Source of the DNA: Raja brachyura
Taxonomy: Eukaryota
NCBI GenBank assembly: GCA_963514005.1
Contig: OY740787.1
Coordinates: 73,718,001-73,782,000, forward strand
Length of the DNA: 64,000 nt
Direction of reading: 5' to 3'
In this document: piece after piece, positions 1 to 64,000 of the stretch
How positions within the stretch are numbered: position 1 is the stretch's first letter
Layout: each line of letters begins with the position of its first letter
Position numbers and translations under genes: made by a program
The notes under the pieces: generated by a model
What the model saw: the letters and a program-made list of their open reading frames with translations, nothing else
What the model was told of the DNA's origin: nothing
Databases searched by the model: none

Positions 1-400
1 ACATTAAGAATGGCATCCACCCCAGTTTTGCATTGTGAAGTAGCTAATGAAGTTGGTTTGAGAACTGCAGAGGACTCAGGAAATGCCTGACAGAAAAGGC
101 AAGTGGGTGTTTGAGGTTATGCTATTTATATGGAGCCTCTGTATGTTTTGGATGAATGTGTGTATGGCATGGTGAATGCGCATAAAGTTGCAAATCTTGG
201 ACGTGACTACTCCCAAATCCATTTAGGTTAAATGAATGATAAATAGGCAAAAAATATATACTGCTTCTATTTGAACAACACAATTTGAATATTGGAAGCA
301 CAAGGAACTGCAGATGTTGGAATCTTGAGCAAATCACAAACTACTGAAGTAACTCAGCAGGTCAGGCAGCATCTGTGGAGGGATTAGATTAGCACCATTT

Positions 401-1153
401 CAATAGACAATAGGTGCAGGAGTAGGCCATTTGGCCCTTCGAGCCAGCACCACCATTCAATGTGATCATGGCTGATCATCCCCAATCAGTACCCCATTCC
501 TGACTTCTCCCCATATCCCCTGACTCCGTTACTTTTAAGAGCCCTATCTAGCTCTCTCTTGAAAGCATCCAGAGAACCCGCCTCCACCGCCCTCCGAGGC
601 AGAGAATTCCACAGACTCTTCACTCTCTGTGAGAAAAAGTGTTTCCTCGTCTCCGTTCTAAATGGCTTACTCCTTATTCTTGAATTGTGGCCTCTGGTTC
701 TGGACTCCCCCAACATCGGGAACATTTTTCCTGCCTCTAGTGTGTCCAAGCCCTTAACAATCTTATATATCTCAATGAGATCCCCTCTCATCCTTCTAAA
801 CTCCAGAGTGTACAAGCCCAGCAGCTCCATTCTCTCAGCATATGATAGTCCCGCCATTCCGGGAATTAACCTTGTAAACCTACGCTGCACTCCCTCAATA
901 GCAAGAACGTCCTTCCTCAAATTAGGGGACCAAAACTACACACAATACTCCAGGTGTGGTCTCACTAGGGCTCTGTACAACTACAGGAGGACCTCTTTGC
1001 TCCTATATTTGATTCCTCTTGTTATAAAGGCCAACATGCCATTTGCTTACTTCACTGCCTGCTGTACCTGCATGCTTACTTTCATAGGCTGATGTACAAG
1101 GACCCCCAGATTCTGTTGTACTTCCCCTTTTCCAAACTTTACGCCATTTAGAT
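401..1153 (-). mobile_element. CR1-type LINE, 5'-truncated 3' portion
   Basis: ORF 486..920 reads LAIEGVQRRFTRLIPGM...RRMRGDLIE...WNSLP (CR1 ORF2 C-terminus); 3' UTR and short (ctattg) tail at about 401. Confidence 0.93.
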
Positions 1154-1479
1154 TTTAGGTTGGGACCCTTTAGTCTGAATGAGTATTTGAGTATTTCCGG
1201 ATTATGATTCCTGTTTATATCTAGACTTGGAGCTCATTAAGAAAGCTGAGGAAATAAAAGATCACATTATAGGCCCAACTACAGTAAAGCTCAGATAGTC
1301 CAGCAATTTCAGCACATTGGTGGTTCAGGAACAGTTAATGTTCCAGGACGATTAGATGGTATTCCTATTAATCCCACTGTTCACAAAAAAAAACTAAAGT
1401 TTTCCAATGAATCGACGAGTTAAAATGCAAGAAATGGTGCACAAATGAACTAGAGCCAAACTGTGATTTTTGCAGAGCT

Positions 1480-2392
1480 GGATAGCAGATTATCAGAGTT
1501 TTTTTATTGTATATGGAAATATTAAATTGCAAGTTAGAATGAATAAAAATACATTCTCTGTTGTGAATGTGAAGTAACCTGGTGTTTTATTATTCATTAT
1601 GGAAGATACACAAACTTGAAAAATGTAAAACATATAAAAGAGCTTAAGGGCTGCCATCTTATGAGATAAATATTCATACAGTCATAGCGTACAACAGGGT
1701 ACAATGATAGTGTGAAATTCAACAAGCTCTCCACTGAAGTTAGTTTTATAAAAAAAATTATACTATGCTTTATACAAACATCACATTTGTTCTGAGTAAT
1801 ATGCAGTGGATTGCTAGAATTGTTTTTGGAGATTTTGGCGTTCCTACACAATTTGTAGATATTACAGTGTATTTCAGAGTAATATTGTTTAAAATTAAAG
1901 GAAATAGAACTATTGTAATAAATCCAAATATATGCAACTAATAAACCATTTATTCCATTTACCATCAATGAAGAATGATAGGTACAAATCTTTTCCTGCC
2001 TTACCTGAAATAATTTACACAGAAGGAAGCTAGATCATCTCCAGATAGTGATTATATAAATTTTCCTCCGCATTTCAACAGCTTTCAGTTGTTTTTTAAA
2101 ACAGCTGTTTCTTGTACACAAATGATTTTAAAACCCAACCAACATTGTAGTGTAATTATAACAAATGTAGCTGCTATTTAAGTGAAACCAGTTTTGCCAC
2201 TATGCAGTAAATCAATCAAGCATATCATAACAACGTAATAAAAACCACTGGTCTACAATGTATGTCTATGAAAAATGATTCAGTTTCATAACTGCTTTTT
2301 AGACTAAAGTGAAACAATTCTACAGTTATTAGTTTGTAAACCTGTACTGTAGAACATGTTAAATTTCAATCTTGCCTCCACTAAATTCCAAC
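1480..2392 (-). other. Probable NCKAP1 3' UTR with candidate poly(A) signals
   Basis: AT-rich, repeat-free stretch after the stop; minus-strand AATAAA at 1949-1954, 1586-1591 and 1503-1508. The true 3' end is unknown. Confidence 0.6.
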
Positions 2393-2509
2393 TTAAGCCG
2401 AAGATGTAACACTTTGCTTGTAGACAGCGTGGTATGCATTTCGCAGGAGGACATAGGGAAAACAAGACTCCAGCAGATCCATTGTCAGGAAAGGCGACTC
2501 TTGAACAAT
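2393..2509 (-). CDS. NCKAP1: NCKAP1 terminal coding exon: [38 protein letters not shown]
   Basis: 117 nt including TAA stop (2393-2395), ttttctgcag acceptor; the C-terminus matches NCKAP1 as recalled and supports it over the paralogue NCKAP1L. Confidence 0.97.
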
Positions 2510-3208
2510 CTGCAGAAAAGTCCACCCACACGTCACTAATTTTATACAGTGGCATTTCAATCACCAATGTCAGCCTCACTGTTGCTAAGCTTATGTAATC
2601 GTGCAAACAAACCACAAAAGTCCCAACAAAAATGCTGTTAGCAGCCCAGCAAGAACACCATAAATATTACACCGAACAATCTTTTAAAAGAAAAAGAGGT
2701 CTGTAAATGCGAAGTTAAAACAAACACAGTGGCTCATTTCTCAAAGCATGTCAAGCTAGATGTTTGCAGATGAGCTCATGACATAAAACATGACTGCTGA
2801 GTGCAAGCAATTACCCTGGTTAGAGTTTGCCTGAATCTAAATCTATTTTGTAACACTGTTCTAATTGTTTGCTACTGGGTCTGCAGAACCAGGATAAAGA
2901 CTAGGTTAAAATAAAATCTAGATTGAATTATTGTACTGCTTAGATAGAATACGATTACAATCACAAATGATATACGAGGGTACTATTTGGCAATGAGCAA
3001 TAGGCCACTGCAGAGTTGTACAGATGATGCCAAGTTACCTCTAAAGTACTAAGGGATTGACGAAAGGCTTATTGGCACATAAGTTTGGGTAAAAAGTTTT
3101 TAACAATATGCTTGGAAGGGAAAATCTATTTCTATTTCTTAATGATTCTAAATTTCTTGGACACGACTGCATACAATTTAACTGTAAGCAATGTAACTTA
3201 ATACTTAC

Positions 3209-3298
3209 CATGTCAAGCAGAAGGTAAACAGATTCTCTGTTTCTGGTAGTGGTCTTGTCGGTCTCCTGTCCGATTTTTAACAAACTGGAAGATGCGAG
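3209..3298 (-). CDS. NCKAP1: NCKAP1 penultimate exon: [30 protein letters not shown]
   Basis: 90 nt, ctctag acceptor and gtaagt donor, phase 0/0. Confidence 0.97.
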
Positions 3299-3417
3299 CT
3301 AGAGCAAAAGATTTGTTAACATTAGTTGTGTTTTTAAACAGTCTGACCAAGTATAGGTACTATGGTTCTTTACAAAAAACCTATTAAATAAATTGTAGAA
3401 ATTCAGACATCAAGTCA

Positions 3418-3665
3418 AAGTTACATAGAACAGCACAGGAACAGGCCCTTCAGCCTACAATGTCTGTGCCAAGTATGTTGCCAAGATTAACTAATCTCCT
3501 TTGCCTGCACGTAATCCATATTCCTTCATACCCTGCATATTCATGTGTATCCAAAAGCCTCAAATGCCATTGTCCTATGTGCCTCCACTGCCATCCCTGA
3601 CAGCATGTTCCAGGCACCTGCCACCGTCCTTGTAAAATAAATTGGTTTGCACATGTCACTTAAGC
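3418..3665 (-). mobile_element. CR1 3' end fragment, degraded
   Basis: acaggcccttcagcc 3' UTR motif followed by degenerate ORF2 end (AWNMLSGMAVEA). Confidence 0.7.
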
Positions 3666-4429
3666 CTCGAGAAAAAAAGTTATTTGGCTTCATATCTTCT
3701 GACACCAATGACCAGTAGCAGGAATTCATAAATACAGATTAGAAAAACATAAAAACATGCTAAAAGGGAACAGTTTTTTAATGTGTACAAAGCAAGGTGA
3801 TAAACCAAGTACTGAAGTTACTTTCTCAAATGCATTTGTTCTGAACTTCAGTATGTTATAGAGCTGACAAGATAACAGGACATTGTAGAGTTAGTAATAA
3901 ATAACAAAGTAGATTTAGTTAAAAGTTTGGATGGTAAAATAATATTGTGTAAATAAACAGCAAAATGTCATGATACATCCAACGAATAAAGGATGAGGCT
4001 TTAATGCAAAAAAAAGTGAATACCCAGAAAATGGGATTGGTTTAAATTGGCTCATGGTTGGCTAGAAGATCATGGGTCACAGAACGTGTTTGAGCTGTAC
4101 TGTGACTGGGAGAGCTATTAAAATGCAACAAAGCATTAGAAATGCACAGCAAACAAAAAATCGCAGGGAATTGACATTGAGATAGGGGAATAAATGTGAG
4201 ATTGGGTAATAAATTGAATTCTGGGCCAATTAAAAGGACAAACTATGAAAACAATAAACTGTAGATGCTGAAATTCTGAGCAAATATTTTTTTTTTTTTC
4301 AGATTTCCAGCATCTGCAGATTTATTTATTTCCAAAGTAAGCACTTCAAATTTGTTTTCAGTGCAGTAACAAAACAGATATAATACAAATTAAAAGTTGG
4401 TAATGGATATAAACAAGATCCATGATATA

Positions 4430-7400
4430 AAACCTCCAGGAGTAAATAGTTTCCAGCCAGAGGTAACTAAAATAAATTGAATGTGGAGAAGGCAGATGCA
4501 CTGGTAATAATTTTCCAAGCCTTTCTAAATTAATGTACTATATCATTGAGCTGGTAAATATGGAGAATTGAAGAAACAAGGTCACTAAAGATCTGGGAGC
4601 TTAATCTCTATTTATGGAAATTACTGGTAAATGTCACCTTGATTCAATATTTAGACAAGCATAACATGATACAAAAGTTTAAGGTGGATATCTATGACTT
4701 GTTTTGAGGGAAATGCGATCTTGACTAAGGCAGGACTTCCTGATGTCCCCACCCAAGAAGTAAGTCTCAAGCCAATTTAATTTGCTCCATGTATAATCAA
4801 GAAACATTAGAGAGCACCAGAACAGCAAAGGCTGTGGGACCAGAAAACACCCAGTTCTAGCACAGAAGACCTACACTCCAGAACCACTTGCACCTCTATC
4901 CTAGTTGTTCCAGTACACAACTATAATACTGGCATCTACCCAAAGTGGAAAATTATACAGCTATGCCCTGTTTATAAAACGCAGAACCAATCTATTAATT
5001 TAGTTATCATCAGTCAGTCAATCTCACAGATCAACAGGGCAATGGAAGCCACCATCAACAGTCCCAGCAAACAGCGTTAATGCACACCCTGTGCGTGTTT
5101 CAGCTGGACCATTTACTTCCAGACCATATCACAGCCTTGGTGCAAAGAGTTTCAGAGGTGAGACACTATACGATGAAGTGTATTATCAAGCTGTCCTGAA
5201 AACATTGAAGATTGGACATAGGAAATTGTCCACAGTAACTCGTTCAATGAGATCTATGTACTATCACCACTGAGCAGAAACTCAGGAAATTATTCACACA
5301 AATAATGTGGCTACGATAGCAGCCCAGTGTTCGCCATTCTGCAGTGAATAACCCACCTCCTGACAACCTAAGGAACTATGATGGCATATTCTATCCAACC
5401 TGGTTGAGTAAAGCACCAATAAGTCCCAAAGTACTATTTCCATGCTGGGCAATGCAGTCCAATTGACTGGCACCTCATCAATAACCTCTTTAGCACAATA
5501 ACTGCGGTGGGTACTACCTACAAAATACACTGCAGTTTATTGCCCAGATTGCACACTGCACCTTTCAAATCTTTGACTATTACCAAAGGCAGAAGATACA
5601 TTGGAGCACTACCATCTCCAGGTTCCTAATCAAGTCACGTCGGAGACAGACAGAAAGAAATGACCAGTTCCGGAACTCCTAACAGACTGTGGGAATATTT
5701 TTATCAGAGAGGCAACCGTGCTCAAAGGAGGCAACACAACACACCAAGGGCAATTAGCAACATGCATAAATGCTGCCAGGAATACCCTGGCAGAAATGGA
5801 ACTTCCACACTGATTTTCAAGCGAAAGGCACTGATAACAGGGAAAAATAGCAAAGCATTAGGAAACAAGTTTAAAAGTGGGAAGGGGAAGAAACAGGAGC
5901 TAGAAAATGGACAGTACAGCTATTTGGCAGCATTTTATATACACTTCAACTCAAAGAATCTAGAAGTAGATGATATGAAATAAGCACATATATTGAAGAT
6001 GTTAACTATTATTGAAATGTAATCAGGGGACAGGAATGAGCAGCTCAACAAATTTGGCTCAGGATTTCTGAATCAGTTTGGGATTAAAAAATGTTTACAA
6101 ACCAATTGCAACTGCGAGGAAGAACATGCCGCTGTAAGGATAAACAAATTAGGTCACATGGGTTCAACTGAGAATAGATGCACCGCCAGCAAAACGACAC
6201 TGGAGATAGTAGTGTGTTGAGGGAGGAGAGAGCGAGAGTTCAGAATAAACATATTCCTAACTTGGGGCTGGGTGGGGAATTAATCAAAAAAGGAATACAT
6301 TTTAAAAGGAGTTAGAATAATTCTGGATGACATAAAAAGTTAAATCATGGAAGCCACAATGATGTTTTCTAATTATTTACCTGCCTCTTAATACAAGGGA
6401 AGAATATGGCCAATCAGAGGCAGAATGTGTGCAGATAAATCTGGGTCTGATTCCCAATAAATTCTTTCCATCTGCATTCAAGCACTAGCAAACAATTCTC
6501 ACCATAGTTAAAGTACTGGGTGATATATTTTAATAGAATATGAAGTAGAAGAAATAAGAGTTGAGTAATTTTGCAAGTATGCACCATATACTGCAGGTTA
6601 TTAAGAGAAACAAGGCAAGAAAGAGTGGATGAGAGTGAATGGCAGTGCTGACTAACACTTCTCAATCATCACTGGCTGAAGGTCGGATTGTTCAAAAAGA
6701 AAGACAATGTTCGGCGAAATAATTACTGCCCAGTCAATGTCATGTCTGATGAGTGAATGATTGGAGAAAATGCCTTGAGGCCATTTTGGTCTTCATCAGG
6801 AGAGGAGGTCCATGGGGAGGAGTCAATGCCACCTGAACACAAGTCGTGGTCTGTTCAACCACGGCTGGGTCGCCTGGGTGAGGGTGTCTGATGTTGAAAG
6901 ACCCGAAACACCCAGTGACCCCAGGTTACATCACTGATGATGTGTTCAGGAGCATCAATAGATGTATTTTTTATCAAATAGGCATGCAATAAAAATGGTG
7001 GTCAGTATATTTTGCAAAGGTCATATCTGTTTTAATTTGTGATAAATTGGATGATTTGTGAAGATAGTACATTCAAAAGTTTCTAATGGATTTTATAAAC
7101 ACTTTTGATAAGGAGCCGGGTGGCAGACCAGTAAAAAAAAAATCGCCTATGAGCCTAATTTAGCTCAGTAACTGGAGCAAATAGTAAAGTTTGACAACTG
7201 GATAATTTACAGTAGTTTAAGAGTTCAGTGCTATATCCTTTTCATTTGTGTGGTATATACACATTTAGGGACTACGCTTAAGAGGCTTGTGGCTGATACA
7301 GATGCTGGATACAATTGATACCAAGTATGAAAATTAAAGAACATCAGAAGATGTCAATAGTTGGTGGCAAATGGAATTCACTCTGGATAACCATGAGCAG

Positions 7401-8790
7401 TTGTATTTAGGGAGGGCAATCACAGGAAGTGAACACAAAATAAATGGTAGTGTACTGTAGAGAACTGTAGGGAACAGAGGACAATAAGGCAGATAGATCA
7501 GGTGACTGATTCAGCATATGGCCAACAACATGAGCAGTTTTCAGCAACTCCAATAAACAATTAGGTCAGCTACATTACTATATAGTTCCGGTCACCAGAT
7601 ATACAGGTGCTAGACAGGATGGGCGCAGAAAACTAACATAGACATTTACCTGGACGGAAATATTTTAATAAACTGGGTAAGTTGGAGTCATTTTCCTCAA
7701 ATAATTGACAGCCTATGAGGATATAATTGAGGTGTATAAAGCAGAGGAGCACAGATACATTAGACCTAATTCCATTAGCGGACCCAGTAACCAGGCTCAT
7801 AGGTTTACAGTAACTTTTGAAAGTAGAGGGAAATTGTAATTTCACCCAGACGGCATTTAGGATCTGGAGCACAAAACCCAAAAGAACGGTGAAGGCAGAA
7901 ATCCCCCATGTCATATCCTATTCGGCAATGGACGGAGTTATAAAGTTGGAAATAGGATGAGGCTCGGTAGCTGTTTTTTGACCAGCACATATAGTGCTCC
8001 AAATTGCCTAGTTTCATGCCTTTAACTTCTGTTTGTCTAGGCATTAAATGTTGGCTACTTCTAGGTCACTATGATGGAGGAAGAAGCATGCAGGAAGCCT
8101 GTCTATATAAACAGCCAAAATACTTTGATAAGGGATTGTTAGCAAAAATTACATGGGTGGGAGGTAGGAGATAGTAGGCAACATCCTCAGATTGGCAGGA
8201 TGTGCTGCTCCCCAGAGATCTGGTCTGGCGCCTCAGCAATTGCTGAGAAATAAAACATTATTCCATCAGCCAATTTTCCAATGAAACCAAATAGGAAGGC
8301 ACAGCAAGTTAGGTGGATGCAAAGAGGAAGTTACAAAGGGACATGAGCAGAATAAACAAATGGACAAAACCAGAGCATTTAATGAGAAAGATATTTTCTG
8401 AATTAGAGATGTAATATTTTCAGAAAAGTACATGAACAAAGCAATTTCAACAAGCAGGGTATATGTCACAAAAAAGTAGCACAAGGGCAAATAGAAACAG
8501 GTTTTTATCTCAATGAAGCTATATGCAGAGACGAAGCGATAAGGTTTTAAAAACAAAACCAGCCATTCAAGAGAAAAAAAAGTCAGTAATGTATGAGGTA
8601 GTGGAAATTTGTAACTTCTCCTCTAAATGACTAAATCAATTGAATTTATGACTGAGTTTGATAGATTTGTAGGAGGTATCAAGTGATAAGTAGAAAAGGC
8701 AAGGAAGTAGGAGGCACCGTCCAGCCATGATAGAGTTGAATGGTAAACAGGCTCGAGGGCTAATTGGTCTGGTTGTGTTGCAAATGAGTA
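4430..8790. mobile_element. Patchwork of highly decayed CR1-like LINE fragments, mostly plus strand
   Basis: Scattered degenerate RT and 3' UTR motifs (about 4480-4720, 4930-5060, 6700-6760, 7330-7995, 8570-8780); boundaries approximate. Confidence 0.5.
6794..6970 (+). mobile_element. 3' end of a Hero-like (restriction-like endonuclease) non-LTR retrotransposon
   Basis: ORF end IRRGGPWGGVNAT* followed by the UTR gggtgtctgatgttgaaagacccgaaacacccagtgaccccaggttacatcactgatgatgtg, which I recall as typical of fish Hero elements. Confidence 0.6.
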
Positions 8791-9562
8791 ACAGATCTCT
8801 CTTCCACTTTCTGGTACCAAATAGCAGTTAAGAATAATGTTTGAAATAGCAATTGGAAAAATTTTATTCTTCAAATTGCACGCACCTCCAAGGATTTCTT
8901 GGATGCTGGGGTAGTAATTTTTTTTTCTTCAAATATTTGAAAGCAATTTTACAAATTTGAATTCCCTGCACAGGGCTTTGCATGCCTGGAGCTCATATCA
9001 GAAACTGGGCCGAGGTCACCACAGTCACAACACTGCCCATTAACTTTAATGGGCGGAAAATCCTGCGGCATGCGGATTGTGCATGAATTCCTGATGTGCA
9101 ATCCCACAGCCCAAATCTTTGCTTCAGGACTGTAAATTCATTAAATTGACTTTTATTTCTGCATCATCGTTTGAAAAATAAGGGTCCGACAATACTACTT
9201 ATTTCCCTCCCAAAATCGAATGTTACTTTAAAAAAGTAAGTTTCAGAAATTTAATGTGTAACCTTCCCTCAATCTCTTCTCTGAATTTTATAATATTCAA
9301 CTTTTCATTGTCAAACTGAACAGTCAGAAAAGTCCATATTCCCAAATGACCTGTTTGCAACTTCAGCTAAAATAAAGTTACCCAATTTCAAAATTATACA
9401 TGTTCGTAACAGATGAATTTAAATATTTTAAATGTACACCACAATTCGGTTCACTATCAGTCCTTTCTTTCAGAATTTAAGTCTATCTGTTAAAAACATC
9501 AACTTTACTTCCCTCTCAATAATCACAAACTTAATTTTCCAGAAAAAGCTTCATTAGGTTAG

Positions 9563-11375
9563 TTAAAACAAATGTAGGTACCTTGCAGTCAGAAACTGGT
9601 GAATTGATCATGGGGAACAAGGACATGGCAGACCAATTGAATAACTACTTTGGTTCTGTCTTCACTAAGGAAGAAATACATAATCTGCCGGAAATAGCAG
9701 GGGACCGGGGGTCAAATGAGATGGAGGAACTGAGTGAAATCCAGGTTAGCCGGGAAGTGGTGTTAGGTAAATTGAATGGATTAAAGGCCGATAAATCCCC
9801 AGGCCCAGATAGGCTGCATCCCAGAGTACTTAAGGAAGTAGCCCCAGAAATAGTGGATGCATTAGTGATAATTTTTCAAAACTCTTTAGATTCTGGAGTA
9901 GTTCCTGAGGATTGGAGGGTAGCTAATGTAACTCCACTTTTTTAAAAAGGGAGGGAGAGAGAAAATGGGGAATTACAGACCAGTTAGTCTAACATCGGTA
10001 GTGGGGAAAATGCTAGAGTCAGTTATTAAAGATGGGATAGCAGCACATTTGGAAAGTGGTGAAATCATTGGACAAAGTCAGCATGGATTTATGAAAGGTA
10101 AATCATGTCTGACGAATCTTATAGAATTTTTCGAGGATGTAACTAGCAGAGTGCATAAGGGAAAATCTGTGGATGTGTTATATCTGGACTTTCAGAAGGC
10201 TTTCAACAAGGTCCCACATAAGAGATTAGTATACAAACTTAAAGCACACGGTATTGGGGGTTCAGTATTGATGTGGATACAGAACTGGCTGGCAGACAGG
10301 TATCAAATAGTAGGAGTAAACGGGTCCTTTTCAGAATGGCAGGCAGTGACTAGTGGGGTATCGCAAGGCTCCGTGCTGGGACACCAGCTATTTACAATAT
10401 ATATTAATGATCTGGATGAGGGAATTGAATGCAACATCTCCAAGTTTGCGGATAACACGAAGCTGGGGGGCAGTGTTATCTGTGAGGAGGATGCTAGGAG
10501 GCTGCAAGGTGACTTGGATAGGTTGGGTGAGTGGGCAAATGCATGGCAGATGCAGTATAATGTGGATAAATGTGAGGTTATCCACTTTGGTGGCAAAAAC
10601 AGGAAAGTAGACTATTATCTGAATGGTGGCCGATTAGGAAAAGGGGAGATGCAACGAGACCTGGGTGTCATGGTACACCAGTCTTGAAAGTAGGCATGCA
10701 GGTGCAGCAGGCAGTGAAGAAAGCGAACGGTATGTTGGCATTCATAGCAAAAGGATTTGAATACAAGAGCAGGGAGGTTCTACTGCAGTTGTACAGGGTC
10801 TTGATGAGGCCACACGTGGAGCATTGCACACAGTTTTGGTCTCCTAATCTGAGGAAATACATTCTTGCCATAGAGGGAGTACAGAGAAGGTTCACCAGAC
10901 TGATTCCTGGGATGGCATGACTTCCATATGAAGAAAGACTGGATAGGCTCGGCTTGTACTAGATGGAACTTAGAAGATTGAGGGGGGGATCTTATAGAGA
11001 CTTACAAAATTCTTAAGGGGTTGGACAGGCTAGATGCAGGAAGATTGTTCCCGATGTTGGGGAAGTCCAGAACAAGGGGTCACAGTTTAAGGATAAGGGG
11101 GAAGTCTTTTAGGTTAAGTTTGAGATGAGAAAATCATTTTCCACACAGAGAGTGGTGAATCTGTGGAATTCTTTGCCACAGAAGGTAGTTGAGGCCAGTT
11201 CATTGGCTATATTTAAGAGGGAGTTAGATGTGGCCCTTGTGGCTAAAGGATCAGGGGGTATGGAAAGAAGGCAGGTACAGGATACAGAGTTGGATGATCA
11301 GCCATGATCATATTGAATGGCGGTGCAGGCTCGAAGGGCCGAATGGCCTACTCCTGCACCTATTTTCTATGTTTC
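9563..11375 (+). mobile_element. CR1-type LINE, 5'-truncated, RT domain with frameshifts
   Basis: KSPGPD, NYRPVSLTSVVGK, QHGF, LDFQKAF, GVSQGSVLG, KFADN motifs spread over ORFs 9583..11307; 3' tail ctattttctatgtttc. Confidence 0.96.
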
Positions 11376-12849
11376 AAGTTCTATTTCTGAACTTGGGGTT
11401 CTCGCTGTAATATATATACTCCAAGAATTCCAATCCACACAGCTTAAAGCAGCTATCTAGCCTATTATGCCCATGTCCACACTACGTAAAGGTACATGAT
11501 CCACTTCTCTACTCTTTCCCTAGAATTATACAAATCCCTACCTTTCAAATATTTATCCAATTACCTTTTGGGAGCTATTAAACACGTTTCCTCCACTTCA
11601 AGGCATTGCCTTCCACATCACTTGCCATGCATTTAATTCCCTCTTTTATTTAGTTTTGTTTATTATTGTCACGTGGATCAAGATAGTGATAAGCTTGCTG
11701 TGTGCGCTATCCAATCAAATCAAACTGTAACGGCAATTTCAAACTTTTCCAATGTCCAATTTTCCATTGTCATTACTACACGGATAAGTGGGAGTGATCT
11801 TATATCAGATAAGAACGGAAAATTACTAAACTATATTTTCTTAATTGATTTCAAAATAAATGTTGCTTGTTATTGCATTAATTAGCAATATACAAATCGT
11901 TTAGTTTTTCTTATGGATAGCAGGTCGATCTAATAGTGCACATTAAAATCTACAAGTGATTTAGGATAAGATGTATTTATTTGGAGCATGCAACATCTGT
12001 TAAATCTCTTGGACCCTGTGTACTGCATCCGATTGTTTGGCAGACATCTATTCATTTCAAGTTAAATAAATGGCACTCTAAATTTGGAATTCAAAACATG
12101 GAGGTTAATACTCTTACCCACAAATGGCAGTAAAATAACGATTTAAAAGCAAAGTAATTTATTGCTCAGTGTATTAAATTTCACTCCGCTCAACTAGATG
12201 GGATTTAATGATTGCACGCCCAATTCTGAATTGAACAGTGCAATTTTTGAACAAGCAAAATACTATTTCATTTTCCAGAGAAAAAATGGTCTGTCATTTC
12301 AGCTCAAAGGTTTATTTATTCAAATAACTACCCATTTCTTTAAACTATCCCAAAACTAATAACAACTAATGCTGTGCTTTTGAAAATAGTCTCTTACAAA
12401 AGCAAATGCTGCAACTAATTTGCAAACAGAATACTACTGACAAAAATATTAAATATGACTATTTTTTATGGCTGAGTGATTATAATCTTGCACTGGTTAA
12501 AAGGCAAAACCTTATGCTCACTGCAAACGTTAATATGAAAAGGAGTTTTCTAAAACAATACTCAAGGAGAGTCTGGAACCATAAGCATTCTATCAGCCAG
12601 AATCCTCAGTTCATAGCCAAATAACCAAAGGAATGAGCATATAATCTAATTTATCATTTTGGTCCCATGCATTCACGAAAAGAGTGGGACAATATACTAC
12701 ACAGGACAAGCCAACATTTCCCTGTAGGGCATTCAGTGTAAAATTCTATTTTAATAAAGCAAAAGATTAAATCATAGCACTGCTTCACATAACACAATAC
12801 TTCCAAAAAACATTCTACTTTTGAACAGAAAACAAGGTAGTAATTCTAC

Positions 12850-13172
12850 TGGAGGCAGATGCTGGAATTTTGAGCAAAACAAAGTGCTGGAGTAACTGAA
12901 TGGGTTAGCCAGCATCTGTGGAGGGAATGTTTCGTGTCAGGACCATTCTTCAGACAGATTCAGCAAAACAAAGTGCTGGGGCAACTAAGTGGGTCAGGCA
13001 GCACCACAGCGGGTCAGGCAGTATCTATGGGGGGGGGGGGGGGGGGGGGGGGCGCAGCATCAGTCAAGCACAGTGTGAAGAACAGCATTAAACTGAAAGA
13101 GGATCCCAACCCAAAATGTTGCCTATCTATTAAAAATGCTGCCTGACTCGTTGAGATACTCCACCACTGTGC
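12850..13172. repeat. Composite of Penelope-derived arms with a 24-nt G run (13029-13052)
   Basis: Two tandem agcaaaacaaagtgctgg...aact arms and one inverted arm. Confidence 0.7.
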
Positions 13173-14596
13173 GGAGCAATTCCATTGGCCCACTGAAGAG
13201 TCTACATTTAGCTATTTGGATACTGTGGGAATTCTGCGATTTCTGCTGGGTTTGCGGTTAGACAATTGCCGTTGGAGTAGTCAAAAAACACCAACACAAA
13301 TCTCTGTACCACTTATCCTAACAATTTTAATTTCAATACCTTTCATAAACTGATGATAGCTAGATTTAGCTTTTACAAATACTCAACATCTAATTAGAGA
13401 ACAAGAAAAATAATATGTCAAACAGAAAATAGAAAGGAGAATAGAGGGATACATTGACTGTAGGTAAACACATACCTGATCCAAGTATAGAATTCCAAAA
13501 TACCAAACTACTTCGCAGTTGCTCCCATTACACACAATCTGATCCAACCATAACATTTACAAATAAATTTTGATCCAAGCATAAAATGCTGCTATTAACC
13601 AAGTTTTTTTAATACCACACTACATCTACTCAAAAGAACGGCTAAATTTCACCAAGAGACAGTAGCACAATTTAGAATCTAATAATTTACGTTAAAAAGT
13701 GTTGTTTAGACTGAATTACTGAATGAAGTCACTGTACATTAACTTTAAAACATTAGTTTGTGGCTTTTTAATGAATGGTTAAATTGGCTGCACTAACAGT
13801 TTTTAAATATTTGCAAATTGGCTATTTTTATCTGCAGTTTATGGAAATCCTGATCCAAGCATAATTCTTATTCAAGCATAACATTACTTGGCAATGTAGT
13901 CGTGCTTATAATGATTTGATTCCACCCCTTGTACAAGAAAGGGCAAATTAATAATCATGTAGCAAAACTAATGAATTATGTTCTTCATCTTGCTCCCCCC
14001 CCCACTGTGTACCATTTCTATCAAGTGACATTGATCATCTCCATGCTCACATTTTTAGCCGTTATTTAGCCATAGGAGATGGTCACTAACGATTCTTGAT
14101 TTGTACTCTCACAAAACCATTTGCATTCTCAAAAATTCTGTTATAAAATTAGGATTAAAAAAATCCAAGCACAAAACATGAACTTCCATAGAACAGAGAG
14201 AATTTCTTAATTGAAGCCGATGTCATAACATTCACACTACTCTTTTCCCCCCAATGAGAAATAGGAACTAATTTCCTAAAATATGATTTCTGATGTATGA
14301 TTAAACTCCAAAGGAGGTCCGATATGATGCATCTTTGGTCTATAAATAGTGAAACGCCAATATGAACTTGATTTATACATTAGAAACATTGTTCAGGATG
14401 ACCATCCATCCGTTGATTAGAGTGCGAACATTGAACAGCCAACATTATCTTGATGCCAAGTAAACTATATGAAGGTGCTAACTATTCATTCGTATTAATC
14501 CTGTCTTCAGCCTTATTCTTTCCATCCATGTGGCAACATGTGCTGTTGATTTTGAAAGTTCATTCAGATTTAAAAACAAATAGGAACCCCACTTAC

Positions 14597-14706
14597 AGCA
14601 AGGAATTCTTTAAGACGATCCTCAATGCTTCCTTTATGAATGGTGAACAAGGCGGCAGCAATTTGATTTATCGCTTTGGCCAAACAATGAATGTTGTTGC
14701 AATGCC
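14597..14706 (-). CDS. NCKAP1: NCKAP1 exon: [36 protein letters not shown]
   Basis: 110 nt, tacag acceptor and gtaagt donor, phase 1/0. Confidence 0.97.
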
Positions 14707-16064
14707 CTGTACAGTTAAATAAAGGTAATGTGAAATCATAGACCACACGCAAATCAATGAAACATCAGTCTACCTCATGTGAAGCATAAACACTCAATTT
14801 TTATGCATGATAAATACTTCTGATGTTCTGCAATCTCAATTATTTTTATGTACGCCACATGAAACAAATGGATCTCAAGGCCAACAGATTATAAAACAAT
14901 AAAAACACAGAGCCTGGATTACTGAAATAACTGAGAAAAAAAACATGCTGGAAGTAGTCAGGTGAGGCAAAAACAGAACATAGAAAAAAACCTATTCTTT
15001 TACCTCACCCGAATTAGGAAATGTTAAACAAGCAGTTGTTAAGTCCAAGTTGGTGTGTTAAAAACAAAATACCGTAGATTTTGAATATAGCTCGTTTGAT
15101 TATAACTTGAAATGGTATGATTGTCAGGTGCTTCTAAGACAAACGTCTCTCCAAGACAAACATCTTTGAAGCTATATTCCTCGTTTCTATCAAGTTAACC
15201 CCGACAATCCAATCCCTTGCACCATTTTGTATTGCAAAAAATAGATGGTAAACATGTTATCAAAATATTACTGCATGAATGCTAGGATCAGCTTCATCAC
15301 TGGCCATCTGCAGTTGTTTCTGATTTTAGGGCAGTTGATTAGCTCTGGGGAATCTCTGCAGTTTAGCTTTACATTATTTTACTGTGGTGAGGCTTGAAAT
15401 TGAATGTGCACGCTGAATCACTTCTACAGCAATGTCAAAATCTACTCAATGTAAGCATATGTTGGACATTTTGCATCCACTTCCTGACATTTGACGTACC
15501 TCAATTTTATTTGGATTACACTCAAAAGGTATTTCATTGATATATTTTAACCATCAGAAATAGGACAAATTGTAAAAGAGCATGGTTGCATTTTAGTTTC
15601 CTTTATTATTGTTACATGTATCGAAGTACAGGGAAAAGCTTTTGTTGCGTGCTATCCAGTCAAAAAGACTGGACATTGTTGCTCCTAATGAGATGATGAC
15701 TTAAAGACTAGATCCTTTGATCCTCAAAACCGTGCCATGGAAATTCTTAAAACACTTTTTCACAAATGTCTGGCAGATGTTATTTGATGCTGGGGAATAA
15801 AATACCTGGATCTACTGCAGACTTTTTGCTTTAAAACAAGTGCGGTATAAATCAAATTTTGTTTAAGGTATTGAGCCAAATTTCAAACATAGTAAGAATT
15901 TTAAACTACAGACTAAAAGTAAATGTGTAGGTACCACGAAGGGAAATCTTTCTCACCCCAAGCATAAGACAAATGACTTACACAATGCACAAGCTGAGGT
16001 TGCTCAAGTATTAAAGGAAAAATGCAGAACATCATGCCAGGATTTTAAAATTGTTTTACAAATA

Positions 16065-17719
16065 CACTGCCCTCCATAATGTTTTGGACAAAGACCCATC
16101 ATTTATTTATTTACCTCTCTAGTCCACAATTTGAGATTTGTAATAAAAAAAAAATCACGTGTGGTTAAAATGCATATTGTCAGATTTTAATAAAGGCCAT
16201 TTTTATACATTTTGGTTTCACCATGCAGAAATGACAGCTGTGTTTATACATAGTCCCCCCATTTCAGGGCACCATAATGTTTGGGACACAGCAATGTCAT
16301 GTAAATGAAAATAGTTATGTTTAGTATTTTGTTGCCTATCCTTTGCATGCAGTGACTGCTTGAAGTGTATGATTCATGGATATCACCAGTTGCTGGGTAT
16401 CTTCTCTGGTGATGCTCTGCCAGGCCTGTATTGCAGTCATCTTTAGCTTATGCTTGTTTTGGGGGCTAGTCCCCTTCAGTTTTCTCTTCAGCATATAAAC
16501 AGCATGCTCAATAGCGTTCAGATCGGGTGATTGACTTGGCCACTCAAGAATTGATCATTTTTTAGCTTTCAAAAAACCCCTTTGTTTCTTTAACAGTATG
16601 TTTGGGATCATTGCCTTGCTGTAGAATAAACCAGCGGCCAATGAGTTTTGAGGCATTTGTTTGAACTTGAGCAGATATGTTGTGTCTACACACTTCAAAA
16701 TTCAATATGCTACTACCATCAGCAGTTGATTCAACAATGAAGATAAGCGAGGCAGTACCTTCAGCAGCCATACATGCCCAGGCCATAACACCCCCACCAC
16801 CATATTTCACAGATGAGGTGGTACGCTTTGGATCTTGGGCAGTTCCTTCTCTCCTCCATACTTTGCTCTTGCCATCACTCTGATATAAGTTAATCTTCGT
16901 CTCATCTGTCCACAAGACCTTTTTCCAGAACTGTAGTTGCTCTTTTAAGTACTTCTTAGCAAACTGTAACCTGGTCATCCTACTTTTGCAGCTAACCAGT
17001 GGTTTGCATCTTGCAGTGCAGCCTCTGTATTTCGATTCATGAAGTCTTCTGCAGACAGTGGTCATTGACAAAGCCACACCCGACTCCTGAAGAGTGTTTC
17101 TGATCTGTCGGACAGGTGTTTGTGGATTTTTCTTTATTATAGAGATACTTCTTCTGTCATCAGTTGTGGAGGTCTTCCTTGGCCTGCCAATCCCTTTGCG
17201 ATTAGTAAGCTCACCAGTGCTCTCTTTCTTCTTAATAATGTCCCAAACCAGTGATTATGGTAAGCCTACGGTTTGGCTGATGTCTCTAACAGTTTTATTC
17301 TTGTTTCTAAGTCTCAAAATGACTTTATTTGACTTTCATTGTCACAACTTTGCTCCTCATGTTGATAAACAGCAATAAAAGTTTCCAACGGTGATGGAAA
17401 GACTGGAGGAAAGACTAGGTGCTGCAAGCTCTCTTATACCTGCATTAAGGAGGCATTCAAACACACCTGAGCAATTACAAACACCTGTGAAGTCATGTGT
17501 CCCAAACATTATGGTGCCCTGAAACGGGGGGGACTATGTATAAAAACCCAGCTGCAATTTCTACATGGTGAAACCAAAATGTATAAAAATACCGTTTAAT
17601 GAAATCTGACAATGTGCACTTTAACCACATGTGATTTTTTAATATTACAAATCTCAAATTGTGGAGTACAGAGGCAAATAAATGATGGGTCTTATTCCCA
17701 AACATTATGGAGGGCACTG
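16065..17719 (-). mobile_element. Full-length Tc1-family DNA transposon (IR-DR type), inactive
   Basis: About 225-bp TIRs (16065-16290 and 17496-17719), each with an internal direct repeat ccataatgttt(g/t)ggaca; TA at 16063-64, right flank reads TT. Confidence 0.95.
16321..17360 (-). pseudogene. Tc1 transposase pseudogene, DD34E type
   Basis: ATG at 17360; GRPRK, WTDETKIN, QQGNDPKH (catalytic D changed to G) and SPDLNAIE motifs; in-frame stops and frameshifts. Confidence 0.92.
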
Positions 17720-18014
17720 TTGTTTCCTTCACTTATCTTAAATGCATATAGTACTGTATAGCAAACGGTATAATTAGTTAACATACACAACATTATAACT
17801 TTATACACAACATTAATTTTAAGAATCTAAACTGAACATCTGCTATTTATTCCCCGCAAAATAGAAATGAATACAATCTTTTCAATGTCAATTACATTAA
17901 TGAAATGTTGAAATAGAATCCTCAACGATAGGTTTTTGTAATGACAGCATCTGAAACTTCAAGATTATATCCATGATTGATCTTGACACTTCACTGAAGA
18001 AAACCAGTACTTAC

Positions 18015-18131
18015 CTTCAATAGCAGGACTATACTGGGACATAACATTACTGGCTAGAGTTGGAAGAGATACAGCAACAAACACCATCAGGAGGCAGGCA
18101 ATCTTATATTCTTCCTCAGGACTAATATTCT
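18015..18131 (-). CDS. NCKAP1: NCKAP1 exon: [38 protein letters not shown](G)
   Basis: 117 nt, tttcacag acceptor and gtaagt donor, phase 1/1. Confidence 0.97.
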
Positions 18132-18524
18132 CTGTGAAATGGGAGAGTATCAATTAACACCATAACAAGCAATACTTTAATCAGCATTTTTAAATAAATT
18201 TTAGTCTGACTTTGCTAAATCTACTGAAACAGTGTTAGTAAAATTCTAGTCATTACATTATGTACAAAATATATCAATATTAGAAAGTGGTACAAGGTAC
18301 ATTTGTTAATATAAGAGAAAAGGAATGCACCATTATGCCTTCAAGTTTGTTTCATTAATTTGCACCTCAAATCTATTTTGGTGTCTATAGTGACATTCAT
18401 GGATAGCAACTCAAACATGAATCTTAAACTTTGATGTACCCCCTCATGCCAAAATATGTACTTCCTGCTTTCATTCCTGACTGATACAGCTGTAATTTGG
18501 TGAAATAAATACAATACACTTAGG

Positions 18525-18752
18525 GTCATGGAGTCATGGTGTGGAAATAGGCCCTTCGGCCCAACTTGCGTCCACTGACCAACATGTTCGATCTACACTA
18601 GTCCCACTTGCCTGTGTTTAGCCCATGTCCCTCTGAACATGTCCTATACATGTACCCGTCTAATTGCTCCTTAAATATTTCGATAGTCCCTGCCTCAACT
18701 ACCTCCTCCGGCAGCTCATTCCATACACTCACCACCCTTTGTGTAAAAAAAG
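18525..18752 (-). mobile_element. CR1 3' end fragment
   Basis: aggcccttcggccc 3' UTR motif; degenerate FTQRVVSVWNELP...VVEAG. Confidence 0.75.
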
Positions 18753-19670
18753 GTACCTGTCAAAAAGATCATGTCAAGCATATTTTGGTTGCAAAGCACT
18801 TTGGGGCATACTGAGCTTCAGAGTCACCAAACCATTTAGTTTGCAGCAAGCAAGGGCCACCTTTTGAATCAATTTATCAGTGCTGCCTATTGCCCAAGGA
18901 AGTGAACATTCCAGGAAACATTTAACTCTTGGAGTGCTCAGACTTCATTAAAAATACAATACTTTAAAAAAAAAAAAAAACATTTGTGCAGAGCCTTTCA
19001 CAACATTAGAGCATACCAAAGCATCTCATCGTTGGTACTGCATCAGTAACTTATTAAAAAAAAAACAAATTGATTCCAAAACTTTGAGATATCATGGTTA
19101 CAAGATATGTTTCAACTTTTTTGTTTGCATTGAAGTACCTTTGAAGTTCAATCATAATACATAAAGAAACAAGCAAAAGGATTTGCCGTGGAATTTGAGG
19201 GAGTGGCAAAGGATTGCTTCAAAGTTCTCTATGTAGCTAATCATATAGCCTAAGAGGTATCATAACATACGTTTCGATTCTTTATAATCAATAAATGCCA
19301 GACTTGAGCACCTAGCTAAGCTTATGTTCCAAACCTTTACATGAGGTAATAACAATGGATTCAATCATACCATCGTATCATAATGTGACAATTTAAAAGG
19401 TTTTGCTGTTGGATCTGGTTTGTTTGTCAATTGATGCAGTTGCAAATGATGCGGGCAAGGCTGCATTTATTCATCTCATTTGATTTAGGATGGTGGTAAG
19501 GCTATTTCAGAGGGTAGTTGGAATGCCTAAAAACAAAACAGTTAGGAATGGCAATTTCATGCACTGGAATAATAGTGAACCAGGTACATTTTGCATAATG
19601 ATTGATTATAGAACAATGACTAGTGCTGTAATAACTCCAAGTTATTTGAATTTTGAAGACAACACACTAA

Positions 19671-20409
19671 AGAGCCTGCCCCACTGACGCGACCTTTCAG
19701 CGACTGTCTTCGACCATCAAGCTCGAGGGTACTCGCCTGGAAAACCTCGAGGTGGATCGACCGTCAGCGATGAAACCGCGAGCTGGATCGACCGACCGCA
19801 CACACACATCGCAAAGGCGGGGGCCAGGGAAAGCGGGGGAGCGCTGTCTGAAGTTCACACCCGCGATGAACAGAAAGGTAAAAGACGGCTGCACAGTGTA
19901 TGGCAAGTCCTTTAGAGAGCGCGGAGGGGGAGGGGGAGCGAGAAGGGGAGAGATGGGAAGACAAAGTGGGGTGGGGGGGGGGGAAAGAGAAGGAGTGGAG
20001 ACACTTTTAAGAAGCCAGACAACGTTTAATAAAGTTTAGCGGGCATTTTACATTACCGGTTGGTTTTCCTTGGTCCTGAAAACTGCAATGAGCCAATTAA
20101 AATGCCCGGTCAGCGAAGGAGATTGCCTACGGCTGCCCTCGACTGCCTGTAACTACATAGCGATCCCACTCCACTGCACTACGGGTTCAAAAGAACCATG
20201 CCGACCAATTTTTACTCGCGGATTATTTTTCAACATGCTGAAAAATGTTCTTCGACCAAACTGAGGCCGCATGTATGCGGGAACTTCCCTCGAGCATGAA
20301 GGAGAGTTCCAGTGACCTCATAGGACCACGTGTCGACCATGCTGCGGGTTTGAGTCGAGGGCAAACACTTCTAAACTCGCAATTAGGTCGCCGCAGTGGG
20401 CCAGCCCTT
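19671..20409. mobile_element. Non-autonomous PIF/Harbinger-type element (MITE)
   Basis: Imperfect TIRs agagcctgccccactg / cagtgggccagccctt; TAA target-site duplication at 19668-70 and 20410-12; GC-rich interior. Confidence 0.8.
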
Positions 20410-20870
20410 TAAAGCAAAAAGAAAATCCAAACATTATGACCACTTCACTTCAAAGGAATAAACTGCTTTTTAAAAATCAGTTGGCTTTTTTTTTGTTACA
20501 TGCTTATAATTTATGGAAGCTTTGTTATTATAAAGGGATTTGATGAATTTCTGATTTTGGTGAATGATCTTAAACTTTTTGTAAAAAGAGGAAAATTATA
20601 TGTTGCAATGCATGAAGAGCACTGCAAACTTTAAACGCTACATCCTCATATACATTGCACGTGGCAAACTTCATTGCACGCTTTGCACGTAGGCTGGAAC
20701 TGGAAACTGAATGAATGTCGGTCACTAATCAACAAGTCAGCCTGTGCACCATTGCCAATATACAGTACTGGCCAACTTGTACCAGTATCAGGAAATAATC
20801 AGTTCTCATCCATGCAATCTACAATCCAGCTATTGAATCAGGCACAATTCAAAGTATTCTTAGATTCTTA

Positions 20871-21537
20871 AGGGCCTGTCCCACTTACGTGTCCTTGGCA
20901 TGAAAATTACGCGACGTCGTCGTCTCGTTGAGGCGCACGGGCATCGTATGGCCACGCAGGGCCGGTCCCACTGAGAAGCGCAGAGGGGTATGTAGTGCTG
21001 GGCTCCAAAATTTTTATAACGAACGAAATCTTTGCGGGCCAACCGCCTGTCGTGTAACTGACGGCCATAGTGGGACAGGCCCAAGACCCTGGCGCAATGC
21101 AACATCTCATCTCCAACAGCAGTAGAAGCAGGCAAACGATCACCGAACTCGGCCTGGGGCTCACGGCTGTTGCGGTCCGGATCCGCCCCCACTTCTACTC
21201 CCAGAGCGGGGCCAAGAAAATTGAAGAGAGGCACAAAATGCAGGAGTAATTCAGCGGGACCGGCAGCTTCTCTGGAGAGAAGCAATGGGTGACGTTTCGG
21301 GTCAAGACCCTTCTTTCAGACTGAAGAGTCTCGACACGAAACATCATCCATTGCTTCTCTCCAGAGATGCTGCCGGTCCCGCTGAGTTACTGCTGCATTT
21401 TGTGTCCATCTTCAAATAACGTCACGCGCTCCAGACGGCTGGGCGGTCGAATGAAGTCGTGCGGGACCGTCATGGCTCAACCCGACCACGAGGTCACGTA
21501 ATTAGCGTGCCAAGGACACGTAAGTGGGACAGGGGCT
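20871..21537. mobile_element. Non-autonomous PIF/Harbinger-type element containing a palindromic Penelope-derived insert
   Basis: About 60-bp imperfect TIRs starting agggcctgtcccacttacgtgtccttggca; TTA TSD at 20868-70 and 21538-40. Confidence 0.88.
21221..21415. repeat. Palindromic Penelope-derived short element with hammerhead-like cores on both strands
   Basis: Two inverted arms of about 95 bp; minus strand reads gtctgaaagaagggtcttgacccgaaacgtcacc. Confidence 0.8.
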
Positions 21538-22319
21538 TTAGACTTTAACGGTTGCCCTAGGTTAAATATGGGCAACCTTTCTTATAATATATAGTCTTAA
21601 AGGGAGCTGAGAAGAGATGAAACGATCCAAAATGTATGTTTTGATGAAAACTTATTGGACCTCAAGACCACAAACACAAAAGGAAGGTGAAATGGAGCAC
21701 TCCAGCTGTTCTGCCATTTGATAAGATCACTTTTTTTTGGCATCAGGGTCACTATCCTCAACTTGCCCCACATTTCTTGAATCTCCTAATATTCCAAAAT
21801 ATATTATTTAATAAATGAAATGAAAATATTAAAAAAAAAATCACTGCCTCAGATTAAAAATATACTTGTCTGTGATTAACAGGATATAAAATTATTCTCA
21901 ACTTAAAATTAATTTTATAAATTGCGAACGGCAACAGCAGATAAATATGAATAAATTATTTCCTTGGCTCTGTTCTTCTTAAGCTCCAATATCACAAATA
22001 TCTACCAAGTTAACAATTTTTCAAATTCTCATCTTCCACTTCCTGCATTAAAAGAGCCTCAACCACTTTAATACATCTAGAATTCCTTTCCTAAAGCCTT
22101 CTACCTTTCTCTCTTAGACGTCATAATAATGCTACAAACAATGTTGTTTGCTTGCATCTCTTTTATAATTACATTTCCATTGTTGTTTCAGCAGGTTTAT
22201 TTTGGTAGCTGAAGTTTGCATGCCAAACTAAAGCTCATAAAATGGATACTTATGAAATACGAATAGACATGTCTGTCAGGCAATCCTTCCAACTCCACAT
22301 ATATCCATGATGCTGGTTC

Positions 22320-22585
22320 AAGTCTTTATAGCAGCATCAAGAACTCGCCAGCAAGAGAGCAGCCCTGACCTTCGATCTTCCTCATTGGAGATCTTAAAAC
22401 TATCTTTAATCAGAAATTATTGTACTTTATCTTGCACTAAACCTTATACCCTTTATCCTAAATCTGTACACTGCAGACAGCTTGATTGTAATCATGTATA
22501 GTCTTTTCACCGACTGGATAGCGGGCAACAAAGCATTTCACAGTACCTCGGTACACGTGACAACAATAAACTAAAACTAAACTAA
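22320..22585 (+). mobile_element. LINE 3' UTR and tail (Rex1/L2-like); reverse copies at about 11645-11725 and 15590-15680
   Basis: Shared motif ctggatagc...caacaaagc...tcacagtacctcggtacacgtgacaa...aataaa followed by an (actaa)n tail. Confidence 0.65.
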
Positions 22586-25465
22586 TTGTTTTAACAGGAA
22601 AAGCATTAACATGACACACATTGAATGTTCTGCATCTTTAAAAATATTCTAACTGTAGCCTTAAAAATCCAATAATGTGCCATCTAAAAATAAAGCCTTC
22701 ATTTATGAAAACTAAATTGACCTATGTTAAAAATGCCACCTCATCTTTTACGCAACATACTTTTATGCAACACAAGATAAATTGAGGAAAAAGTATATCT
22801 AGATCATTCATGCCGAATATTGTTTGTAAAATCAGAGCAAAATGTGGATGAAAAATTATCCATGAACCAGGTGAGGAAAGTAGGAAGACAATCTGTGAAA
22901 ATGTAACTTTCACAGAGCTGCCTGGTCTTCTGGTTGGCATTTTGTTGGAAAAAGATGAACCAGGAAAGCTCTACCTCACACACGAGTCACCAACTTACAA
23001 GAAATATTGCTGCAATTTTTTTAGTCCACGCAGTGATCAAACTGTAGTTCTATGAGCTCATGCAGATGATATGAAGAGAACCAATTAAAAAAAAACTGAA
23101 ATAATGACAGATTCGTTTTTCCACAGTTGTATAATGTCCTTTCTATCTCTTTTCATTTATTTTTTGGTTTGGTCATCATATATGTGTAGAGCCTTGTACA
23201 CTGCAACACCAACTTTCCTTTAGCAATTACCAGGTCTCATTTTTCCAAAATGTTATCCTGCAGTCAAAACCAAATTAACTACCGCAGAACTAAAAGGGAA
23301 ATAAATGCTAGGTGACACATTCGGAAAGAATTTCAGAAAAGAATGTGTGTGAATTTTAGTGTGTATTTTCAAACCAAATAAACAATATTTTGCAATTAAA
23401 CAGAAGTAAAACAAGATACTTATAATATTTGGTCACAGATAGCTCAGCCCAAAGGCTTGGAAGAAGTCTTGGAGGATTTGGGCTGGTGACATTAAATATT
23501 TCACTTATTTGTTAGTAATAAGAGCCCAAACACCCGGATGCTTTTGTGCATAGTTGAGAACAAACTCTTACATGCTAGCAGATATAGTCAAATTCTACTA
23601 GAACATTTAGTTTCTGCACTAAATGTTAATGCAGCACACTATCATCTATTCACAAAACATATTCCCTTTTCAAATGTCAACACATTGGTCAAAAACAATT
23701 TATCTTTCACTAAAGTTTGTTAACTGCTGATAAAATACTACTAGAAATATCCTAGGTTATAAACATTTTAACAATTACCTGCCATTTCCCCAACAACAAT
23801 TGTTAATCTAACTGGCCTGTAGTATTTTGCTTTGTCTCACTCCCTTGTAAAATTGAGTATATTTGCTGTTTTCCCAATCTAATTGAACCTACCCAGGGTC
23901 TAAAGCAATCTTAGAACATTAACCATCTCATTGACATAGACACAAAAAAACTGGAGTACCTCAGCGGGTCAGACAGCATATCTGAAGAAAACAAATAGGT
24001 GACGTTTTGGGTCAAAACATCACATATTCCTTTTCAGTTTAAACCAGCATCTGCAGTTCCTTCCTACACATCTCACTGACCACTTATTTTAAGACCCTAG
24101 GACAAAGTTTGTGAGGACATTAGGACTTGGAAGGTCGATGGCCCACATTTAATAAATTGACTTTGTCTTACCACCCTTGATTATAGATTTTCTCAACAAC
24201 CTCCTTGGCTTCTCACTCCATATTTAGAACTATTTCAGTTTATGTATATATTTTACAGTGAAAACATGCAAGTTGGAACAGTTTCAAAAATGAAAAAGGT
24301 GCGCTTAATGGCATTGTATCATAATGATGCACTTGCAAGAATGTAGATGTCTAATGACTGAAACAAACAAATGAGGATGATCGGATGTGACAGAGATATG
24401 TTGCATGGAGATCAAAGCTGAGATCGACTACTTTGGAATCTTTGCCTTTTGGGAAGGACAAGCACAAAGAAAAAGTGACATAAAGAACTGTAAATTCTGG
24501 AATCTTGAGCAAAACTCTGCTGGAGAAATGTAGCAAGTCGCCAATGTTTACGGTTAGGACCAGAAACCTCTGTAGCAGGGTCTTGACCTGAAACACCACT
24601 GATCCATTCCCTCCACAGAGGCTGCCTGATCTTCTGAGTTCCTCCAGCAGTTCGTTATTTTTCCCCAAAGAAACCAGTCTCCAGGGGCTACAACACAAGA
24701 AGCAACAACAACTGCTTCAACTGGACCATGCAGTGAGTGGAGGGGTCGCTGGTGCACCTTGTGAGTCTGGCGGGGGCTCACGGAAGCCTGCGCTCCAAGC
24801 GGCTAGTGAGGCTGAAACCAAAATCAATTATGAAGGGGTCTGTTAAAATGAGGGTTCACTATGTATAAAAAGGAAGAGAGATCCTAGTGAATACTGGCTC
24901 TTGGAGGCTGGAGATTTTTTTTAATGAGAATAAGCAATGACAGATATTTTGCATCAATCCTTATGGTAGAAGACTCACAAATCTGTTGCTAATTAAATGC
25001 AATAAATATGACTCAATGTATTTGACCATGGAAAGTAAATAATGGACTGGTTGGGCTGACTGCCCATTTCCCTACAGTAACTTCTAGGTTTCCAAGTACA
25101 CACGCAAACATGATTGAAAAAAAATAAGCCACCAATAAATCTTCTACACTACCTACTCAATCGACGTACAACATTTAAAGAAATACTTGTCATTATTATT
25201 GTCTTCATCTTATGTTGGGAGTATATTAAAATCTTCCCGATTCTAAAACTTGCTAATGCCATAGTTGGAAAGGACCCCCAAACAAATTTGCCCACAGTTT
25301 GCAGCAATGCGAAATCCTATCTCTCTGCACCCAATACCATTTCCATTGTTTCACCGACTTTATAGATCTTGGAAATCTGATCTTACACTTTAAGTCTGCA
25401 AATGGAAACACACAATGAAAGAGTTATTGAAGATTATTCTGAAACTACATTGCAGAGTCCAATAC

Positions 25466-25559
25466 CTGACTTTTGCGATGACAGAGCAACCACCAATGCA
25501 GGGTCAATTTCACAAGGCAATCCCGATGCTGAAGAAAGTTCATACACATTCATTGCAAC
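25466..25559 (-). CDS. NCKAP1: NCKAP1 exon: [31 protein letters not shown](E)
   Basis: 94 nt, gtgcag acceptor and gtatt donor, phase 0/1. Confidence 0.96.
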
Positions 25560-27038
25560 CTGCACAGGTTAAGAAATCATATTTAAGACAATAAAAATAA
25601 CTTTATAGTTCTTCATATAACTGCTCAAAATCGATATACTAAATCTAAAATACAAGACATCAAGGGGACTTTCATGTTAAATTGCTGATAGAAATCTTAG
25701 AAATAATACTGCTCATGGAAATGAATATGGCGTGGTTTTCCTAACGGTACTTCGGAATCATAATTGTTATGGTTGTGCTCCTGTGCCTGAATCCTGGTTG
25801 CATCTATTGAATTGTAGTTGTTTGCTACATGTATTTGTGGTCAAGATGCTTGTGTCAAAACCAGAATTACACATGGACATGCATGGAACAAGAACTAGGC
25901 AACATCTAGGAATTAAAAGATTAACCTCTTGTACAAACCTTTGCAAACAAGTGAAATGAATGACCAATAAATGTATCAATTTTCATTAATCAGATTTAAA
26001 AGTACTAGAAATTTGAGTAGTGGGGATTGCTCGCATAGCAGGCATTTATTACCAACTCCCAATAGCCCCTGAGAGGGTAAAATAATGAATTAACTTCTTG
26101 ATTCCCTGCAACACATGTATTGCTGTTCACGTGGACCTGTAGCCCACATCTTGATGATAAAGGCTAGTGCTTGAGGGGTGCTAATGAAGCAGGTTTGGAC
26201 TGTTAATGTCGTGCAAATAATAGATGTTATTGCACCTTGTTGATGGATGTCGGTGATGAATAGGGTACGAACAACCAGGCAGTTTTGCCCTTGGCGTTTT
26301 GAAGATTAACTGGTTAGTATGGATCTAATGAAAAAAAATATTCTATTATTACCCAACATCCTCCTAAATGGCAAAACGGCTTTGTGGACGCAGAGGTATC
26401 AACTCATTTCAGTGCTTTCAAATTACACTATTAAATGACCTGCTCACTGAGGTTTGGAAATTGTATGCAAATCCATAATTAATATATTTTGATCAACTTC
26501 TCTTTGTTGATCAAATTAGCATGTCATGCTTCGTTTCATGCCACCCAAGTCATTTTCAAAGGTTACAGATAAATTGGTAAAGGCATCAATTAATTTATGG
26601 ACTTGAAGTTCAATTGGACATGCTATTTCTTTGATATTTGATCGGCTAGATTGCTTCCAGAAAACGTAATCACATTCATTTAGTTCAAATAAACTGGTTT
26701 GTACAAAGACACTGCAGATGCTAAAAGGTTGTGCCAAAATCTTCCAGTTCACTCTTTCTTTTTCCACAGACGCTGCCTGACTTGCCAGGTTTTCACCATT
26801 TTGTTTGATTTAATAAATTTTCCAATTTCCAATCATTTGCACCACAAATGACAGTGAAATACAACATGACAAAGCAAAATTGCATGAGGAATGTGCACCG
26901 CAGCAGGATTTTTAATTAAATGTGAAATTAATACTTTAGCTTTCTACAATTCCAGCCATATATAATCAGCAGTACACACTTTAGATGAAATAGACCATAA
27001 ATAACTTGATCTTAAAATCGAGATATAAATTACAATAC

Positions 27039-27119
27039 CTTCATATCTGTCTCCCTCGGAATGTGATCCTTGAAATCCTCAACTGAACTCACAAGAAAGG
27101 GAATGTGGCAAGACAGAAC
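27039..27119 (-). CDS. NCKAP1: NCKAP1 exon: [27 protein letters not shown]
   Basis: 81 nt, tttcag acceptor and gtatt donor, phase 0/0. Confidence 0.96.
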
Positions 27120-28227
27120 CTGAAATAAAAACCCAACTTTTTAGAAGCTGTAGATTTTGGAGTCAAGGGAAAGATAGAACTGGCAAATCTGGTATTGTGG
27201 AGTAGGTGGTATTGTTGTTGCCGTCTAAAGAGTACAGAAGGGCCTATAACTTGGAAAAAGTATTGTCCTCAACATTTGAAGTTTAGCACTTTACCTGAAT
27301 ATTTTGTCCTGGCAAATTATCCTGCACTGAGTTTTACAGATCACAGAATTCTATATTTGCACTCTGTCTTCTTCCCTATTTTACTTCTCAATGACTAAGT
27401 TTCAACTTTAACATCAAGCCCCATTGTTAAGGATTTCTCCACCATAGGAAATTAATTCCACCACCAAATCTACTCAATTAAAATATCCTGACTGCATCCA
27501 CCCCTCAACTATCTAAAGACATAGGAATAAAATAACGATATTTAATCAGTCGTCAAAGTAATAATTTCAGACATTGCAACCTCATTTCTACGGCCAACCA
27601 TTTGGTCTTTTGGCGCTGTGACTATTCCAGCTCATGAAACGTTCATTAGCAACTCTTGTGGTAGCTCAGGATATTTCAGTACATTAAAGGGTGGCAGATA
27701 AAGCTAGTGTTATTGTAGTTAGCATTTCAGAGGGACTCTATGGAATATTTAAAGGCATTACACATTGAAAGAAGCTTTCCATGAAGCTTGTAAATATATT
27801 TTCCCCGAAAATAAAAGAATCACCATTAGGCGCAAAATCTAATGCCTTATAACATGACAACAATTTGATGTGCTCATACTTGTTTGAATAGAGTACATCA
27901 CACATACTCCATGATGCACTTTGAATTTCCACAACTGACAATAAACTGACAAGCCTTCAATTTCAGTTCTTCCTCCATTCCACCTTAAATAATGAAGCCA
28001 TATCTAAGAGGAAGCTAAAATGTTTATTATATTGTGGCCAATTTAAATTAGTACTCTGTGTAGTCCCGTGAGTGCTTTGAATTCACTACCTTCCCATTAG
28101 ATGTTTTCTCAAAATTATCTCCTCTCCCTGCGACACTCACTATTTTTAAGAATGTTATACAGCATTTGGCAATTTGACCACAAAGATATTCAAAGACATT
28201 CATTCATATGACGCCATCAGTACTTAC

Positions 28228-28310
28228 ATCTCTAAGCGCTTCCTGTGCCAGTGAACGAAATGATAGGATAACACCAATTATTGTCATCCTCTTCAGTACA
28301 CTATCAACCG
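28228..28310 (-). CDS. NCKAP1: NCKAP1 exon: [27 protein letters not shown]
   Basis: 83 nt, ctag acceptor and gtaagt donor, phase 1/0. Confidence 0.96.
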
Positions 28311-29167
28311 CTAGATTTAAGGAGACAGAGAGAAATGAGTAACATCTATGTTTTTTGCAAGACGGATCAATAGTACAACAATGCCTTAAGACTCTTAATT
28401 ACGACTCTTCAGAAATATCTGTGTTCCACAGAATCATTTCTAACTTTAGACTAATCAGCTACTCAGTAACTAACTTAAATAAATTGTACCAAAACATTTT
28501 TTTTGTGGACATGAATTCAAATTCTTAGAAGCTGCAGAAGCACACTTAAATTTTAGATTATTTCTGAAAATTCTAAAATGTAATGAAAAAGTGGATTTTA
28601 TATTCTGCACATTTACAAATCATGAGTAAAGGATGGTTATATTTAATGGCACTTTACTTAAGGAACTAGAGAGTGAAGGCTTTGGTGCTCTGCAAAGGAT
28701 TACATCGTTTCTCTTCCCAGAGATGCAGCTTGATATGCTGACTATTTCTCACATTATTCGTTTTATTTTATATTTTCAGCATCTGCATTTTCATTTGCAA
28801 AGGATGATTACTTTTGCATTAAAAATGAATATTTTAATGCCACGCCTTCATTTTAGTCATATTCTTGCCTATCTTTAAATAGTTCCTGATTATACACTCA
28901 GCCAACATGAAACACAAACTACAAAGTAACACTTCAGTGTTTGTGGCCGCAGTAACTATGACATCCATAGAGAGAAAAAACAACAGTAGTCAAAAAGACC
29001 CAGTTTAATCTGTTTTTCCAGGACAAATCCAACTTGACAAACTCGCTATTTAATTTTGTAATGCCAATAGAGATTAATAAATCACAAGATCCCGAGGCTT
29101 GATCATGTTCATGATGAAGTGCTTTGATAAGTTGATTATGACACTTATATTCTGCACTAAAAAGGAC

Positions 29168-29445
29168 CTATAGACTTTAGTGATACAGGACTGAAACAGG
29201 CCCTTCAGCCCACCAAGTCTGTGCTGACCAGCGATCATTCCATACACTAGCACTATTCTACATGCGAGGGACAATTAACAATTTTACTGAAGCCAATTAA
29301 CCTATAAACCTGTATGTCTGTGGATGTGGGAGGAAACTGGAGCACCCGGAGAAACCCATGTGGTCATACGGAAAACGTACAAACTCCAAACAGACAGCAC
29401 ACGTAGTTAGGATCGAATCCAGATCTCTGGCGCTGTGCCGCGCCT
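29168..29445 (-). mobile_element. HE1-like V-SINE, head partly lost
   Basis: B box-like ggattcgatcc, V domain tttggagtttgtacgttttcc, CR1-like tail. Confidence 0.85.
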
Positions 29446-29469
29446 GTGCCAACATGGACCCATTAAAAT

Positions 29470-29665
29470 TCAGGATGGCGGTGGAGAGTCTAAACTGCGT
29501 GCAGCAAACTGATGCAATCACAGAAAGCTATTAAGCCCTTAACTTCCTGAGAAGATTGAGGAGGTTCGGCCTGTCATTGAATATACCGTCACCAGGTATA
29601 TGCGAAGAGAACATACTGACTTGTTGCATCATGGGCTAGTTCAGAAACTCAAAAGCCCAGGATGT
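29470..29665 (+). mobile_element. Rex1 fragment
   Basis: Similar to 37060-37230 (actgatgcaatca...acttcctgagaagatt). Confidence 0.65.
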
Positions 29666-29933
29666 CAAAAAGCTGGGAGGATGTTTCCCAGAGCTAAGAA
29701 CCTTAAGACTTCAGGGCACAGTTTCAGAGGCATGCCATTAATTCTGTGGTAAATTAATTTCTTCACTCAGAGGGCAGTAAACCCTGTAACCTGGAGGACT
29801 GTGGATGTTCACTGTGTTCATTCAAAGCACAGATTGATAGATATTAACAGAATCAAACGGTTGAGGATTTTGCTCAAACATGTTGCCGAGGTAAAAGTAA
29901 ACCATAATCTTAATGGAAGAAAAGAGGCTCGGG

Positions 29934-30032
29934 TGGTCTGAAGAAGGGTCTTGACCCAAAACATTACCCATTCCTTCTCTCCAGAGATGCTGCCTGTCCG
30001 GCTGAGTTACCCCAGCTTTTTGTGTCTATCTC
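29934..30032 (+). repeat. Single-arm Penelope-derived element, decayed hammerhead core
   Basis: ggtctgaagaagggtcttgacccaaaacattacc, then gatgctgcctgtccggctgagttaccccagc. Confidence 0.75.
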
Positions 30033-31300
30033 AGAAGGTCGGAGGGCTTATTTCTTGTGTTATGTGGGGCAGCTAATGAGATTTTCCATGACTTATTTTG
30101 ACTTCAACATATCATCCTCCCACTCAATTCTCAGTCTATATTGATAAGTATTTCATTTAACATTTAAATATCCAGCAAGTTGAAGAATTCTGACCTGCTT
30201 TCTCAAACAGATTGGAAATCAGGAGCCATGAGCTCTGCAGGATTAGAATGGATTTCCTTTTGTAAAGTTACTTAGACTGTTGCAGTTTCTTTTCTATCCA
30301 TCACATCAGGAAATTTAATGAATCTTTTCAAATGTTTAAACCATCCAACATAGAACTTGACAGCAAAAACATGTTTTTAAAGGCAAAATTGAAAATCATG
30401 TACAAGTACAGATTGAACAGAGGTCCCAAGTTGACCTTAGTCTGTTTTGAGTTAGCTGATAACCTGTCTCAAACAGCTGTCTGTCTCCACAAATGTTCAC
30501 CGTGGAATGTCCCTGAACACTTGAGATCAGTTCTCAAGTCAGTTGGGACAAGATTAAAGTTCTGGCGCCCATCAAAATTTGTTTTATGCTCATCACACTA
30601 ATATTATGTAAAATAATCTCTGAACATCACCAATGACTCAAAAGTGAATTTCATCAATTCCCTTGCAGCCTTGGATGGAAGTACAAACGGCAAAACTATG
30701 AAAAGTATTCTGATCTTTTAGACTAAAGAGATAAAAGTATATTGCCTTTCCCTTGGGATCTTATCAGCACTTTCAAAACTTACCACAACAAACTACCTTT
30801 TCAAAGCTGCCAAGCTTAGTTTGGAAAAATACAAATGGAAAAGAACTGGTGGTTGTCACCACTACAAAAAAAACTGTAGATGAAATATCTCATGAAATAT
30901 ATAAAATCTGAAATAATTCCAGTACTGTTGACGAGCTAATTGACTGGAGTATAAGGTCAAATGTTTCCCACCAACGCAAACTCACTGGGATCTTGCCTAA
31001 CAGGATAAAAGTATTGGTGCATGACAGAGAAACTATGTAGCAAACTATTATTCTCCCTTTACAGGGGAAAGAGTGAGATGGGGTTAGGCAAGGTTCTCAT
31101 TTCCTTCATCCAGCTCCTTGGGGAAAAAAACAATTCTGTATTTAAGTCCCGACAATGTGCAAAGTTAAAATTAACAATTTATTATTCATAGAACATGCAA
31201 TGGAATTATAGTTCTGCAACTGTGAGGCCGTGTCACAGACTGGAACATCATTACATTGTCTATCCAGTTTCTGGAATTGGTAAACATACTCTATACCCAC

Positions 31301-31394
31301 ATGTTAATCTTTTGAAGAGCGCTGCCATCTGGTCCGGTTTGTCAAAGCTGGTCCTCATTTGTGTTAGCACGTCAACATTCTCCACTACTAGTTT
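31301..31394 (-). CDS. NCKAP1: NCKAP1 exon: [31 protein letters not shown](S)
   Basis: 94 nt, tttttag acceptor and gtgggt donor, phase 0/1. Confidence 0.95.
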
Positions 31395-34300
31395 CTAAAA
31401 AATAAACCCACATTTAATATTAGACAGTCAGGTAACCAAAGTCAAACAGATATTTCAATCTGGCAAAGGAAATTAGCTTTATAAGATCCAGATGGTTCCA
31501 GTCTTCAGTTCCCAAAGAGTTGAAGTGTTTGGAGATAATGTGCGACTTAACTTCTGAAAACAAAACACTCCCGTGTTATTTTTACATGTTCCACTTTTTC
31601 CCCTTTCAGTTCACCAGCAGTGAGATTGAACAGGCCATTGTCTTCAATTTCCTTCCTTTCTCTCCCAAAATCATCATCCTATGATAGAATTAATAACTGT
31701 TCTGAACACTTCCAATGCAAAGCTGAGATGATGATATATTTGAAAAGGTATACATTAAATGTTATATATAAAAAATAAAGTTTTATAAAGATATAAACCA
31801 TAATTTAGTCTCAGAATACTGCATTACCAGTGATATCCGCAGTGCCTTGACAAAAATAAATAGTTATTTTCTGTCCAATATCTCTCTCACACATTCTTGA
31901 GTATAAGCAGTTACATTCTTCATTATCCAAGTGGCGGCTGTTTATTTCTAAGCTGGGAAAGCATGTACCATTATGTAAAAAAAAAGCAAGTGCTGGAGGA
32001 ACTCGGGGTCTGGCAGCATCTGTGGAGAATATGGAAGGCAGCATTGATGGGTAATTCTGCAGATGCCATTATCTTAGTTGAAACAATATTATTTTAGTTC
32101 AAGTCCAAGTGGACAAATTTCCTGAAGTTGAGAGAAAGAAAATATGGAAGAGCGGTCACATGGTTATAATTATGAGTTTGCAAGCAGTTTTCCTCCACGC
32201 AAGTTCAAGAGTACAAAGGCTAATTCAAGCAATCTAATACAGGAGCTTCCATAAAGCTCAGTGCCACTTCTCAAAGTGAACTCTGCAACAAACAAATCCA
32301 AAGTACTTACGGAGTTTTAGAAATCAGTTTTAAAAGTTAAAATTCTTACACAACAAAATTGCTCCAAGACTCAGTCATGTAACAATTGAAATGACAATGC
32401 AATTTAAAATAATATTTCATCGTTTATTTTTGGGGTTTCAAAAATAAAGAATACTTGCTTTTCAGAAAATGAATTCCTTCGGCCGCCGGGTCATATAATA
32501 AAACCAAGTTACAATTTTCCAGAAGAATATTAGACGTGCAATTTGATCACATTTTGCATAACACTCAAGTTATTTGGCAGAAAGCACTAAATTAATAGCT
32601 TTTCACTGAGACACTGAAATTAAAAAAATCAGGAAGGAATTGATGATTTAGTCTAAGTCACACATTCCTCCCTTGCAACCCCCTCCTCCGCATAGAAATA
32701 AATTACTGTCACGTTAAGGTAAAAGGTTAAATAGTCTTTTGGATATCAACTGCCAATATTGTTTTTGCACAATAATAAACTCCCTCAAGTTAACTGCAAA
32801 TGACAAATAATTTGATTTCACCGAGAGAAGAATGTCCTCTACTGCCTGTGGGGATCATATTTATTTTGCTTATTTAAAGCAGCTTCATCTGCTGGCTATT
32901 TTCAAATAAGCTCATATTTCTGTATATTCTCATTTTATAAATACAGGATGTAGTAATTTGCAAACCTTGCTGGTACTAATGTAATACAAGAAAAATAAAT
33001 ACACCTATTGAATTGATAAACTAATAGCCACAAAGCTTCCAGTCAGATTTGTTTGCTGAAATTATGCAATGTTTTGAATTAGACATTAATTTATGTTTTC
33101 CTCAATTTGAAACATATTTTTTGAGGAAATCAATTATTGCAATGACATTGATTATATCCCACGTGTGCTGTTCAAGAAAAAACATATACATTAATTTCAG
33201 AAATATGATGCTAGGTGATTTGTATTTAGGTTTGTTATTAGTAAGGGCAATTCCAATGTTATATCTGCAAATTCCAAGGTAATACAGCTAATATCATGTT
33301 GGTTTATAAAATTCGCATCCTTCTCCATCTTAAGTACTTAAAAGTATTTACAGCTAAAGAGGCAGGAGTAGTATCTTGTGTTGACTTCCCTCCGAACTAG
33401 AATAGATTCAGCTGACTCCAATCTATCCTCAATTATTGTAATTGAATTTAAAAAAGTAAATGACAAGAATTAACAAACTGGTGCACCACTTAGCACTCAG
33501 GAAACATCCTGAGGAATGAAAGAGTTAATGCAAATAGTGCTAAAAAGAAGCCATTACAGCAACCCTGCACAAACTCCTGCTCTCTCCTCAGTCATGTGCT
33601 GTTTTGCCAGGAACATGGTGCAAATTCAGCAATGAATTTCTGGATGGAGATGCTAGTGATGGCTGGCTTGGGCATGCTAGGACTAGCCATGTGGCCGGTC
33701 CATGTTAGGATGTCAGGCACAGGATGGTATCGTAGTGGGCACAGATAATGCAACAAAAAAAAAGAACACTGGCAGCAGCTCCTCCATATTTTGCGAGTCT
33801 ACTTGGATCCCACAAATGTGGACGTCTGTCGCCAAAGCCCACATGCACCATGCAAGCTCAATACAGCCCTTATCCCCACATCGCAATGCTGAGCGTCTGC
33901 ATTGCTCAGCCAACACTGCCCCTCACAGGCAGCCTCACAACACCAACATAGTGATTTGTCAGTTCATTATAGAACCAAAAGATCATAAAAACCGTAGCCA
34001 AATCACCTTCTCTCTCCACTCCTAAAATCAAATTACTCATTGTACCTAGGGATTTCAGCAAAATCTTTGACGGGGATTCAGAAAGGCATTATAAAACTGC
34101 CTTTTGACTAATTTAAAAAAAAGACTCATGCAAAATTAAGACAACAGTAACCTGTACCCGTGTTGAGACTTTTGAGTTTTACAGGGTTATCCCACTTACA
34201 AATTAAAAATGAGTGGCCTTCACAGTATCATTCCACACCTCATCCAAATAGAACACATTTTGGCAGAATTTGTGCATTGAATTTTCTATCTCCTAAATAA

Positions 34301-34577
34301 AGTCTCTGCGGACCAATGGCAATAACATTTTTAAGACAATCTAATGAAGCCTTTCCTCACAGCTTATTAGTACTTGTGAGAAATCCATCGTCCACTTATT
34401 GAGGGCAGGAAGTGAACTTTAACCACTTATTTATTGCTAATTGAAATCACGCTGTTCTATCCTATTTTAACAATAAAAATGGGTCAGGCCAGATTTGCCA
34501 GTGCCCCGTTAACTTTCTTGGAACGGCTATCCTATTTTAATTCTATCAAATTCTTGATCATCAGATTTTGCCCTTTG

Positions 34578-34922
34578 TAGACAGAGATTGATGTGGATAA
34601 GCTTTTTCCATTGAGAGTAGGGAAGATTCAAACAAGAGGACATGATTTGAGAATTAAGGGAGAAAGGTTTAGGGGTAACATGAGGGGGAACTTCTTTACT
34701 CAGAGAGTGGTAGCTGTGTGGAATGTGCTTCCAGTGGAAGTGGTGGAGGCAGGTTCGATTTTATCATTTAAAAATAAATTGGATAGGTATATGGACGGGA
34801 AAGGAATGGAGGGTTATGGTCTGAGCGCAGGTAGATGGGACTAGGTGAGAGTAAGTGTTCGGCACGGACTAGAAGGGCCGAGAGGCCTGTTTCCGTGCTG
34901 TAATTGTTATATGGTTATATGT
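34578..34922 (+). mobile_element. CR1 LINE 3' fragment (different subfamily)
   Basis: ORF 34593..34844 reads TRGHDLRIKG...FFTQRVVAVWNVLP; tail gttatatggttatatg. Confidence 0.88.
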
Positions 34923-35092
34923 ATCCCATGAACCTCTTTCACAGCAGAAGTAGCATTCTTCTAACATTCATGTTTTAGAAACCATCAGAATCTCCTCCAC
35001 TTTTTCACACTTTATTACCACAGTTCATTTCCTTGTCAATCATTAATTTAGCAATCACTTCAATACATCATCCTTTATTCCGTGGTCTCTTA

Positions 35093-35567
35093 AGGGCCTG
35101 TCAACACTTGCATGCGATTGCATGCGTTTGGCGCGACCAAACGGAAGCCGAGTTCGCACTAAGTTCACGTGTGACGCAATTCGCGTCATACTCACCAATC
35201 AGCTGGGCAGGAGGCGGGCCGACTCAATTTGGGCGTTGCACGGCGTCGGGCGGTGACGTCATCGCGCAATGCCATGCCGGGCGGTGACATCATCGCGCAA
35301 CGTCACACGCTAGGCGTATGCCATCAAGACGCTGCATATGCCGTCAAGACGCTGCGTACGCCCTCAATGTGCCTGCGGGCCGACAGGCCGTTGGTGCGCT
35401 AAATATTTGGACAGTGTGGGATTTTCGGAGCCTCGCGCGATGTCTGTACCAGCCCCGCACAACTCCATACGCCTCCGCGCTTGGAAGTGGGACCGGCCCC
35501 GCTCGGCCCGTATGCTTCAAGCGACCACATTTGGTCGCGCCAGACGCATGCAAGTGGGACAGTCCTT
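35093..35567. mobile_element. Non-autonomous PIF/Harbinger-type element
   Basis: TIRs agggcctgtcaacacttgcatgcg / cgcatgcaagtgggacagtcctt; TTA TSD at 35090-92 and 35568-70. Confidence 0.85.
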
Positions 35568-35711
35568 TTACTAAACCAAAATACTGGCTTTATTTAGTTA
35601 AACACATAATACTCCTACTGCCCTCATGCAACTACACAGGATATCTCCATAGGAAGCACCTCTCTCACCATCACATTGGACAAAGATGTATCTGCAGCAC
35701 CATTACTACTG

Positions 35712-37680
35712 CTTGGAGTCTGTAGACTGGGCAATGTTCAGACCCGGCAACGGACCATAATGAACACGTCACAGTCGTTACAGACTTCATAAAGAAATGT
35801 GTGGAGGACTGCATCCCAACAAAAACCTTCCGAGTGTTTCCTAACCAGAAACCTTGGATGAACCATGAGATCTGCATTCTTCTGAAGACCAGATCCCAGG
35901 CATTCAGGTCTGGAGATATAGATGTCTACAAGACGTCCAGATACGACCTTGGTAAGGTCATCAAAAAGGCCAAAAGGGACTTTGCTCCAATCTGGAGGAC
36001 AAGACCGATGTTCGGCAACTGTGGCGGAGCATGAATGCCATCACCTCCAACAAGGCGAAATCAGGTGGTAGCTCAAATGTCAGCAAAACTTGGTATTTCA
36101 GTCACAGTCACAGAGGCCGACGTCAGAAGATGCTTCAGGGGGGTGAACCCTCGGAAAGCACCTGGACCTGATGGAATATCCAGTCGTGTTCTAAAAATCT
36201 GTAAGAACCAACTGGCTGGAGTTTTTATGGCCATTTTCTACCTCTCACTTCTGAGGTCTGAGGTTCCCACCAGCTTTAAAAGGGCATCAATTATACCGGT
36301 GCCCAAGAAGAGCAAGGTGACATGCCTCAATGATTATCAACCAGTGGCACTAACGTCTGTGGTGATGAAGTACTTTGAGAGGTTGATTATGGCGCATATC
36401 AACTCCTATCTCGACAAGAACCACGACCCACTGCAGCTCACTTACTGCCACAACAGGTCAACGATGGATGCGATCTCACTGACTCTCCACTCCGTTCTGG
36501 GCCACTTGGACAACAAAAACTCATATGTCAGTCTGTTATTCATAGACTACAGCTCGGCATTTAATACCATCATCCCCTCCAAGCTGGTTACCAAGCTCTT
36601 TAGATCTGGGTCTCTGCGCATCCCTTTGCAATTGAATCCTCGACTTCCTCATCCACAGACCACAGTCTGTCCGTATTGGTGGAAATGTGTCATCCTCGTT
36701 AACAATCAGCACGGGAGCACCTCAAGGCTGCGTGCTGGACTCACTCTATACTCATGACTGCATAGCTGGACATAGTGCGAACTCCATCACCAAGTTCACT
36801 GACACTGTTGTTCACTGTTGTGGGGCAAATCACTGATGGTGATAAGTCAGAGTATAGAAGTGAGATCGACCGATTGACCAAATGGTGCCAGCAAAATAAC
36901 CTGGCTCTCAACACCAGCAAAACCAAGGAACTGATTGTGGACTTTGGAAGGGGTAGAATAGGGACCCACAATCCGGTTTATATCAACAGGACGATGGTGG
37001 AACGGGTCAAGAACTTCAAATTCCTGGGCGTGCATATTTCCGAAGATCTTTCCTGGACCCAGCACACTGATGCAATCATAAAGAAGGCACATCAGCGCCT
37101 CTACTTCCTGAGAAGATTACGGAGAGTCGATTTGTCAAGGAGGACTCTCTTGAACTTCTACAGGTGCACAGTAGAGCAGACTGACTGGCTGCATCGTGGC
37201 TTGGTTCGGTAACTTGAATGTCCAGGAGCGGAAAATATTGCAGAAAGTTGTGACCACTGCCCAGTCCATCATCGGCTCTGACCTCCCCACCATCGAAGGG
37301 ATCTATCGCAGTCGCTGCCTCAAAAAGGCTGCCAACATCATCAAAGACCCACACCATCCTGGCCACACACTCATCTCTCCGTTGCCATCGGGAAGAAGGT
37401 ACAGGAGCTTGAAATCTGACACATCCAGGTTTAGGAACAGCTACTTCCCCACAGCCATCAGGCTATTAAACTCGCCATCAAACGAACTCTGAACAATAGC
37501 AGGCTATTGCACTTTATCTGTTTATTTATTGTGTGTATATACTTATATGGTCTATGGTATATAGACACACTGAACTTTTATCTCCTGTTCTGTATTATGT
37601 TTACATATTCTGTTGTTCTGCAGCAAGCAAGAATTTTATTGTCCTATCTGGGACACATGACAATAAAACTCTCTTGACTC
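35712..37680 (+). mobile_element. Rex1/Babar LINE, 5'-truncated and decayed
   Basis: [41 protein letters not shown] and AHQRLYFLRRLR motifs; tail gacaataaaactctcttgactc. Confidence 0.92.
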
Positions 37681-39261
37681 AACAACCAACTCACAACCAT
37701 CTCTACTCACAATTGTGCCACTCGACCTTATATCCACTATCAATCTCACACTGCCAACCAACAAACAATAGTATGGCTATAAATATATGCTGATTTTAGA
37801 TCCAAGCTGCTGTTCAACCAGCATATTGATATTCTTTCAACCTTAGTTGACTGCTAATACAATTACCTGCTTGATGTCTCCTTCTGAGTACTTTAAGGTC
37901 CTTTTTCCCCTCTTCTCACGCCAGTACCTATATTTGCACTTTCCACTGTCTCTCCATCCATAAACTAATTCCAATTTCTGCAGCACAGTTAACATGACAT
38001 ACAGATGGGTGATTTTGCCTTTCATGTGGCCTCAGCCAAAAAACAGTAGCAATACCCTTATCACAACAGGCAAACAAATATTTCATTTTCACGATTGTCA
38101 TTGCTGTACTTTTGTGCCTTGGAAACTGCACATCATCCAAAGCCACCTTACACTTAGCTACATCCAGAATATTGGACCTTTACAATTCTGCCCACACATC
38201 TAACCCAGACACATGGTTTCTCTATGGAGAAATCTTTACAACAAAGAACTGCAGATGCTGTTCTATAGAAAGGACTCAGTGCTGGAGTAACATCAGGTCA
38301 GGCAGCATCCGTGGAGAACATGGGTAGGTGACATTTTGGGTCGGGTCCCTTCAGACAGCTATAAAGTTTACTTCAACATATTTATCTGTAATCAGAATGG
38401 TGCTCAGTGCTAAGACCAACATACACCAACAGTCTGTTCTGCAGCCACTTCAAATGATACTGGTTAATTCACTCCAGCCTGGGAAATTGTTTTGTTGGCC
38501 TGCAGATCAGACAATGACTCACTTAGTGTTAAGATATACAACTGCTGACATGGAAGAAATCTTAAAGTATAAAAGATTTTACTGCATAGTAATACAAATT
38601 AAAAAGTGATTAATTTCACCAAGCCGTATGTTTTGGGAAAGAATTCAAATAATCTTTTTATGCCTTCTCCCTGTGATCTTTGCTTTGAAAGAGCTATAGT
38701 ATCTAGACCTATAATGTGCCATTTGTAATACCACCATTTACAATTTTTTGCATACATTTACAAACCCTCCCCTCACCCAAGTTCTTTAGGCAAATATTTT
38801 TAAAACTACAACTTCAGGTTACTGGCCAGAGGAAATATTTCATCCCTGCATACTCTATCAAAATCTCAGACAATGCTGAATATCTCCTTATGGTTTTTCA
38901 TTATCTACTCTGGTCTAAAACTTCCCATTACACTGTAGATTTGAAGGACCATTTCCCTGGTTACCTTAAATTGGTATCAATTTAAATTCTGTTTCACGAT
39001 GTGGACTTTTCTGAGACCAGAATTTACTGCCCATCCCCAATTACTCTTGAAAAGATGTTTGGTGAACCACATTCTTGAACCACAATCCTTTTAGTGTCTT
39101 CTCTGCTTAAGCATAATGATCATAAAAATTAGTAGATTGTTATGCCATCTCAAAGGACATTTAAGAGGTAACACTCAAGTTGGGTGTCAGTTATGTATTC
39201 CAGACCAAGCAGGATGACAGATTTCCTTCTGAAGATTAGTGAACAAGATGGATTTTTAGAA

Positions 39262-39476
39262 ACAAAAAACTGCAGATGCTGGTTAATGCACAAAAATACA
39301 CAAAGTGCTGGAGTGGAGCATGTCAGGCAGCATCCCTGGAGAATAGGTGGATAGGTGACGCTTCAGGTCTGAAGAAAGATCTTGATCTAAAACATTACCT
39401 ATCCATGTTCTCCAGGGGCGCTGCCTGACCTGCTGAGTTACTCCAGCACTTTGTGCCTTTTTGTGCATTAACCAGT
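39262..39476. repeat. Palindromic Penelope-derived short element
   Basis: Inverted arms ctggttaatgcacaaaaa...caaagtgctggagt / actccagcactttgtg...tttttgtgcattaaccag. Confidence 0.8.
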
Positions 39477-40547
39477 CTTCTACCCCAGTCTGGTTGTTTT
39501 CATGGTCCCCTCAAAATCCAAGCTTATTACCTGTATTTGAATCCTACAGATGCCATGGTGAGAATTGAATTTAGATCTCCCAGATTGCTTGTCAACTAGT
39601 CTGGTAATTTAAGCACTGCATCATCACCATACTAAAGTAAATGGATAGATAATGGCAACTATATATCCTCATTGCAAAAAGAAACACCTATCACTAAATT
39701 AAAAGAATACATGGAGGTGAGGTGAAGCAATGACTGTCCCTACCAATGTCAAAATCCAAGTAGCTGGTCCCTCCTGTCTTTATTTACCCTAAATTAATGT
39801 GGATTCGATGTAGTCAAATATTAATACTTTCTTCGTGCATACTTTCCTTAGTATACTTTACATTGAAATGCAAAACATTTTACTCTATAAAATAGAAGTA
39901 TTCATACCCCGTCTTTAACCTCTCAAATTTAGGATTGGACAAGAAGGGATTTGATTCAAACGAATCAATTGGTTACGAAGCACTTGAGATATGTGCTTTG
40001 TAAATACAAGCTTTTAACTTTTGTTTTGATGAGGTTCATATCAACACATTTCCAAAGTCTAAAGAATTCTAATGATGACTTATTTTCAGGATTATTGTCC
40101 ATTCCTTCTAGGAAATAAATGTAAAACTAGCTTATGTCCCCCTTTTAAAATTTCTAAACCTGTCACCGCAAACATTGCAATACTGCGTACTCCAGCTTTT
40201 CTGATAACACATCTAATGAGATACTGGTTATGGTTATAACTCAATGCATAACTAGTTCATTTCTCTCATTAGTCTTCTTGTAACGACTTCAGACAAAACT
40301 ATTGATTTCCAGTTTTCATAGATAAACAAAGATCATGAAACACAATAAATAATTTGTTCCATCAATTTTATTCAGTGGCATTGGTCTAAGGATTTCTTTT
40401 GGGTCTGGTTTTCATTTGTTTTTGGGACGGTGCCAATTTTATAGAAACTGTTCATTAGCTTTGTTCTGGATTTTGTTATGTATACATTAGAAACATCTCT
40501 TTTTTTCCTCTATGCTAACCAAAAACAAAGCAATTGGGTCACTCGCT

Positions 40548-41346
40548 GTATAAAGTCGTTTTAATGGACCCCTTTATATCAGATTTTGGTTAAGACAGAC
40601 GGACCTGCTGATGAGATCCCCCGACTCGCACCGTCTTCCTGGCCGCTTACAGCCTCTGCCCCCGGCTCGCAACGTGAGAACCCTTCTTAACCCTCCGCAT
40701 TGTCCAGTTGACACGGCTCTTACTGCGGCTCACGTTGTAGCACCAGGGGTCACTGTGCGGCTGCCTCCCTTCTCACCGTATGCTGCATCTACCGGTCAGC
40801 CTGTCACTTGCCCACTTCCCGCTCCATCGCCACCTCTTTCTCCCGTAACCCTGTCTACTCGGCCTCCTCCCCCCCCCCCCCCAAAGTCACCCACATACTC
40901 CACCTTGGAAGCGACAGCAGATAAGAGGGAAGGGAGTCCAGAGGTGACCGAGTGCATCTTGTCAGTGGCAGCAGCTTGAAGAAAGTGGTGCCTGCCATGG
41001 CCTACAACTTGAGCCGCACCAATAGCCCTCTTACCTGATTCTGCTCACTGGCACAGATCAGTGGCATTGGCGCCTAGTTTAAGGTGAAACAACATAAAGT
41101 GCTGGAGTAATTCAGCAGACTGAATCAATCTGAAGAAAGGTCCTGACGTCAGCTATTCATGTTCTCCACTAATGCTGCCCGACCCACTGAATTACTCCAG
41201 CACTTTGTGTCCTCTTGTGTATTAACTAACATCTGCAGTTCTTTGTTTCAACTGCATACAATCACCAATAACAGATACCACCCCCCACTCTCTTCCCCCT
41301 TCCCTCCTCTCCCCCCCCTGGTTTGTTATAATGTGAGTTTACTATA
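40548..41346. mobile_element. Possible decayed pogo/Tigger-like non-autonomous element
   Basis: GC-rich interior bounded by weak inverted ends (gtcgttttaatggacc / ggtttgttataatgtgagtttacta); a similar end lies at about 24825-24865. Confidence 0.35.
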
Positions 41347-42314
41347 GGCCATTCAACCAGCTCGAAAATCGGACCTCTGTCTCCCCATCTATGCACTAGC
41401 AGCGTCGGCCTGCTCAACACACTTGGTTCCTTGCGCTCACTGTAATCGTACCAAGTATGATCAACTAATTGTTACAAAATACCGTAACAGTTCATGTGTT
41501 GAAAGCATAACAGTGTACTATTCCAACACATTTCATGTTTACATCACTATCTGTGCCTATTTTAAACCTTTCTATCCTGCAGCTACCTGTTATTGTATCA
41601 AAATTACACAGGATAAAAATAAATCCACAGTTGTTTCTCATTAAGATCATAATCTCATGAAACTATTCTGACAAAATAAGCTTTTAACGTCCTGGCGCGG
41701 AGGTTACCAAATGGCAGAATATGACTAGCTAGACTATTCAATTAAATATTCGAAAGGCTGGAATGATATTCTCATAGCTCAATGCTGATTCATTGAGGAA
41801 GACCAAATGTTTCTCGTAATCTGATGTTGACAGTACATCTTACTTGGTATGAACTGTCTGTTGTGTTACTTAAACATGCAACAATGTTTAAATATGGTCC
41901 TACAATTCATTTGTTTGTGTAAGTAAAAATTAGTTAAGATATTATGAGGATCTCATTGCCACATGGACGGAGAAAGTCACCTTGACCAGTTATCATGGAC
42001 TTGTTGACTGAGGTAAAGTTCGGAAAACAGACATTAGCCTGTCCTTTACATAAAGAATGATAGATTGAAGTGAGAAATGATAAGTAAATCAGAATTAACT
42101 TTTTAGCATAGCTAAAAGCTCAAACAGCTTTAGAAACATCTCAAATTCCATGTAGAAACAGTAACCCATACCAAATGATCCAGATCCAGCCATTGGGATA
42201 TTGAACCATTTAAACTAAGTGTCATATTAAGTGTCTGAGGCACTGTCCAGAATTAGATACGGTCACATTCTTGGTATAAGATGATATTAACATTTAGATA
42301 AACAATCCTCCAAA

Positions 42315-42411
42315 AGGTGGACACAAAACGCTGGAGTAACTCAGCAGGACAGGCAGCATCTCTGGTGAGATAGAATGGGTGACATTTCGGCTCACGACCC
42401 TTCTTCAGACC
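42315..42411 (-). repeat. Single-arm Penelope-derived element with an intact minimal hammerhead core
   Basis: Minus strand 42411-42378 reads GGU-CUGAAGA-A-GGGUC-GU-GAGCC-GAAA-UG-UC-ACC. Confidence 0.75.
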
Positions 42412-42529
42412 TCCAGAATTTGCCAAAAAGGCCATTTCCAACAGCGTGAGCTCATCCACCCATTTCCAAACGGTAAACATTATGCAAAAACCACTACAAC
42501 TTGTGACAACTGGATAAAAAATGTTTTTG

Positions 42530-42828
42530 ATTGATTGAAAAATACAGCATGTGTACAGGCCCCTCGGCCCACCGAGTCCATGTCAACTATCAATCACCTG
42601 TGGACACTTGTTCTATGTTATCCCACTTTCGCAACAAGCACCAATTTATAGAGGCCAATTCACCTAGAGTCTTTGGGATGTAGGTGGAGATTGAAGCACC
42701 TGGAGGAAACCCATACAGTCACAGGGAGAACGTGCAAACTCCACACAGGCAGCACCCGAGGTCAGGATCGCACCTGGGTCTCTGGCACTGTGGAACAGCA
42801 GCTCTACCAGCTGTGCCACTGTGCTGCC
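42530..42828 (-). mobile_element. HE1-like V-SINE (tRNA-derived head, V domain, CR1-derived tail)
   Basis: A box tggcacagctgg, B box ggtgcgatcc, V-domain gtgtggagtttgcacgttctccctgtg, CR1-like 3' end. Confidence 0.88.
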
Positions 42829-44035
42829 ACTGGAAAGAAAGTGCAACATTACAATATATTAATCAAACATCCATATCGTTGCTTTGAGAAAGTGAGCACT
42901 AAGTCAATGGATGTCTGATGGTCGCTGCAGACTTGGTGGGCCGAAGGGCCTGGCTTCATGCTGCATCTCCCTACGACTACAACTGAAACAACATAAAAGG
43001 CACCGTACAAAAGGTGTAGACATAATTCGATCTCCATTTTGATGATATACATTGCTTGCATTTATGAATATTTTACACAAGTATCACAACATGGGATTTT
43101 ATACATAAAGATCAGAGCACTGCAATGTTATTTGAGATGAGTTCCAACTTTCAAAACAGCACGTGCATACTGTCAGTTCTTACTATGATGCAGCCATAGG
43201 AATTTAAGATAAACCTTGTGTTTTTATCATCTATTAAAAATCAATATTCTATTTTAACTCAAACATCTGTATTGATATTGAATGTTTAATTAAATTACAA
43301 TTAAACTGAACAGAAAAGATTTTTTGATTTACAAGTTCTTCCTAAATGCAATGTTTTCCCAGGATGTGACGCTTTCAGAAATCAATGAATACCTGTAGTA
43401 AAATAACCTTACTTCTTACCTTGGAGTAAATGGCAAAACAGTTGAAATAGCTGGGCTTAAGGAAACACTTGAACAAACATTCTCAGCAATGTCTTGATAC
43501 CAAGTTAATTGGTCTAATGCTAGAACCAACTCATAATCCATTCAGGACTCCAATTAAAGAAGAATTCTCTAGCCCAGCCCCTAAACTCCACTGACTTCAA
43601 TTTTAGTAAGGCGCTTGGGGCTACATACATCAAGCGCCGTTATGTCAGGTAGTTGGTATCAATTTACCTCTGGATTTAATTTATCGCCAAATTTAAACCT
43701 GAAAATCAATTTAACTTTGTTGATCACATTCAATATGGGCGATTCTCTCCAAGCTTCCAGGAATATCAATATCACTTGATATTTAGCAAGAAATTTGTCA
43801 TTTATTAAGTTTCCAGAATTTATCATTTAAAGTTAGTACTAATGTCAGATTAAAATTCATACAAAATTCATATTAAGCACCTGTACTAATCTTACAAACA
43901 CAATGTTAAGTTTCCATAGCACTAACGTTCAAGCTTCTTGGCTGCAAATATTTTTAAATGGTTTATCTTAACATCTTTAGTTTGAACATGAAAAATCAGG
44001 ATGCTGACTGTGTTGCAATGAAACACCAAACTCAC

Positions 44036-44133
44036 CTTGAGTTCGGCCACTTGTGAGGAAATGTGCCACATTAGGCTTTCACTAAGAAACTTCATTCCAT
44101 ATGGACCAAGGAGTTCTGAAAGAGCTCTCATTT
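44036..44133 (-). CDS. NCKAP1: NCKAP1 exon: [32 protein letters not shown]
   Basis: 98 nt, ttcccacag acceptor and gtgag donor, phase 1/0. Confidence 0.97.
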
Positions 44134-44711
44134 CTGTGGGAAAATACACAAACTCTGTTAGGTCAAATACCATTAGAGTAGTACAGGTATGACGTGAAAA
44201 TAATAACCATTTGTCAAAACCTGTTTGAAATAATGAAGCTTGTATGTACGGGGGAACAGTGTGTCTAAAATCCAGTAAATATTTATACATCTGGAAAATG
44301 GAAGTAAAATAAATGACTAAAACAGATTTTAATGAAGAACAGGAATTAGTACAGAAAATCAATGATTTGCTTTCACCTAGTATCACACAGGATATCAATG
44401 ATGGTGAAAGAAGGGAGCACTAAGAAAACGACAGAAGAGTTTATGTTTGCGATGAGGGTATAAAAAGGACAGAAAATAAAGGCTTAGACATTGAAGTACC
44501 AGAACTGACGTGGAACAGCAAGGGCAATTGAGGATGTTGCACACAGTTTACAAGTATTAGGGGTAAGAAATGGAATTCCAAGGCACAAAATCGTTTCAAC
44601 AAAAGGCACAGGAGAGAAATTAGCTAAAGCTTAAGGATTCAAGGTTAAAACAGGAATATGACTTGGCAGACAAGTAGCAACAAAATAAATGGTAGACGGG
44701 ATAATTTAGAG

Positions 44712-44912
44712 CAGGGGTTCCCAACCTTTTTCATCACATTTACCCCTAGAACATAACAATGTTATTTCACATTTATGAACAACTAATGATGAACAGATAG
44801 TGGTTTAGAACAGAACCAAACACTGTCAGTCAATGAGAAAAAATGTACAAATCCAGAATCAACAAATTTACCCCCTGGGTAGGTGAAATTTACCCCAGGT
44901 TGGTAACCCTTG
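44712..44912. mobile_element. hAT (Charlie-like) MITE
   Basis: TIRs caggggttcccaacct / aggttggtaacccttg; 8-bp TSD atttagag / atctagag (NTCTAGAN-type site). Confidence 0.88.
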
Positions 44913-46574
44913 ATCTAGAGTTTAATAGCATCTCACGCAGCTTGAGATATTTGGACAGATACAGGGTTAGGAAAGGTTTAGAGAGAGATGGGCCAAATGC
45001 GGGCAATGAGACTAACTTAGATGGGGCACATTGACTGGCAGACGAGTTGGACCGAAGTGCCCATTTCTGTGCTGTATGACTCTAACTGTCTGAGAAAGGG
45101 CCAAGAGATATTTGGTTGGAGCATAAGCAGCTGGGGGCAAACTTTCTCCGTAGAATTAAAAAGGAATAGACAATGAGTACATTGACGGAGCAAAAAGCAA
45201 GTTTAGACAAAACAAACTACTTCATAGTCCAATGCAGAAGTGAATGACGTTCTCTTAAAACATTTGCAAACAAGTAATATTTAAACCTTAGCCATTTTTG
45301 AAAACAAGCTTATCACACAGAATCTAAATTCAATTGAGGGAGGCCTCAATTCGACTTAATTTAAAATATACAATTTGTCTGGCAAACCAAGTTCAGATGT
45401 AGGTTTAAGGAACTGAACTTTAAAAATTTTAGTTTTGCAGATTAGCCAAAAAGTGTTTTTATGGGGTTTTTTTGCTTATAAAATAATCCTTGCATACTGA
45501 AGAGTTATTACCACTTAAATTTATGACTCAGTTGAGACGCAAGTATGCATGTAAAGGTTTTGCTCCTGTGGATGAGCATTAGACACTAGCCAGTCTTTTT
45601 GACTGCCAGTCAGAGATGGTGTGAAAGAAAGTTTGGTCACCATGCTATTTCATGAATGTTATTTATCATAGTATAAACATAGTCTTGATTATGTCTTTAG
45701 CAACTACGTGCAGTTACATTCATCACAGGTAATTTAAAAGCAGCGGGGTAATAGACACTAAAGAAAAAAAAGCCACCAATGTTGCCAGAAAACACTCAGG
45801 ATTTTTTTGGAACAAAGTGTTTACGAACAAATCTTTTCCAGGCAGTTGAACAGTTTACTTATGAAAAGGATGTCTCATCCAAAATACATTATTTTTGTAT
45901 TATAATTTAAAATGACAGCATATTTGAGGTCATGAAATACAAGGTTTTAAGAACAAAAATCAGCCTTGGAGCTTAAAATATGTACTTGGGAACATCGTAA
46001 GGATTAGAGCACAGAAGGGGGCCGATCAGCCCGTCAATTCTCTAACAGCCATCAAGAGAATGCCCAATCTCTCATCCTCTCCCATAATCTGCAAACACTT
46101 TCCTTTCAGATACTTATCTCGTTTGCTTCTGAACACTACAATTGAATCTGCCTCCACTTTACTCAGGCAGTGCTCTACAAACCCGAAACCACTCACTTCA
46201 AACATAATTTTCCACGTCACCTACGGTTCTTTAGTTAATCACCTTCCTTCTATTTCCCGTGTCCCAGACATTTCCAATAAAGAGAGCGGCTTTTAAAAAA
46301 ATCTCCCTTGCCTTTAATCATCATGAATAGCTCTATTTATGTGTTCACCAGATCCTCTCCACCCTGGAGTCATTTTAGTCATTCTTGAGCACTCTCTCAA
46401 AAACCTTTGCACTTTCCTTAAGACCAAGTCTGTAACATATATTAAGAAAATTAGTGGTCACAGTACTAATTCCTGCGAGCTCCATTGCATGTTTCCCTCT
46501 AGTCTGAAAAACAGTACACTCCTACTCTATTCCCTCTTACTCAGCCAATTTTATCCACATTGCTACAGCCTCTT

Positions 46575-46759
46575 ATGAGGTTAGGACAGTGAATGTTGTA
46601 TACATGGATTTTTGAAATGCATTTGACAAAGTCCCCCATAGTAAGATGATCCAGAAGATTAAAAAGCATGGGATTCGTGGTGACTTGATCTTCAGAACTG
46701 AATTGATCATAGAACATAGATGGTTGTGGTGCAAGGGCAATATTCCGGCCTGAGGTTCA
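46575..46759 (+). mobile_element. Older CR1 RT fragment
   Basis: Reads VNVVYMDF*NAFDKVPH. Confidence 0.7.
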
Positions 46760-48680
46760 GAAACATAGAAAAATAGGTGCAGGAGTAGGCCATTCGGCCC
46801 TTCGAGCCTGCACCGTCATTCAATGTGATCATGGCTGATCATCCAACTCAGTATCCCGTACCTGCCTTCTCTCCATACCCCCTGATCCCTTTAGCCACAA
46901 GTGCCACTCTAACGCCCTCTTAAATATAGCCAATGAACTGGCCTCAACTACCTTCTGTGGCAGAGAATTCCAGAGACTCACCACTCTCTGTGTAAAGAAT
47001 GCTTTCCTCATCTCGGTCCTAAAGGAATTCCCCCTCATCCTTAGACTGTGACCCCTTGTTCTGGACTCCCCCAACATCGGGAACAATCTTCCAGCATCTA
47101 GCTTGTCCAACCCATTAAGAATTTTGTAAGTTTCTATAAGATCCCCCCTCAATCTTCTAAATTCCAGCGAGTACAAGCCAAGTCTATCCAGTCTTTCCTC
47201 ATATGAAAGTCCTGAAATCCCAGGAATCAGTCTGGTGAATCTTCTCTGTACCCCCTCTATGGCAAGAATGTCTTTCCTCAGATTTGGAGACCAAAACTGT
47301 ACGCAATACTCCAGGTGTGGCCTCACCAAAACCCTGTACAACTGCAGTAGAACCTCCCTGCTCCTATATTCAAATCCTTTCGCTATAGAACATAGAACAT
47401 AGAAATTAGGTGCAGGAGTAGGCCATTCGGCCCTTCGAGCCTGCACCGCCATTCAATATGATCATGGCTGATCATCCAACTCAGTATCCCGTACCTGCCT
47501 TCTCTCCATACACTCTGATCCCCTTAGTCACAAGGACCACATCTAACTCCCTCTTAAATATAGCCAATGAACTGGCCTCAACTACTCTCTGTGGCAGAGA
47601 GTTCCAGAGACCCACCACTCTCTGTGTGAAAAAATTCCTTCTCATCTCAGTCCTAAAGGATTTCCCCCTTATCCTTAAGCTGTGACCCCTTGTCCTGGAC
47701 CTCCCCAACATCGGGAACAATCTTCCTGCATCTAGCCTGTCCAACCCCTTAAGCTAACATACCATTTGCTTTCTTCACTGCCTGCTGCACCTGCATGCCT
47801 ACTTTCAATGACTGGTATACCATGACACCCAGGTCTCGTTGCATCTCCCCTTTTCCTAATCCGCCACCATTCAGATAATAGTCTACCCTCATGTTTTTGC
47901 CACCAAAGTGGATAACCTCACATTTATCCACATTATACTGCATCTGCCATGCATCTGCCCATTCACTCAGCCTATCCAAATCACCCTGCAGCCTCCAAGC
48001 ATCCTCCTCACACCTAACTATACCCCCCAGCTTGGTGTCATCTGCAAATTTAGAGATGTTGCATTCAATTCCCTCGTCCAAATCATTACTATATATTGTA
48101 AATAGCTGGGGTCCCAGCACTGAGCCTTGCGGTACCCCACTAGTCACTGCCTGCCAGTCTGAAAAGGACCCGTTTACTCCTACCCTTTGCTTCCTGTCTG
48201 CTAGTCAGTTCTCTATCCACATCAATACTGAACCCCCAATACCGTGTGCTTTAAGTTTGTATGCTAATCTCTTATGCGGGACCTTGTCGAAAGCCTTCTG
48301 AAAGTCTAGATATAACACATCCACTGGTTCTCCCTTATCCACTCTACTAGTTACATCCTCGAAAAATTCTATCAGATTTGTCAGACATGATTTACCTTTT
48401 GTAAATCCATGCTGACTTTGTCCAATGATTTCACCGCTTTCCAAATGTGCTGCTATCCCATCTTTAATAACTGACTCTAGCAGTTTCCCCACTACCGATG
48501 TTAGACTAACTGGTCTGTAATTCCCCGCTTTCTCTCTCCCTCCTTTTTTAAAAAGTGCGATTACATTAGCTACCCTCCAATCCTCAGGAACTACTCCAGA
48601 ATCTAAGGAATTTTGAAAAATTATCACTAATGCATCCACTATTTCTGTGGCTATCTCCTCGAGTACTCTGGGATGCAGAC
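46760..48680 (-). mobile_element. CR1 LINE (46760-47386 plus 47753-48680) with a second CR1 3' fragment (47387-47753) nested inside
   Basis: RT motifs GVPQGSVLGP and KFADD; two 3' UTR/tails, at 46760 and 47387; host frame KANGMLA...IAKGFEY is split by the insert. Confidence 0.93.
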
Positions 48681-49169
48681 TACTCAAGGAGGTAGCCACA
48701 GAAATAGGATTTGGCTTTATATCAAAGTTGGTATTATCCAAACCATTGCACTTGTTCAACTGATTAATTTAATGCCCAATTTTTATAATTTAGGTTATAT
48801 CTATTGGTGTTTAATTATTCGGATTACCCCTACGTGCGTTTTTGAATGAGGGCGTAACATTTATTATTTTACAATCCTCAGGCAATGCTTCTGAATCTAT
48901 AGACGTTTGGAAGATTATGGCCAAGGCTTCTCCATTTCTCCTTCCACCACACTTCACTCAGAAAACTAGGATGCATCACATCCGAATAGGAAATGTATCT
49001 AAGTACATCCTGCCTTTCTATTCTCAATTAATTTTAGATATCCAGGATCCAAATTTCATGTTCCATTGGTGTAAATCTAACAAATTCTTCCTTGGTTTGA
49101 TACTGCTGTGAAATAGTTCTTTCATACTTCAGCTAGGGAAAGACTTGAACTTTATTTCGCCTTCCATCA

Positions 49170-49322
49170 CAGTGAGGAATGTGTAGGTGTCACTGTGGTG
49201 GATGTTCATGTTAAAATGTGTTTTTGAGTGATCTGTTGCTTTTAATTGTATGACTGACCTGGCCAATTAAATTCCTCGTATGTTGCAAAACATACTTGAC
49301 GAATAAAGTGTGATTCTGATTC
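49170..49322 (+). mobile_element. LINE/SINE 3' tail fragment
   Basis: Stem-loop gtatgttgcaaaacatac, then aataaa and a (gattct)2 tail. Confidence 0.5.
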
Positions 49323-51769
49323 TTCTATGCCCAATGACTTCATGAATACATATCCTTTATATATCCAATAGGCCTTACTCGTTTCTCATAACCTTTCCTG
49401 TTTACAAGTGTCCAGAATACGTTTGGATTTCCTTCTATATATTCACCACCAGTCTTGATCCAGTTTATGCATTACACTTCTCCACTCTACCTTTGGTAAT
49501 CAGTCCAATTTACATTTGTGTTAATAACCCGACAAGTGTCAGATGGCTATTTTTTAAATGTTGTCCTGTCCCATGCTATCTTGTCGATCATGCAGGCTCT
49601 GGCTTTTATTTCCTTCTCTATCATGGCAATATCTCAGTTACAATCTAGGTACATCTCTACTTAAAAGGCATTCTTTTGTTCAATGATAGCTTTGCTAGCC
49701 ATGCTTCAAGTCCAATTTTCCCAGTCCAGATACAAGTTCTCATCCATTGAAAATGGCCTTTCTCTAAATTACTATTTTTACCTTGGACTGTTCTATATCC
49801 TTTTTTCATAGCTGTGTTAACTCTTACTACATTATGAGTTCCACTTCTTAGATGTTTCCCTCACTAACACATGCTCCATCTGACTTGGGTCCTTTCCTAG
49901 AACCAAGTTCCCCAATGTTACTTTCCCCTTTGGGCCAGGAACATATCAATATAGTTTTTCCAAACACACTTCAGCACTCCTCCCCTCTTTGCTGCCTACG
50001 TTTATTTGGATTCCTAAAAGTTCATTTTTAGCATTATTTTATGGTTTCAATGCATGTCATTTACCAGAAAATGTGTTTTACCAATATCCTTTCCATTAGC
50101 TGGAGACCAATAAAATGGTCCTAATTCCAAATCTAAATTGAAAAATGGAGGGGTGGTGACTAGGTGGATTAAAATGGTTACCATGGCTACTGCATTTTCA
50201 GTATGACATACCACAGTTGGCATGTACAGAACTGAAAGTATTGAATGTTCTAACAATTAAGTGAAAAGCAACCTTTAAATGCATAAATATTTTCAACATC
50301 AAGTTCAATTGTCACAATGGATGCGAGCAATTCCAGGAGATTAATAAAATTATAGACACTAAATCAATGCATGCATTGATTACTTCATGCATTACTGACA
50401 ATATTCTAGCTCTGCAGTGGCCTCAATGATCAGAATGGCAAAGTGCTCTTGTCATCATACATAGCTACTAGAAACACAGTGACCCTTAAACTGAAGTAAC
50501 TAAGACCATATGTGACAGGGAGAGTAATGAAACACAAATATATCTCGGCACCAGGTTAAAATGAGAACTGGGTCATGCAGTATCTTTCAATGCATCATAA
50601 AAAAGATTGGTGGGTAACTGAATACTGAAGTTGAACATAATCTAGGTGAAACTCAATTCATGGAACTAAAACTATTAAAAATATTTTATACTGGAAGGCT
50701 GTGACTGATTGAATTATATTATGTGAAATACTCTTACATTTCATTAAATATCTAGCCTGTAACTACATTTATACTTATTTCTGGAATTAAATCTTTGTGC
50801 GAATGGAGTCAGTCTTAAAGGTTCCCGGAACACAGCATGCCAAGCACTTTTGCAGTGGAGGTCGAGAAGCTATAAAATGTGTCACAATTAATAAAAAAGA
50901 AATTTTTGAAATACGCTAACACATACTTGATCAGAAAAATGAATTTTAATGCCCTTGCTATGTTCAGTAGTGATCAATTCTACAAAAACACATCTGCCTA
51001 ATTAACACTTTTTTTTTGCAGCTATGAAATTTCATTTAACATCTTTTCACAGGAAAGAACTCAATTCTGACTGCTTTTCAAAACTACTTAAGGAAATTCA
51101 CTGTGTATCCACTTTAGATTAATATTGGAAGATTTGCCAAACAAATATTTGTTTCAGGCTTGCCTTAGAATTGTGTCAAATTAAAGCTTGCTGAACAGAT
51201 CACCTAAAATAAGAAGCATAGAGTTTAGAAATACATTTTTCCTTCAACATTTGTAATTTTATTAAAGGTCTAAAGTAAAACTTAAGATATCAGGAGTGCG
51301 AAGAGGTGGTTAGGGCTGGAAGCAGAAAATATACCTTAAATCCTGAAATATTCAGAAAAAGGTTCAAGCTAATGTGCTAGCCTATATCCAAAATGATCAG
51401 TACCCATGGAGGTACTAGACAGAAACGTATCTAGTTTCCTTCCTTCCTTTACTAGTTCAGTACAGGAAGGAAGAAAATTATCAAAAGGTAAACAAGGAGT
51501 TAAATCCCCTCAATTGAAAAACATTAGAATTCACCAAATGAAAATGCATCTGGTCATTTCACACAAGTAGTTTCTTGGCAGCAGTGATAGGTCTCTGATA
51601 CTCTGATTTCTGCTGGAGACAGATGGAACATTGAGGCAAATAAGGTCATGGAATAGAGACAGAACATGGTGGGTTAACAAAACTGTCCTGGACAGGCATA
51701 TGTCTGATGGGCCACATGACCATCACAAAATGAACTATGTTCAGCAGAAAAAAAATCTAATTTCTTTAC

Positions 51770-51900
51770 CAGAGATGTCTGAATATTCTTCTGCATTAAA
51801 TGTCAGTTCACTCTCCGTGGGCAGATTTACAAATGCCTTCATAGCTGGAAAGTATGCAATGTGGCCATTGCTGACTTGTCGCAGTAGGGTTTCCAGATAC
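51770..51900 (-). CDS. NCKAP1: NCKAP1 exon: [43 protein letters not shown](E)
   Basis: 131 nt, tatag acceptor and gtaaag donor, phase 2/1; preceded by a 97-nt intron. Confidence 0.96.
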
Positions 51901-51997
51901 CTATATAAATGTACAGTTAATTAAGGTTGCCCTTGAACAATTATAAATAAGATAATGCATTTTTCATAACTTGAAATTACATAATTTCAATACTTAC

Positions 51998-52216
51998 CAA
52001 TTGGTGTACAAGCTAGTTATGGTAGGTTCACCATGACTATCTAAATGCTGCGTCTGTTGGAGAAGGACATTATTAAAAACTCTGGTAATATCTATTTGCA
52101 CATAATTTTCTATGGATTGAAGTACAGTCATGTAAGCTTTCACGCTTGTCAGAAGTTCGGAAGGCTTGGCAATCTCCTGTGTAGCTTGATTGTACATCGT
52201 CATTCCCACAATTGAC
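51998..52216 (-). CDS. NCKAP1: NCKAP1 exon: [72 protein letters not shown](W)
   Basis: 219 nt, tttcag acceptor and gtaagt donor, phase 2/2; lies inside ORF 51994..52284. Confidence 0.97.
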
Positions 52217-52299
52217 CTGAAATTGAAATCCAAAATGAATGTCATAAAGTTAAACGATGATAGGCGTGACCCAATTTTCTGCAAAATTATGGGTACAAA

Positions 52300-52375
52300 A
52301 TTAAATTAAGTGAATGCTATTAAATGAACAAACGTGGATTAAATTGAGTAAATGCTATTAAATAAACAAATGTGG
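52300..52375. repeat. 38-bp tandem duplication (2 copies)
   Basis: attaaattaagtgaatgctattaaatgaacaaacgtgg / attaaattgagtaaatgctattaaataaacaaatgtgg, 4 mismatches. Confidence 0.9.
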
Positions 52376-53244
52376 ATAATATTCTCAATGACCATTTAAA
52401 TTATTTCTAAGAAGATAAATACAAAAACTACTGAAGTCATGCAGTTCTTTCATTTCCTTTATATCCTCACAGTTAAAACCTTACTGACAACCCAAATAAT
52501 CGGAAGCAAAGTCCATCAAACTATATGCAGAATTGATTTTTAGACTGATTGCCCAAAATGTACAATTACAAATAAATGTATTGTGAAATATGATTCAAGT
52601 AGATCCTTTTTCAATCTTGAGGATAAATATTCCAGTCTATAAAGATCCAGGAAAAAGTGAAAATAGAAAGTACAAGTTTTACCTGTGTGTCAGTTTATTT
52701 ATTTTTTTAAAGTTACTTAAGTTGACTGTGGTATCTTTGTGCCAAAGTGTTAAATTTCAGTTTAAAAGTTCTACTTTGTCTTTTACATACAGTCCTAAAT
52801 ATTACAATTGGTTGGAAACTGAGGCAGAGATATTTGGTTGAACTAGGACTTTGTACAAGGGTTAAGGTAGAGATGAATCATTTCTGTAAAACTAGGCTAA
52901 TTTTATTCCCTCTTACAGAACTAGGTCTTCAATTTAATAGTCCCATGAGTACTAGACACCTCACACAAATGTTTACGTAGAGGTCTAGACATTACCAGTC
53001 CTGTCAGTAGATTACTTAACCCGAGAGAACAATGCATTAGACCCCATACTTGCTGCCTTGAATTTTCAGCACAGCTTCTCAGATAATCAGCAATCTGGTC
53101 AATATTGCTCATTTTAATTTAGGATCAGTTGAAACACCCTTACACCACTCACTGATATCAGACAATTCACCACCGGAAATAAATCTACAACTTTCAGAGC
53201 CGTACAACTACTTTAATTCATAAATCAGCTGAGCTATTAAAGCA

Positions 53245-53432
53245 CGGAGACACAAGAAATTGTACATATTGAAATATTGGGCAAAACACAAAGTACTGTA
53301 GGAACTCAGTGGGCTAGGCAGCATTTGGGGAGGGTACGGACAGGTGACTTTTCAGGTCCAGACCTTCTTCAGGGAGAATGTCCATTCCCTCCCAGATGCT
53401 GCATGACTCACTGAGTTCCTCCAGCACTTGAC
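53245..53432. repeat. Palindromic Penelope-derived element; further decayed copies at about 296-400, 4255-4325, 23935-24070, 24480-24665, 26700-26800, 28700-28795, 31985-32035, 38240-38357, 41090-41250 and 59178-59350
   Basis: Shared words gaactcag...ggcagcat...gagg and gatgctgc...ctgagtt...ctccagca. Confidence 0.7.
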
Positions 53433-53792
53433 GTTGAGCTATGAATAGTCCCATTTAAAGATAACCCCTCCAATGTTCTCCTTCCAGAACATGATGACAG
53501 ACATGTACATGCTCTGATTTTTTTTAAACTAACTGCAAGGACCAGTTGGCTGATTATTGATCTTTATGGTACGGAAATATCCACGGGTCTGAATGCACTT
53601 ACTGGAGCCAAAACAGTGAATAAAACTGTGTGCTACCTCTCAACTGCATATAAATTAGTTCTTCAAAATTTTGACCTAGGTTTTAAAAGTGGACTTCTTT
53701 TGGCAATATTGCTCTTTTCAATGAGTTATCTTTAAATATCCCATGTTTCTCCCGTGCAGAATATTTCCTTCACGATCGTTAAATGCTCTTAC

Positions 53793-53924
53793 TTAGTGAA
53801 TCGGATTTCCAAATGTGAAGTAAGATATTCTCGAGGTGTGAAGGTGTGCTCCCAGACCGCTAAATTAGGAACATAATTGATAGAGAAACAAAGCTCAGAG
53901 AGAGCAGTGTGTAGTTTGTCCAAA
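53793..53924 (-). CDS. NCKAP1: NCKAP1 exon: [43 protein letters not shown](K)
   Basis: 132 nt, ttttcag acceptor and gtaag donor, phase 2/2. Confidence 0.96.
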
Positions 53925-54072
53925 CTGAAAAACAAAATTAAAACAAAATTAAAAGGACAAATGCAAATGTATGCTGCATAACAACTTCCAGAAAGCTCAA
54001 ACTATTTAAATTACTGTAAAAGTGCTATATGAAATGAAAGCATATGCATCCCTTTCATGAATAGCTATAGTA

Positions 54073-54511
54073 TAGCGATGTTACAATATTTACCTTCAGC
54101 AGCGCTGAAGTTCTGCCACTGGCCGTGTGCGCGACTATGGCGCCTTTGATTAGCTACAATTAGGTTACTAACTGATTATATGCTTTAATTTCAGGTCATC
54201 CAAGTAAGATTGGTTCATATTTGTTTCAGAATGCTTCAATCTATAATAACTAAAAATGTCATTCAGTTCTCTTAATTTTTAAGAAAATTATGGGCTTTTG
54301 ACTGTCCTCGATCACAGCTTCTGTGTTAAGTCAATGGAAAAGCATAGGGAACAAGATGCTAATTTCCGAGTATGAAAATGGCCATAACTTTTTTTAATAC
54401 TGAAGATATGAAAGTGAATTAGGTGTCAAATTAAACTTATTTTTATGCTTTATCTGATGGGATAAATTGCAGACTTGACTTTTTTAATCTCAAAATATTG
54501 TAACATTGCTA
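54073..54511. mobile_element. Non-autonomous DNA transposon, unclassified (hAT-like TAG termini)
   Basis: 19-bp TIR tagcgatgttacaatattt / aaatattgtaacattgcta with 1 mismatch; flanking 7-bp direct repeat tatagta. Confidence 0.75.
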
Positions 54512-54947
54512 TATAGTAACAGACTGTTGGTTACCCCCCAAACTGTATCAATTGAATTGCAAATGAGTTGCCTTCATTATACTTTCATATCGTTGGTTTT
54601 CCTCATTGAAATAATTTATATTTTGGGAGAAATATTAAGCACTTTCTGATTTACATTGAAAATAATTTTCTCTAGAAAGAAACACAAGCAGAATGCTTTG
54701 ACCAGGTTTAAAGTACAAACTATTAACAACATCAATAAATGTTCTAAATATGGCTTTATTGTTACTGAGCCTTTTAAATGAAGAGAGCTACTTTTGATTT
54801 GTAGAGCATGTAAGGATTTAGTACAAACTGCAAGTCAGTTTACGACAAGAAATCAACCTTGAAAGTGTTATCTTTTCACAAGATAGCTTTATGTTTTATG
54901 TTGGTAAAGAACATCTTGAGCTAAGAATAATGAGGAAGACTGCTCAC

Positions 54948-55087
54948 TTGGTAACCAGTAGCCTGTTCTTTCTCATGCTCTCCACTCCAGGTTTTTCCCT
55001 TTCAGGTTCCCCTTTCTTTCCAGTTTGCTTTTTGGACTTTTTATTCACTGCTTGACTGATAGTCTTGGCACAATGTTTTGGCAATAA
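54948..55087 (-). CDS. NCKAP1: NCKAP1 exon: [46 protein letters not shown](N)
   Basis: 140 nt, ttttatag acceptor and gtgag donor, phase 0/2. Confidence 0.96.
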
Positions 55088-55467
55088 CTATAAAACAAAA
55101 AGTGTAATCTTTAAAACAGGTTAAAATAAAAATGTCACAACCGGCAATATCGACATATTAATGGAGGTTGAATCCCACCAAATACATATGGGTTTTTAAA
55201 AATGCTAGCGAATTCTGATTTAAGAGATTAGAATTTGTTTTGCTTTGCACAGCATAGAGTTTGGTTCTCTGCTGAACAAATAAAAACCTACTGTACATTA
55301 AGTTGCAAAATTTACATTTTTCACCACTTTCTTCACAAAACATGTTTTTCAAATTATTTTAAAATGCTATTTTAAGTAACTGTTTTTAGCATTCTCTGTT
55401 CTTCGTGCATCATTTAAAAATCAAACAGGTTAAACTTAACTGTGCAATATGCACATTTTGTTCTTTA

Positions 55468-55632
55468 TAGAAACATAGAAAATATGTGCTGGAGTAGGCC
55501 ATTCAGCCCTTCGAGCCAGCACCGCCATTCAATATGGTCATGGCTGATCATCCAAAATCAGTACCTCGTTCCAGCTTCCCCCCCCATATCCCTTGATTCC
55601 CTTAGCCCGAAGAACTAAATCTAACTCTTGAA
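55468..55632 (-). mobile_element. CR1 3' UTR and tail fragment (another at about 57455-57540)
   Basis: Near-identical to the 3' UTRs at 46760-46890 and 401-540. Confidence 0.85.
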
Positions 55633-57114
55633 AATTGAAGTTTCCCTTGTGTAATTTATTTTTCTACCAAATCAGCAAAATAGTCATCATAAAGATGATT
55701 TATGGTCCTCTGTTGCGTCTCATTTGATTCCTCCCCTGATGCATTTTACCACACACTTTCATCATATCAACTAAGAATACAAAGAGAATTATGCAAAGTG
55801 AATTTGTACTTAAAATATCAACAACAAACAGATCTACAAAATGTTGTTGACCTTAGCCGTTTGCATTTTCATAATTGCTGTTATTTTATGGTTAATCTTT
55901 AGTTTCAGTTTAGAGATACAGCATAGACGGCCCTTCTCTACTTCGTCCTTACATGACAAAAAATGTTAAAACTAATCAACATCTGAAGGGGAACATTTCT
56001 GGTTAATTACCTCTCATCAGTTTAAAAAAATTTAAATAATAGGATTTAAAATCTCATCTTTGATCAATGGGCCAGCCCTCTGGTAGCTATTTAATGCCAA
56101 ACCCACCATGGTACCAGTTCCCCAACTGCTGCAACTGGATGAAATTATCTGCAGTCAAAAAAGGGTGAGCTTTTACATGCATGTCAGGTGATATCTCATC
56201 ACCTCTCTTGCTTATGTCTTCCAGACTTGGAGGAGCCACAATTTCTTCCATTCAAATACTGTCAAAAATTCACCTCCTGCTTTTGTGGCAAACTAAGCAA
56301 CCATTCCACAAATTCCATCCTCATCCATTAATTTTTCTCAAAGACTACTTTCTTTTCTCTATAATATTATCTGGCAATCGTTCTGACCATTTGCTGTTAA
56401 ATCTTTTTCCATTATCTTTGTTATCCATAGCCTCAATTATCTCAGTGCATTCCTGTTCAACCATAAATGTGTGTCTTTCAGTTGCTTAATCATTCCTTTC
56501 CGTTTCAGTCCTTTGGTACTTCAAAGTACGCATCTCCTCTCCCCTTTGTCAATTGTACCACTGATGGCAACAAATTAATTTCAGCCTCACACCATGAAAT
56601 TGCCTTGCTCCCTTGCAAGAGGCTTGATCTCCTTTAAGACCACACTCTGAACTCACTTACCAACATTTTGGATGTCTATCAAAAAAATACTAAGTGTCTG
56701 TTTATATTTAAAAAATAACAAATCTGCATTTTGGATGTAGGCAATATTGACTCATCGTGATAAACATCTGTAGTTTAACTAGAATGCCAAAGCAGTTCGA
56801 AATCTCCAAGAACACTTTTCTGTGGAATTGAGTCAGGCGACATGGATTCAGATCAGAAATATACTAATTGGGACAACTTCATCCTTTTGCAAAATCATCC
56901 ATCTTATCAGTTTAAGATTAGTTTATTGGTGCAAATTACTGCACCCGACCAAAACAAAAATGTTTTAAGCATTTTAAAAACTAACTGTGATATTTACTGT
57001 CATGGATTTTTGAATAGATTTCTGAATGCTGATAGGAGCATCAAGCAACTTCTAGACCCAGTTTCTGCAAACTGCTTTTCTCCCAGATCTAGAAAAATAT
57101 AGCTGAAATCTTAC

Positions 57115-57234
57115 CTGATCACTAAGGGTGCACTGCTCTGTGCATATATCTGTTATGAGGTTGCGGGCTTGCTTAGCCATTTCATCAAGGAACATGTTGC
57201 ACAGCGAGAGACTACGATCCCCAATGTGATGCCT
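57115..57234 (-). CDS. NCKAP1: NCKAP1 coding exon (first in window): [40 protein letters not shown]
   Basis: 120 nt, ttgtag acceptor and gtaag donor, phase 0/0; peptide matches vertebrate NCKAP1 from about residue 588 as recalled. Confidence 0.96.
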
Positions 57235-58189
57235 CTACAAGATCCAGAATTAATAAAAACTATGAGTGTCCAATGCATTCTGAATATATACCGAATGATG
57301 AAAATGTGGGCTTTATCAACATGTGAACTAATGATACCATTTCAAATATACTGTTCAAATATACAAATGAACAGTTAAAAATTATTACAATGACTCATTC
57401 GTCTGCACACCTAAAAACGCCAAAGAGACCAGCTGCTTAGCACATAACATCAGAGTCATAGAATCATAGAAAATAGGTGCAGGAGTAGGCCATTTGGCCC
57501 TTCGAGCCTGCACCGCCATTCAATATGATCATGGCTGATCAAATTAGAAAAGGATCTCGAACTTATAGCTGCAACATTTATTTTTGACATCAATTTAACC
57601 TAAAACTGACATCACTCGTTCAACTCCCAAAGATGCCTCTCAAAAAGTGCCTCACAAAGCCCAGTGACAAAATTAAGTTGAATGGTGGTAAATTCAACAT
57701 GGTTTATCGTGGAAAGTTGAAGAAAATTTTCAAATTATCATTTTTTATCCATTGAAAACAACATAACATAGGTGGGGATGATCCATTAAGGACAAACAAC
57801 ACACCCACAGCTAGATCTTCTCCAAGGAATGCATTCGTTTGCGGTTGTCAAACTAACCTAAAACATAAATAAACATGTACATTAGGGTGCAGCTCAAATG
57901 AGAGGTCAGTTCAAGCCAGAAACCCACTGACTTTTGATTTCTTGCCACTGCCTATGCTTCCTTCCAGCCGGATAGTAGCAAATGCTGAATGGACCTATTA
58001 CTGGCACATCGTGAATTTTGAACAAATTATAAATTATAACTTCTGAAACCTTTGTGCGAGGCATATAGTGATTTAAGGGTCTAGCTGTTTCTAGCTATAC
58101 TGCAAAGATCTTAATCTCGCAACTAGATTAAATGATTTGAAAATTTCATGGCTACATTGAGCTAGATGGTGCAAATATAGCTGGCCCAC

Positions 58190-58580
58190 AAGAAACAAAG
58201 TGCTGTTGTGGAGGGAAATGGACAGATTGACTGGAAATGGACATTTTGGACTGGGCAATTTCTTCAGACAGTGTAGCTGTGAGACTACAATGGGTGAAAT
58301 AAAATAAATATATAGGACTCTATATATTTGGTGGGAGGTGGAAGTAAGGAGGAGGGGAAAGGAGCAATATGACTAGGATGGTGGAAGAAATGTGTGCACA
58401 CCAAGGGTAGGGCTGAGAAAGAGGGGGTGTTATTTCAAATTGGAGAATTTTATATCCATACCATTGGGTTGTAATCTACCTAACCAGAATATGAGGTACT
58501 GTTCTCCCAGTTTGCATGTGGCTTCACTGTGACAATGAAAGTGGCCAAGGAGAGAAAGGTCAGTATGGGAATGGAAAGGT
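58190..58580 (-). mobile_element. Penelope-like retroelement 3' remnant (GIY-YIG C-terminus plus 3' UTR)
   Basis: 58579..58430 reads PFHSHTDLSLLGHFHCHSEATCKLGEQYLIFWLGRLQPNGMDIKFSNLK*; followed by a pyrimidine-rich UTR and a decayed ctgaagaa motif at about 58240-58270. Confidence 0.8.
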
Positions 58581-60171
58581 GACTTTTATTTCTGCTGAAA
58601 ATTCAACATCTGCAATCTCTTGTATCTGTAGGCTGCAAGAAATGCAGGCAAATCACTCACTGTATGAAGTAGCTAAATAATCAAAGTGAACATTAGCTTC
58701 TGAAAGGTTAATCTTTTTAAAGAAATTGGTTGGTTTTCAATTGGGGCAAACAGCTGTGTCCACATCCTAAATATGTTTTGCTTTGCGCAAGTACATACTT
58801 TCTAGATACTAAGCTTTACCCTATACTGGGCATGGAAATTCCTTAACTGAAAACCTTTTGCCAGTCTATTAACTAGATCAATGAATCATATTTGGTTCAT
58901 AACAGATGGTGCAAGTGTCCTTTGGAAAATAACATTGCTTGAATAAGTGAAGCATTTGTTGGTTTTCTACCTGCTGTGGGAATGGTCAAACAAAAGAATG
59001 ATCTCATGATCGATATAACAACAAGACAGCATCTATATTTAATCAGGAGCAAACGATTTCATGCCCATTAACAGGTGTGGGAATTTACAACAGCAGTGTT
59101 CACCATCAACATCAAATTATCTTCCACTCTAGTCTGGGAACAATCTTACAAAAAAATCAATATGCTTCAGTTTCAAAAGAGAAATGCTGGAACTACTCAG
59201 CAGATCAGACCGCATCCATGGGTAAAGAAACTAAGTTAACATTTTGGGTCAAAGATGCTTTGCCAGAATTGGGAACTCTCAGCTCTGTTTCTTTCCCATC
59301 AATGTGGCCTGAGCTACTGAATATTCTCAGCATTTTCAGTCTTTACTTTCAATTTCCGTGCCTCAGCTAAGCTTGAGTAAGGATCCTTCTTTGAATACAA
59401 ACTTTCTGTAGTAGAGAAAGTCTAACAGAAATGCTTTCTTATTACTACAAAAACTGATGGGAGTGGGCACAACAGTCTGTAGGCAAAAAATTGTTTGAAC
59501 ACACGATATTCAAGAATTATAGTTTGCAATTAAAAAATACCAGCTTCCAAACAAGTTTCAGCTGCTTAATTATGCTTATTGCATAGATATATTAAATTAT
59601 GTGATGCATTTTGATCACAAAAAACATATTTGCAAATGCATTGTGTGTTGAGCATAACAGCACATACTAGAGATTGTCCTCAAATCTATCCAAACTTCTA
59701 CCTCAACATTTACTTCAATTTTAACTCCTTTAGCCTCCCTAAAGATTATAAGCAATTAAGCTCTTTTCAGCTAATTAACGGGCAAACACTGCATCGCAGG
59801 ACAGCTGCCTATAAAACTAGGCCGATGTGTTCAACTCCAGCCTCTAATTCACAGGTCATCATCTTCATCTGGCAATGCAGTGTCTTGAGCAACCTTGAGA
59901 TCCGCCTCATATTGTCTTGCTAAGTCAGGGTCCATCTAAACCTCTGGGGGTGCCTCAAAAGCTCACCTCAAAAGCTGTCTGGTTCCATCCTTATTCCTTC
60001 TTGCATCCCCCAATACAGCCCTATAATCTATTTCTGAAACTTAAATATGTCTGATACCGTTTGTAGTTGGATTGCCAATGTTGGCGTCCCCAATTCTTCA
60101 ATGTATGGGCTGAGAACCATCTAGAATTCTGAGAACGGTCATCAACGTCTATACTGCACTACACATTAATA

Positions 60172-60296
60172 TCACAAAAGCTGGAGTAACTCAGCGGGCC
60201 AAAAGAAGGGCCTCGACCCGAAACGTCACCCATTCCTTCTCTCCAGAGATGCTGCCTGTCCCACTGAGTTACTCCAGCTTTCTGTGTCTATCTTCA
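60172..60296. repeat. Partially palindromic Penelope-derived element
   Basis: aagctggagtaactcag / ctgagttactccagctt arms enclose gaagggcctcgacccgaaacgtcacc. Confidence 0.78.
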
Positions 60297-61285
60297 GTTG
60301 ACTTTGCCCACCATCTCCCAAGCCATGCTTCCAAATTCTTCTAGGGCCATCCTTTTTAATCTTGAGATTGCTCCATTCTGATAAATATTGCTGTTTGCTT
60401 CTCAAATGTTCAAAGTACTTAAATAATTATAATGACTGTTTCTTAAATGCCAACATCTTGAAATTAAATACTTATGGTTAACATAAATCCTGTGTTATTC
60501 ATCATGAGTGGTTTGAAACATGACAAAACATTGCTGCTAAGATGATGCTGTGTTAAATAAACCGCATTGCTTTAAAACCAGTGCTTATGTACTTAGTATC
60601 TGATTGAAGGCAATTACAACAATTGTACAACTTATGCCTCCAAGATAGATAAACCTCCTGATTGGACAAATTCCAGGTTTTAAAAATTATGTTCCATCTG
60701 TGCAAAATGTAACGAATACTACAAGGCACATAGCAATCTATCTCTTCGTTGTTCACTTCGACATCTTGACTGAATTATCCAAGGCACTTTGACCATCTTT
60801 AAATTCTGAGAAGCTAGATTAGTGTGGGACTTTACGATTATACTTCCCTTCAGTTGAATGTTGCAAGATGGCAGATACAAAAATCACGCTTTCTCTTTAA
60901 AATGAACTAGTTTATGTAGCTAATTTAAGCAATTTGTCTGTCAGTGGAGATAATGCAGGTCTCCTAATATCCCATAAATCATCTGATACGATTTTGCAAA
61001 ACGTGGAACCCAGACCATAAAATGAAAAGGCCATCCCTCTGATTGTATGGAAGACCAATTTAAGTTGTGAAACTTTTTCACATCTGTCTTTAGCAGACGG
61101 CCATCAACTCAAGGCTCCGGATTACCACTGTTACAAAGCCAGGACAAATGCAGAACTGTGCTATAAGATCTCAGTGCATGGATAGAACTTTGAGCCCAAG
61201 TCAAGTGCTTACAGTGCAACAGGGTATTGTTACTAACTGGCGGTAGTGAATGGCATTCATTACCAAAATAAAAGTGAATAGCTAG

Positions 61286-62797
61286 CAGATGTTTGAGGAT
61301 GCAGCAGAAGGCAGCATCAACGAATACACATTCTCTGTCTTAGGCTACATAAGTAAGTGCATCGATGATGTTCTTCCAAAAGCCACCATCTGCACTAACC
61401 CAAATCAGAAACCCTGGGTCAGACGGGAAATTTATGCTAAACTCAAAGCACGGACCACTGCCTTCAACTCAGGGGACCCTAACGTGTACAAAGCAGCCAG
61501 ATATGACCACCGGATGTCCATCAGGAAAGCCAAGAGAGTCTACAGGAACAAAGTGGAATCTAATTACTATGGCTCTGACCCCAGACGCATGTGGAGTGGA
61601 TTGCGCTGCATCACAGATTACAATGGGGAAAAACAAGAGCACTGTCCAACCTACCGCTTCGCTCCCAGACGAGCTTAACACCTTCCATGCCCGGTTCGAT
61701 GCAGACAACACAGCACCCACCATGAGCCCACAGGTGTGCAGGGGGACTACCTCACTGACCCTACAACGGCAGATGCGAGGCAGTCCTTCAAAGAGGTCAA
61801 TGACTGCAAAGCTCCAGGTCTGGATGGTATTCCAGGGCGGGATCTCAGGGCGTGCGCTGATCAACTGGCAGAGGTGTTCACCAACATCTTCAACCTCTCC
61901 CTGAGTCAGTCTGCGGTTCCCACCCCCTTCAAAGCATCCATCATTGTTCCTTTTCCAAATAAACCAATAATCTCCTGTTTAAATGACTACCGTCCTGTCG
62001 CATTGACATCAGTCATCATGAAGTGCTTCGAGCGACTAGTCAAAACTCACATCTGCTCCTCTCTCCCTGACACCTTGGACCCTCTTCAGTTTGCGTATAG
62101 ACCAAACAGGGCCACGAACGATGCCATCGCCATGGCAACTCACACTGCGCTCACCCACCTGGACAAAGGGAATACATATGTGAGAATGCTCTTCATTGAC
62201 TACAGCTCGGCATTCAACACTATCATTCCCTCAAAACTCGTCCCCAAGCTCCTTGATCTTGGACTGGAGACCTCCATCTGCGGCTGGATATTCGACTTCC
62301 TGACGGGCAGGCCCTAGGTGGTGAGAATTGGCAGCCACACCTCTTCCCCACTGATCCTCAACACAGGCACACCACAGGGCTGTGTGCTCAGTCCTCTCCT
62401 GTACTCCCTGTTCATGCACGACTGTACTGCTAAGCACAGCTCCAACATCATCCTAAAGTTTGCTGATGACACGACCATCCTGGGCCTCATTACAGACAAT
62501 AATGAGACGGCCTATAGAGAGGAGGTAAAGGCACTAAACAGCTGGTGCCAGGAAAATAACCTCTCTCTCAGTGTCAGCAAAACTAAAGAGATGATCGTGG
62601 ACGACAGGAGACAGCAGGGGACAACATCATATATGTTGATTATTTTATTTATTATTGTCATTTTAATCTTATTTTTTTTAATCTTATTTTTATCCTTGTA
62701 ATATAATTGCTGAGGTGACCCGTTGTCTTGTCAAACACATTTCATTGTACCGTTGACCCCGTGTTAACCTACATATGACAAATAAAACTGAACTGAA
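61286..62797 (+). mobile_element. Rex1/Babar LINE (second family), truncated, with an internal deletion before the 3' UTR
   Basis: [36 protein letters not shown] and KFADD motifs; TAG stop at 62315-17; tail aaataaaactgaactgaa. Confidence 0.92.
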
Positions 62798-64000
62798 GCG
62801 AACACTGTCTTAAAACGTTTCTAAGTTGCCTTATTCATCCAATCTGTTCAGAATTCCTTCAGCATCCTTCAAAGACAACTATTGCAATGCCATTTAATGA
62901 TTAATGTTATGGGCTTAACTTCAATATAAACATGTTTGATTACCCTAGCGAATACATTGGTGGATCATAAGGAAAGCCACACCATTCCATTAAGCAGTAA
63001 GTCATAAAACTTGTTCAAGTCCAAGGTGTAACCCACTGCTGCTGGATGTTCCAGCCTGCATTGACTGAGAATAGGGCTGTGCTATTTCTTGGCAATTGAT
63101 TCTAACTGGCAAACAAACTACACTGGGTTGGGTTCATTGGACGTGTTGATCAACCAAATGTCTGTGTCTGGAGCAAATGTCAGCATTTTCCAACCACTAT
63201 CTTCGTGTGCAATGGATTTCCCATATGGGAAAAATAATAAGCAACAGGAATGTACAAAAAGCCTGACAAAGAAGTCTGACAAATATTTTTGTAATATCTG
63301 TTCAAAAAGTTTAATGTTCAACCTTAATCTTGCCAAGCGGAGGTCATAATTAACCATTTACATGACTAGTTGACTTATCATTTAGTTCTACTGGTCATGA
63401 TTCTTCAGACATTGAGAGGAAAGTTCCTTCATAATTTTTCTGCATTTTAGATATATAGGGTATAAAACATGCAGCAATCATCTAGAAATGGTGGTCTCAA
63501 TTATATTTTCCATAATGCAAATCAAATTGTAATGGTAAAGAGCCTCCTTGAAACTAACACTGAACTATTAAAGTGATGGAGCCTTGTACACTGGCAAATA
63601 TCAATTAGCGCAGATTGATCCAGATACTTTTAATCAAAACTGGGTACCCTGTACAGTGGCTGACCTTTACAGCTCCTTAATAGATTAGAATTGGAGCTTT
63701 AGAGAATATAGTTATAAAAGTCAGTGTGACACTACTTATCAGGAAAATGGTGGTACTAGTGAACTTGCTACAAGTCCTTTTCTTAAAGCCAGTCAGTCTT
63801 TACTCGAAGCCTTTTAACAGATAACTAAACAAAATAGTGTAGCATTTCCAAAACAACTGCCCCCTCAAACCATTCACACAGGAAACATGTTTGCCCATGT
63901 CAATGCAACCGTATTATTAAAACAACTGTAGACATTAAAGGTGGTGTTTATCAAAATGTGGAACTAAACTAGTTCTAGTAGGTATTTGCCAGAGCTTTGA

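Follow-up and report, generated by a model that had tools for sequence, protein, structure and literature searches.

The 64,000-nucleotide stretch of Raja brachyura DNA analysed here (hereafter the window) carries a short repeat at 14 loci, all of them located in introns of NCKAP1. The repeat module is about 95-135 nt long and consists of a minimal hammerhead core, a conserved 3' block, and an optional tail of about 37 nt; there are several subfamilies, with the same layout in each. A search profile built from 12 seed arms returned 25 rows, 21 of them at E ≤ 1e-3 (nine of these 21 significant arms are non-seeds), and the best E in the reversed-window control was 0.3. The 21 arms are distributed among 14 loci spanning positions 296 to 60309, or one locus per 4.6 kb, in good agreement with the original prediction of about 15 related elements at one copy per 4-5 kb. 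Its 33-nt consensus, searched with up to three mismatches, finds two sites in the window (29936-29968 on the plus strand with three mismatches, and 42378-42410 on the minus strand with two), for a chance expectation of 0.00 in 100 shuffles.

Solo arms are found at six of the 14 loci. The one at 296-391 (minus strand) adjoins the end of a LINE fragment and is 5'-truncated to the 3' block and tail, with a candidate 13-bp target duplication (two mismatches, p = 0.025), and a short fragment of the 3' block lies at 31969-32035 (minus); both lack the core. At 29936-30032 (plus), an arm of about 97 nt without tail has a core at 29938 with a G12>A change, which is also present, together with a 3-nt deletion, in the core of the tailed arm at 38237-38360 (minus). 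The arm at 42314-42410 (minus), which is sense to NCKAP1 and has a 9-bp duplication (p = 0.067), contains the sole core combining all catalytic bases with a helix II (one mismatch) and a helix I of 3 bp; the GG of this helix I is likely derived from the target. The arm at 59182-59266 (minus) is strongly decayed.

Head-to-head inverted partners, on which the original prediction was silent, are present at the other eight loci, with a different junction at each. The locus at 21221-21415 is a near-perfect fold-back within a MITE-like element; its two arms, each of 93 nt, are 88% complementary, its centre lies one base before C3, and its cores are at 21319 (minus, extra A) and 21321 (plus, shortened helix II). 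Another fold-back, at 39259-39483, combines a plus arm (core at 39369, with G12>A and two A-U pairs in helix II) with a minus arm that is truncated within helix II and bears the tail. At 12848-13030 (minus), partial tandem arms (12959-13030) precede a main arm with tail and a core at 12953, in which helix II is broken and the 3' strand of helix I deleted; a G run and a spacer separate this part from a decayed plus-strand arm at 13093-13171. The inverted tail at 23936-24068 is joined to a minus arm within helix II, leaving no CUGAAGA, and the locus has a 12-bp target duplication (one mismatch, p = 0.005). The locus at 24479-24665 consists, in this order, of an inverted tail with a partial arm, a spacer, and a plus arm, with a degenerate core at about 24570 and a candidate 10-bp duplication (p = 0.025). 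Flanks and element parts of the former locus are present at the same place in runs of four other organisms, single contigs span the latter in runs from two, and the contigs of these runs showed neither locus as an empty orthologous site. At 41078-41260, a short inverted arm is followed by a plus arm with tail, whose core (at about 41130) has lost the 3' strand of helix II and GAAA. A minus arm with tail and a short inverted partner lie at 53241-53430, with an 11-bp target duplication (one mismatch, p = 0.008) and a core at 53372 that has all catalytic bases and no helix I; an Rfam MIR533 row at 53295-53425 (39.5 bits, for a cut-off of 80) corresponds to the hairpin of this locus and was rejected. 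Finally, a short inverted arm at 60173-60300 is fused within the core to a plus arm devoid of U4-G5. Inverted arms are unequal in length, and the tail is found on one side only.

Twelve arms (five minus, seven plus) reach the core. The majority core comprises CUGAAGA, an extra A between A9 and 10.1, a helix II closed by G-C, GAAA, a palindromic CG at 15.2-16.2 without loop 3, and UC. CUGANGA and GAAA boxes with UH are present in the majority of these arms, with matches at 113 of 127 core positions, and the G10.1-C11.1 pair is G-C in seven of 11 rows. This core fits the published consensus for metazoan Penelope-like elements (PLEs), supporting its assignment as a minimal type I hammerhead of the PLE kind. 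Helix I has 2 bp within the module and reaches 3 bp only at 42408, with the help of bases that probably belong to the target; overall, 48% of helix I cells are paired. Individual copies fared less well: the full hammerhead descriptor was passed by two of the 12 arms, only one of them with a helix I, and failed by the other ten. Likewise, none of the four cores initially considered best preserved is intact. The core at 21288-21321 (minus) has an additional A inside CUGANGA, that at 29935-29968 (plus) shows G12>A and altered positions 16.2/17, and that at 42378-42411 (minus) retains every core base, with a G.G mismatch in helix II; in the core at 60205-60230 (plus), the junction with an inverted arm has removed U4-G5 from CUGA. 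An Rfam search of the window returned no covariance-model match to a hammerhead family at E ≤ 10. A scan with the hammerhead pattern gave one match in metagenomes, and none in viral contigs or prokaryote genomes.

The core had been expected to be better conserved than its flanks, and helix II to covary. In the window sample, conservation is 89% in the core and 86% in the 3' block (p = 0.46; contig variant frequencies were left out of this estimate, as unitigs break at variants and contig counts are lower bounds), and the helix II covariation is not significant, its score being reached by 143 of 500 shuffles, with 12 old copies and an imperfect alignment. The two A-U pairs at 39369 were rejected as candidate covariation, since each has a C>T change on one side (in one case at a CpG) and shuffling gave a negative result. 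The sole structure that RNAalifold recovered from ten arms is a helix of 4 bp in the 3' block, and it is invariant. Core CpGs decay freely: C11.1-G12 is kept in five of 11 arms and the 15.2-16.2 palindrome in two of 11, the remaining copies mostly showing CA or TG, the products of CpG decay. These results speak against selection on the copies and not against a ribozyme in the parent element, because the window sample is old and small. The 14 loci are old, neutrally decaying copies of one module, and working ribozymes among them are not supported.

The ends of the copies are informative about their origin. None of the 12 core-reaching arms shares upstream sequence beyond about 8 nt from C3. Copies start just upstream of the core instead of at the cut site, so cleavage did not define them. 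At the genome scale, one subfamily copy matched at least about 85,000-117,000 contigs per DNA-scale run. Each of the four runs has more than 1,100 contigs in which the 3' block passes into the tail (agreement about 0.7), whose end is sharp and followed by unrelated AT-rich flanks (agreement 0.34); opposite-strand joints occur at several positions in all four. Head-to-tail joints with a period of about 96 nt were found in at least 41, 36, 32, and 4 contigs in the four runs. The depth edge at 29936 was not counted towards the shared 5' end, as it partly reflects the start of the reference copy. A minority of genome copies seem, from a weak consensus, to run upstream into a common C-rich stretch, and a weak plurality of upstream sequences is pyrimidine-rich and ends in CAG directly before the core. 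Target duplications of 10-13 bp were detected at four of the 15 stretches tested (p ≤ 0.025, for about 0.4 expected) and were not significant in the other 11; some boundaries were fixed after a looser first pass (slack 30), in which no locus was separated from the null.

We consider that the copies are dead, stump-sized insertions of endonuclease-bearing PLEs, rather than working ribozymes, with a probability of roughly 80%. A likely mechanism can be drawn up on the model of PMC11167929: AT-rich DNA would be nicked by the endonuclease of the element, and reverse transcription would begin within the RNA, at either of two sites that border the tail. The cDNA would span about 95 or 130 nt, cross an uncut hammerhead, and terminate a few bases upstream of C3, probably because this is the start of the template RNA. 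Direct joining of this cDNA to the target would produce a solo arm, a strand switch before joining an inverted partner with a variable junction, and a jump to another template a partial tandem, a 10-13-bp target duplication being left behind after joining. Inverted junctions differ at every locus, and thus fit stumps built at each insertion. More specifically, the stumps may be cDNAs that were primed at the first tail site and ran off the 5' end of PLE RNA, a tentative proposal to which we give somewhat less than even odds; stalling of the polymerase or a short dedicated transcript would also be compatible with the sharp 5' end. As the RNA boundary looks like a splice acceptor, comparable to the one in D. 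virilis Penelope, splicing would be needed to complete helix I. Such a splice-gated ribozyme is quite doubtful, and its combination with run-off rather unlikely.

In a rival reading, which follows the original prediction of a non-autonomous family mobilised by a Penelope element, the copies would be a dedicated family, SINE-like or retrozyme-like, with its own short RNA (from master copies or tandem arrays) mobilised in trans by PLEs. Fixed size, very high copy number, and the head-to-tail joints favour this explanation, as do pLTR sequences mobilised in trans in the available text of PMC3846280 and the proposal, in that of bioRxiv 10.64898/2026.07.22.740005, that retrozymes derive from PLEs. 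However, the window contains no tandem array of whole units, inverted junctions all differ, the same layout recurs across several subfamilies, and no copy has an end at the cleavage site, which would be expected of monomers released by the ribozyme. The layout (tail, inverted partners, partial tandems, duplications) fits insertions of endonuclease-bearing PLEs; a separate family is not established, and we regard it as unlikely. Far less probable is that some copies are active, host-retained intronic ribozymes acting on NCKAP1 pre-mRNA, with 42378-42410 as top candidate: both descriptor-passing cores are on the NCKAP1 sense strand, but there are only two of them, one lacks helix I and lies within a fold-back, helices I and II of the other have a predicted pairing probability of 0.0 in a 150-nt fold, cores occur on both strands, and monomers of minimal hammerheads did not cleave (PMC4209133). 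Equally improbable are MITE-like non-autonomous DNA transposons with a coincidental hammerhead-like word, as the long inverted arms, modest target duplications, and the MITE-like element enclosing 21221-21415 are offset by the solo arms, unequal arm lengths, one-sided tail, duplications of no fixed length, and a core matching the PLE consensus at all positions.

For the preferred reading, namely PLE insertion stumps, the PLE parent is inferred from the architecture of the copies. Counting against it, neither a PLE reverse transcriptase nor a GIY-YIG domain turned up in six frames of the first 14.7 kb of the window or, beyond 14.7 kb, in 106 of the 146 window ORFs of at least 62 aa. A search for a PLE ORF fused to the open frame of the arm yielded short ORFs only. 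The 41 database ORFs reading through the arm are mutually unrelated, with mostly unrelated upstream residues; by eye, about a dozen contain an inverted arm cut at differing points, and the 30 that were scanned have no Pfam domain.

Minimal hammerheads in PLE repeats are already described, with thousands per fish or frog genome. Because they are described, abundant, and here decayed, the copies matter little as ribozymes, and their value is as footprints of PLE insertion. Numbering in the tens of thousands, with a single clustered 5' end, two alternative 3' ends, and inversions that vary, they offer a testing ground for the start of the template RNA, any role of hammerhead cleavage, and the formation of inverted repeats. 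One unusual and useful feature is the common starting point of most copies, immediately ahead of the motif; the parent RNA may start there. If run-off is true, the genome would amount to a very large natural archive of where PLE reverse transcription starts, stops, and switches strands. Fold-backs would yield long double-stranded hairpins within host introns. The PLE insertion cycle is presented as unresolved in PMC8557442 and PMC11167929.

Metazoan PLE pseudo-LTRs carry minimal type I hammerheads (Cervera and De la Pena 2014, PMC4209133), which share with our copies CUGAAGA with one extra base, G10.1-C11.1, GAAA, UC, and the palindromic C-G at 15.2/16.2. Thousands of solo motifs are reported there, and opposite-strand pairs 100-700 bp apart are mentioned. 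Helix I has 2 bp in our module, versus at least 3 in the published consensus (2 in D. virilis), and the terms searched in the supplement retrieved neither the helix II sequence of the module nor cartilaginous fishes. Endonuclease-bearing (EN+) PLEs (Penelope/Poseidon, Neptune) likewise show, in the available text of PMC8557442 and PMC3846280, 5' truncation, partial tandems, an adjacent inverted 5'-truncated copy, a 30-40-bp tail at one end, and target duplications of about 8-10 bp; our units differ in being limited to the last 95-135 nt, with no ORF seen. In PAc, an Anolis Poseidon element (Frangieh et al. 2024, PMC11167929), the hammerhead is about 110-120 nt upstream of internal reverse transcription start sites, which bound the tail much as in our repeat, targets are also AT-rich, and the template is uncut RNA. 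The PAc ORF begins at stem II, a position without a start codon in our arms, whose read-through frame encodes no Pfam domain. Finally, non-LTR retrozymes are also non-coding and pLTR-related, with a type I hammerhead, and were found in one chondrichthyan sampled, according to the available text of bioRxiv 10.64898/2026.07.22.740005; as described there, they are tandem units with complete motifs, whereas the window copies are solo or inverted, and decayed.

The repeat family is real, belongs to a known kind and is decayed. A profile built from 12 arms (an arm being one copy of the repeat module) and searched over the window gave 25 rows, 21 of them at E <= 1e-3 (nine non-seed), while the best E in the reversed window, used as a control, was 0.3. 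These 21 arms are grouped in 14 loci between positions 296 and 60309, that is, one per 4.6 kb, in agreement with the original prediction of a repeat family with about one copy per 4-5 kb. Among sequencing runs of four other organisms, ~85,000-117,000 contigs per large run, and 11,111 in the small one, match one subfamily copy. Our literature search, with Repbase and Dfam outside its scope, found no publication describing the family from a skate or ray; a retrozyme preprint that samples one chondrichthyan may already contain it.

The window (GC ~0.38) is spanned by minus-strand NCKAP1 introns, as judged from Pfam Nckap1 matches in several short minus-strand frames, and contains LINE fragments with RT matches. 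Its repeats suggest a skate or a ray as the source. One LINE family, whose copies are 75-95% alike, occupies 395-1158, 9535-11384 (RT match at 9932-10687), 46758-48768, 55467-55616 and 57458-57541, and one of its copies adjoins the repeat locus at 296-391. Two fragments of a second type (35700-37500 and 61286-62700) show weak RT matches. A Tc1-type element (16149-17640) has 100-bp terminal inverted repeats and a 230-aa transposase frame (PF01498). The MITE-like element at 20860-21548 is bounded by 73-bp terminal inverted repeats (82%) with TAA/TTA flanks, features reminiscent of PIF/Harbinger; a 47-bp piece of it recurs at 35462-35508, and the fold-back locus 21221-21415, which lacks its own target duplication, sits within it. 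The GC-rich stretch at 19680-20400, unlike its neighbouring sequence and devoid of Pfam matches, is possibly another mobile element.

The unit consists of a core and a 3' block, forming the ~95-nt arm, followed optionally by a ~37-nt tail. In each of the four other-organism runs, more than 1,100 contigs have the tail after the 3' block (agreement ~0.7); the tail has a sharp end at 24069-24071, beyond which lies unrelated AT-rich sequence (agreement 0.34). Eight of the 14 loci carry a head-to-head inverted partner, no two junctions being alike: the junction lies one base before C3 at 21221-21415, within helix II at 23936-24068 and 39259-39483, within the core at 60173-60300, and within the 3' part of the arm at 24479-24665, 41078-41260 and 53241-53430, while the composite locus 12848-13171 includes a partial tandem. 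Aligned contigs of the other-organism runs contain opposite-strand joints at several positions, as well as head-to-tail joints with a period of ~96 nt. Target duplications of 10-13 bp were found at four of 15 stretches tested (p <= 0.025 against 1,500 random pairs); they give the insertion reading good but not clean support, because some boundaries were fixed after a looser first pass that showed nothing above null. Loci 23936-24068 and 24479-24665 are old, since their flanks occur together with the element in the runs of four other organisms, single contigs spanning the latter locus in two of them.

The search for an RT or GIY-YIG domain of a PLE (Penelope-like element) was negative in the six frames of 1-14.7 kb, in 106 of the 146 ORFs beyond 14.7 kb (the LINE and Tc1 blocks already identified, together with some repeat-overlying ORFs, being excluded), and in 30 of 41 database ORFs reading through the arm. 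In the young subfamily (29938-30032 and related arms), the frame is open throughout the arm. The 41 database proteins reading this frame, none of which had a Pfam domain among the 30 scanned, are spurious predictions.

As originally proposed, the core is of the Penelope-like minimal hammerhead type with an extra A after A9: the majority core agrees with the metazoan PLE consensus of PMC4209133 (extra base after A9, G10.1-C11.1, palindromic CG). The consensus first put forward has two window matches at <=3 mismatches (chance 0.00). Each of the four cores cited for it is damaged, by an extra A at 21319, G12>A at 29938, a helix II mismatch at 42408 and loss of U4-G5 at the inversion junction at 60200. 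An Rfam search of the window, suggested as a check, gave no hammerhead match at E <= 10. Metagenome contig L001, apparently eukaryotic (longest ORF 106 aa), carries at 1270-1312 a complete type I hammerhead whose core is that of the window family and whose helix II is almost identical; its helix I is a full 4 bp, its helix III is small and palindromic, and it lacks the 3' block. Dimer cleavage is attributed to Lunse et al. in a passage of PMC6765202.

Several sequence-based results speak against function in the window copies. A relaxed hammerhead descriptor was passed by two of 12 arms, against 0-2 (mean 0.28) in 40 shuffles, and of the passing arms only that at 42408 has helix I. The core was expected to be better conserved than its flanks, but identity is 113/127 in the core versus 359/418 in the 3' block (p = 0.46; 11 arms, 38354 being omitted for a deletion). 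CpG is retained at C11.1-G12 in five of 11 arms and at 15.2-16.2 in two. In helix II, 86% of cells are paired, and the covariation sought there is not significant in this sample of 12 old, imperfectly aligned copies, 143 of 500 shuffles reaching the observed score. Predicted folds hide the core, by the partner arm in fold-backs and by downstream sequence in the solo arm at 42314-42410. Fold-backs 21221-21415 and 39259-39478 (predicted -151 and -132 kcal/mol) lie within NCKAP1 pre-mRNA, where they could possibly act as RNA-editing substrates.

Upstream of C3, no more than about 8 nt is common to any of the 12 arms selected for reaching the core, the remaining arms ending further 3'. By eye, upstream residues are mostly unrelated in the 41 read-through ORFs, which were selected for an open frame, and about a dozen contain an inverted arm, truncated at differing positions. 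The GUC cut site was seen as the start of no copy. The upstream plurality sequence of aligned contigs closes with a C-rich stretch and TCA before G; it may be common to only a minority of copies, because its agreement (0.33-0.40) is near that of random flanks. Two solo arms (29935-29937 and 42409-42411) have a probable target duplication whose final GG stands immediately before UCUGA, giving a 3-bp helix I; this GG could reflect microhomology to bases upstream in the template.

We infer that priming would be internal to the RNA, and that copying would run through the uncut hammerhead and terminate just upstream of C3, to be followed by direct joining, a strand switch or a template jump. Our best guess is that copying ends there at the start of the template RNA, although it might instead stall at this point or meet a splice junction. 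As to the splice junction, PMC2377424 places a D. virilis intron 46 bp after the start site and PMC4209133 maps the 3' end of that intron to a helix I of 2 bp; the window family offers a parallel in its own 2-bp helix I and in the CAG of the upstream plurality sequence. Regarding internal priming, PMC11167929 reports that reverse transcription of an anole PLE begins within the RNA, at sites that bound the tail and lie 111-118 nt inside an ORF starting at stem II, that targets are AT-rich, and that hammerhead cleavage needs protein and is dispensable for insertion. PMC8557442 and PMC3846280 describe insertions of endonuclease-bearing PLEs as typically 5'-truncated and partial-tandem, next to which lies an inverted copy, and with a tail of 30-40 bp; the window loci repeat this layout at minimal size.
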